The notes under the pieces were generated by a model that saw only the letters and a program-made list of their open reading frames with translations, did no database searches and was not told the origin of the DNA. The translations under genes and the position numbers were made by a program. A stretch of DNA of 62,867 nucleotides, the filler included, from Lenisia limosa (taxonomy: Eukaryota > Protista > Breviatea), in assembly GCA_001655205.1 (NCBI GenBank). It is 18 parts of 18 records of this genome, joined end to end, with 100 filler letters (N's around TTAATTAATTAA, not from the genome) between each part and the next. Parts side by side here need not be neighbours in the genome. Positions count along the whole stretch, not along the records: positions 2,954 to 7,185 come from LPNZ01002920.1; positions 7,286 to 10,361 come from LPNZ01003394.1; positions 10,462 to 13,211 come from LPNZ01006028.1; positions 13,312 to 15,567 come from LPNZ01000584.1; positions 15,668 to 18,454 come from LPNZ01008588.1; positions 18,555 to 21,211 come from LPNZ01000075.1; positions 21,312 to 27,433 come from LPNZ01002899.1; positions 27,534 to 33,052 come from LPNZ01005819.1; 10 more parts are not named here. One strand, 5' to 3'. The first letter of the stretch is position 1. Each line of letters starts with the position of its first letter. Positions 1-62,867 of the stretch are shown here, one piece after another.

Positions 1-60
1 TCGATATGTATACTATACCATATAAAGTTCTTTGATTCGTGTTCTCCATTCATAATGTAG

Positions 61-2155
61 CTGAAAGCGAAGAAGGCTCTGAGGCTGCGATTCGCCTCAA
101 ATTTGAGGAATATGTCATCTCATTCCTCACGTAAGTTCATGCGCTCATCTGATCAATGAGGTGAATTTTCTGGTCCCACAATACAGTGAACTTTGGGTTT
201 GCTTTGTCACTTTTGGGAAGGCTACATGGACAGATACCTGATTAACCGCCCAGGAGAGCAGCCTACGAAATTGACGTAGTGAAAAGGTCACCCGGGCCGG
301 ATATGCTGGAACTTGGTAGGCAGTGTTCTAATTTCAGTCTTCTTGTCATCATTTCTACAGGACTGCAGACTATCATAAGTTAATAGTGTTGCTACAGGTC
401 TTGTAAATAATGCCTCTGACCCCCCTCCCCTCAGATCGACTTGGGGAGTTCAACCCAGAATTTGTACGCGAATGGCTAGCCTCACGCAACTACCGCATAT
501 GGTCGCGTAACAGCAACCGATCGCGACTGGCCACTTTCAACATTCCGCACCCTGGCGGTCAGGACGTAGCCTTCATGGACAAAGTCTCGAAACAGCTGAA
601 AACGTGGGGAGATGGAGGGAGGGGGGTCAACTCATGAATTGATTGTTAGTTTGTTCTTTAACCTGAGCTTTTACCTCAAGTTGTTCACCATACCATATTG
701 ATATTGTTAATCTTGTTCCATTGACAATATTTACCTCCCCCCCCCCCAGCACTTCCGACTCCCTTCAGCCATACGGACAGAAATTCCAGGCCCAACTCTC
801 GAAAACAGGAGCTTCCATCTCAAATAACAGTAAAAAGGCTGGGTCCTTCCTATCTTCAAAATGGACCAAGCTTGTTGGTGTGTGGGTACATTGGCTGTTC
901 GAATAGGAATCTTAGCATATTGGCTTTAAGATAACGTTTTTTAGCGTCGGTGAAGAAACCCCCGGGTCGCTCCCCTGAACTTGACTCCGGTACGCCCCGA
1001 CTGGAAGTGGCTCCTTTTGAAGTTTTGATACGAAATCTGATCATTCGTCATCATTCGATCTGCCCATTTTCTGAGCTTTGATTCTTACACTCCAGGCAAA
1101 GGAGTCGAGTCGGTCGGTACAAAAAGCAAGGCCCCGTCACCGCCAGTCAAGCCCCATGAGCATGGTCGGTGGATTGTCTATGATACTAGAAATTATCAGT
1201 ATTGTAGCTTTTGAGCTCATATTACATACCAATTAAAGCTGAAATAATATCCAAAACTCTCCTCGTAAATAATTGACTCCATGTGCCCTGGGGTGTTGGG
1301 CTATGATGATCTTTATTCTTTTCTCCCCAATGTCTAACTCTAAAGGCCATTCAAAATCCCCTGAAATTCTGGTAGCCACGCCACCCATATTGCTTGAGGG
1401 TGATGACGTTGAGATTGACCTTGACAACCCTGGTACCAGGGGTGGGATACTTGTTGCAATGGTGTACTTTTGTGATTCTCACGATATGTTCTTGATTGAT
1501 TGCGGTTGTTTGTCTCATATAACCGCTTCGGTCTTAACCTTCAAGAACCCTTGAAAACAACAGCTACGCCCACAGTACCATCTCTTTCCCCCTCGGCAGG
1601 AATGACAACCCCCAAAGATCAACATGGTCTGTTGAAAAGCATGCGTGACAAGACCATATCTTATTACACAGCTTGTGTATTTACCCACTCAGAGGACCCC
1701 CTGGCTGATTGCTATGAGGCTGCAGTGGACTGTGATGTTGCGGCCCTCTCAAGTGACATCATCCCGAACGTTGAGAATGAGACTGTTCCTATTAATTCCG
1801 AGGAAAAGTCTCCGCTCTCGGCGGAAATTGATCTCAATGACGAGACCCCTAAGATAACTGACGTTCTTGGTAGGGGGGGGGGNNNNNNNNNNNNNNNNNN
1901 NNNNNNNNNNNNNNNNNNNNNNNNNNNNNNNNNNNNNNNNNNNNNNNNNNNNNNNNNNNNNNNNNNNNNNNNNNNNNNNNNNNNNNNNNNNNNNNNNNNN
2001 NNNNNNNNNNNNNNNNNNNNNNNNNNNNNNNNNNNNGAGTAGATGACATGATCTAATTTTACCTTATAGGCATGGAGCAAAGCGTGTATTACAGCATCAT
2101 GGATATGACTGACACTGCACAACAGGCTGAATCTGAAGGAGTGTATAACGCGTAG
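61..2155 (+). CDS. AVL9: AVL9/DENN-like late secretory pathway protein, 3' part, multi-exon (5'-partial)
   Basis: Spliced exons (about 61-130, 252-316, 430-607, 751-871) read EGSEAAIRLKFEEYVISFLT...LGEFNPEFVREWLASRNYRIWSRNSNRSRLATFNIPHPG. This matches the recalled AVL9 C-terminal pattern (GSxxWIRxQFExY...FxxxWxxTxNYRxW...HP). A low-complexity acidic tail follows, with a probable stop near 2155. Confidence 0.6.
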
Positions 2156-2200
2156 TTTTGTTTATTTTTCTTTCTTTGTTTATTTATTGAATATTTGCAT

Positions 2201-2650
2201 TTAGATTTGATTACTCTCAGTAAATGAAAACGGGATATATTGAAACGAACTACTTCTTTTGCTTCGCTTCAATTTGCCTGAGGTGTGAGAATCATAGACA
2301 TGTGGTGACTGTGAACAATATACTTTTCCAGTAGGTGCTTTGGTTTGGGGTATATCTAGACTTGCATACCGTTTCAATTTGAGGACGTTTGAGCGTTGCG
2401 GTTCGGGGATTCGTGCAATCTCATCATCGGTCAGGGACATTACTCGCGCTACAACCTGGGGGAGGGGTGATGAGAAAGATAGTCAACACCGTATACAACA
2501 ACAGCTAATAAGAGTTATATAATTATAGCTACATAACACCAACAAAACTGTCAACCCACAATAAAAGTACCTATCACGAGTTCAGCCCAACCAACCTTTT
2601 GCTGCAGTTGCTGGTTTTCGGCAGGCTTCTTAGCGGGGGGTGGTGCCTGG
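2201..2650 (-). CDS. Unknown protein, terminal exons
   Basis: C-run acceptor (ccccctccccag) precedes the ORF ...MSLTDDEIARIPEPQRSNVLKLKRYASLD...*; an upstream exon lies near 2580-2650. No recognisable family. Confidence 0.4.
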
Positions 2651-3095
2651 AGTTTGAGGCTGATTTACATTTTCACCATTCACAAAACACAATAATCGAA
2701 ACAGCTGTTGGCGACAAAGGGTGGGATCATCAAATAGAGTATTCCACAGTATATACTATAGGAAGACAGTGACATGGAAGATAGGCCTCATACCGCTAAA
2801 CTGGGGGGCATGGATCTCTTCAGTTCTGCGGATGGGGGGTTGGGGTTGGGGAANNNNNNNNNNNNNNNNNNNNNNNNNNNNNNNNNNNNNNNNNNNNTTA
2901 ATTAATTAANNNNNNNNNNNNNNNNNNNNNNNNNNNNNNNNNNNNNNNNNNNNTACGAGCATAATATTTGGGGAATCATTGTGTTATAAGCGTGATGGTG
3001 TGGACAGCTTCGGCCAGATACATCCTTGTTTTATTTCTCATCTCTACATATGGCCAAAAGGCAATTAATACCTACAGTTACCATTCTCCTCTTAG

Positions 3096-5079
3096 GCAAT
3101 TTACACCCCAGACCGGAGAGATGCTCGGCAAGGTCGAGGCTCATTCCGACTCCATTTCAAACATGCAGTACTCCTGGGACGGCCTTTGCATTATCACCGC
3201 TTCCAAGGTGCGGGGGTAGGGCAAACTGTCAAAAGCGACTGGCCTGGGCTTTGTTTTGTTNNNNNNNNNNNNNNNNNNNNNNNNNNNNNNNNNNNNNNNN
3301 NNNNNNNNNNNNNNNNNNNNNNNNNNNNNNNNNNNNNNNNNNNNNNNNNNNNNNNNNNNNNNNNNNNNNNNNNNNNNNNNNNNNNNNNNNNNNNNNNNNN
3401 NNNNNNNNNNNNNNNNNNNNNNNNNNNNNNNNNNNNNNNNNNNNNNNNNNNCCACCATTTCTCCCACCAAGGTTGGGGGATTCTCTGTGTCGTTTCCCTC
3501 CCAGTATATTTCCCGTTTTCACGTGTGGTATCTCAGGGTTTTGTTGCTCTTTTTTTTTCTCCCAATTCAAAAAAATAATATTTCCCCACCCTAGCCTGGG
3601 CTTTATTTGTTTTGTTGGTCTAATAACAGGGTTGATTTTGGACTCTCTTTTTCTCTCATAAGTTTCCCATTTTCACCCCGGGGTTGTTATTGCTTATTTT
3701 TTTGTTGGAGTTTCAGATTATTTGTTTTGATTAGTATCTTCACACCAATGTTCATCGTCGAAGTTTCTTTTATTTCATAAATTTTCCAATTTTACTCCCC
3801 CCCCCCNNNNNNNNNNNNNNNNNNNNNNNNNNNNNNNNNNNNNNNNNNNNNNNNNNNNNNNNNNNNNNNNNNNNNNNNNNNNNNNNNNNNNNNNNNNNNN
3901 NNNNNNNNNNNNNNNNNNNNNNNNNNNACCTCAACCCGTGTCGGCCGCTTTGAGTCCAGATTCTTCCACAAGATCTACACTGTGGGCAAGGCTTGATTGA
4001 ATTGGGTTGATTTTCGTGGGGTTTGGGGTGAAATGGAGTTGATTTTATTGGTTCAACAAGATTTACACTAAGGGTTAGGATTCTTGCACAAGATCTACAC
4101 CGTGAGATTAAATTGGGTTGATTATTCAGCCATTCTCTTTTATATTTTGGTTTTTTGGTTGACATTTTTACTCTTTTCCCCCACCCCCCAACCCTTGTAT
4201 GTTTCGCAAATATTTTGCCAACAGATTCTGGCTTTTTTGGTTAGTGATTGTTTTTCAATTTACGCCACCTCCACCTTGTTTTGTTACATTAAATTTCCTA
4301 TTTACTGTACGCTGGAGTAATGGGATGCGGTGCTGCAGAAGCGATTAGCCTGGGCTTTGATTGTTTTGTTGTTATCAACCCTTGTGTGTATTCAGCCGAG
4401 TTTATTTTGAGCTTCTTTTTTTTTTTCACAATTTAACAGAGTTGATTTGGGTGTTTCTTTCATAAATTTTCCAATTTTACTCCCCCCCCCCCCNNNNNNN
4501 NNNNNNNNNNNNNNNNNNNNNNNNNNNNNNNNNNNNNNNNNNNNNNNNNNNNNNNNNNNNNNNNNNNNNNNNNNNNNNNNNNNNNNNNNNNNNNNNNNNN
4601 NNNNTCGCCTTCGCCCCCGACGGCAAAAGCTTTGTCTCAGGTCCGCTGGGAAATGAGTTCTATTCAACTTGAGGGGGCTGGAATTAGGGCTTCACTTTGG
4701 TTCGAATAATAACTGAAATTGTCGATAAATCCTCGGAAACTTTCGATCCGGTCTTTAGACCGGCGTGAAGCCCTAGTTGGACTGTTTAAAAGGAGAATGA
4801 AAACTGTTCATTGTTAGAAGGAGGGAAATTAATTGCAATTTAACTTGAGGGGATCAATAGAAGCTAGGAGTATAGCTTCACGTAGGTCCTTTGAAGATAG
4901 TTTCGCTCAACCGCCTTTCGTTTCCTTCTTTTTTTTTTAGGACTACTTGCAATTATTTCTTACCCCCCCCCCCCCNNNNNNNNNNNNNNNNNNNNNNNNN
5001 NNNNNNNNNNNNNNNNNNNNNNNNNNNNNNNNNNNNNNNNNNNNNNNNNNNNNNNNNNTATTTCGAGAACAAGCTCTAG
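3096..5079 (+). CDS. EIF3I: Eukaryotic translation initiation factor 3 subunit I (WD40), partial multi-exon
   Basis: Exons read QFTPQTGEMLGKVEAHSDSISNMQYSWDGLCIITASK (3096-3207), TSTRVGRFESRFFHKIYT (about 3929-3981), AFAPDGKSFVSG (about 4604-4639) and YFENKL* (to 5079). These match eIF3i motifs (TTSTRIGKFEARFFH; AFHPDGKSYSSG). Confidence 0.9.
3225..3806 (+). repeat. Intron-3'-end repeat family, copy in eIF3i intron (interrupted by a gap)
   Basis: Contains aaaagcgactggcctgggctttgttttgtt, then ttggagtttcagatta, and ends ttcataaattttccaattttactcccccccccc before an N gap and the next exon. Confidence 0.85.
4307..4493 (+). repeat. Intron-3'-end repeat family, near-complete copy
   Basis: gtacgctggagtaatgggatgcggtgctgcagaagcgattagcctgggctttg...gttatcaacccttgtgtg...aacagagttgatttggg...ttcataaattttccaattttactcccccccccc, followed by a gap and an eIF3i exon. 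Confidence 0.9.
4685..4775. mobile_element. hAT-type MITE (TAGGGCTTCAC TIR family)
   Basis: Termini TAGGGCTTCAC...GTGAAGCCCTA; flanks gctggaat/gttggact give a 6/8 match (degenerate 8-bp TSD). Confidence 0.8.
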
Positions 5080-5465
5080 GTCCTTTCTTACGGTTAACAT
5101 TCAGTCTAAATCCAAAATCCAGAAATGTGTTCCAATATTTTTAATTCTTTGATCCAAAATCCAAATACAAAGATTATGGTTGATTATTCATTCACTTCAC
5201 CACACGAACGAGAACTTTCGTTTGTAATTCAGTCCCAATTGCCACCACTTTGACGCTGACTGCTTTAGCCTTTCTTTAGGTTAACATTCAGTTCTAATTC
5301 TTTTTTCACTTAAAAATGCCACCCCTATTCATATCATATTCCCAGTTACTTTTTCCACGATCAACATTTCTCTTGTCCCTTTTTCACTCATTTCATTTCA
5401 TAAATGATTATGGGAGGTCCAGTGTGATTGATTGAAACCATATTCTTCAGTATTATAAATTTCGC

Positions 5466-6930
5466 CTAGTTGAACCGCAAGAATGAAAGACATCGTGGAG
5501 AATAAATATGAACAACTGAAAAAACGACTTGAGACACTAGACTTAGAGAAGAGAGGGAACCAACCATAAATAAGAAACAGGACCATAATACGCGCTTCAG
5601 CCTTATGACGAGCCATGGTACAATTCCGGCTTGTTTCTTCGGATGAAAGGTGCAAGAATGTAACAGGCCAAGATGGCGTGGCAAGACAGGGTGTTGTTTG
5701 AGGTCTACATCGGTAAAGTAGAAGTTCAAGCAATGTTTGAGAGGGGTTGGACTAAATAAACCACCCTAATCTTAGATGGGCCCAAAAAGGCCTAAATTTG
5801 ACAGCAAAAAAACCAACAGGAGTATGGCGGGCTTTGTATTCAATGCATTTTATCCTTGCCACAAAAAGGCCTACATTTGGCATGCTCTCCACGCGACTAG
5901 CCATCATGTTGAAGACCGTGCCGGTTCGTTGCCAGTTTTGCGCGCGGTACGGAGCTGTGTACTCCGACTGCAGCACTGAGTAGCCGTTGGAGTCATATTG
6001 GATCACTAGATCGTGAGAAAATGCGGCATATTGGATCACTGGTCGTGAGAAAATGTGGCCATTTGGAGGTAGTGATTTATCGAGGATTTATCGAGGTTTC
6101 ACCCCCAGCTCACCGGTGTTAAGCGACAATGTGACCTCGTGCGAAGGCCCCACGCCAGGCGGAAGCGTGAAGCCTGTTTTGATCGTTGTCGGCAGGTTGA
6201 CAACGCCCTGAATGGTCACACACATTACATAGTGGTCATAATCACTACATTATGGTCACAATCACTACATTAGGAGTTTTGGTTACAAAATGTCCATTGA
6301 AATAAAATTTACAATCATTGCACGAAGTCCTAAACACTATGGTTGCATTATAACAAGGGCTTCACTTTGGTTCGAAAAAAGACTAAATTTTCCGATAAAT
6401 CCTCGAAATCTATCGATATTCTGCAGGTATTTTTCGAATGAACCCTAGCTATAACTACAAAAAAAAACAATACAGGCCAACATCAAAATTTCAAGAAAAA
6501 TGAGTCTCAACAAGGTCTTCCCTTCAGTCCGGAAAAGACAGAACTATCCAAAAAATATGAATATCAATGCTTATTGTATTTACCGGACTTTGTTCGGACC
6601 AAAGTGGGACCCCAGTGCAAAACCAATATTGCTAGGATTTCAGATACAGTTGGCCAGGTAAGTGTCTGTGAGAAAATCGGACAAGACTTACCTGGTGAAC
6701 AGGTATCATATCCCTATGTACTAAGTTTCACTCTGTTTTGATGTATAGATGCATCATACATATAGTAGATTATTTCTTCAAAAAAGAACATTGAGAAAAC
6801 TCGTCCTTCATAGCCCCATACAGGTTGTTCGCTGAGATCGATGAGGAGGCAGGGGGGGTAGCACATTGTCTGAAAATGAGAAACAAAAAAACCCGAATTC
6901 AACTCTGTTGGCCAAACATTTAAGAAATCC
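5466..6930 (-). CDS. Unknown multi-exon protein
   Basis: Clean GT-AG exons at about 6112-6208 (GVVNLPTTIKTGFTLPPGVGPSHEVTLSLNT) and 5876-6005 (IQYDSNGYSVLQSEYTAPYRAQNWQRTGTVFNMMASRVESMPN). Other exons are uncertain. Confidence 0.4.
6355..6447. mobile_element. hAT-type MITE copy
   Basis: aagggcttcactttggttcgaaaa...gaatgaacccta; flanks attataac/gctataac (6/8). Confidence 0.75.
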
Positions 6931-7006
6931 ATGTGAATACAAAAGCCCCCCTCCCCTCCATCTACAATCTTGAATTTTCAATTTTAAGAAGATACTTGCA
7001 CAAAAA

Positions 7007-7086
7007 TATTGCTTCACTTCGGTTCGAAAAGACAGTTTTCGAGGATATATCGAGACAGTCTTTTTTCAAACTGAAGTGAAGCCCAA
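7007..7086. mobile_element. hAT-type MITE copy (internally shortened)
   Basis: gcttcacttcggttcgaaaa...ttttcaaactgaagtgaagcccaa. Confidence 0.75.
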
Positions 7087-7401
7087 CTCCGAAATAATAG
7101 AAAATCACCCCCCTACCTTGGAAACAGAGGACTCAATGATAGGAAGGGCCTCTTCAAGTATCTTCTCCGCTACCACCGTGCTATCNNNNNNNNNNNNNNN
7201 NNNNNNNNNNNNNNNNNNNNNNNNNNNNNTTAATTAATTAANNNNNNNNNNNNNNNNNNNNNNNNNNNNNNNNNNNNNNNNNNNNAAAAAAAAAAAAACC
7301 CGAATTAGCAAAAAAACCCGAATTTTGAACTGACGCATATACAAACGAAAAAGTCGCTACAGTTTTCTTTCGGTTTCCGAAGCAACTTAAACCATTTTTA
7401 A

Positions 7402-8285
7402 TTGCAAAAACGGCATTTTGTAGACAAAGAGATTGGTGATAATTGGGGGTTTTGTGCAGTCACATTGTCTATTAACTCAGATACAGCCTTATGTGTCATA
7501 GCTCTCGAATTAAAAAATCTTCTTTGTGATGCTAATATCAAATGTCAACTTTTGGCCTCTCATTCTTCGTATATTTCTCAAATGATGGAAGTTGATCCTT
7601 ATGGGCCTTACAAGAAAAAGATGCAAAAGTATATTCGATCTGGAAGGGAAAAAATCCCTGACAATGTTGAAAATAAGGCTGCAGCTGTAAGATAATGTGT
7701 TATTGATGCTTCATTGAAATCTTATATATCCGGAAACAATCAGGTCAGCTTTCAAAAATGTTGGTATTCATGTTACTGGCTCAGATTTGAAGTTGGAGCC
7801 AAATGCTGTTCTCAAGCGTACAATCCCGAGTCAATGACTAAACCATTGACGCCACCCAGACCATCTTCTTTGGAATATTTGGCATTGACAAGTCCCAGGT
7901 GTCTGAAGTTTATTGAGAAAATCAAACACAGTGATGATGCTGTTAAAGTAGCCACAATCAAGGATTTTGCCGACCTCAAACACACCGAATCCATGAATGA
8001 ATTTGAAAAACAGAAAGCATCAAATGAATTACCTTGGGTTATTATTCTGATGACCCAACTACTAACTTGGACGATGATTCTTTGACAAATACTCAAACAA
8101 AAAGGACACAAATTGTTCCAATGACAGAAAAGGAGGCGTTTGGTGCTCAGCTGATTGAGAGAAAGAAAGAAGCTGCCATAGCACGCCGATATTAATTACT
8201 TAAAAGAGGGGTTTCAAATTTAAAAGATTGTTTCCAAAATAGAACTTCAAATTATCGCGGTCAGATTCATTATCGCGGTCAGAGA
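7402..8285 (+). pseudogene. Decayed pogo/Fot1-like (DDE_1, Tc1/mariner superfamily) transposase remnant
   Basis: Intronless ORF pieces separated by stops. ANIKCQLLASHSSYISQMMEVDPYGPYKKK resembles the pogo motif IxLxxLPxHxSHxxQPLDVxxFGPLK. It is followed at about 8251-8283 by two TTATCGCGGTCAG copies matching the TIR of the CAGTGACCGCGATAA MITEs. Confidence 0.6.
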
Positions 8286-8439
8286 GGATGACTTATATAT
8301 TTTTTAAAAAAAACAAAACCGCAATAATAATGTGGAGTTACCTAATAGAAAATAGAACATGACAGAAGGAATTAAATGAAAAGAAAAAACAAGAGTAAGA
8401 GGATCCTTTCTCTCATGCACACAAAACAGAATAATACCC

Positions 8440-10082
8440 TCCACCATACTGTGAAGTGACAGAGATGATTTTCAAAATGCTGTCCATCCACGATGAGTCA
8501 AGAACGCCCGGGTCCTCCATGGAGGGTGCGCTTGGCTCCTCAACGGGTTGTGATGGAAACTTTGCAAGGGGTCCAGGAGGAAGCTTGCCCTACATAAGTT
8601 AATTGGCACCATGCTTGGTTAATTCATCCCCCAAAACTAAAATACGGAAAGTGGGAAAGTCAACATGTGAAGCCTTCCATAATATTCAAAAACCCACGTC
8701 TTTAAAAGGGCGAATCAAGGGGTGATGCGCCACAAGACCTCTCAAAGCTGATGGTAATCTAAAGGGTGAAAATCATGTATGAAAATGGCAATATTCCGAA
8801 CCAAAATGTAACCAAGTTTTGTTGATGCTTATAGCCTTGCCATCAGCAATGGATTCAAGCACGATTACTGAGGTATCATATAAATGTGAAAGTTTCGTTG
8901 TGAACTTGACGGGATTTCGGCCACTATTCAGCATACGCAGTGAATACACGCAGCATGAGGCGCCAACGGTTGTCGAGAGAGTTGTTGAGTTCATGTGGCA
9001 TTTCCCTGGTCATGATGGCACTGACAATAGCCGCCTGTGATTGGTCAGCACTTTAGTAGATTAGGAAGATCATTCATTTGTGGAAATGAACAACAAAAAA
9101 GACATTTATAAGGATATAAGGATACTGATTCAAAATATTATTTGTACTTTTTTTAAAAGTCATTGATTGGTAAGTAATATACATGTACATGGAATACAAA
9201 CCCTCTACCTTGCCAGTGGACAAGCAGGCAGTAGTGAATGCGACAGCGGCGGCAGAAAACGAGTCACTCGACGCCAAAGTGGCCAGCGCTTGACCAAGGA
9301 CCACATGGAAGAGGAACCAGCTGACATGAATGACAAAGAGACACATACTACATACATTTTGCAAATGCATAATATCACTTCAATCCAAAAAGCCCAGCGT
9401 TGTTACACCAATAAGACAGAAATCTGCTGCTCCAGATTGCTATGACCAACTCACGAGGGATATGCGCCTCTTTCTGACCGAATCTCGAGACAGTCTGTTT
9501 GCGAGAGGTCTTTCACGAGGGACTAAGGGAGATAAACGTAGTGTGTTACTGTTTTCATGATCACATTTGGAACAAATTCACAGGCACGATACTATGTTAC
9601 CCCATCAGCTGAATGAAATATAGAACCTATACCTGAGACAAATATATCCTGTAATTCTGACAAATGAAGTCATTATACACATGCTACCTACCAATTCCTT
9701 AACAGAATCTGACGGAACCGGGTGGGGCAGAGACGGCAGTGTAGACAAGGCCAAAAGTCGGACGGAAGGTGTTTGGAAGCGTGACATGATTGCCTGGGGT
9801 AGACAAAGCCAGCTGACTGGAATGGGACAAGACTCGTCAGCAAGGAGACCCTCGAGGTCTGGCCACTTCTCCTATCGGGATGAAAACGAAGAGGCTAGGG
9901 GTGCAGTTGAGTTTGTTTGGAGAATTACTTCACAATATCACGATAACTCTTCAGATAACCAAACATCAAACAAAGATTCTCACCAAAACAGCGTGGGTCT
10001 CTCCAGAGCAACAAGCGTCGATGATGTCGACCAGGATATGCCACTGTTTCACAGCACAAGAATCCATCGAGGTGTCTCCTAA
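8440..10082 (-). CDS. Unknown multi-exon protein
   Basis: Minus-strand GT-AG exons, e.g. DTSMDSCAVKQWHILVDIIDACCSGETHAVL, EKWPDLEGLLADESCPIPVSWLCLPQAIMSRF...DSVKEL and GKLPPGPLAKFPSQPVEEPSAPSMEDPGVLDSSW. Confidence 0.5.
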
Positions 10083-10311
10083 ACAACAGTAAGGTCACGA
10101 GGCCTCTATGTTTTAAAACCATTGGTGTTGAGTTTTATCTGGCCTGAAATGCTGGGACACTCTGAGAAAGAGTAATAACAATTCAAATATGACTGTTAAT
10201 ATTAGGCTTCAGTGTCAGTTATGGATTTTATGTTCAAGATTTTGTGATTTTATACATAGAAACACAATATGTAGCGAGGTGATACACTAAGTATAATATA
10301 CTATATAAGTG

Positions 10312-10341
10312 GCCGAGTTTGGCCTTGACCGCGTATTTGGC
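10312..10341. repeat. 18-bp tandem repeat (tttggccttgaccgcgta) at scaffold end
   Basis: Two full units plus a partial unit run into the linker gap. Confidence 0.7.
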
Positions 10342-10548
10342 CTTGACCGCGTATCTGGCCTNNNNNNNNNNNNNNNNNNNNNNNNNNNNNNNNNNNNNNN
10401 NNNNNTTAATTAATTAANNNNNNNNNNNNNNNNNNNNNNNNNNNNNNNNNNNNNNNNNNNNAAATGGGGATGGATTTGATCTTCAAGGAAGTCAAAAAGA
10501 GTAAATAAAGGTTGCCAACCTCAATAGGATGTATCAACAGTCAAATGT

Positions 10549-13052
10549 ACCTTATCATTGAGAATGCTGTTGAGTTGATTTGCCTGGTCCTGTGTGAAGG
10601 CCTTCTTTTCGCCTATAAAAGCACAGCGCTCAGCGGTCACCTTATTTGCTGCCTCCGCTTCATTGATCAAGTTCTCAACATTCTATAGATATAAGCCTCC
10701 AAAATACTCAAAAAAAGAACTGGGGGAAGGAAATAAATGTAATTATATGATATATATGATGCGTGCGATAAATATATTCTCGTCTACCTTGTTGTTAAGT
10801 TCAACGGCCTCTAATTCGGCCGTCAATGAGGCTTCTTCCTCCTGTTGGGCTGCAAGTCGCATGGATGCTTGCGTTTGCTATCGAGTTAAAAAGGCTAAAA
10901 TAAGTATTCAATACTACTAATAGTCATTTTTATGTCAAAATGGAGCCCTATCGCTACTCAAGCATAGCCCACCAGTTCCATTAGCTCAGCTGTCCTGGCA
11001 TCCTCCGTAGCAATTTGTGACTGCAGTGCTAGACAACATTAAAGAAAGATGCATAGTATGACAAGGAAGAGGAACATTAGAGAAAGATGCATATGACATT
11101 AGAAGAGGAACATGAAAGAAAGATGCATACGACATAAGAAGAGGAACTGAAAAAACATAGGAAATCTTTGCTGGGTAGATGGCAACGACCTAATACGTTC
11201 TTCCACAGTGTTGGAAGATTACAGGGTCAAAAGAAAGGTGAATGATATATGCAGAGGGCAACTCAAAGAACCGACCGCCCCCCCCCCCTCCATACCNNNN
11301 NNNNNNNNNNNNNNNNNNNNNNNNNNNNNNNNNNNNNNNNNNNNNNNNNNNNNNCAGCCGCAGACACAACCTAGAAAATGTAAATATTGTCGTTTCATTA
11401 AAACTTGTATAACCCCTCAAGGAATGAAAACTTTTCCTTTGGGGAATTTGGCTTACCTGATCGGGCATCATCATGGGGCTAGACTGGATAGGTGGTGCAG
11501 GCTGTTGGTGTTAATACTCAACAATGAAGGGAAGAGATGAAGCCTGAAGTTGTCCTCACGTGGCTCACTGAGTTGTAGAGAGACGCCAATGAGCTGGGGT
11601 CGATTGGCTTAGGGGGAAGCTCGTCCAATGGGTTGGTCTCGGGGTGGTCACTGCGTATAGACTCATAGTCCGCTGGGGAGGAAATAAGGGCAATTGAGCT
11701 GTAGAATGGAATTAAGAAATGGTAAAGGCCCTCAAGCCCACACACTTTAAAGGTTTAAGGATAAAATGAAACCGTTCATGTAATTGTCAAAAACTAGGAA
11801 ATGTTCTAAAACATACTCCCCTCCCCACTGTGTTCAATTGCTGCAACCGGCGCGGGGGCCATGACTTCGGGCTGCAGAGCTGGCGTAGGCTGAAGGACAG
11901 CGGGAGTGCTGTATGGCATGGAGGGGGACGACATGGGCGTGCCGGGTTGAAGTTCGGCAGGCAGGTTGGCAGACTAAGGGAGTGGGAGTAAGTTGAGAAT
12001 ACGCCTTTGGGGCACCAGACATAATGTTCATTTATGCAGGTTCATGCGTCAATAATCCCATTCAACCCCGCCGCCGAATACCTTGAGAGAGTCGGGAAGA
12101 ATATCCGGTACGGGGTTACTGGCCATGGCAGCGTGAACAAGATGCATGCACGCGGCAAACTCTGTCAAAGACAACCGACTGTCCTTGTCTTGGTCCGCTA
12201 GCGCCCTGTGGGGGTAAGGAGTGACTAATGCGGTAAAGGAGCGCATCATTAAAAAACTCAATAATAATAACTCAAATACAAGCGACTAATGATCATTCTT
12301 TCAATAACGAACCATATTTTGCCAAGAGAAGCGTGAGGGATTCTGCTCTTCATCAAGAGGGTCCTGGCCTCCTCACCGCTTACAAAGCCGTCCTGGAGAT
12401 TCAGTCTGGAGTTCTACATAATACCCAGGGGTGAACAACTTAAGTTGAACTTACTACGCCTCAAAAAGATGTGAAATAAAATGTATCTTTACAATAATCA
12501 GTCCCTTTCTTGATTATTATTATTGTGAAAGTATATTGATACCATTAACCCAATCGGTTATGTACATATGTTCAGTGACCGTTTAGAGGTCACAATTCAC
12601 CCTCCTCCCTCTATACATTATCAGCGTCAGTTCTTGCGAAGATTTTGGCGTATCTCATGGCGTCTATGGAGCTAATCACAAAGGGGTCCTGGGGGGGGGG
12701 GTGAAACAAGGTAACCGAATCAAAATACAAAACTAAAAAAACTCCAGAAAAATGAAGGAATAAACAGGTTGTTAAAGATTGAAAATAATCAAAAAAAGAG
12801 CTTTGCCGCCGTTCTCACCTGAGGAGGGCGGCGACTGGGCCCGGTGTGCTGGGGGCGGATAGGCGCCCGGATTGGTCTACTTGGCCCCGTCATTTGCGGC
12901 ATAATACGGCCGCGGGCAGGCATGGGGGATGGAATCTGAGGCGAAGCCATGGGCGAATGGGCAGCTGACAGGGGTGTTGTGGGTGTGGATGTTGTGGTCG
13001 TCTCCATGACTCCCTGTGTGGGTGAAATTGAGACAAGTTGTTGCCCGCACAA
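10549..13052 (-). CDS. EH-domain (Eps15/Ede1/intersectin-like) endocytic adaptor with Pro-rich region and coiled coil, partial
   Basis: Three exons reconstruct a full EH domain: DPFVISSIDAMRYAKIF..DADN | QDGFVSGEEARTLLMKSRIPHASLGKIW | ALADQDKDSRLSLTEFAACMHLVHAAMASNPVPDILPDSL. Downstream exons are heptad-like (QQEEEASLTAELEAVELNNK). Confidence 0.85.
11055..11150. repeat. Intronic minisatellite (about 36-bp unit, agaggaac...agaaagatgcata)
   Basis: About three degenerate tandem units. Confidence 0.7.
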
Positions 13053-13424
13053 AATATCGTTACATATTGCGAAGATATGCTAGAATCGAGCTTATTTTTT
13101 ACAGTGTAACATCAATTAGGTTGGTCCCCTTTTAAAGCAATATTTTTGCTAAATACGCCCTTTTCATGATCAGTGCAATGTAAGGATTATGCATATAGCA
13201 GATACATATCANNNNNNNNNNNNNNNNNNNNNNNNNNNNNNNNNNNNNNNNNNNNTTAATTAATTAANNNNNNNNNNNNNNNNNNNNNNNNNNNNNNNNN
13301 NNNNNNNNNNNCACCGCCTCCCATCACTCCAGCGTACTTTGCTCCACTATTTACCCATCCCTAATAACCTCTAACATACACACCCACACTATTATATATA
13401 ATCAAAATCCTTACCTCCCCCTAG

Positions 13425-14306
13425 GTTCCTTCTTTCTGACAACACCGCAATTGTGAAGAAGCTGAGGAAGAATGGATTCGAGTACCTAGCGAAGCTCGAT
13501 GACGAGGTACGCGGGCATAGTTCGTTCATTACACTTTACAATTTTCTGTTTTTGTGTTCTTGTCTGGTTTTTGTCTGGTTTCAGCGTTTGTTGCTCGTGT
13601 TTGTTGTTGCTTGTTGTTTTTTTTAAAATAAATTTTTTTGTGTATTTAGAGTTTCAGCTTATTCGATTCGTGATTAGTACATTTATGCTCATATTAACTA
13701 CGCCGAAGTGGGATGCTGCAAAAGCGACTGGCCTGGGCTTTTTTTGTTTTGCTGTTATCAACCCTTGTGTGTTGTCAGCCAAGATTTGGGTTCTTTTTTT
13801 TTGTTTGTGTGTGTGTGTCACAAATTTCGATTTTACCCCCCCCCCCTCAGGTTGACGGAGAAGACGTGGTAGTGAAGGCCATCATTGACGCTGCTCTAGC
13901 TGCCTATCCCGAGGTCTGCCCTGGAAAGTAGTTGCATATTAAGTAATATGCAATAAAATGCTAACCATTTTACTAGGGCTTCAACGATTCAAAAAAAGAC
14001 TGATTTCCCGAATCTTCGAAACTATCGATATGTGAAATAAAGCTTCATCTGATTATCCAGAGAGGCCTCCCCGCGACCCCAACCAACACCCCACCCTCTG
14101 ACGAGAAGGAATGGCGAAAATGGGCGGCCGCGTATCTTCGTGCTTCCGAGGTGGCAATATTGACCCGGGCCACAGCCGCTCTTGAGACCCCCCGTGAGGC
14201 CAAACGGATGAAAACTTGCCATGGCAATTGTGATCATCATGTAGATGAGAAGTGTGACGATGGGGAGGGCTGTGAGAAGGAATGTAGTGACAGATGTTGT
14301 CATTAG
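13425..14306 (+). CDS. 3' part of a protein with a possible Rubisco-LSMT substrate-binding (SET methyltransferase-associated) end and a Cys/His-rich tail
   Basis: Exons FLLSDNTAIVKKLRKNGFEYLAKLDDE | VDGEDVVVKAIIDAALAAYPE | KEWRKWAAAYLRASEVAILTRATAAL...KTCHGNCDHHVDEKCDDGEGCEKECSDRCCH*. The exon structure is clear; the family call rests on a weak AxxxRxxExxIL motif. Confidence 0.45.
13646..13850 (+). repeat. Intron-3'-end repeat family copy ending at the acceptor AG (13850)
   Basis: ttagagtttcagcttattcgattcgtgattag...gtgggatgctgcaaaagcgactggcctgggc...gttatcaacccttgtgtgttgtcagcc...ttttaccccccccccctcag|GTTGAC exon. Confidence 0.9.
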
Positions 14307-14896
14307 AAATGAGAGGGAAGGCTTGAGTGAACCTTGCAATGTACTGTTTTTCCATTAATTATTGGCCTATATGTAGAAATAGCCACATCTCGTATTACAA
14401 ATGAAAATAGCCATATTTAATCATAGCGTGATAGGCAAATGATTGGGTAATTAGTATTATATTCCAATATCTCTTTCGTGTATGCCTGTTTTAATTTCTC
14501 ATCTCCATATACTATATATGATATGATATCATATTGGAACCCCGTGACAATATTCCGTTTTTACATGTACCTAGGTAGTAGTTATATCAAAAAGAAAGAA
14601 AACGAAACAGTAAAGATATGTCTATAGGGGGCTTGCGGCTGGCATACTGTTAATAGTCTACAAAATCAGGGTTTTCAGGTGCGACAACTATGGCTTCCTC
14701 GGTCTGAATTAAAATCCTCGACAAATATCGATATTTTAACAGTCTTTTTCGGACCGTAGGGGAAGGGGGTTAGAGCAGGAAAGGTTTTTGTGCTTAATAG
14801 GTGATTGTGTGCTTATGGGGTTTTGTTAACAACCTCTATTTCCCTAAAGGAATCATAAATAGTTATTGCGCGTGCCGCCTGGTACATAATACTGCA

Positions 14897-14966
14897 CAGT
14901 GACCGCGATAAGTCCTGACACAATTGAGAAGCTCAATATGAGTATCAGAACTTATCGCGGTCAGTG
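14897..14966. mobile_element. Tc1/pogo-type MITE (CAGTGACC TIR family)
   Basis: cagtgaccgcgataagtcctga...tcagaacttatcgcggtcagtg followed by TA. Related copies lie at about 29110-29169, 45872-45938, 53727-53812, 54845-54911 and 55515-55545. Confidence 0.75.
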
Positions 14967-15049
14967 TATTACACGAGGTAAAATATCAACAGTTTTCGGG
15001 GATTCTTCAAGATATTCAACCGAAGTGAATCCCTTTATAAAAGAAAAAG

Positions 15050-15505
15050 CATTCAAGAAACAAGAGCATCCACCCACGCCGCTAGGTAGGGCTTGAGTCA
15101 GCATCTTAAGACCATCAGGATTGGGACCACTTCCCTGCGCTTGCTGGGGAAATGAGATTGCGTGCATTAAAACTCTTGAATTACATAGTATATGTAAATC
15201 ATATGAAATAGAGATGAGAAATGGAAAAACAAAACAAAAAAAACAAGGTTGTATCCGCCGAAGCCGTCAACACCATAATCCTTAGAAGAGATATTGAATA
15301 ACTGTAATAATCCACCAAACATTTGCCAAACAACTCTTTTCACACAGCTTTCTGTAAATATGATATGTAAATCACACAACTTTGTCATATAATTGAATAA
15401 AGACCCCCCCACCCCCCACGGTGTATGAGTGAAGCTCCTTTTTGGTCATGAGAGTCTTCCAGAATTCCGACATTTGGACCAGCGACATGTACTCCACTCT
15501 CTGGA
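15050..15505 (-). CDS. Unknown protein, exon fragments
   Basis: Exons bounded by ...cccag acceptors and gtggg donors (QAQGSGPNPDGLKMLTQALPSG; a second exon at about 15420-15505). Confidence 0.35.
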
Positions 15506-16097
15506 GGGGTAAAACGCGAAATTAAGGAAACAAAACTATTGACCAAAATCAACCCGTTGAAATGGTTNNNNNNNNNNNNNNNNNNNNNNNNNNNNNNNNN
15601 NNNNNNNNNNNTTAATTAATTAANNNNNNNNNNNNNNNNNNNNNNNNNNNNNNNNNNNNNNNNNNNNAATTTTCAAAATTTGAAGTGGAATATATTGGAA
15701 CAAGAACCCCTTTTCAGACACTTTATAATTTTGTCAAAATACAAATAGCACGGAGCCCTGGTTTATTCTCTTCCATTTCACAAGTTACAACTCAATAGCA
15801 TCCGCGGAATTCTCTTCCCCACCCACCACAATATTCTTCATCGAAATTCTCCTATTGTACTTGGCTGGAGTGGTGGGATGCGGTGCTGCAGAAGCGGCTG
15901 GCCCGGGCTTTGTTTGTTTTGTAGTTATCAACCCTAGTGTGTTGTTGTCAGCCAACAGAGTTGNNNNNNNNNNNNNNNNNNNNNNNNNNNNNNNNNNNNN
16001 NNNNNNNNNNNNNNNNNNNNNNNNNNNNNNNNNNNNNNNNNNNNNNNNNNNNNNNNNNNNNNNNNNNNNNNNNNNNNNNNNNNNNNNNNNNNNNNNN

Positions 16098-18314
16098 NGG
16101 CCCTACTCTTCCTCGAGTCACAAGCACCCAGGTGTCCGATCCAGTCAACGTCTATTTCTCGTAGGAAAACTCCCTATTAACTGTCTCGTTTTCTACTTTC
16201 GACAACAATACTGTTCCCAACGACTCAACAAGAATTTATTAATATTTTTTAAAAAATTATACTTATAATCATTTGAGAGATAATGTTTCTCATGCTCTTG
16301 CTGGCCAAGATAGTTCTCATGCCCCTTGCTGATATTTCTCATATACCACAGGATCACAGCCCTCACCTCGAGTGGCTCCCTTTTGCCCTTCAAAACGATC
16401 AGTTCCACCATCGCACCAGTGACACTGCCGGACGCCGTGGGGAGGGGGGTATTCCAATAATATTATATGATATAATATATACTTTATTTTAATTCCACAT
16501 CAGCATTCGATATCTGGACAAAGAAAAACAAATTGTAAGAACCAGAATGCAGGACAACCATATTGGACGAATGCTGTGTCTAGATTCCTAGAATACTATG
16601 ACACCCCCAACTGGAGCCCTATTTTCTATTTATTATGTATAAGACAACAGTAATTAGAGGGACGTGACGGGAGGGGCTCAAATTTTAGAAAAGAGGCTCC
16701 ATCAACTCAAAATAAAAATCTAAATAGTAGTGACTTTCAAGTCACGTATTATTTATTTTTTCATAAGTTGTGTATAAATAGTTGTTAAACACACTGCTGC
16801 ATTTAAAACTGTATTTATTATTTATTAGAGATATTAAAATTCGAACAGATACATGTATATCATATGTATTGATATTGAGGTTCCGAGTAGTGGTATTTAT
16901 GGAGGCTTTGTTGAGAGTTCAGTCTTTTTTGAAGCCGAATTTTCCCCTCTCCATATATTACATATAAGTCTAACCCCCCCAGGCATGTGTTACGTGTATG
17001 GCGATGCTGACAAGTATCAGCAAGTACGAAGAATGTGGTACGAGGGGGTTTCCCTGGTTCACATGTAGCGTGGAGGGAAAAGTCTTTCCCCCATGGTCTT
17101 TTCAACACATATTTTCACAAAGCAATTGACCCATTGTCAGGTGATCTTGCACCGGACTGTCTCATTACCCTTGGTGAAAATGGCGTCATTTCCACCTCCA
17201 CTTCAACCCAGGTTTGAAGGACTGTGGTTGGATAAAGTGGGGCTCACTTATCTCGTGCTTCATACGACTCGTAACGTTTCGGATCAAAGTGGATGTTGAA
17301 ATACGAGTGATATTGAGGGCTTCACTTTGGTTTGAAATATACCGGTAAAATATCGATAATTTTCGGGGATTTATCGAGAAATTCAGTCTTTTTTTTCGAA
17401 CCGAAGTGAAGCTCTAGTTATATTCCTTTGTTTTCTCGCCAATATGATCCTGTTTTGAGGTGATCCAACACAATCTTCATTATCTGGCTTGTTTTGGTGT
17501 TATCATTTACACATTTACACATACTCCCAATGCCTACATTTACTTACCCCATAGGTAACCAATGCAAATGGCGTTGCCGACTTTGCTCTGAGGTTAGCCA
17601 AGGGGCTGATCGTAGTATCCCATGTTAAGGCTGTTCATCATCAATAACCAATACTCTTGTTGTAAAAAAGATCGATGAATCTGCGCTTTTGTGATGATGG
17701 TCCATTTGCGTTACAGATTTACAATTTAGACTGGATGGGGCCATGCCGGGTACTTACACAATCCAATTCGAATCCGACGGAGAAACGGGTATGTATCTTC
17801 TATTGTCTTCCTGCTTCCTATGTCGTAAAACAAGCAAGAAAATGATATCATAGTCCATCTGAATGTCCAGCCACAAGACTAATAATATGTGATTGAACAA
17901 AATAACATGAGCATATAAACATTAGCAAAAATACGGATGCCTAAAAGTCCTGAAAGTCCTGAGAGACCCAAGCTAACCCTTTAGCCGAATCACAAGGCTT
18001 CGAAGTTACCAATCCTGTTACGTCCGTCGAGATAGCCACCCAACCCGGTGGATTGAGCGATGTGGGGGGAGGGAGAATGTATTGTCTCTTTTGTGTGTTG
18101 GTTTTGTTTGCTCTATTATATATACAAGTACTACATCATGATATATGATAGAGTATATATATCATATGGATTGTGTGTGTGTGTGTGGGGAGGTTCAGCT
18201 TACTGTTCCTACCTTTCCCTCAGCGCTTCCCTCCTGATACCCCACAGGTATTTGCTTCTGACGATGCTGCGATTGTTGGAACCATTTCGAGCCTCATTCA
18301 GCCTTCTTTCACGG
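16098..18314 (+). CDS. Putative extracellular beta-sandwich/Ig-like repeat protein, partial multi-exon
   Basis: At least eight exons rich in T/S/V/G, e.g. VTNANGVADFALR..DGAMPGTYTIQFESDG and ESQGFEVTNPVTSVEIATQPGGLSD, resembling Ig-like stalk repeats. Confidence 0.5.
17315..17416. mobile_element. hAT-type MITE, full-length copy
   Basis: gagggcttcactttggtttgaaa...tttcgaaccgaagtgaagctcta; flanks gtgatatt/gttatatt (7/8 TSD). Confidence 0.85.
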
Positions 18315-19689
18315 TAGGGAGAAGCGGATGATTTGTTGTTCCAGGAAGGTTTTTTTTTGTTGTTGCTTTGGAGGTCAGTTATACCTCATGTTCCAATTCT
18401 ACTGCCCTTACCCCACCTGACAGTGGGGTTTTGTTTCATACATTTTCCAATTTTNNNNNNNNNNNNNNNNNNNNNNNNNNNNNNNNNNNNNNNNNNNNTT
18501 AATTAATTAANNNNNNNNNNNNNNNNNNNNNNNNNNNNNNNNNNNNNNNNNNNNCATATCTTGGGCATATTATTTATTATTGCCGGAGGAATATGGGTGG
18601 GCTGGGTGGAGAACGAGGAGAGGGATATTGAAGGAGAGTTATATACGATGCTGCAAATCATGTTTATAAAGGGGGAGGGTTGGTGGTATCTATGGGATTG
18701 GTAGTCCCATCACTCAGCTCACATTTTTAGTATTGCGTCCCCGTTGGAGTTCGGAGTGTTCCTGGGGTACGACTCCAAAACGCAGACTCAGCGCTCAGAC
18801 TAAACTTAAGGAGCGTTTTTGTTTTGTTTTGATACGTCCTGATTTTCTTTTATGTTTTGTTTATGTATGTTTAGTTGGTTGGCTTAGACTGGGCTTTCAC
18901 CTTTTCATTCATCACTTTGGTTGCTGTAAAATATGGAATGGGGGGTGGGGTGGTAAAACGAGAGACAACGAAATGAATTATCCGTTTGAAAGCCCACAAA
19001 CTGAATACCTTCGAAAAAAAACAGTAGTTGAGACCAATTTGAAGGCGTCCAGGAGTTTTGAGTTTGAAAAACATTGCAACCGCTCCGGTCACCAAGTAAT
19101 CTAATGGGTATTCTGTAATTCGCTCGACGATTTTGTACATTATTAACCCTAATTGAAGATCAAAGATCAGTCTGATCTACATACTACATGTATTATTTCC
19201 TTATATGGCATAGTATGACACAACAGGACCACAGGAGCACAACAAGAAGACGAGGATCATTATTCGAGGCATAATGGCAACAAAGAGGTGGTACTTTGTC
19301 AAAACTTCATAACCTACCTTATAAGGGAAATACGGATTATATTAGTTCTGAAAGAAGATTCAGCAAGCCTCAGTCCATCAGGTTACAAAAATCAATAGTT
19401 AAATAATTTAACGTTAATATAATATCGTTTTGTTTCCGTATTTAAGGCCCCACTACTGTGTTATGTTACCTTAAATAAGATTATTTACATTGCATTTGTT
19501 ACATTTTGCCAAATCGGGATTACCATACATAGCAATTCCCTATTTGGTAAGTTTGATCTTTCTTTTATCTTTTCACTGAAACTTTTATCTTTCCAGCTGT
19601 CAATTTCAAATAACTTGAACTGAACTTTAGTGAATTTTACCTTAGTGATTTTATCCACCCCCCTTCAAAAACCCTTTACATACCTTACA

Positions 19690-20385
19690 ATGGACGTAGC
19701 TCAAGCCCAAAACGCCCCTGTTCGTCTCTCCACCAAGGGCCCTACCCTTGTAAGCAGCACGATTTGGAAAGGCCTGTTTTGTTGACACTTTCAGGGCGAG
19801 AAGATTACTCAGGCACTTGGTGATGATGAAACTCTTATGACTGAGGAGAACAAGCTCCAATTCGACCGTTGCCTTACCGAGTTAGCACCGTCTCTTCATT
19901 TCTCAATCTCCTGTTTTTCTTCACACTTTTAGTATGGAATTACAAGTCCATCGTCACCAAGATGAGCTGGAAACCATGGAACTCTTCGAGCAGGAGCGGC
20001 GCGATGAGGAGGGTCCTGGTCGACTTGACATGTTTGTGGGGCGTGGGTGGAATTGTAATCTAAAATGGTTCCACATTATGACATCTTTCTGACATTGCAG
20101 GGTGCACCAAGAAATGGCACATCGTAACCGTAAGGGCATTTCCAACAACCTTGAGAAAGTTGAGCAGCTGAGAAGAATGGGAGAGCCCAGATACAGCCAA
20201 ATTTGGATCCCTCAGTATGCTTGGTTTTGGGTGAATTTGTATTGAAATGACATTTGAAAGTTCAGCGTGATGTTGTCATTGTTAACTCTTTCAGCAAAGC
20301 CTCCTCCAAAACTGAATGGCCTGGTAAGAACCTTCCTTCCCTTCACAAGGAGCTTAAGGAGAAACTTATGTCCGACTTGGAGTAA
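19690..20385 (+). CDS. Complete 5-exon orphan gene, about 150 aa
   Basis: Runs from ATG 19690 to TAA 20385 with four GT-AG introns whose phases join in frame: MDVAQAQNAPVRLSTKGPTL|GEKITQALG...RCLTD|MELQVHRHQDELE...RLDM|VHQEMAHRNRKG...IWIPH|KASSKTEWPGKNLPSLHKELKEKLMSDLE*. Confidence 0.8.
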
Positions 20386-20715
20386 TTTAAGTTTTCATAG
20401 GTTTTTTTTAGGTAATTTCAAATGTGTCATTATGTATTATAGTGTTCTCAATTTCAATTAGCAATAATGGTAGAATGGGAATCAAGGAAATGTAGGGATC
20501 AGGCTTGGATCGAAGAAGAGGGAGTGGAGAGAGGAGGCAGATTATGGCCATTCGAAGTCTTGATCAGTATTACCATAAAAGGGAAGTTACATTGTTGTCT
20601 ATCTGGCATCAACCCATGTGGAAATCAAAACGTTGGGTGTTATCTCAAGGTCTTTCAATGATGAGCAAGAAATATTTATGAAATTACCATATCTGCACCA
20701 AACATAACCTGATAA

Positions 20716-20810
20716 ACTGTCATCATCAAGGGATTAACCTGTTAAACTGTCACCCAAGGGATTAACCTGTTAAACTTGTTAAACTGTCACCGTCAAGGGA
20801 TTAACCATCT
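20716..20810. repeat. Tandem repeat, about 30-bp unit (aacctgttaaactgtca...caagggatt)
   Basis: Three degenerate units. Confidence 0.7.
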
Positions 20811-20829
20811 TCATTGTACAAAAAAACAC

Positions 20830-21195
20830 ATTAGATCTCATTCAACGTCACAAAGAAGTCCTTCATACTAAACAAATTAAGGTCGGGATGACAGGAAATA
20901 TGATAACTTTGATGAATATCCCTCCAAATCACCCCCCCCCCCAACTTTCTGCTGTGAGCTGCGATTTCGCCTTGTTCCTGGAGGAGGTGCACGATTCTCA
21001 GCATTGCTAGAGAGGGGGAGCAGATCACCCATCTCCTGTTCTCCGGCGTGGAGCTCACTGTGTGGTTGTGTCTGGACTGGGTTAGAACCAGGGCTTAAAT
21101 CAAATTCAGGCAAGTCTGTCAATAAATTATCGAATTTTATCCAAAATCACTACCTCCATGATAAGAAATCTTCCCATTACCCCCTTGTTAAGCTT
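20830..21195 (-). CDS. Unknown protein, 3' exons
   Basis: Exons LNKGVMGRFLIME and SELHAGEQEMGDLLPLSSNAENRAPPPGTRRNRSSQQK with a gttggggggg donor. Confidence 0.4.
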
Positions 21196-21311
21196 ACGCG
21201 GGGCGAGGGGGNNNNNNNNNNNNNNNNNNNNNNNNNNNNNNNNNNNNNNNNNNNNTTAATTAATTAANNNNNNNNNNNNNNNNNNNNNNNNNNNNNNNNN
21301 NNNNNNNNNNN

Positions 21312-24300
21312 CACGCCACTTAGGCGCGGCGTCAGCCAGTGCGCGCGAGAGAGACGCGCGGCAATCGGCGGAGCAAGAATGGGCCGAGAAGCTCTGTGCC
21401 GGGCTGGATGAGCTGAGAAGAAGTCTGCAATCGGAAGCGGCAACAAAAGAAAAGGCAGGCGGAGTGAGGAAAATGGAGTGGAAATGATGGAGGGTAGGAA
21501 GCAATGTGACAACTAACTACCCTGTTTAGAAATTGGAAGCTTTGTATGATGGTGAAAAAAAGGTTCTCAACAGTCAAATCAGCGATTTAACCAAAGAAGT
21601 AAGCTCAATTTGGTGACCGTGATTGACAGCAAAATTCAATTTGTACTCAATTTAACCTCCTGCAAGCTTGAAGAAACAAAATTCCTCAAACAATCCCTTG
21701 TGAGCCAGCTGTCGTCCGAGAGGGAAAACTCAAAGAAGGCTCTAGAGAACCTTCAGAAGATTCAAAAAGAGGAGGTTGACCATTTAAATGGTTTGAAGGC
21801 GTGGGAATCAACGTTTTGAAAATCTCATAAATCACTTCATCAGTAAATATCGAGCTTCATTTGTTTTATTCACCCTCGTACATCTGATGACCCTCTTTAT
21901 TCACCCTCGTACATCTGATGATCCTCTTTCTGACGGTTTAGCGGAAGCTTTGATACTCAAGCAAGAGACTGAGCAGTTTAATGAGTCAAGGTAAGCTGAT
22001 GTCATTTGGAGGCTTTGTTATTATCTTATTTCTTCGGCATCGAATTATCTGTTGTCTTTATCCTTCAACGGTCATCCAGTTTGATTGACATTACCGTTCC
22101 AGTCTTCAAGCCGCACTCCAAAAGCAACAAAAAGATTCAGAAGAACTCCTCAATTCTAAACTACAGGTAATAATATATTCCACGATGATTATCTTCAAAG
22201 ATAGTATATTTCACGATGGTTGTCTTCAAAGATAAAAATTATGATGACAATGCTTGCACCCCTCTGTGCATTTCTCCCCCTAACTTATGATACCCTTTAG
22301 GCTCTGGAAGAATCTCACGCTCACACGGTTGAGCAACTTCAGCTTCAATCTGCTCTTGACAAGACGGAAATGACCAAGGTTTGAAGTCTTCACCAGTTGA
22401 CATCATTGTAACAATAATATCCATATATTATATTGGGCAAATAGCGTAGTACATGTTGCGATTATTTCTGGATATTATTACAACGTAGCTACAGTTAACA
22501 CCATGCAGTCTTTTGAGCAGGCTCGGAGCCAGGCGATTCGTGACGAAAACGCCAGGATCGCCCGCATTAAAGCTGAACTTGCTGATGAGTCTCTTGTGGG
22601 CCGGGGGGGGGGGGNNNNNNNNNNNNNNNNNNNNNNNNNNNNNNNNNNNNNNNNNNNNNNNNNNNNNNNNNNNNNNNNNNNNNNNNNNNNNNNNNNNNNN
22701 NNNNNNNNNNNNNNNNNNNACGCCTTGCAAGAAAAACACAGGTCAGACACCGCCATTCTTCAGTCCGCTCTTGACCAGTCTCGGGGGGTGGCGACTTCTT
22801 CAAAAGTGGGGGGGGGGTGCTGCTTTCTTTGGGAAGGGGAAGTTAACTTCCCTTATACTCTACCCAGGATTCCTATTAATTGTTTAGAAAGCTGAAAAAG
22901 AACTTACAGCCCAAGTTGAAAACCTTAAGTCCCAAATTAAAACTGTTTGTGTGGCTTATTACTCGAATAATCCCCGTTCGTTGAACAAGAGGCGTTGTTG
23001 ACATAACAAACTGGATGTAATCAACCCCGCAGAAAGATGGCGAAATTGAGAAGGCCGCCCAATCGGCTATATTTTTGAGGTGGGGGCGGGGATACGGGGG
23101 TTATCAAAATAGTATTTCCNNNNNNNNNNNNNNNNNNNNNNNNNNNNNNNNNNNNNNNNNNNNNNNNNNNNNNNNNNNNNNNNNNNNNNNNNNNNNNNNN
23201 NNNNNNNNNNNNNNNNNNNNNNNNNNNNNNNNNNNNNNNNNNNNNNNNNNNNNNNNNGCGCACGAGATGAGGCGTCCGCGCAACGAGCAGCTCTTCAGGC
23301 TCAAATGCTCTCCAAAATGCAGAAACTGCAAACGGTGGGTGGTTGCTTTTTGGGCTTTGGCTAGTTTCTTATCATTCTGCAGTGTCTCCCTTTAAAATTG
23401 TCTTCTTTTAATTATTACAGGAGCATGAAGTAGCTGTTGAACGTTTGAATGAACAAATGCAAAAACAAAGTGAACAGTAGGAGGGGTTACTGTGGTTACT
23501 TTATTTAGTGTCTTTTCATAGCATGCCTTTTTATAATAATGGAACGCTGCTTTGTTAACCTTTTGAAATGCTGGTTTCTTCATTTATTTGATTCTCCACA
23601 TACTAATGTTTTGGATAATTGAACAGGATTGAGCTTGGAATTGAGAAGTACCACAACAGGCCGTCCCGCGATGAAGACCTTCAGAGAATGGCTCTTTTGG
23701 AGGGGGCTCTGACTGAAAAGGAAAACGCGCTCATCAAGGCCAAAGTGAGGGGTGGGACTAATGGGAAGTTTCCTTTGTTTCGCAACAGACATGTTAACTC
23801 ACATCTACCCGTGTGATAATTGATCATCATGTCTTGATTGTCTCTTCTTGAGCTTACGATTACACCGTAGAATGACCTTCAATACTTCAAACTTGAGCTC
23901 GTAAATCGAGAAGAAAACTACAACAAAGTTGGGGGGGTTATGAATGGGTAGCTGTTTGGTTGTGGGTTACCAAAGGTTGACATTTCAGTTCAATTGACCG
24001 CTTTTTAGGTTTTCGGAAGGCAGCCAATAGTGGGGGTTATGGACGCTTCGGGTTCAATGAGCGTAAACTCCAAAAAAAAGGTGAGGCTGTTAAAAAAACA
24101 AGGTGCATACTTCTCCATGAATGGTCTATTCTGAGAAAACCCGACACCAAGGTCAAAGAGTTCACAATTGTGGTGGAAAGAGAATTTGACGTCTCACCAT
24201 TCAGGCCTCGACCAGTGCAGTGTTTCCACCCTTGTCAACGCGGAGTTCAGGTTCGTGGGACCTCAAATCAATAGGTGTTACTGGTAAAGAAAACAAAGAA

Positions 24301-24644
24301 TTATCTAATCGACTTCTATAGGTGCCACTAATAAATTGAACCTAGTATATACTCTATAGTATGATTTAATATTCAGTTTTCCCTTTGATAAATTATTAAC
24401 TACCTTGTGACATTGTAGTGTCCACATCTTCTCGAAGTCTCTCAGCTACGTCCAGAGCCTCTTTCAAAGGTAAGGGGGGGCTCTTTTAATGGTAAAGGAG
24501 GTGTAAAAGCCTTTTAAAAGGTGCGACGGAAGGCCAGTAGGCTATTCTGATTTAACACTTCACCAACGCAACATTTCATTTTCCAGACTCGGGAGTTGCG
24601 TCTCAAGGAAGAATTCCCTCAGCTGGCAGAACCAGAAAATGAGC
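21312..24644 (+). CDS. FAM184: FAM184-family long coiled-coil protein, 5'-partial multi-exon
   Basis: C-terminal exons IEKYHNRPSRDEDLQRMALLEGALTEKENALIKAK..FQYFKLELVNREENYNKVFGRQPIVGVMD match the FAM184A pattern (YxNRxSRxEDL...YQLELVNRExNFNKVF..PxVGV). Confidence 0.8.
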
Positions 24645-25011
24645 GTCACCTGCTGCTTTGCAACTGATCTTGTAATCCAATAGTGCCCATGTCTGATTAC
24701 TGTTTCGGGATTATTTATTTAATATTCTTCAAAGTAAAAGTTGGGGTAATAACTGTAGCTCAGTTAGTATTCCTTTTCTTTGAGAGTATGAAAAACTGTA
24801 AAGTCAAGGAATACAAGAAAAATACATAAGAATGCCCTAAACGTAGTGTATCCACTGTTACACAATGAGACCGGGTATAAAAAGTAAAAAAATCGTATAC
24901 TATATGTATGCTAGATGACATAGTATCATATAATAAGTCCTTTAAGCCAGCCTTTCTAACCCCCTTTATTGACATGCAGGATTTTTTTAGATTCCCCAAA
25001 TGCCTCTAATC

Positions 25012-25108
25012 TAAGACTTCACTTCAGTTCGAAAAATGGTACAATATCGACAGTTTTCGAGGATATTTCGAGAAATTCAGTCTTATTTTGAACCGAAATG
25101 AAGCCTTA
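25012..25108. mobile_element. hAT-type MITE copy (intergenic)
   Basis: taagacttcacttcagttcgaaaa...ttttgaaccgaaatgaagcctta; flanks 5/8. Confidence 0.75.
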
Positions 25109-25259
25109 CTGATATCGTTAACATTTCAATCTTCTTGTACGAAACAGAACAACTCATGACCTAATTACAGTAGATAACTAGACTGGAGCAGAAACCTAAA
25201 TAAATAAGTCGCCAACAAAGCAAGATGCGTGAAAGACACTGCCCACCCTACATTACTTC

Positions 25260-27433
<2,174 letters not shown>

Positions 27434-27543
27434 NNNNNNNNNNNNNNNNNNNNNNNNNNNNNNNNNNNNNNNNNNNNTTAATTAATTAANNNNNNNNNNN
27501 NNNNNNNNNNNNNNNNNNNNNNNNNNNNNNNNNTTGGCCAGTC

Positions 27544-30500
27544 GTGCTTCCAGGAGCAACATTCCACGCCTCGCCTGTGGTGTACGACGTCAACGGAGAC
27601 GGTGTAATGGAGACGGTGGTGGTCACACACGACGGCTCGGTTCTGTCTCTAACGTGGGGGAGGGCTGTGCTATATTCGAAATATAGTGTATTAAATGTAG
27701 GGCTTCACCCCATACACATACATATGATAAACAATAAAGAAAATCACGTTCCTAGAAATGCTGGGCAAGTTCTCAAGGAGTACACAATGAAAATCCCGCC
27801 TCTCCGTGTCGCCATGGATTGGTACGTAAAACAACAGGAAAAGAGCACGAACGTCCATTCCCCCCAGGAAGCCCCAGTTGAAAATGGTTTGAGATTTCCG
27901 TGATTTGGAGTTCAGACTAATATTTTCAATAATCTCTTACTGATTGTTTTTTATGTTTGAGTGATGGGATGAGGTGCTGCAGAAACGGCTGGCCTGGGCT
28001 TTGTTTGGAGTGATGAGATACAGTGTTGNNNNNNNNNNNNNNNNNNNNNNNNNNNNNNNNNNNNNNNNNNNNNNNNNNNNNNNNNNNNNNNNNNNNNNNN
28101 NNNNNNNNNNNNNNNNNNNNNNNNNNNAATTTTCCAATACACCCCTCTCATTCTTTCAGCCAGTCCAGGCTCCCGTAAACTAATGTCTGTTAATGACCAA
28201 AAGAAAGGTGGGCAGAAGGTCTTCCTTTCCTCTTTTCTTTTTCTCTCATTTCTCAAACAACAAAATAAACTCATTATCCTGTACTACGGTGCATCGACTT
28301 GGGATTCTTGTGATACAGTTGGAGTTCAAACCGAAGAAATTTTTGGGATTCCCAAATAATACAAGGGAATCCCAAGTCGATGCGCCGCAGTGTAGTAACA
28401 AAGATTATGTACAGCCAAAGCTCCAGGCATCATTCAAAACTACCGGACACATCAAAACTCCCGGACAGCTTGAGTTTTCCATTTAAAATCATCATCAACC
28501 CTATTTCCCTTTTGTTTTCGAAAGTATTTTCAATCTTAATCAAAGGATGAAACTCCTATTTCATATATTGTTGGGTCAAAACCAAATTAAGAGCCTAAGC
28601 TCTGTGGTTATGGCCCAAAGACTGTCAAAAACACAAAAAAACTGTAATAAATAGCCACATATGATATACAAGAAATAAATGGCAACTATCCGGGAAAGTT
28701 TACCCTTGCAGACAGTGCTATTTTGAGCATTTTTCTCTCTCTATGTATCTGTCGAAGCAGTTTTAAAAAAACACTAACATTGGCCTCTACAAAGTGTCAA
28801 CTTCAAGCTATCCGGGAGTTTTGAGGTGTCCGGTGAATTTTGGATTATGTCCGGAGCTTTGAGGACCCGTATAATAAGTATTATTAGACCAGGTACAGAA
28901 ATATATTGCTCAGTCAATAACTATTACTTTCCAGTTACGCTCGGGTAAGATCCCTTTTGTCCTTTGACGAAGCCAGTTTTGGGAACTTCATTGACCTCTT
29001 TAGGGGGAGGGCTGTTCAATAGCATTCAAGGAAGGCTGACCGAGGAAGCAAAAGAAAGTCTCGAGGTTTGTTTTTTTTTTTGAGCGGGGGGGCATAGTAC
29101 ATAAATATTTTGACCGATTTGCTCTGTGATTTCCCACGGAAATTAGGTCAAGACTTATCCCGGTCACTGTATGTAGATACATCCCCATACTACTATACTC
29201 TTGCATTCCCCTTTGGAATAACATTCCTGCGTTTACCTCCCCCCCCCCCCNNNNNNNNNNNNNNNNNNNNNNNNNNNNNNNNNNNNNNNNNNNNNNNNNN
29301 NNNNNNNNNNNNNNNNNNNNNNNNNNNNNNNNNNNNNNNNNNNNNNNNNNNNNNNNNNNNNNNNNNNNNNNNNCCTGATGATTTCACTGCGACTTTGGGT
29401 GCCCCGGAAGAGGACCCCTTTTTCTCGCGTTCTTATATCAAGTAGGGGGATATTACTTGAATCAAATAATATAGTAAATTATGTATTATTTATATCACAC
29501 TGTTTTTTATCATAGCTATACATATGATATAATAATATGATTTTAGTATTATATCATAGTATTTATGTAAACATAGTTATATGATGTAGTATAGTATCAT
29601 ATTTCATCAGGTTGATGAAGGCAATGTATAAATAAAAAACAGTTATGTGTAGGAGGAGGGGGGGATTAATTGTCGCTTCCGTGGTAATTATTTTTCGACA
29701 ATAATTTACTCGTATTTGTGTTCAGCGGAGCTAAAGCATCACTTCGGTTCAAAAAAGTCCGGTAAAATATTGATAGTTTTCAAGAATTTATCCAATTTAG
29801 TCTTTTTTTTTTTTCTCGAACGGAATTGAAGCCCTATGTCGAGCCCACTACGCGATAAAATGCAAATTATGTCGACCCTTATCTTACTTCCTTCAGTTAC
29901 ATCAAGAGCTTTCCTTTCCACCTCCAGCCTCCTCACCCTTACCCGGAAATTGCCAACGGTATGAGGGTAAAGAGACTCAGGGCCAGACCAGGATACTTAA
30001 GTCGGATTTTTGGGCCTTAAATCGGATTTTGGTCCGGGCCAGGTAGGAGTACAGCTTCCTAATCCATGTTCATACCCCCCTCTTTTTTTTTCATTCATTT
30101 CTACACTTATCTGACACACTAGGTCTTAATGTGGACAAGTTCCTGGCCGATCACCTCTGGGTAGACAGCCACGTTATTGCCACGCCAATTCTTGCTGACA
30201 TTGATGGCGATGGTGACTCGGAGCTGATTGTCCCCGTTACCTACTATTTTGACTTGTTTGGGGGAGGGGGGGTAGTGCTCATTTATATTTTGACTTCAAT
30301 ACTGGGAGGCACGCAGAAAGCTGTGCACAGAGTTGTAAAGCAAATGACTGGGGGAATTAATATTATTATACTATAATTCAATATCTCTGATAAGCGTGAT
30401 GGTGTGGGCAGCCATTGGTACATATTTTGACTTTTTGGTATCTGGGTTAACCCCTAAAAGTACCTAGGGTTTCACTTTAGTTCAAAAAAAGACTAAATTT

Positions 30501-30970
30501 CTCGACAAATCCTCGAAAACTATCGATATTTTACCGGTGTTTTTCTTTTCTGAGTTAAACCATAAAAGTACCCCAAAAAAGCTCCACCCACCCCCTTCCT
30601 ATTGAGAAAGTCGGTCATTTTTTTTGTAAATCTTCACTCCCGGTTCCTGTTCACCAAAACTCTAACCGAAAGTGATCCTTTATTTTTTTGTGTCGAAGAG
30701 AACGCTAATTACTGGAGGGAAGTACATAAAATTTTGAGGGGGGGGGTATTAAGGATTAATTACTATCTGTATATGGGGGTACTTGCGGTTCTCTATTTCT
30801 CGAAAAATCCTCAAAAACTATCAAAGAAAATAAATTTGGACCATTTTTACTGGAAAGAGGCAATTTCTTCTGAGAATGTATGTACATTGACTCGTTTTTT
30901 TTGTTGTTGTTTTTTTTTTTTTTGATACTATATATTTACTTTGCAGAGATCAGTACAATGACCCCAATTC
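27544..30970 (+). CDS. DEX1: DEX1-like FG-GAP repeat protein (Defective in Exine Formation 1 family), partial
   Basis: ATFHASPVVYDVNGDGVMETVVVTHDG, KIPPLRVAMDWY, and VDSHVIATPILADIDGDGDSELIVPVTYYFD|LDQYNDPN parallel, in order, the recalled plant DEX1 motifs (HSSPLLYDIDKDG; PRxKVxKxW; DAHILCTPVIADIDxDG..VAVSYFFD). Confidence 0.72.
27958..28160 (+). repeat. Intron-3'-end repeat family copy (gap inside), ending at the acceptor AG
   Basis: gagtgatgggatgaggtgctgcagaaacggctggcctgggctttg...[N]...aattttccaatacacccctctcattctttcag. Confidence 0.8.
28284..28392. mobile_element. Short hairpin element with about 25-bp terminal inverted repeats
   Basis: gcatcgacttgggattc (about 28291-28307) and its exact reverse complement gaatcccaagtcgatgc (about 28366-28382). 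Confidence 0.6.
28412..28869. mobile_element. About 460-bp MITE with about 60-bp TIRs and TA flanks
   Basis: Left caaagctccaggcatcattcaaaactaccggacacatcaaaactcccggacagcttga is closely matched by the reverse complement of 28801-28861; TA dinucleotides flank both ends. Confidence 0.75.
29732..29836. mobile_element. hAT-type MITE copy
   Basis: taaagcatcacttcggttcaaaaaa...ctcgaacggaattgaagcccta. Confidence 0.75.
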
Positions 30971-31429
30971 NNNNNNNNNNNNNNNNNNNNNNNNNNNNNN
31001 NNNNNNNNNNNNNTGTGCGTGGGGTCTGTTAAAATATTATTAGTTGGCAATTAATTGCATTTAAGCATTGTTTTTATTGTAGTTTTCAATACCTTTAAGA
31101 ATCGTTCGTTTTGGTCTTACCAGCTTTGGCCAGCTATTTTCCTCATTTCTACAACATAAAGTAGCTTACCGATAGTATTTCTTGGGTGCAAAAGACAATT
31201 TTCTCTCATCTGAATTCAACTTCTTTTTTTTTCTGTTATTAATTACAAGGTCCATGATGCCAAAATCACTTTTAACATGATCGGGTGGGTGGTGAGGTTG
31301 CCCGTTAAGTCACAAGTAACATGTTTTTGAATTTGAAAGGACAAGAATTGTATTTATCGAAAAACATTCAGTAAATTGTTGGATTTTCAAAGTCAAGATC
31401 GGTAGTTAAACATGTTCGCAGTTTTCTAA

Positions 31430-31512
31430 GACAATTTGGCCGAGTTGGTCTAAGGCGTCACGTTAAGGTCGTGATCTCTCCGGAGGCGTGAGTTCGAATC
31501 TCACAGTTGTCA
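31430..31512 (+). tRNA. tRNA-Leu (AAG), intronless
   Basis: Acceptor stem GACAATT/AGTTGTC plus discriminator A; D arm TGGCCGAGTTGGTCTAAGGC; anticodon arm TCACG-TTAAGGT-CGTGA (AAG); long variable arm; T arm GTGAG-TTCGAAT-CTCAC; oligo-T Pol III terminator immediately downstream. Confidence 0.96.
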
Positions 31513-33431
31513 TATTTTTTTTCTTGTTTTTTTTTCTGCTTTTGTTTTTTCCTGTTTGCGATTTCTTTTTCATTTATACGTCACTCTCGGGAAATGTTTT
31601 ACCACCATACACCAGCCAATTTTTTGAAGACACCAATACAACCAATATCTACAAACTGGACAAATTCACACGGAATTGTCTTCGCAATGCAACCAACAAC
31701 TTAACTGGAACGTACCCATCAGAAGCGGAGGTGATTGTAGGAAACCCGACCTCTTGACAGGTAAGCTCGATTGCCTTGCAGACCTGGGGAGAGAGATAAC
31801 TGAAATAATGAAAGAACTGCCAATTGACATGGTGAAAAGCATACCAAATCAAGAACTTGTATCTTATATGCAGATGATATCATATACTTTTATCCAATAT
31901 CTCTTTTAAGCGTGATGGTGCGGATGGCCAGAAACAACCTTATTTTTTATTTCTCATGCTATATATATATATGATATAGGTGTATATATATATCCATTCA
32001 GTACCGGAGCGTAGATATCCTTCTTTCTCTTCATTTCTTCAACCACTCTCTTCCTTAAAATCATTGCTTTTTCTGTGTTAATCATTTATGTATTCATTGA
32101 AATCAAACCAAACCATGAGGTACGCCTTAAAGAGACATTGGCCATCTCGTTGAATGCGTAAAACAATTAAGTCTTGTACCTTGGCTAAGGCCCAATTTCC
32201 TCCGTACCAAAATTAATGAAAATGAAATGCAAATGTAGGGTAGGTGGTAGAATATGTTTATACATTTATAAAACGTCAACTCCAACTCCACCCCAACCAT
32301 TACCAACCATGTCAAGTTTGACTTTGGTTTGAAAGTTAAGCGTCGATTCAGCGTAGAGTGCCTTGACTTGAAGGACTTACTCCTGGTCACTTTGGCTGAG
32401 AAAGTTGTCATATCTCTTCTTCCAATTTCCCTAGTGCAGGAAGGTGGCGATTACGCTCGCTGCCGTGCCAGTAGGGCTTCACTTCGGTTTGAAAAAAACC
32501 AGTCGGCCGATGCGAAAAGGGAGTATTGCAGGATTTGAGCAAGACGTTATCAACAAAATAATATTTCACTGTAAAACCAAAAAGGATTCCGAATGCCAAG
32601 AAGAATCAGAGGTACAGCTAAAAAGTAAATTGTGACATGTAAAGACATATCTCTGGTGACAGATGGACGTTATGGCCATCCGTCATTTCCAAACACGCAT
32701 TTGATGGACGACTTGAAAGTTCAACTGATTTCCTCCGTTGGGCTTCTCTGATCTTTTACTAAAATGAATGGGTGAAGTCAGTCAGTTGAGGTTACGGGTA
32801 GGGCTTCGCTTCGGTTCGAAAAAACCCAGGAAAATCTCGATATTTATCGAGGATTTATCTAGAAATTCAGACATTGTGTAACTAGTAATGTGGTAAAGAG
32901 CACGGCCGGTAGATATGTTATTAAAAAAACCTAGGTATACGCCACGATTCAAAGTAACACCAGCAATACACCGTAACACACATAACAGCAGCCAAATACT
33001 GAACCAGTCGTGCTGAGTGCTGGTGTAACATTTCCTGGGAGTCCTCCCCCCCNNNNNNNNNNNNNNNNNNNNNNNNNNNNNNNNNNNNNNNNNNNNTTAA
33101 TTAATTAANNNNNNNNNNNNNNNNNNNNNNNNNNNNNNNNNNNNNNNNNNNNGTAGCGAATCCGAGAATTGAACCTACGAAGTTTCGCCGACAGTCAATG
33201 AGGTGTGCCACTAGAACAAAAATCGTTTAGAAAGGAAATCGGAGCACGATAGCCACACATTAAAGGCAAAAGTTCAGTTCAGTTCCGTTCCATGAATTGA
33301 CATAAAAAAAAAAATTTAACTCTGTGGTATGGCTTTATTTTGCTGTTTAAATTGTAAAATTTGGTGTTTATAGGGGTTATTTATCGTTAAGTTTTATGTC
33401 TACACTTACTTGCTATAAAATAGTGTAATCA

Positions 33432-33483
33432 AAATTCGCACTCAGGTTGAAATTCGCACTCAGGTTGGAATTCGCACTCAGGG
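33432..33483. repeat. 18-bp tandem repeat (aaattcgcactcaggttg) x3
   Basis: Three near-identical head-to-tail units with no spacers. Confidence 0.8.
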
Positions 33484-34731
33484 GGGTCGCCTTATAGCTA
33501 TATATATCATATATATTATATAATATATATGATATACATCATATATTTATTTTCCAACAAGAAATACTGTTTTTTCAAAGTATGTTAATATATTGAACCC
33601 CCGACTACCTCCATACCCCATTTATATATTTGAGGTCTCTGGGGAGACCCCCTATGGGAAAACTAATATATACATAGTAAAAAAATATATATTTGACGAC
33701 TACCCTGATGTCTAATGCACTAACGGAATCAAAATACAGAAAAAGTTTCATCACCCCCATCAACATCTCATCACCGTTTGACATTTGCTTCAGGTTTACA
33801 ACACAAATGACAATTTTCTGACACCATGCGCTGCGAATTCTGCAGTTTGTGTCTTATCAGAGGTAAAGTGATTACAGCAGTTGTTTTAGTTTCACTGATT
33901 TGTTTGAATTATAAACTGTAGACTAACTGGAACCGCACAACTTTGGAATTGGTTCTTGATCTAAGCTTTATTGATGGTATGGTATTATTTATGGCTTTAC
34001 TCTTCCAGAACTTGAACTCATTGTTTTCCCAAGTCATGTTAATGAGCCATCAAGTGTTCCACTGTCAACTGTAGACTTTGATTACACCTGTTCGGACAAC
34101 CGTCCATCTTTCAAGTAAATAAATCAAAACTTTCACAATTTAGTTGTTTAGGTTGTTCCCCAGGCTATCGCAAACTTGGAGAACTCTGTCAAGGTATGTA
34201 GCAACTTGCCCAAACTTGCTCAAAATGTTGCAGCAATGGAAACTATGACACAGGACTAACAACAAAAATTGTTGATTCCGTCACAAAACGATAAAAATGT
34301 TGTTCATCATATTTAGCAATCACCTGCAAAACCATCCCCATACACACGACTTACCGAATAATCTGTAACGGTGATGCACTGCCCACCCCCCTGACTCCTT
34401 GTTCAATTCAGGTTTTCAATCGGATTTGTTTTGTTGTCATGAATGTTTCTCTTCTCTAGTCATAAGTTATTATTAGATATGATGTATATTATATGTAATA
34501 TACTATGCAATAATTGAGACTTTAAGTGAAAATACTGTATGTTTTCAGAAACTTGGGATTATTTCACAGATCATATGCTCAATTATTTAGACCTCAAGCC
34601 CTTCGATTTTTGACAACATTGAAATTCGATGTGATAGTGATGGTTCATGGCCTGTCTACGTACTACCAAAATGACACTTGCAAATAGAGTGTTGATGTAA
34701 TTAATATGGTTTTGATACTAGTATTATTTAG

Positions 34732-35420
34732 ATGTTTGATGTTTTTTGCATTGTTTATACACCTTACAATTTAGTTTTGGTCCATGCAAAGATTGTGATT
34801 TCTTTTTACAAATCTTGTATATTGACAGCTGTTTTTAGTAGGTGCATTTCAAGAAATGATATTAGTGAATTTCTGTTTGAATTTAGGGAAATTATAAATA
34901 ACATCAAGTGTCAAATACATAAAACGAAGACTAAATTGACAAGCTACAACTTTATCAAACACAAACTTCTAAATGTGTACGGTAAAAGTCAATTCAGAGT
35001 GTACCACACCAAGAGATTTCATATCATATTGGATCATTTACGTGTGCGCAGATATGATACCGCATATCCACTCATATATAATTGACCAACAAGTCTCAAT
35101 GATACTCTGATACAATTAGAATGCGCTTCTTTGGTACTTTCACACAATGAAGGTGATGTAGAGAAGATTAAAAAGGATGATGAAAAGAATAATTACTGGT
35201 AACACTGTCAGGTATGGCGACTTCTCATCGTTTCGGGCCTCAACAAAACTGTTGACGATAGTCCAAAAAGAAGAGTCAATAAACTTGATTATTGAGGGAG
35301 GGTTTATTACCTTGGTGGAGTGTAAACTAAAGTCTAAAGTAGATGAATTTCATTGGTTTGGGGTATCTATTTTGGACAAAACTGTCGATCCCCCACAACT
35401 TTATCAAAAATACAATTGAT
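34732..35420 (+). pseudogene. Possible decayed DNA-transposon ORF (CACTA/Plavaka-like)
   Basis: Intronless, AT-rich, stop-interrupted ORF. KRFHIILDHLRVRRYD loosely resembles the KFHxLxHLxxxIRRFG motif. Weak. Confidence 0.3.
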
Positions 35421-37699
35421 TGAATGTTGAAGGATAAGTGAGTTTATGTCTTGAAAGAAATCCGGTCTTATTGATGTCGGTAACATTCCCACTAATTATT
35501 GCTCTCTCACGTTCACCATCAATGTCTAATTTTGAGTTTAATCGTTTCCGTGAGTTTATTAGCTGAATTCTTTGATAAGACATAGTAATGTCTCTGTTTT
35601 ACACCACTTTGTGAACAATATTTCAGGAAAAGAGAAAACGACAAAACATTAATGTTATCCAATTCTCTTGGAGTTGACTCAGAAAAGTGCATATTTCTTG
35701 GGAAATTCCAAAAAAAAAAAACATGTTTTCATTGGACTCCGGCTTTAAAAATAAAAATACAATATCCATTTAAATCAGTACCACATGAACCATATCTTAG
35801 AGGTCGAGAACAGTTGGCGGAAGAGCGTCATCTCTAAACTCCCTGTAGTCCGAATGTAACACCGCTGTTTTCTCCCTGGGAATATGAAATAAATGATCTG
35901 TAATAAGCTCATGTATTAAGCCTACTCTCCCTATTAAGCACTGTTGGGTATACATGTATTACCAAAATCCTACTCTACATATGAGCTGTCTATCTCAGTA
36001 TATCCCGTGCCATCTTAACTATCCCAATTCTAATCTTAACCTGAGCTGTCTCAAACACATATATCCCAGGCCTACTGTCCTCCTGTAGACGCTTTGAAAA
36101 CTCCGAACAGGACCGCAAAAACTCCAGCCACCACTATCAACGCAACCATGAAGTTCTTCATTGCATGCGACTGAGTGGTTAAGCGGTTCTTAACTCCGGC
36201 GGTCCTAAAAAGACCAAAATGCAGTCTTTTATTATAACCGAAGTGGAGTCGCTTATTTATCTCTATGATGATTTGGTGCTTTTAAAAATACAAATCTGTG
36301 TCTTTGAAGAGAAGCGAATTACTGAAAGACTGATCGGCAAAGCAAACATCGAAAGTATATCACCACCATTAGCATGACGTCTCCCCAAAAAAATATAGGG
36401 TCTTAACCAAATATAAAATTACAAGGAGGAAGCGAAATAGGGTGGCTCTTTTAAAAAAAACGTCTGTAGTTGCAAAAATTCAGCTTTTATATTTTAATTT
36501 GTTCATAAAAATACCATTTTTATACCTTATTTTTAACTACAGACTCTGCCACCCCCCTTTTTAGATGAGCCATAATCGCGCCCCATACGGATGAATGTTC
36601 TTCGTCACTCGAGTCAACCACGTCAACATCGCTGGATGACCCCGGGTCCTGGGAGGGTAAGTTAGATAATGATGGAACGAGAGAATATCGGTTCACAGTG
36701 TTGGGCAAATGGAGGGGGAATGTGGTTACGATTGTTGGGAAAATGGAGGNNNNNNNNNNNNNNNNNNNNNNNNNNNNNNNNNNNNNNNNNNNNNNNNNNN
36801 NNNNNNNNNNNNNNNNNNNNNNNNNNNNNNNNNNNNNNNNNNNNNTGGCGGTTGATTGAAATGTGGGCTGGTGAGAGGGTGAGGATTGTTCCTTGTTCTT
36901 TGATAAAGCCCATGAAAATGATCCACAGACCACTTGGCTTGATGGTTCAGAAGAGTCGGAGGAGTCGGAAGAGTCAGAAGGCTCGGAAGAAGAGGATTCA
37001 GATGATGGGTCAACTGATGAAGATGTTGGAGTTGGCTCGGAGCAGATGAGATCGCTGACCCATTGACCAACCTAAAACGAATCAATCGTGTCCCTTTTCT
37101 TGTTATAAAAACAGAGAAATGAACGAACAGCTTCATATACTTTGCTAAATAGCACATTTTATCGGACTATCTCATTCCCAGAACCAACAGTTCCACATTC
37201 GATGAACGGGGTGCCGCCAGTGGCTTCCAGTCCGGGTGCGCATCTAGGTAGTGATTCTTAACCGTAGGGAAACTAACACTTTCAAACCTGCGTTTTCAAG
37301 GGGAAACTGTTTGGATATAACTGATGATAATGTGATGATGTATAAATGTGTATGATGCTAATACCTCGCTAATGCTAGCTAATAAACGACAAAAAGTGCA
37401 AATAAGAACCAATCACTCAGTAAAAAGTAGAATATCGAAAAAATATTCCATACTACCATTGTTCTAAAGTATGACTGAGACCAGTGTATCGTTATTTACT
37501 GAATTTAAAGAGCAAATGCGCATCCTATCAATACTATTATTGNNNNNNNNNNNNNNNNNNNNNNNNNNNNNNNNNNNNNNNNNNNNTTAATTAATTAANN
37601 NNNNNNNNNNNNNNNNNNNNNNNNNNNNNNNNNNNNNNNNNNGAGGAGAGGTAAGGGGTATGCTGATAAACAGAGCGAGGAAGAGGAGAGGTAAGGGGT

Positions 37700-38603
37700 A
37701 TGGTATGAAGAATGGGCAAATGAACACACTGTGGGTGTCAGTGCACTTTCGATTAATTGATCAATTGTCTTGAACCATTGAACGAGGAAACCACTCAAAA
37801 AGTGACACGTTTGACCAATGCCAAGACCTGTCACCCGCACCCCCCTCACATTGAGCTTCAAAAGAGGGCGGAATAGCGCCAGAAGCTCCTGGTACTGAAG
37901 AGGTGTTAGAGTGGAAAGACGAAATAATGATACTACGAGGGTTTCAAGGTAGAAAAGAAACAGAAAACCATATTACAATATATATAACATATATTATTTA
38001 GTGATACGATATAAAACAAGGTTGTGTCACGCTTCGAAGAGCTACATTCTATAAATATACATATGATACTATATTGTATGCATTACAAAGATGAGAAAGG
38101 GATTATATGGCCGAAGCCTTCCTCATTCTATATGTGTCCATCATATTCTATATATCTGACATCTTTGTCGCCCCTATATACTTATGTCCTCTTTGTCGCC
38201 CCTATATGGTATATTATTGTGCCATCTTTGTCTCCCCGTACCTTCTGCTCTACCAACTGGTCCACGTACTTCTTCGGCACCACGCTATCGTTGATATCGT
38301 ACACTATTGACGCTGTGTTTGGTGGTAATCTGAAGGCTGTAAAACCTCACTTATTTGAATGATGTCTGAAAGGTGGATAAATGATAAAGAAAGTGCGGAT
38401 TACCATGAAAGATTGCAATTTTCTCGAAAGGTGAAACTTATTGTGTCAAGGCATGTCACCAGTCCAAAAGCACAGACAACAATCCGTCCTAAGCATCAAA
38501 CCTTGCCCAATCCCTCCGACACGCTACTTTGTGCACGTGTGAGGGACGCGGAGAACAACAGCACCAGCAGTAGTGGGACAATTCGATAAAGATGCGCGAT
38601 CAT
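37700..38603 (-). CDS. Unknown secreted/membrane protein, 5' part
   Basis: ATG at 38603 encodes MIAHLYRIVPLLLVLLFSASLTRAQSS (signal-peptide-like); downstream GT-AG exons include FRLPPNTASIVYDINDSVVPKKYVDQLVEQK and YQELLALFRPLLKLN|..GLGIGQTCHFLSGFLVQWFKTIDQLIES. Confidence 0.6.
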
Positions 38604-39574
38604 AGTGAGGAGAGGGCTACTTTTCGTTTCTCTTTTGATTAAACATAAATATAAAATATATTATTACTATATTATATGTAGAGAGGAGTACAGGGCTGGT
38701 ATAGGGAAAAAAACAGGAAAGAAGGAGAGAGGGAATTCCCTGGACGCCGGCGGGTGTATTCTTGGAAAATTGGTATATTTGGTGACCTGGGGGTGTGAAG
38801 GGAATTCTCTTTTTTGTGTGGCATGGCTGTTTTTGATAAAGAGCCTGAAGCTCAAATACCCAAAATCCCCATTGAGTAACATTGAGTAACATTGAGTTTA
38901 AAAACCTGCTGAAACACTCTGGGAACAATAAAATTAAATATGGAAATCAAACATTGGGCAATTATGAAAAACACCCATCTAAGACTTAAATCCTGACGAG
39001 AATCCGCATGGATCCACGAGTGTTTAGACAGTTTTGACAGAAATAGAAATGTTGGGGCTACTGTCTCCGTTGCTCCTCGGCTTCCGCGGCCACTGTTTGC
39101 ATAATTGCGCCGAGCTTGCCTGTTATGGTAAGTGGCGGAATTAGGCCTGACTGAGTCCAAAAAAGCTGTCTTTGTTAATATTCGCCATTGCCCACGATGG
39201 TGTAGTGAAAGTATTATTGTAGCTAACAATGATATCAAGCAAGAGAATGAGAAAGAAAAGGGTGAATTTGGCCAGCCGTCCAATAATAGTTCCCCTTCTA
39301 ATGCCTCCGGTAAAGTGTACGAGCCCAGCATCCCCAATTACCGAGGGCCTCAGCTCTTTTGTATTTCATTGAACTAGACTCCTAATAAAGTAAAATGATG
39401 GCGTGAACGAAGAAAAATATTGAGAACGTGTGGAGAAACCCCGATTTTCCGAAAAGAGAAATAGTAGTTCACATTTTACTCCTTATATTCATGTATCATA
39501 TGCATAAAATTCTGACATATCGACTTACAAGTTTCATGGTGTTTCAACAACTTTAGTAAATCCTGTAAGTAGGA

Positions 39575-39700
39575 ACAAAAAAAGCAGCATTCAAGTCTTA
39601 TGAACAAACAAAGCAACATTCAAGTCTTATGAACAAACAAATCAGCATTCAATTGTTATGAACAAACAAAGCAACATCAAGTCTGATGAACATTCAAGTC
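39575..39700. repeat. About 29-bp minisatellite (gaacaaacaaagcaacattcaagtcttat)
   Basis: About four degenerate tandem units. Confidence 0.75.
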
Positions 39701-40016
39701 TACTGCCTACTCCTGGAGCTGATTTGAGGACTTTCCTACAAACTGCACTCAAAGTTGACTCAATGTCAATGCAGGAAATCTGGGNNNNNNNNNNNNNNNN
39801 NNNNNNNNNNNNNNNNNNNNNNNNNNNNTTAATTAATTAANNNNNNNNNNNNNNNNNNNNNNNNNNNNNNNNNNNNNNNNNNNNTCCAGATGATACATTG
39901 TAAAATAATGCATCCAGATGATACATTGTAAAATAATGCATCCAAATCGTACCTTCTTTTTTTTTCTTCAACTCAATTTGTACATGTAGTTCGAAATACG
40001 ACTTGTCACAGTTTAG

Positions 40017-40953
40017 GCTGGAAAAGAACCTCCTGAATCGAACAATGAAGGACCCCAGCCAATTTGGCAAGACCTACCAGATCCCTCTGAAGGTATGGCA
40101 CCATTGAATATCAGGTTTTATATTGTTGTTCTTTATGGTATTATGTATATCTATGATATGTATTTTGTTGAACAAAAATAAACAAGTTTTCTCATCTTTT
40201 GGTCGATTTTGATCTGAACTTAACAACCCCCCCCCCCCAGGTGGNNNNNNNNNNNNNNNNNNNNNNNNNNNNNNNNNNNNNNNNNNNNGGCCAAGGCCAT
40301 TTATGCCAAGGTTTTCGACTACCTTGTTATCCGAGTAAGTCCTGGTGTTCATGACTTCTGACCATATTCCCCATTTCTCTAATGCCCAGATCAATCACTC
40401 ACTTTCTGGCGATGAGGAGGCCCACGCCTTTATTGGTGTTCTTGATATCTTCGGTTTCGAGCATTTTGAGTTGGGGGGGGGGTGCAAATTGATAGCGACT
40501 ATGGATAATATTATTTCTGCAATCATTAGATGTTAGTATTATCATTGATTATTAGACTTCCTCTTTCACCTCTCCCAGGACAAACTCCTTTGAACAACTC
40601 TGTATCAACTTTGCAAATGAAAAACTTCAGCAACACTTCAACGCCTGTATCATGAAACAGGTATGGGGGTAATGACCGGGGAGAGTACTCAATAGTGGTA
40701 ATTGTTGAGCAAATGAAAGGCTGTCCATCATTTACTTATCATTTAGGAGCAAGAAATCTACGAAAGAGAAGCTATTCGATTTGAACGCATCACATACAAA
40801 GATAACCAAGACTGTATTGATCTTGTTGAAAAGAAGGGTAGGGGTCTTGCCTCACTTCTTGACACCTAATGTCTCCTAGGTTCAGGTATTCTCGCAATGC
40901 TTGATGAGGAGTGCCGTATGCCTAAATCGTCGTATCAGTCACTGGTCACAAAG
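40017..40953 (+). CDS. Myosin motor domain, internal fragment
   Basis: [17 protein letters not shown]...[71 protein letters not shown] (switch II and relay helix). Class not assignable. Confidence 0.96.
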
Positions 40954-41408
40954 GTTGGCTGGCCTTTTAACTCAAATGCAATTGCACTTGGATGTGTCCG
41001 TTTGCTCAACACATATAATATCCATATATAGCTATATGATCGATATATTATGTATATATCTATATCATATGTACATGTAATATACTATATAGATAGTATA
41101 ATACTTGCTATATATTACATATACACCGTCCATATATCTGTGAATTTTCCTCTATCTGTGAAAATAAGCCAAATGAACATTTTCCTTGATAGAANNNNNN
41201 NNNNNNNNNNNNNNNNNNNNNNNNNNNNNNNNNNNNNNTTAATTAATTAANNNNNNNNNNNNNNNNNNNNNNNNNNNNNNNNNNNNNNNNNNNNATGAAA
41301 GGGATAATAAATATTAATCCAAAGCAGACACAACACAATAAAATCTTGGGAAAATACAACTATTTATACAAAACCTGGGGCATGATAACGATTTGACTCA
41401 CTTCAGGT

Positions 41409-42500
41409 CCACCCCGTCTGACTCCACTGCTGATCACTTGAGAGACAAACTCAAATCTGAGAAGGTTGGGGAAACTCAAGTTTGCTAATGTCAAAAGAAA
41501 GAAACAAAAACCTGAGATTTTATCCCATATCACCTTTACACGTGGTTTTTGTGAACACCTCGGCCAGATTGTCTTAATTTTCCGATATAATGCATGCATA
41601 GTTATCTTTTCTTTCATCTTTGCTGTAACTTGTTTTTTTTGAGTTTTAGATTATTCGGTTCGTGATTAGCACCTTTACGCCAATATTTTTTCACCAACAT
41701 TTCTTTCGTTTAACTCCCGCAACATAGTTGATTCTTGGTTTAATTTTATTTTCATAATCCTATTTTGCAGGAGGACAAGAAGAAGGCCGAGGATCAGAAG
41801 AAGGAAGAAGCGGATGAAAAAACTGCAGACGACAAAATGAAGGCGAGACAGGAGCGATTTGCGTGGGGGGGGGGGGNNNNNNNNNNNNNNNNNNNNNNNN
41901 NNNNNNNNNNNNNNNNNNNNNNNNNNNNNNNNNNNNNNNNNNTGATGATGTTGACAGCTTCAGACAAAACCCTTTCACTCACCCTCACAGCAAGCCCACA
42001 AAACCCGCGCCAAGCACTAAAGCGAAATCATCAAAAACGACAGACAAGCCCGTAATGCCCTCGACAAAGGCCTCAGAGAAGCCCGCGCCAGCTTCGAAGT
42101 CCAGCGACAAGAAGGACGACAAGAAGGATGAAAAGAAGGACGACAAGAAGGATGATGAGAAGGAGAAGCGCGAGACTCGGAGCTCGTCAGCAGACCGACG
42201 GGCCAAAGAGGATGAAAAGAAGACCGATCGCAGCCGAAGGTGAGGGCAAAGAGGTAACAGAAAGTATTGTGTGCTGTGAAGAGGATCAAGGCAGCGGGGA
42301 ATTCGTCTGATGCTAACCATGTTGTAGGTCTCAAGAACGAACTTCTCAACCGAGGGGGCGCGGAAGGTAAGCCTCTTCACCTCTGTCAACATGGATTTCC
42401 AGATGATCGGGGGAATTTTGACCCTTCAGCACATCCACGGCCAGTTCGTCTAGAAGTGAGCGCGAAACAAGGAGGTCCCGCCATAATTGATTTATTGATG
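41409..42500 (+). CDS. Lys/Asp/Glu/Arg-rich low-complexity C-terminus of an unknown protein
   Basis: Exons EDKKKAEDQKKEEADEK..RQERFA, DDVDSFRQNPF...DKKDDKKDEKKDDKK...TDRSRR, SQERTSQPRGRG and RSERETRRSRHN*. Confidence 0.6.
41640..41770 (+). repeat. Intron-3'-end repeat family copy ending at the acceptor AG (41770)
   Basis: gagttttagattattcggttcgtgattagcacctttacgccaatatt...atagttgattcttgg...ttcataatcctattttgcag. Confidence 0.75.
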
Positions 42501-43126
42501 CAATATGTTGTCTTAGAAGAGATAGAAGGCTGCGGACGGGGTCTATCATAGCAGGAAAAGAATTGAAATTCCAATAAAACAGTCAGTAATGCATTTTTAT
42601 TATAAAACACACAGTAAATATGAAAAAGTGGACCTGTCAACTGCACCTAAGTCTCCTACGACACAGGATGGATTCAGTTGAAGTGAAACGTAGACCTCTA
42701 AAAAGCGAAAAAATTAACCACAAACTTCAAAACCTACAATAGCCCTTGTAGTCAAGGTAAAGAATGAGGAGAACGAAGAAGAAGAGACTAACGAAAGTCC
42801 AATGGTAGAAGAGAGCCAAGCAGATTTGAACTAAAACGTTATTTCATCTAAAATAGACTGCTGAGAACCCACTCCACTCTCTCGCTGAGGACTTTCTGGG
42901 GGGAAGTGTAACGGGAACGCTCTCTGCCATCTCTGGGGGCGTTAATATAATACTAAAAGTGATAAAACCAACCAAATCAGATTATAATAAGAGGTTTTGT
43001 GCGGTTTGAAAAATTCACCAAAAAATATAGGATCCGGTCCGGCCAATGAACTGAACTGAGGGTCACCTAGTTTCTTTTTTCACCAAATTATTTTTTGAAT
43101 TTTAAACCTTTATTGCTTCGAATAAA

Positions 43127-44142
43127 ATGGGAGAATCACTCGATAACGAAAAGAAACAGAAGATTCCTTCTTTTGCCAAGGTTAGTTCGAATAATCTTTC
43201 TCTGAAGCTTCTCGATTTTGTTCACGTTGCAGAACCTCCAAATGGAGCTTTCTTGGGGAATCGACGAGGGCAAGTCTGTTGATCTTGATGCCTCCGCTGT
43301 TATCACCGAGAAGGACGGTGACATCAAGGGATGTGCTTCTTACCAGTCTACTCGCATCGGCAACTACATCCAGCACATGGGTGACAACGTTTGCGGGTTT
43401 CCTTTTAATTGTTTTTATTGCCCGCCTTTGATTTTGTTTGACCGCTTTTAGACTAGCGGAGCTGGTGAAGGTCCCGATGAAATCATTCGGTAAGCATTTG
43501 GGTAGTATGTCCTATGTACAGCTGGATTTTTCGGTCTAATTTTTCTGTAGCTTTTGGATGGACAAAATTCCCAAGAATATCTACTACATGTTCGGTGTTG
43601 TTGCTGTCTATAGCTCTGATAGCGACTTTGCTGATGTCAATGATATCGGAGTTTCTTTCTCCATCTTCAAGGAAGAGAAGCCTCCTAGCCCGTAAGCTGA
43701 TCCCAAATTAGAAGGTTGATTTACGTTGTTAAGCTGGGCTAAGCTCTTTGGCAAGTGCTGCGCCTCTATGCCTTCTGTCGACCTTCCCTCAGTTGATATG
43801 CCCTCTGTTGACCTTCCCGATATTGACATGCCCGACGTTGACATGCCGAGTATGCTTCCCCTATTTTCTTTACTTGATCCGAGTCTCTGAGTCATTCCGC
43901 GGAGTTGTTCTCACCACTTTACATTTGTAGACATGAATCCCATGCAACTCTGGGAGAAGATCAAGCCCCATTTCACCTTCAAATCTCCTTGCAAGGGCGC
44001 CCATACTTCAACTGTTGTTGCCTGCATTTACCGTGACGACGATGACTGGTACATGAACCGTATGACCGTCAAGGGTGAGGCCAGGAAGGGAACCGACTAC
44101 GACAAGCTCAAGCCTCAGTTCGACGAGATCCGCAAGGAGTAG
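43127..44142 (+). CDS. Complete 6-exon TerD-family (CABP1/TerD stress) protein with an internal repeat insertion
   Basis: LQMELSWGIDEGKSVDLDASAV...IQHMGDNTSGAGEGPDEIIRFWMDKIPKNIYYMFGVVAVYS are TerD hallmarks (LxW, DLDASA, HxGDNxxGxGEGxDExI). The C-terminus TVVACIYRDDDDWYM ends in TAG at 44142, and all intron phases join. Confidence 0.88.
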
Positions 44143-44568
44143 GCTTTTTTTCTTTCTTTCTCCTCTAACTCTTTTGCAGTATCGACTAAGCACACTCTGC
44201 TGACGTTTGTACAATAGGTTTTCGCCACAGTTTTGATTTATATTGTTTTGGATATTTATTACCAGGGAAAGATAAGCTTTTTGAGGGCTAAGTATATCTT
44301 GGATGCATTTCAATCCCAATTCCTTTTTGTTATCGAAATCAAATTGTGTGACGAAGTTCTCCCCACGTTTTTTTTTTTCGACGCTTCGAATGTAGAGAGA
44401 GAAGGCCACATAAAATCATAAAAGAGTATTATTTATTTATTGAAATATTAGTTGAACAAGATAACTAGATAAGCAGACAACAAACGATATACAAATTGCC
44501 CTACTCTGAGTAAGGCTAAGGCGCTCTGCTCTGGTCTTGCCTAGTCTCTAGTAGCAGCCCTTAGCACA

Positions 44569-46703
44569 ATGGCCGATATTCAAGCTGCCCCATGGCCTTC
44601 AGTAAGTCGCCCCTGCTGTTTCATCGTGTAGCAAGTTCCGATCTACTATCACTCCAACGATGAGTCGTCGTTCTCCTCAAAATCAGGTCTGTATTAGAAA
44701 CAGTGTTGTTGTGTTTTAGAAAGATCACTTTTTTTTGGGTGAGACAATGAAGTACTCATTCATGGTTATTTGGGAACATATTGCCATCAACATTATAGAC
44801 TATTGGACGTAGGGGAAGAAACATTATAAGGTTATTTGGAAGAAGGTTTAAAATTATAAGGCTATTTGGACGGAGGGAGGGAGGGTGTACAAGACTGAGT
44901 GAAGGAGGAATAGATATCCAGTACAAGCCCAATGGAAAAAAGCGGGTCCATTATAGTCCTCTTGGGAATAAATCCATTGGGAGATTACTTTTTTTGCCTT
45001 ACCTACCCACCTACTGCATCCAATGTATTTACTTCCCTTCTTCGGACCTCCCCCCCCCNNNNNNNNNNNNNNNNNNNNNNNNNNNNNNNNNNNNNNNNNN
45101 NNNNNNNNNNNNNNNNNNNNNNNNNNNNNNNNNNNNNNNNNNNNNNNNNNNNNNNNNNNNNNNNNNNNNNNNNNNNNNNNNNNNNNNNNNNNNNNNNNNN
45201 NNNNNNNNNNNNNNNNNNNNNNNNNNNNNNNNNNNNNNNNNNNNNNNNNNNNNGTCCTTGGCCAAAGCACAGTGGAAGATGCGCTGAAAGCCACCCTCCA
45301 AGCCGCGGCCGTACCTGCTTGTGACCATGTCCTCTTCCAAATCAACGCCGTTTTTATTGGAGCTGGTGGGGGGAAAGGGGTTGGTCTGTGTGTTTATTCT
45401 CTTCAAATAACATCTCTTAGCTTCTCCTCGATTAGTATGATATATTATATCAATATCCTCTTACCATCTCTACTCTCCCTTTTACTATTTTCAGAGTTCC
45501 AGCTGGACTCTGACTCGACCCCCCTCAAAACTGCAGTTCACAAACTGGTTTCAAACACCGCGGGTGGCCTCGTGAGCTTGGAGGAGGGGGTGTATTTGTG
45601 TATGTGTATATGCATATGTATATATTGTATGTAATTATATTGCTTCACTTCGGTTCGAAAAGGATTTATCAAAAAATTTGAACCGAAGTGAAGCCCTATG
45701 TTGATTAGAAGTACTATGTAAGGGGGTGGAGATGGCCCCCTTCGTGGTTTGATTGAACGTAGAAGCTCAATGCGAAGATTTGCGTTGTTGATAAATTGGT
45801 AAAAACTGGATATTTAGATTTATATCTTATATCATATGATCGATAAGAAGCTGCAATACTATCGCCACATACAGTTAAGTCTTGACCGATTTTCTTTGGG
45901 AAATCACGCAGCACAATCGGTCAAGACCCTGGTCACTGTATAAGATATATGGAGCCATTCACTGTGAGACGATAGATTTTTTGACTAGTTTCAGCAATAT
46001 TTATACTGAAAATGCCTAAAAATGGTTTTGCAGGCATTTGAGAATATATTCTACGACCAATTTCACAGATTTACAAAAATAATGATTTTGGCACAAGTTT
46101 AACCACCATTTACCGTAAAAAGACGGTAAAATGCCCCCCAAAAAAACACCCCAAAAAAGACCAGAATTTCAGTCTGATTGAATTGGTACTCTCGATATTT
46201 TTATTTCCAAATGCGGTAAATTTTATCGGAATTTCCTAATCGGGTAAGTGGACTAACTGTGATAAAAATACTTTTATTGTTATTTCCTACCTTTTAATGT
46301 TATTTGCCTATACTGTAAGTTTCATTCTAAGGAAGGTTGGTTTTGAGAGTACCATTTTCACCATTGAAGTAAGCAAAAATGGCCCCCATTAACTACCGGT
46401 CACTACCATCTGCCTTCAGAGGTTAAGAAAATACCAAGTGTTCATGCAGAAACCTTTTAATACAAGAAGCCCAGAACTTATTTCAATAATTGCACATCAA
46501 GTAGCTTTGAAATCAATGATTGTGCTAAAAATCAGCTGGATATCGAATCCAACGATGGTATGAGTCAAAACTATCATTTGACTGTCAGTTTTCAACTTAT
46601 TTTCCAATGGTAAAACGAAAGAAATGGTTGTTTCACATTCAAATACTTACAGGGACTATGTCAAAGACCGATTAAATCCTAAATCTGGTAATGTCAACAC
46701 ATA
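44569..46703 (+). CDS. Unknown multi-exon protein
   Basis: ATG 44569 MADIQAAPWPS|QVPIYYHSNDESSFSSKS, later exons VLGQSTVEDALKATLQAAAVPACDHVLFQINAVFIGA and EFQLDSDSTPLKTAVHKLVSNTAGGLVSL. The 3' exons are uncertain. Confidence 0.5.
45872..45938. mobile_element. Tc1/pogo-type MITE copy (CAGTGACC family)
   Basis: TA|cagttaagtcttgaccgattt...aatcggtcaagaccctggtcactg|TA. Confidence 0.75.
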
Positions 46704-47149
46704 ATGCAGTATTGCTTTAAACTTGGTTCACGCGGTCCAATACCGAATACAGCGGAATATTCGACCAATTTCAACCAAAATTTGATCACAATTTTAGTGG
46801 AATACTGTACCGGGCAACTTTTACATTGGCTAAGTGAATTGTTATTATTATTATTATTGTTTATAAACATAGTTTTTCTATTAAAGCAGCTCAAAAGCTA
46901 CGTAAAAGTGCCTTTAAATTTTTTACAGACCAACATTAGTAAAAGTTATCCTATTTTTACTCAATATTGCCTTTCTCAAAAAACCCTCGGGCCCCAAGGG
47001 GATAAGGGTTTCAAATTGGGAAGTTGTCCCAGATATCCGCCTTATTAGAATATGTTAGGTAAATGATTTATTATTTTAATTCAATATAATATAATATCTT
47101 AATATGATATATGATATATTTATAAGCGTGACGGTGTGGATATTACCCC

Positions 47150-47550
47150 CCCCCCTCCCGGACCGTTTCGACTCGGCTGTTTCACCATGAGATGCCAATT
47201 CACGCCTTTTGCGCAACCTTTCCTGAATCATTCGGCGGCTGCGGGGGGGATAAAACTGGAAAATATATGAAACAAAAAAGCCCAAAATCAACTCTGTTGG
47301 TAAAACGAAAGAAATTTCGATGAAGAATAGTGGCATATGGGGGTAGGGGGGGGGAGAAAGGAGAGGTATATATATCTTTCTCTCCACACATAAAGGTGAG
47401 AAAAACAAAGCCCCGCTTATCCCCCCAACTTCATGGTATGACAGAATGTTTCAAACTGGGCCGCCTGAGACTCGACAATTAATCCTCTCGCTACGCCACA
47501 ATCTACGCCACGCTGCGAAATATCGCGTAATGTCGTCGGCGGTAGGGGGN
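47150..47550 (-). CDS. Unknown protein, exon fragments
   Basis: Exon RRMIQERLRKRRELASHGETAESKRS follows the acceptor ttttatcccccccgcag. Confidence 0.35.
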
Positions 47551-48219
47551 NNNNNNNNNNNNNNNNNNNNNNNNNNNNNNNNNNNNNNNNNNNTTAATTA
47601 ATTAANNNNNNNNNNNNNNNNNNNNNNNNNNNNNNNNNNNNNNNNNNNNAAGCCCAATCTATGATGCCTTCGATCCTTTTTTAATGACAAATTGATTAAT
47701 TCTTGAGCCTCATATTTGATTTCTCAATAAATTCTCAATGTGTGTGTCTTTTGAAACCAAAAGTCTGGTTTCAAGTAATTCATTTTGCTCGTGTACATAA
47801 TTATAGCAATCTTTGTGTTGTTTTTTCGTTTCTCTCACTTCAACCCCCCCCCCCCCCNNNNNNNNNNNNNNNNNNNNNNNNNNNNNNNNNNNNNNNNNNN
47901 NNNNNNNNNNNNNNNNNNNNNNNNNNNNNNNNNNNNNNNNNNNNNNNNNNNNNNNNNNNNNNNNNNNNNNNNNNNNNNNNNNNNNNNNNNNNNNNNNNNN
48001 NNNNNNNNNNNNNNNNNNNNNNNNNNNNNNNNNNNNNNNNNNNNNNNNNNNNNNNNNNNNNNNNNNNNNNNNNNNNNNNNNNNNNNNNNNNNNNNNNNTC
48101 GATTTCTACATTGCAACTGTTTAAAGACATGACTTGACCGCTTTTTTTTTTTGCTAAAGATCCATGCATAGATACATAATATACATATAATACACATACA
48201 TTCCCAGTCGCCGCTACAT

Positions 48220-49247
48220 TCAGGCCTCCTCTTTCAGGGAGTCGCCACTAGAAGAAGCCTTGAGACGATGAAGCGCCGAATCAACGTCATGCCACGAGTC
48301 TTGCTGCAAACGTTAATGGATGACTTTAGATATAAATATCGATAGAAACAAGTCTGCGATATGACATGGATATTGAGCACAAAAGATTCAAACACCCACA
48401 AAACCCTCATAGCATCATACCAGCGAGTTTCTTCGGGATAAGCTGATGGAGGACCTTCGAGACGTTTTCTTCTTCTTCTTCCCAAGACCTTCGCGCTTCT
48501 AGGGGGTCACAGTGAATAATTCCTGAAATAGTATTGCAAGATACTCCTATTTTTATCGTATTCTGCATATTAGTAATGTTGGTATGAAATGATACAAAAA
48601 TACAAAACCCTCTCACCTTCTTCCACTCATCATCCAACTTTTGTCGTTCCTTGTTCTCTTTTTCAAGCCTGAGGAGGGGTCACAAAGAGTCTTTTGGGGC
48701 TTTTACGAGATTACTAAGATCAAGATCCTGGCCTTCACTTGGGTCTGAAAAAGAAGGAATTTCTCAATATATTATACCATTATCTGAAGTAAAGCCCCAA
48801 GGCTCAAAGAAAAGTTCACGCATGTGAGAATATGTGATACTTATGACCTATACCACAAATCATATTCACCTCTGTATTTATATTACTCAGTCCAAAGCCC
48901 CCTTCCCACTCTTTCCTGAGGGCGGAAGGAAGAGACTCGAAGTCGGTCATACACAGGGGCTTCTCGGCCATTAAACGGTACGGCTNNNNNNNNNNNNNNN
49001 NNNNNNNNNNNNNNNNNNNNNNNNNNNNNNNNNNNNNNNNNNNNNNNNNNNNNNNNNNNNNNNNNNNNNNNNNNNNNNNNNNNNNNNNNNNNNNNNNNNN
49101 NNNNNNNNNNNNNNNNNNNCAAATTGGACCACAAACAAGCGTTCATTACTGCACCATTAGACCTCACCTGTGAAGCCAGATTGGCGCTGCATTTGCTGCA
49201 GTTGAAGCAGTCGGAATGATAAAGCTTCCGGTTGACTTCCATGGAGT
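48220..49247 (-). CDS. LIM-domain protein, 3' part
   Basis: KLYHSDCFNCSKCSANL..|..YRLMAEKPLCMTDF fits the second half of a LIM domain (HxxCFxCxxC...PLCxxD). It continues LEKENKERQKLDDEWKK, then RSWEEEEENVSK, then ...SLKEEA* (TGA 48220-48222). Confidence 0.8.
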
Positions 49248-49493
49248 NNNNNNNNNNNNNNNNNNNNNNNNNNNNNNNNNNNNNNNNNNNNTTAATTAAT
49301 TAANNNNNNNNNNNNNNNNNNNNNNNNNNNNNNNNNNNNNNNNNNNNATATATATACAGTATAGGGATGGGGGGGAGGGGGAATACGATAATTGAAGAAG
49401 CCACAAATCCTCAGGATATATTATATGGTCACAAAATTGCATCTAAAGCTACGGAAATAAACAAAAACACAAAACAAGAGAGCCTTTACCACA

Positions 49494-50770
49494 CTATTCC
49501 CGGATCTTGCGCATGCGCTCAATACCCATTTCGTCCATTTTTTCGCACCATGCCGCCCCGGCCTGGGCTCTCAGACGAACCACATCATCGACGTCCTGGC
49601 CACGGGCGCCTGGAGGAGGTGAATTTCCAAATACGGAAGGTGGAGGGAGTGGAGGTGGCGTTTTAAATAGGGAACAAAAAAAAATCAACAACAGAAAAAT
49701 AGACAAAAAACAAAAAAATTGAAATTAACTTCTAACCCATACCGAAAGTGAGGTCCAGGGTAATAGTCTCGTCATCACGCTTGAGAACAACTTCCACAAC
49801 TTCTCCTGGGAAGGCCTCAGATATGACCCTGTTTTGTTAGTATCCCCAACCACACTTCTTTGACAATAAGAGATCAATATATTCAAAGTAAACACACCAC
49901 TTTTTAATTGTTTCCCTAGATTTCCCTTCTCTTGTTATAAAACACTTTTTGACAATAAAAGAGAAATAATTTCAAACACTTGTAGATTGTTCACCCCCCC
50001 CCCCAAGGAGTGTGGGCGCGGAAGTATGGTAATTTGTTTCTGGCATCCCTATGTGTTTGTTTGTTTCCCTAGATTTCTAATGTATATTATTTCTCTTTTT
50101 TTTCAAAAAAAGAAAAAAGCCACCCACTTGTTGACATCGGTCGGCACGTTGGTAGGCCAGCCATCGAAGGAAATCAAGACATCTCCAGCCTCGAGCCCTG
50201 CAAGCATAGCTGGTCCGTCTCTCTTCATCAGCTCAACTTCAACTCCAACCTGCGGGGAGGGGAGTAAATTTGGAAAATTTATGAAACAAAAAAAGCCCAA
50301 ACAACAAAACAAAGCCCAGGGCAGTCGCTTCTGCAGCACTGCATCCCATCACTCCAGCGAGGCCGGGAGAGATAGAGAGTCATATCACCCCTATCAAAAA
50401 TATAAATGCAACAAACTACGATTTCCCCCGTCCCTACGGGGGGTCCTTCGGAAAGACGTGCACCGAGCTGCGGCTTCATGCCACGGAGCTTCTCACGGGC
50501 AGCGAGAGCCTCGGGAGAGGGGTTCTAGGGGGGGGGGGTAAAACGAAGGAAATTTCGATGAAGAATTTTGGCGTAAAGGGGCCAATTACGAACCGAATAA
50601 TCTGAAACTCCAAACAAACAAAAAAACAAAAATCAAATAGTAAAATTGGAAAATTTATGAAACCAAAAGCCCAAATAAAACTCCCCCCCTCCCCACCTCT
50701 TCATCCTCGTCTTCATCCTCACGCATGGCCTTCGGTGCAGCGTTTTTCTTCTTTTCGGCCTGACGGTCCT
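49494..50770 (-). CDS. PDZ-domain protein, 3' part
   Basis: KPQLGARLSEGPP|VGVEVELMKRDGPAMLAGLEAGDVLISFDGWPTNVPTDVNK|VISEAFPGEVVEVVLKRDDETITLDLTF|GARGQD...IRE* (GPAxxAGLxxGDVI PDZ motif). Confidence 0.85.
50250..50360 (-). repeat. Intron-3'-end repeat family copy ending at the acceptor AG
   Basis: Minus strand: cgctggagtgatgggatgcagtgctgcagaagcgactgccctgggctttgttttgttgtttgggc...ttcataaattttccaaatttactcccctccccgcag|GTTGGA. Confidence 0.9.
50525..50682 (-). repeat. Intron-3'-end repeat family copy making up nearly the whole intron
   Basis: Minus strand: tttgggcttttggtttcataaattttccaattttact...ttggagtttcagattattcggttcgtaattggcccctttacgccaaaattcttcatcgaaatttccttcgttttacccccccccctag|AAC. Confidence 0.88.
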
Positions 50771-50987
50771 ACAAAATCAGCAACGCCAATGTATCAAAGC
50801 GGATAGGGGAAGTGAAACAGCGATCTGACCGAAGCCGTGCACAATTTGATATTTCATACTATGTAGATAATATGTATAGCTATTCTANNNNNNNNNNNNN
50901 NNNNNNNNNNNNNNNNNNNNNNNNNNNNNNNTTAATTAATTAANNNNNNNNNNNNNNNNNNNNNNNNNNNNNNNNNNNNNNNNNNNN

Positions 50988-52215
50988 AAGTGGATGCGCC
51001 GCCGGAACACACTGTTATCGAGGAGGGCGTTGCCACGTCGGATGTCAAGCTACAAATCTCCGCCACCGCCGACACCCCGGACTGGGACATTTCGGACAAT
51101 GTCGAGGCCATTCGCTTCAAGTCGACGTTCATGTACCAATCGCGCGCTTTCACGTTCACTTTGCGTAATCCCAGCAAGGCCAAGCTCAACTTCAACTGGC
51201 GTCTTGTTAACTCGGCCCGACTCAGCTCTGACTCGGGTGGGCGGGTGATATTCCGCTGGATCTCTGTGATCCTAGTTTCAATAGAGACTTTACCGCAAAA
51301 TAATGTTCACCATTGTGATGAGTGATAAGTAGGGCTTCACTTCGGTTCAAAAAAGGCTGTATATTATCGATATTTTTCGAGGATTTATCAAGAAATTCAG
51401 TCTTTTTTCGAATCGTAGTGAAGCCCAATTGATAAGTAATTTTATTGCGGGTTGAATAATTATAAAACCTTTTTCTTGATCCTTGTGGTGTTCCACTCAA
51501 ATAAGAATAGAAACAATTCCCTAACCCGTACCGCAGAAGACTCAGATGACGATCTCGACTGTCCGTTCGCGGTCGAGCCCGAAAACGGCGAGGTGGCGCC
51601 TGGCGAAAGTGCCAATATCATTGTCCGCTTTGCTCCCGACGACGCTGGACTTTTCACGTACAATTTGAGGGTATTTGGGCAGTACCGTGTATTTATGGGA
51701 ACTAATTGCACAACGTGCTAAATATTATTATTCCTCATGAGTCACCGCACCCACATAAATAGAGTTGTTTTTTTCGCTATTCCTTGTTTTGTTGTTATCA
51801 GCCCTTGTGTGTTGTCCGCCAACAAAGTTGATTTTGGGCTTTTTTATTTCATAAATTTCCTTCGTTTCACCCCCCCTCCCCAGGGAGAAATCCAAGGCCT
51901 GGCCTCCAACGTGGCCCCCCCGAATCTCCCCGTAGTTGGCAAGGCCCTACGCCCGGTGTGTCACCTGGCTCTTGACGAGTCCGACTACCTCATATCCGGC
52001 CGACGACCGCCAAACCGCCCGCTTCCTTCCGGCGCAACAGTGGACGCTGCCACCACACGTGTGATTGAGTTTGAAAGCTGTGGCGTCCGCGTGAGAACTA
52101 CGCGACGATTCGCCCTTGTCAACCCAACCAACACGCCTTATAGCTTCATCTGGGAGGAGCTGGACGATGGCAGTTTATCATCCGAAACGTCGGCTTTCCG
52201 CTGCCTTTCTCGGTG
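50988..52215 (+). CDS. HYDIN: Hydin (central-pair projection protein), internal fragment
   Basis: IRFKSTFMYQSRAFTFTLRNPSKAKLNFNW..CPFAVEPENGEVAPGESANIIVRFAP..VVGKALRPVCHLALDESDYL.GRR..TRVIEFESCGVRVRTTRRFALVNPTNTPYSFIW match C-terminal Hydin ASH/Ig-like repeats. Confidence 0.9.
51330..51428. mobile_element. hAT-type MITE, full-length copy in a Hydin intron
   Basis: TAGGGCTTCACTTCGGTTCAAAA...TTTTCGAATCGTAGTGAAGCCCAA; flanks gtgataag/ttgataag (7/8 TSD). Confidence 0.88.
51760..51883 (+). repeat. Intron-3'-end repeat family copy ending at the acceptor AG (51883)
   Basis: ttgttttgttgttatcagcccttgtgtgttgtccgccaacaaagttgattttgggc...ttcataaatttccttcgtttcacccccctccccag|GGAGAA. Confidence 0.9.
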
Positions 52216-52414
52216 GGAGGGGTGCCTTCTTGAGGGCGGGGAAGGGGGTAACTCTTTTTTTTTGTTTGGGTGCCTTTTCTTCAATTTAATTTTCAATTAG
52301 ATCTGGCCTGGGTTNNNNNNNNNNNNNNNNNNNNNNNNNNNNNNNNNNNNNNNNNNNNTTAATTAATTAANNNNNNNNNNNNNNNNNNNNNNNNNNNNNN
52401 NNNNNNNNNNNNNN

Positions 52415-55400
52415 GGGAGATGGTGAAGACACAGTGACAGAAATTGCCGATGTGTCAACCTTGATTTGCGTGCAGCGGTCAGTGGTCGGGTCACGAGCGT
52501 ATCCGCGATGACAAACGCAGTCGTCAACGGAGGTCGAGCCGACATCGAGGGTTCTTGTGAAAGAGGGGCAAGGAACACATTCGGTCCGGGTTTGGAATGG
52601 TTGGTAGGACCTGTGAAGTGAAACGATATGTGAGTAGAGATGAGAAATAAAACAAGGTTGTTTCTGGCTATGGCTCAATATATTCTACCTATTTCCAATG
52701 AGCCAGATGAGACAGCTAGGTGATATTATAGATATGAGACATAAAACAAGGTTGTATCAGGTATGGCTCAAAATTGGCTCAACATTCTATTTCAATATTT
52801 ACTATTGCATTTTGTATTTGATGATATTATAGATGAGATGAGAAACAAGGTTGTATCTGACCAAAGCCGTCNNNNNNNNNNNNNNNNNNNNNNNNNNNNN
52901 NNNNNNNNNNNNNNNNNNNNNNNNNNNNNNNNNNNNNNNNNNNNNNNNNNNNNNNNNNNNNNNNNNNNNNNNNNNNNNNNNNNNNNNNNNNNNNNNNNNN
53001 NNNNNNNNTTCGGTTCCAAAAAAACTGATGTATCGATAAATCCCCAATAAATATCGATAATTCTCAAGACTTTTGGAACTGAAAGTAAAGATCTAGTTCC
53101 AAGTGAGTCTCTCTATGGTTTCATACCCAATTTCGCAAAGTGTGCATTCCTTCACTCCAATTGCGAGCCTAAAGCGGTCAGCCCTGAGATAATAATGGTA
53201 ATATGTTGATGGTATCCCTATGTATTCTTATGGTTCCCTAGATTTATTTAAGATATTTTCATGCCCCCCCCCCCCCNNNNNNNNNNNNNNNNNNNNNNNN
53301 NNNNNNNNNNNNNNNNNNNNNNNNNNNNNNNNNNNNNNNNNNNNNNNNNNNNNNNNNNNNNNNNNNNNNNNNNNNNNNNNNNNNNNNNNGCGTTGTCTCC
53401 GCATTCGATTTCTGAGAAAGTCAAGAGAGCGAGAGAGAGACAGCAAAATAAAACACCTACCAGAACAAGTGAAATCGGGCCATGTAGTGTCCGGGTTGCA
53501 CGTGACCAGCTCGTCAGTTTCAGGGACATAAAGGTCCTCGTCACAAACAATTGTGCATGCTGGTTGGAACGTCACGGGGTCTTCCGAGCAGTCTAAGTGG
53601 CCACCACCGATTACGATTGTTTCTGAAAGCTGCTGGCATGTCTCCCCTAGGAACGTAAATTTTGTGCATGTATATACATGTATGTATATATGTCATAATC
53701 ATATGATATGTATATATATATATATTACTGTGACCGCGATAGATAAGCCCTAACACGAATGACTGAAGATAAAGCTCAATATCTTTGTCAGGATTTATCA
53801 CTGTCAGTTAATATCTGGCCGAGGCCGACCACACCATCACGCTTATAAGAGAAATATTTTGATAGTTTTAGGCAACCACCTTTCCATCACGATCTTAGAT
53901 AGATAATTTATTAAAAGATGACGACGCCTCTCACCCCCGCAGTAGAAATCAGGTGCTCCCGAGGGAATCATTTCAGCGTCCAGACAGCCTTGGTTGCAGG
54001 TCTGTACGTCGGGTAGCGAGGTCATTGACTGTGTGTTGTTATTTTGCAGTGTGGTCACAATGATGTTGAATCTGGGAAAATATCAAGGATTTATGCATAA
54101 TTCCCCAATGAAAGTGAAGAAAAATATGAGCTGTTTTCCCAATAAAATTAAGGTATATACTTTTTCAAAACANNNNNNNNNNNNNNNNNNNNNNNNNNNN
54201 NNNNNNNNNNNNNNNNNNNNNNNNNNNNNNNNNNNNNNNNNNNNNNNNNNNNNNNNNNNNNNNNNNNNNNNNNNNNNNCGTCGAAATCAAGGCAAACGGC
54301 CTCAACCGTGGAGTCAAATGTACGCTGTGTGGGTGAGGCAATAGTTAAGGAAAGAGGAAATAGTAGGGCTTGAAGAAAAAACAGAGGAAAAGCACATAGG
54401 AAGAAGACTCAAAAAAAAGTACAAACCGTGCATTCATCAAGGCTGAGGTCAGCAACAACACCAGAAGTGACTAGTCTGTACTGTCAATGGTGTGTGTAGG
54501 AAAAGATATTTTTTTTAATATTATTTTTGTTTTGTGTAAAAAAAGGGGTTATCGCCGAAGCTTTCCAGTATTCAAGTTCCCCCCCCCCCTCCGCCCACCA
54601 TTATNNNNNNNNNNNNNNNNNNNNNNNNNNNNNNNNNNNNNNNNNNNNNNNNNNNNNNNNNNNNNNNNNNNNNNNNNNNNNNNNNNNNNNNNNNNNNNNN
54701 NNNNNNNNNNNNNNNNNNNNNNNNNNNNNNNNNNNNNNNNNNNNNNNNNNNNNNNNNNNNNNNNNNNNNNNNNNNNNNNNNNNNNNNNNNNNNNNNNNNN
54801 NAGCATACATAGTACCCCCTTATATGATCATCAATATATGCATCCAGGATAAGTCTTGACCGAGTTGCTGATAACCCAATTAAAATTGGTCAAGACTTTT
54901 CCCGGTCACTGTCTCATACCCCCCATTTCCTGATACCCCCCCATTTCCTAGGATGATACCCCCTACTTTGCACGTAGGGACTTGCCGATGAGTCCGCCAG
55001 TAAATGCGGACGAAAAGGAGCCGTGCATAACCAGACGGCTGTTCACAATCGAAACTGAACGCAATGTTACCTGAGGGGGAGGAGGTAAAGCAAAGGAAAT
55101 TTCGAATACTGCCGTAAAGGTGGTGAAACTGGATAATTTATGAAACAAAAAAGCCCCAATCAACTCTGTTGGCTGACAACACAGGGGATGAAATTTCGCT
55201 GAAAGCCTAGCCCCTTACAGTTGCATCCGTAGCATTTCCTAGGATGATACCACAATTTTCCGGGCGTTCACAAGGAGACACAATGTCATCAAATGTAACG
55301 TTTTCGATGGTGAAGGTGCCGTTGATCTACAAAGTGTAAAAAACGTAATAGTGTTTTGAGCTATAAACAGTCTTTGTGCAGTTAACCCTAATCTTTATGG

Positions 55401-57509
55401 CCCTGGTTTCAATGAGCCTAAACTCTTTATGATTCTAGTTTCAATAGAGACTTTCCTACAGGTATATGAAGGTGGATAAAACGGCCACATGTGCAGTGGA
55501 CGGGGTAACCCAAGGAAAATCGTTCAAGACTTATCCCGGTCACTGTACATATCATATAGTGTATTATATACACATATATCATATATACATGTATGCACAT
55601 ATGCTATACTACGCTATATGCCCGGCTTACAGAAGAGTAAATATTGCCGCGAAGACCCGTGATAGTGTTGCCGTTTCCTAGGATAAGAATCGAACCGGCC
55701 TGGAAAGTGAAACATAAAACGGAAAGTGAAACATAATAATGTTACTCAACCCTAGATTTTAAAAAAAACTAAAAAAATAGAATAGAAAAAATAATGGGAC
55801 GGAGGATTGGAAAAGATATATGAAAAAAGCTCAAAATCAACACTGCTGGCTAACACATAAGGAAATGGAAATGAACACCCGGAAAATGAAAAACCCATAA
55901 CGACCAAAAAAACAAAACAAAACAAAAGCCCACCCTACCACAGACTCATGCCAGCGGGGCTGCGCATCAGAACAGTCAATATCGTTTTTAATTTCGTACA
56001 CGCCGGCACGTGGCCTTCCGAGCTGCTCACAGCTAAATACGGAAAATTCACCGCTTAATCCGGACCATGCAGCTAAGCGAAAGAGCGATGACGTGGCTTC
56101 CCAATCAATTCCGTAAACCGCGTGGTCGAAAGGCGCCTCGAAGGCAAGGAAACTTGATCTTAAAGATCCCGCAGTGGTGGTGTTAATTTGGAGAGGTGAG
56201 TGGTCGACAAGGACAACTTCTCTGTTGGTTCCAAAGACACGGACTGACCCGGACATGGCAGTAGCCATTGGGCTCGGTGTGATGATTTTGACAGCTCCGG
56301 AGGAACTATCCACAGTTCGGATAATGACGTCGTTGAAGGTAACGGACGCCAAGTTTACGGATTGCGCAACGCTGGCGAGTTCACCGAGACAAGCCGATCC
56401 GATGGTGGTTCCGAGGACGGTGCGGGTCATGGTTAGAGAAGCGGAAGAGCCAGTAACGCTTCCGAAGGCGCCGACGGCAACACAGGCGTTGTCAAGGTCA
56501 CCCAGTTGATTGCTGCCTTCAAGTGACACGTCATCTAGAATGGCCGTGAAGGTGACGTTGAGCGTGGAGAACATTACTGCAGCGGACACGTCAGAGGAAA
56601 TCGCTACATTGACCAGAATGTGGTCAAGGACCAGAGAATCAATGGTTGCGGACCGGACCAGTCCCGATGCGGTGGTTGCGGAAATTTGGCCTTGGACGCG
56701 AACGTTTTGAANNNNNNNNNNNNNNNNNNNNNNNNNNNNNNNNNNNNNNNNNNNNNNNNNNNNNNNNNNNNNNNNNNNNNNNNNNNNNNNNNNNNNNNNN
56801 NNNNNNNNNNNNNNNNGACTGGGTAAGTGAATCGAACATTCCAGAAGCTGAGTCAGCCGTGATATCCAGGGTGATGTCGGCCTATGATCGTAAAAACTAT
56901 CAGACAAAATCGATCAGATGTAAAAGTGGAAAATAAAAAAAGGGTAACATTTCAAAAATGATAAACATTACCCCCCACTTCAACAACATTGAAAGCGACG
57001 GCGGCAGTAATAGCGATTCCAGCAGCCACCCCGCCGCGACCCTCCAAAACAAATCCGCAGTTGTAGATCGAAAGATCAAGTCCCATGAGGTCCCGCGCGA
57101 CCGTAGCGGCCTCGTTGGTTTTTTGCGTGGTTTTCAGGGAGAGGGTTGAGCTGGGGTGTGAGAAGAGAACTGCATCCATATAAGGCAAGTGTCAGTACTT
57201 GCCATGAGGGGAAAGTGATATTTATGGAAAGTAACTAATAAACAATAAGTCTCAGATTTCTTTTTGTCAAGACCACAAGGTCAGAAAGAAAAGAATAAAA
57301 AAACAAAAGAAAAAAACAAAACAAATAAAAAAACCCTAAACACAACCCCCCCAACCCCTCAAGAAGCAGGGTGCCTCCGGGGGCCTCTGTGACCACAAAA
57401 GCAGAGAGATCGGAAGAAGCGATCATAGAGATCGTGGAGTTTTTGAGTGTTGCCGAGCCAGTGAGGCTTTGGAAGAGCCCAGGACAGGTTGGGGCACTGC
57501 ATTTGATTT
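52415..57509 (-). CDS. Large surface protein: GLUG-like/beta-helical repeats, sushi-like module, ephrin-receptor-like Cys repeat, Ser/Thr stalk (internal fragment)
   Basis: GVYEIKNDIDCS, GNGNTITGL and FTGGLIG resemble GLUG-repeat proteins; CTIVCDEDLYVPETDELVTCNPDTTWPDFTC is CCP/sushi-like; SYQPFQTRTECVPCPSFTRTLDVGSTSVDDCVC is an Ephrin_rec_like (GCC2_GCC3) pattern. Confidence 0.7.
52630..52871 (-). repeat. Dispersed repeat family E (ataagcgtgatggtgtggacggcttcggccagatacaaccttgttttatttctcat), three partial copies here
   Basis: Same sequence at about 2985-3050 (+), 15205-15280 (-), 30390-30415 (+), 31905-31960 (+), 38010-38030 (-), 47121-47140 (+) and 53826-53850 (-). Confidence 0.75.
55071..55190 (-). 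repeat. Intron-3'-end repeat family copy ending at the acceptor AG
   Basis: Minus strand: tgtgttgtcagccaacagagttgattggggc...ttcataaattatccagtttcacc...tttacggcagtattcgaaatttcctttgctttacctcctccccctcag|GTAACA. Confidence 0.85.
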
Positions 57510-60039
57510 NNNNNNNNNNNNNNNNNNNNNNNNNNNNNNNNNNNNNNNNNNNNTTAATTAATTAANNNNNNNNNNNNNNNNNNNNNNNNNNNNNNNNNNN
57601 NNNNNNNNNTAAACGATCAAAAATCAATATCAAATCCCAAAAAAGGAAAACGAAAGTAACTGACAAATGTGATTGTTTTCTTCCGCACATCGAGGAAGAG
57701 CTGGGTTTCCCTTCGCAAGCACGTTCCAGGGCTCTACAACCCCAACAGGAAGGAAAATGACCCGGACACACTCGTAGGGGGGGGGGGCAACTGGAAAATT
57801 GAATCATTTTCCTTTGTTTCGTTTTTAGTATTACCCTCCTCCCCTTTGACGAATCTAATTATTTTGGAGACACGAGATCTTAAGATCGCAAGGCCACAGT
57901 GCTGGATGAAGAGGATGATGATGTTTGTTTGGTTTCATCATAATTTATATTGTTTCGTGTACTGTGTGTGCTGTGTTTTTGTATTTCGAACATCTTTTTT
58001 TTGATAAATTTTTGTATTTTGAAACTAGGTGTGGCTTTGTTGTGAATCAAGATTGAATTTTTTTTTTATATACTCTTGACTGAGGCTTTCGACATGTTGA
58101 CACTGCCAACAATTGACATTGTATTTTAAAGGTACTTGAGAGAAGATACACTGTTTTTTTTTTTTCTTCTTTATTCGCTGGCTTTAAGGCCATATAATAC
58201 AATGGGTATGATAATAATCACATTCAAGAGACAGAGAAACATGAGTGTATTTCAAAAATGATAGCGCTAAATAAACATAGCTCTGACAAGAGCGGAAGGA
58301 AGAGAAGAAACCTTTACACCAGTCCTGCAGTGTGAGCAAGGTGAATAGAAAGATAAACAAATTATCCCAGAAAATATCTTGAAAAGCAAGACACCAATGA
58401 CAAATAGAATCACATAGCAGTGGACAGGAGCGGAAGAGACAAAGAGATGTTATAGTGAGAAATTATCATGGTTTTTATGAGGTAAGAGTGCTTCAATTCC
58501 CATTGACCTCACCAGAGTTGCCGTCAAAAGGTCGAATACCTCCCAAGAAGATCCCAGGTTTCCTCATCGTGGATGAGAACCCTCCCCGCGCCTATCGCCA
58601 ACAGCTTCACTGAGGGAACTCGCACTCCAGCAATCCTTATAAACACTGGAACATCATAATACTGGAAAAAGAAGTATATTTTATATATATATATATTATA
58701 TATAAAAAAATAAATCTTTTTGTGGTCATACCGAGACGGCCTCTTTTGGAGCTCTATAAAAAAATGTATTAGAAATTAAGTTCTAGACATTTTTCTGTTT
58801 GTCTTGTTTTCTCGTTCCTATTCCTTTACCTGCAATGACACACCTGAACGACCTCCTAAGGGAAATGGCCAAAATTGCAATACAAAACCTCAACGTCACA
58901 ATCAAATGAAGCAGAGCCAAGAAGGTTTTTAGTATGGTGTTTACGTTACACCAGCTTTACTGATCTTGAAAAGAGCAACTGTTTATCAACCTTGAGTATA
59001 TGATAATTGCATCTTTTCAGCATATTCATATTCTTTAGAGGATTTTAATGCAATTTTTAAAGGTCTTAGTAAACAGCATTATGTGTCTAATATCATATGT
59101 AGTTACATCATTAATGCCAAATGTTTTTTTTTTATTTTATGGTAAATCATATTATATAGTAAAACTTTTTTTTCAAACAAACCCCCATATTAGGTGAATA
59201 AATATATGATGTGAAATGACTGAAAAGGGGAATATAGCCAAATATCCGAGATGGCACCCCAGGTTAACTTGTTAAAGTACTAAATTTAACATTTAATTCT
59301 AATGAGATGGACCACATCAATAATGCGAAGGCAAAAATTTGGCAAAGAAAAAAATGACATTTCAACCGGAAATGAGAGGTCACCAGAGGATATCAACTAT
59401 TTCAGGAGTGACGTTTTTGTCAGGAACCTTCAGGCCAACTTTACTTCAGCGTATTCTCAATAGATTTCAAGTAATAACTTTGACATTAGCGGGGCTTGAA
59501 ATGCTGACCCTATCGGGACGATACAGCCCAAGCAGAGGATCTGCATTTGGTAGGTGAGAGAAACAAAAACCAATTTGAAGCAACGATAAGCCTCTAGCGA
59601 GCTCAGGACGGCAGCAGCTGTACCGCACACACGAAATGTCTTCATTGGGTAAACCGCGATCCCACAAGAAAGTGGGGATAGTGATATTCACTTCAAACTG
59701 TGGCCAGTGAACATGAAGTTAAAAACGGCATAATGGGGGGAGGTTCTAGCGACTATTTGTGGTGGAAATGTGTTATATCAGTGTGAATTTGTAAGAAATG
59801 ATTCTTATAGTGTAATAAATGTGGGTAGAAAATAGGTTATTACAACAATTTGGGTAGAAATGCGTTATTACAATGTTGCACACTGCACATTTAACAAGAT
59901 AAGCGCAGTCCTGTCGCATCATCAAAATTTGAGACCCCCCCAGATTTTCCCGAACATAATATACACAGGCATTTTTTACAGCGCTGCTGTCAGGTATTTT
60001 TCTTATCTTCTTATTATTGCACACTAATATTCTATTCTC

Positions 60040-62610
60040 ATGGCCGATTCACTCACCAAAAAGGCCATTTCTTTCCCGTTCCTTCATCTCCAGTTCCCTT
60101 TCAATTATCAATATATTTTTTACTGGATATCAAATACATATGATATTGACATCGCAATTGATATTAGAATTTTACCAAATTGGGAATCAGAAGCAGTAAA
60201 AAAGGTAGTGACAACGACATTAGCATCTCCAACTCAACAATAGCTTTCCTTTATCAAAATATCTATACCCTCCTCTTTTCATGAGTCTTTCGCGCATAAC
60301 CTTTAATACATTGTAATATATGATATGATGTACACATCTTGCATTAAAGTTTCTATTGAATCCAGGATCTTAAAACCACCACCTTATAATAGATACCTCA
60401 CATTGTATTTTGTTGTGTGTTTCAGTTCTTCAGAATGAATTTTTTGTGAATCTTCAGATGGTGTTACTTGCTTCCAATGGTGTCCTTCCGTTTCAAACCA
60501 ATTGTCTTTAATAACTGGGGATAATACAGGAAAACTCAAGGTAGGTATTTATTAGTTTAATTGTTATTTTAATATCTGCACTCCTGCAACTATCATCAAT
60601 GAGATTTTGTCTTCTATTTTTTTTTATAGAATAATAAGCTGGAAATATATTTTGGAAGGATACTTGGAACAGAAAGGTTGCGTCCTGAAAAGGTTCAGAG
60701 AGATACACTCACATGTTACAGTTTTTGGAGTATGTCATCAAGAATCACCTCATCTTGATCATCTAAACGGTCAGATACATCATAGAGTAACCACAGCAAA
60801 TATGTTGTAAAATGAGAATGGCTAAAATCAATACCTAGAATAACATTTTCATATTTCTCTGACACTGCAGACGGTTGTGATCTGTCTACTGTGATGTCAG
60901 ACTCTATATTTCATGATGTAGTCCACCACAAACCGGGTGACCTTCGTCTTCAGCCTTTGCTCTTTACACTCAACCAAATACGCGTGGAGAAGGAGGAGCA
61001 GCCTTTTACCACAAGGGAGGGCATGTACAAGGCCCTTGGCAGTGAGGATATCTGAATGCACCAGAGGGGTGTGAAGAAAGTTAAGATCAATGAGGAGACA
61101 AGGCAAGGCTTACTGTTGTGGAAGGAAATGCTGGGCGACCCTGGCAGGAGGTGATGATACCGCCAGCTATGCTATGCCTGACAAGATTACGGATGAAGGT
61201 GAGGAAAATACACTTGGTTATACATTATTATCAGATGATGTGAAATTGTAGGAACAGCGTTATTCTGCACGAAGGCGTCGGATGCTGCAATGAGTGGGTA
61301 AAAACCACACAACCAAGGAGTGGTTCAGGGAAAAGATATCGGCTATGTGGTGCAAAGTTAACTGAATAGAATAGTATGCACCATCTGTCTTACATCAATA
61401 CCCTGAACAAACGTTTCGGCTGACACAGCCAGCAGGGAAGGAGATCTGACTGGAAGAAGAAGACAGGTGTAGTCTAGCCTCCTTGAAATGTATAGAATGT
61501 TTAAAAAAAAAANNNNNNNNNNNNNNNNNNNNNNNNNNNNNNNNNNNNNNNNNNNNNNNNNNNNNNNNNNNNNNNNNNNNNNNNNNNNNNNNNAAAAAAG
61601 ACCCTCATGAACTTTGGGAAACGAGAGAAGAAATTGGAGAACGTGGTACAACAACTCAGAGCAAGCAATGTTAGAAATTCGGGAAAATTATAATAATTAT
61701 TCGGTAGCTTCATGACAACGACTCCGGGGCCTTCGCGCTTGTGGATGCCACTGCCCATCAGCACAAGGATGACGGAGGTATCAGCCTTGACCAGCTCAAG
61801 GAAATGCTGTGCGCTGTGCACGTGATGAGATCCATGCGAAAAGACATATACCAAATGCCCTCAAAGCGCATCAATAGGTTAGCTGATAGTTGAGTAAACA
61901 TTTTTTTTTTGAGATTGGTCTAACAATGACTGGGCAAAAAGGTCGTGAATTACTGACAATGCACCATAACGAAGCTTGTGCAGCTGTGCAATATGGTTGT
62001 TTTTATGAGATAAAACGAAACTAACCTACTAGTGAGACGTCCGCCTCACTGAGTTGATGAAAGGTATTCCCCTGCACCTCAAGGGTGTCCACACCACCGC
62101 ACTTTGTGAGCAACACGGCTGCGCCACCAAGACGGAGGAAAATGACGCCGGGTTTACTGTCTTTGCGATTCCATTTCAATTAAAAAAAATGAGGCATATG
62201 TTCACGCAGGTTAATAATAAAGCCCATGTTAATAGTGTGGCCGTGGCCAAAGAGAGCGATAACTGTGGTATGGGTCCACTTCTAATTGAGTTATTAGTGC
62301 ACCGTTATCATATTACAAATGGAACGCGTACTATTGCTGCTGTTATGGGTTGTCATTTATGCATTTAACAGGTATGGAATTTGATATTTATTACGGTAGG
62401 TTGAGTGAGGGCTGAAGCAATGTGAGGGGGGGGGGTGCAGTATAAGATAATTTCAACATACATATCGATACTAATATTTGTAGCTACAAGAAGTCAGATG
62501 CGGACACCGGAAGACGGATCAAGCTGAGCCTCAAGACTGAGTACATCTTCACAGTCAACCTTCGACGATGGCAAACCCCACGGCCTCCCACCTTGCAGAG
62601 TATGACTTGT
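60040..62610 (+). CDS. Unknown multi-exon protein with at least one WD40-like repeat
   Basis: Exon GVTCFQWCPSVSNQLSLITGDNTGKLK is WD40-like. Exons at 60871-61862 join in phase (DGCDLSTVMSDSIFHDVVHH...|KAYCCGRKCWATL...|TLMNFGKREKKLENVV...). Ends are uncertain. Confidence 0.45.
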
Positions 62611-62867
62611 TGCTTCTCACCCTTTCTTCCTTTCGCTCAATTTGATCAAAATTCGTTTTTCAGAACTGAGGATTTTCAAAAGTGTTGTGTTTTCTTTTAT
62701 TATGTTGGATGAAGATTTCACACAATTAAACTAAACTTCATCTTCCCGTTCATTAAAATGACCCTTCGTGATAATTCCGCAAAGCAGTTTTTCATATAAA
62801 ACAGTCCAATGAAAATTTTTGAAACTTGCCAAGAATGTGACTATCCGAGGTATATGAGGCTACATTG

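Follow-up and report, generated by a model that had tools for sequence, protein, structure and literature searches.

We identified a dispersed repeat family that lies at the acceptor end of 9 of the 42 introns placed in a 62,867-nt stretch of the Lenisia limosa genome (GCA_001655205.1; hereafter, the window). At a probability of roughly one half, we favor the reading that it is a short non-autonomous retroelement primed at the acceptor C-tract, its orientation being filtered by splicing. The window comprises 18 scaffolds with 17 linkers of N44-TTAATTAATTAA-N44 between them, so adjacent scaffolds may not be genomic neighbours. Read evidence came from a single run pair of a single study, one run of DNA (X1) and one of RNA (X2). 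The X1 DNA contigs indicate that the repeat likely has thousands of copies; contig depth is not copy number, and varies with the closeness of the query copy to the family.

Self-BLAST and module HMMs yielded 34 matches at E<=0.05 in the window, most of them seed copies and about nine non-seed, and the HMMs gave 0 matches on five locally shuffled windows. Two exact repeat motifs of 20-21 nt gave 0 and 0 matches against metagenome contigs. All copies listed in a first-pass annotation, made from the sequence alone, were recovered and are real (Table 1). That annotation had drawn one linear consensus of 250-300 bp; we found instead that unit A, of ~90 nt, is separable from unit B-C-D, of ~165 nt, and that the observed orders are A-B-C, A-D, D-A and C-D-A. 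The last ~25 nt of unit A resemble the B-C-D end, which consists of TTTTAC (the predicted branch point), a C-run and an AG at 12-15 nt. This 3' end is common to copies whether they start in B, C, D or the end of A. Units are chained in varying order at older branch-point/C-tract ends: inner units end in a branch-point-like motif with a short C-run or have an older C-tract before them, and older C-tracts lie upstream of several junctions. X1 contigs also contained D-to-B, D-to-C, A-to-B, A-to-D and D-to-A joints at other loci. Among the host genes named earlier, EIF3I, PDZ, HYDIN/CFAP65 and FG-GAP had Pfam support and GLUG had no Pfam match. A search with the HYDIN-like exon matched itself alone and gave no match among longer proteins. 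The region 3225-3806, formerly taken as one copy region, likely spans two introns, since ~49 eIF3i codons are missing between residues 208 and 258 and a donor follows position 3471.

Table 1 Repeat copies and the RNA-supported exons in the window
Position	Strand	Feature	Evidence
4307..4493	+	Reference full-length B-C-D: GTACGC start, G/C-rich B, T-rich C, D with TTTTAC and C-run, gap-cut; last part of eIF3i intron starting 3982	Module HMM, sharp depth rise at 4307
4175..4225	+	Older branch-point-like end and C-tract, then C-module fragment; upstream of the 4307 unit, same intron	Direct inspection; HMM E 1.0
3230..3260	+	3' half of B, gap-cut; eIF3i intron starting 3208	Module HMM
3591..3806	+	Chain of B-end, old C/D end (3625-3678), A (3702-3769), D (3768-3797), C-run; host intron likely starts 3472	Module HMM
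6870..6912	-	C-end/D fragment ~12 nt before inferred acceptor; host gene model weak	Module HMM
13312..13337	-	B 5' end (25-nt B start), cut by scaffold start; sole antisense copy, in + strand host intron	E 0.14 and direct inspection
13640..13850	+	A 5' part fused to B, C, diverged D, C-run, AG	Module HMM; intron 13507-13850
15501..15567	-	Probable C-end and A-end, short C-run, AG	By eye only, no HMM match
15829..15963	+	A-end, B, C, gap-cut; older C-tract before	Module HMM
18426..18454	+	D, cut by scaffold end; before it older branch point, C-tract, CAG	Module HMM
27905..28159	+	Diverged A start, B, gap, D end 21 nt before AG; FG-GAP gene (Pfam)	Module HMM; intron 27887-28159
41632..41770	+	A, then degenerate C-end/D without C-run	Module HMM; intron 41465-41770
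47239..47337	-	Older C-tract, A-end, C-end, D, C-run, AG	Module HMM; intron 47429-47239
50250..50361	-	B, D (C deleted), C-run, AG; PDZ gene intron 50437-50250	Module HMM, RNA contig
50525..50683	-	D directly after donor G-run, A, C-run, AG; PDZ gene intron 50696-50525	Module HMM, RNA contig
51785..51883	+	C and D/A-end hybrid, C-run, AG; HYDIN/CFAP65-like intron 51671-51883	Module HMM
55071..55190	-	C, D, A-end, C-run, AG	Module HMM; intron 55299-55071
55807..55862	-	Diverged C-end/D, 107 nt upstream of acceptor 55700	Module HMM
49742..50770	-	Four PDZ gene exons in one RNA contig: 50697-50770, 50436-50524, 50127-50247, 49742-49827	X2 record 9

The copies form 17 clusters in 11 inferred host genes, 16 of them sense and one antisense (p=0.0003); the earlier statement that all are sense thus needs one exception, the 25-nt B start at 13312-13337. 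The acceptor is visible for 11 copies, and ten of these reach to within 25 nt of the AG. The C-tail runs into the AG in seven (13850, 15501, 47239, 50250, 50525, 51883, 55071), as had been claimed for most copies, and three are degenerate (28159, 41770 and 6870, the acceptor at 6870 being inferred). The eleventh, at 55807..55862, is the sole non-terminal sense copy. X2 record 9 skips both cassette introns of the PDZ gene (50437-50250 and 50696-50525), which are therefore spliced at that AG. X2 contigs over cassette pieces were set aside as proof of transcription because the library may contain DNA. For all nine cassette introns bounded on both sides, the surrounding exon chain translates stop-free; stops persisted in four exon chains, none with a cassette intron. 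At other loci, X1 contigs leaving the D end gave a consensus of a C-run and then AG (221 contigs, agreement 0.38). At 4491, 86 X1 contigs start with AG, and among the three largest loose-end groups at the reference copy only one has an AG start. An assembly artefact was also considered, as a C- or G-run precedes 10 of the 24 internal gaps and mosaics might be suspected; single X1 contigs span 4130-4336 and 50639-50887 without difference, which counters it at some junctions.

The 5' side was more regular than the first-pass annotation had held, which saw only a common 3' portion with varying 5' ends. The B-C-D start is sharp, at a donor-like GTACGC (boundary G4307), and summed X1 depth, with the caveat given above, rises from 278 at 4286-4298 to 165,000-365,000 from 4312. 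Because of this start, full B-C-D copies resemble a complete intron nested at the host acceptor. At the B start of a second copy, 116 X1 contigs exit into mixed T-rich sequence. About half of the B-C-D copies are 5'-truncated, starting at C, D or the A-end.

These boundaries bear on DNA repair copying, in which breaks in G/C-tracts would be mended by strand invasion into another intron's C-tract and the 3' end copied, without RNA or an element enzyme, abundant ends prevailing by number. Junctions often have 3-5 nt in common with the older end (TACGC at 13700, CACC at 55118, CCC at 4190 and 55190), the chains are mosaic and order-free, and local duplications occur elsewhere, direct inspection finding an exon end repeated at 3968, 4037 and 4089. 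The lack of any match to a reverse transcriptase, or to the partner element sharing the 3' tail that the first pass had envisaged, among 146 + 97 window frames also suits an enzyme-free process. However, repair predicts that depth declines steadily from the acceptor with no common stop, whereas depth over B and C matches that over D and then ends within a few bases, and 5 of the 8 B-bearing window copies start within 7 nt of the same G. We consider repair copying unlikely; recombinational spread, the second option offered earlier, is likewise weakened by the sharp 5' end and the missing depth fall-off from D to B.

If the repeat is a retroelement, target-primed reverse transcription would copy it into the C-tract immediately ahead of the acceptor AG. 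By analogy, the reverse transcriptase may be Penelope-like, and nicking of the tract's G-rich bottom strand would yield a primer that pairs with the C-tail of the element RNA. Reverse transcription would reach the fixed start of the RNA or end early, giving 5' truncation, and the former branch point, with some of the former C-tract, would be displaced upstream. The element's own TTTTAC and C-run would form the new 3' end, and the host intron would therefore still splice; successive rounds would build head-to-tail chains. The element RNA likely stems from polymerase II transcripts, because runs of 4 to 11 T, present in 4 of 4 copies, would stop polymerase III. These T-runs, and a tail of C instead of an A-rich one, also set the repeat apart from polymerase III SINEs. 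The first-pass annotation had offered a retroelement at poly(C), and the fixed 3' end, 5' truncation, older ends upstream and head-to-tail chains support that part of it. Against the model, it does not predict a fixed 5' end at a donor motif, the window frames scanned contained no reverse transcriptase or partner element, no target duplication apart from the C-run was evident, and the C-tract is possibly part of the element rather than a pre-existing target.

Precedent exists in Chlamydomonas reinhardtii, where the Penelope-like elements Chlamys-9_cRei and Chlamys-N4_cRei target (C)n and are all intronic (PMC9977147, PMC8557442). Chlamys insertions are short and 5'-truncated, with a median of 128 bp (PMC9977147), and include multicopy head-to-tail non-autonomous forms whose target duplication is hidden by the microsatellite (PMC9977147, PMC8557442). 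The repeat described here is also C-run-ended, 5'-truncated, intronic and head-to-tail; unlike Chlamys, it ends at AG, is sense in 16 of 17 clusters and starts at a donor motif. A non-autonomous Chlamys-type element would have its 3' end in common with an autonomous element encoding a reverse transcriptase and GIY-YIG, and no reverse transcriptase turned up in the window frames scanned. The relevant passages of PMC9977147 and PMC8557442 report no acceptor tie, strand bias or supplied branch point for Chlamys, and 'splice' had 0 matches in four of the five supplementary files of PMC9977147. The novelty suggested earlier thus does not extend to (C)n-targeted, truncated, intronic, head-to-tail insertion, which is already known (PMC9977147); regeneration of a branch point and acceptor tract by a mobile element was not found in the literature searched.

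The first-pass annotation had also supposed that poly(C) targeting would fix orientation. G-runs after donors proved as common as C-runs before acceptors, so a second filter is needed. C-rich acceptors carry a unit in 6 of 10 cases and G-rich donors an antisense copy in 0 of 10 (p=0.011), a test that is partly circular because the C-tract may arrive with the element; in plain introns, the last 15 nt contain a median of 4 C. On the reverse strand, yTnAy followed by AG within 16 nt was present in 4 of 4 cases tested. Antisense insertions at the donor G-runs were likely lost to selection, because the reverse strand reads as a branch-point motif and then AG. Pairing of a donor G-run with an acceptor C-run as a general design was not supported: the two did not correlate (rho 0.18-0.20, p 0.2-0.3), and donor G was not higher in cassette introns (p=0.44). 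Donor scoring used 40 donors, the misplaced donors 43161 and 22147 having been excluded.

Both ends of B-C-D are those that splicing would produce, as expected if B-C-D RNA released by the spliceosome were reverse-transcribed into another acceptor. Such homing, which we regard as rather unlikely, could draw its RNA from splicing of the internal GTACGC to the host acceptor, or alternatively from a master intron, and pairing of the C-run and AG would bring the mobile intron to existing acceptors. It would entail, doubtfully, that a host or element reverse transcriptase had replaced the branch point and acceptor tract of thousands of old introns, in some of them repeatedly. In a post hoc test of this one boundary, whose G is often preceded by T, the GTACGC start equalled one of the 40 placed donors (13507) and ranked above 99.6% of 4,329 inner-intron 6-mers; host donors are nevertheless loose, and its score of 5.0 is below that of the median donor. 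The T-runs exclude polymerase III, and joints of branch point, short tail and GT (4301-4312; 50359 to 50537; 4486 to 4308) resemble processed intron circles, in which a trimmed lariat tail is joined to the 5' GT (PMC10996645). Those circles are rare RNAs for which the passages concerned show no genomic copies (PMC10996645), and successive insertion explains the joints equally well. Moreover, unit A has no GT start, no RNA showed internal GTACGC used as a donor, and none of the nine complete cassette introns starts at B. Were homing true, it would provide genomic evidence of RNA-mediated intron transposition, and an insertion into a C-run that precedes AG within an exon would give rise to a new intron; the fixed GT start offers a one-organism test of whether excised spliceosomal intron RNA is a transposition intermediate. 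Stwintrons are likewise intron-shaped units nested at another intron's splice signal and spread as similar copies, and removal of the inner intron restores the outer one (PMC12403724). Removal of B-C-D would leave the host end without AG: the sequence before GT at 4307, 15857 and 50361 lacks a terminal A or AG.

The two fixed ends of B-C-D would also suit an introner or small DNA transposon that has sub-terminal repeats of very short length and survives mainly where the acceptor is remade. The 4307 copy has an inverted match of 7 bp between its two ends, set 7 nt inside its start, and Micromonas is known to contain nested and merged introners (PMC3879977). Yet this match, the longest found in B-C-D, is not terminal and may be chance in the search space; no terminal repeat of B-C-D and no fixed target duplication around the window copies was found, about half of the copies lose the 5' side only, and the window's real MITE family sits mid-intron (of its five placed copies, none comes within 50 nt of an acceptor). 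We regard this origin as highly improbable. Introners and introner-like elements are high-copy, sense-oriented and intron-shaped, with nested and merged copies, and generate new introns in their entirety, most having terminal inverted repeats and target site duplications or a stable fold (PMC11282704, PMC3879977). In contrast, the host donor and 5' part are retained here, with 0 of 9 complete cassette introns beginning at B, and no stable fold was found (z -0.87 to +1.48 in 10 of 10 folds). A minority of stand-alone B-C-D copies may exist.

Searches for a structural RNA head gave no Rfam match to tRNA, 7SL or 5S for three copies at E<=10, and ARAGORN found only tRNA-Leu at 31430-31512 in the window. 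A hammerhead, the mark of a retrozyme, and other ribozyme families were absent from the Rfam scans, in which minimal hammerheads could escape detection. A tRNA-Cys-like head for B, proposed by eye, was rejected, having no Rfam support and no B box, as was family F as a relative of B-C, since 323 and 197 of 1000 shuffles scored equally well.

SIRE of Trypanosoma cruzi, a short non-autonomous retroelement of about 430 bp derived from VIPER, of the tyrosine-recombinase family, is reported to supply a new acceptor for trans-splicing. In mammals, transposons are depleted beside acceptors (PMC3088655). Here, one repeat family occupies that position in more than a fifth of placed introns with splicing kept, which suggests a safe-haven strategy. 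By supplying a predicted branch point and C-rich tract, the repeat probably rewrites a signal that most mobile DNA avoids and may be a route to branch-point turnover genome-wide. In cassette introns, the branch point predicted from motif and distance lies ~14 nt from the end, compared with ~9 nt otherwise, and intron length is roughly doubled.

The window is eukaryotic and intron-rich (18 scaffolds of 1.3-6.3 kb, 17 linkers, 24 further gaps), with Pfam matches to eIF3i, EH, AAA, FG-GAP, myosin, PDZ, HYDIN/CFAP65 and ephrin-receptor-like repeat. We placed 42 introns via splice motifs and reading frame, and used two public runs from one study: X1, whose contigs contain 0.90 of the window's words and which may be the assembly source, and X2, consisting of poly(A) RNA contigs. 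Five module HMMs gave 34 matches (most of them seeds, about nine non-seed) spanning 1,367 of 58,495 called bases, compared with none in five locally shuffled windows, confirming that the repeat exists. Including two copies found by eye or at weak E, we counted 17 clusters, distributed over 8 scaffolds and 11 inferred genes. The repeat is present in nine of the 42 introns, all nine with stop-free exon chains; these are longer than the other 33 (172-344 nt vs. a median of ~90) and carry more C ahead of the AG (p = 0.002). C-rich acceptors at 12689, 29236, 734 and 4963 lack an HMM match, and their upstream bases look like decayed A or D ends; our count may understate the age and extent of the family.

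The first-pass annotation, which held in part both as observation and as interpretation, had described a single consensus, where we found two joined units, B-C-D (~165 nt) and A (~90 nt). The 5′ edge of B-C-D is sharp: X1 summed depth climbs from 278 just upstream of 4299 to 165,000-365,000 within 30 nt, the ramp that a fixed edge should give with 31-letter words; the X1 contigs listed begin at 4307-4308. At a second copy, 116 contigs exit the same B edge, with a GTA consensus and mixed T-rich bases beyond. Past the D end, the consensus is a C-run and then AG (221 contigs, agreement 0.38; 86 at 0.36), while two further exit groups start with AC and TC (100 and 60 contigs). The ends are fixed, and truncation is directly visible, about half of the window copies beginning later than B, at C or D.

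Since B-C-D starts with GTACGC, a donor motif in use at 13507 and equalled or exceeded by 0.44% of inner-intron 6-mers, a full copy runs from GT to branch point, C-run and AG. Full copies sit within host introns, and none of the nine introns starts at B. That the template was excised intron RNA released by the spliceosome seems unlikely to us; tail-to-GT joints are described for processed intron circles (PMC10996645). Unit A resembles D only over its last ~25 nt and has no GT start.

Units form chains of varying order, not only within the window but also at other loci. Inner units lack an AG of their own, stopping at the branch-point motif and a few C, and an older C-tract precedes several junctions (4178, 15820, 47346, 18415), as would be expected from successive insertions into the acceptor tract. 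Copying during DNA repair, another possible source of such chains, we consider slightly less probable than the excised-intron template.

All copies had been described as sense to the host gene; this holds for 16 of 17 clusters, the exception being an antisense B start at 13312-13337. In most uncut copies the C-tail was said to run into the AG. The acceptor is visible for 11 copies; 10 of these stop no more than 25 nt short of it, and the remaining one lies 107 nt off. As a position control, MITE copies lie 58 to ~400 nt from acceptors in all five placed cases (two acceptors by eye). Of 31 plain introns, 25 have a yTnAy motif no more than 14 nt from the end, against 27% after shuffling, which makes this motif the likely branch point. 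Six introns carry a terminal cassette, and there the motif lies inside the cassette, 12-15 nt from the end (plain median ~9; p = 0.006). A single X2 contig unites four PDZ exons, with both cassette introns spliced out at the AG after the C-run. Donors in the window follow a loose consensus, GT-D-D-G, in which 34 of 40 have G at +5; a G-run often comes next. Within 47293-47239 (-), an inner A-end branch motif is followed 7 nt on by CAG, a possible alternative acceptor whose use would give 54 additional in-frame exon bases.

X1 contigs aligned to two test stretches numbered 8,537 and 6,484. Single-copy DNA reaches a summed depth of 19-29, and modules B, C, D and the A end reach 200,000-495,000. 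Such depth is not a copy number; together with about one B per 8 kb of window, it points to thousands of genomic copies.

We favor an ordinary non-autonomous retroelement, at a probability of about 0.5, that would work like a (C)n-targeted one. An RNA template would be primed on the G-rich bottom strand, and insertion would displace the old intron end. Because G-runs at donors are as frequent as C-runs at acceptors, a second filter is needed, and selection may act on strand. The unit occurs at 6 of 10 C-rich acceptors and its antisense at 0 of 10 G-rich donors (p = 0.011), a comparison that becomes partly circular should the C-run arrive with the element. In all four copies tested, the reverse strand carries a branch-point motif and then AG, which would create a cryptic acceptor. 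A DNA transposon is very improbable: the only inverted match in the unit is 7 bp and non-terminal. Neither reverse transcriptase nor transposase appeared in 243 frames of the window. None of ten pieces had a stable fold, no tRNA or other Rfam family was found in the repeat, and T-runs able to stop polymerase III occur in four of four copies. Other causes take the remaining probability.

SIRE is reported to have an acceptor role. In the portions of PMC4006747, PMC5994713, PMC2323293 and PMC6681497 consulted, SIRE is a VIPER derivative or absent, and that role is not among what they state. The retro-type insertion at poly(C) proposed in the first-pass annotation has a precedent in Chlamys PLEs: Chlamys-9/N4 insertions are short, 5′-truncated and intronic at (C)n (PMC9977147), and head-to-tail arrays are known for non-autonomous Chlamys (PMC8557442). 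Introners create whole introns (PMC11282704) and are able to nest (PMC3879977), and stwintrons restore the outer intron (PMC12403724). In the open full-text literature we found no element that gives existing introns a new branch point and acceptor tract on a large scale; the repeat may be mentioned in the genome's own description.

Other features of the window
Feature	Positions	Character
MITE-like family	4681, 6350, 7009, 13971, 14711, 17315, 25011, 29730, 30461, 32798, 45642, 51326, 53009	~100 nt, inverted ends, mainly mid-intron
Family E	50003-50097 (+), 53191-53276 (+)	X1 summed depth ~25,000
Family F	2982, 15209, 30384, 31901, 47120, 52634-52871, 53806	T-rich
Family G	29109, 45870, 54844, 55500	hairpin repeat ~60 nt, common tail
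tRNA-Leu(AAG) gene	31430-31512 (+)	

In Family E, both copies are found in minus-strand introns, close to the donor, and the terminal C-run of copy 53191 is the host intron's G-run. The family may mirror the cassette on the donor side; at other loci, X1 joints show it adjacent to A and D ends. Family F is mainly sense to the host intron, some copies lying 20-50 nt from the acceptor; its likeness to B-C was not significant. A compact, repeat-free gene at 43127-44200 (+), with introns of 60-80 nt, has no Pfam match in single frames; by eye we take it to resemble TerD. An eIF3i exon (3968 +) has its final ~15 nt repeated twice in the next intron (4037, 4089), once with GT after, which is a local duplication across the donor.
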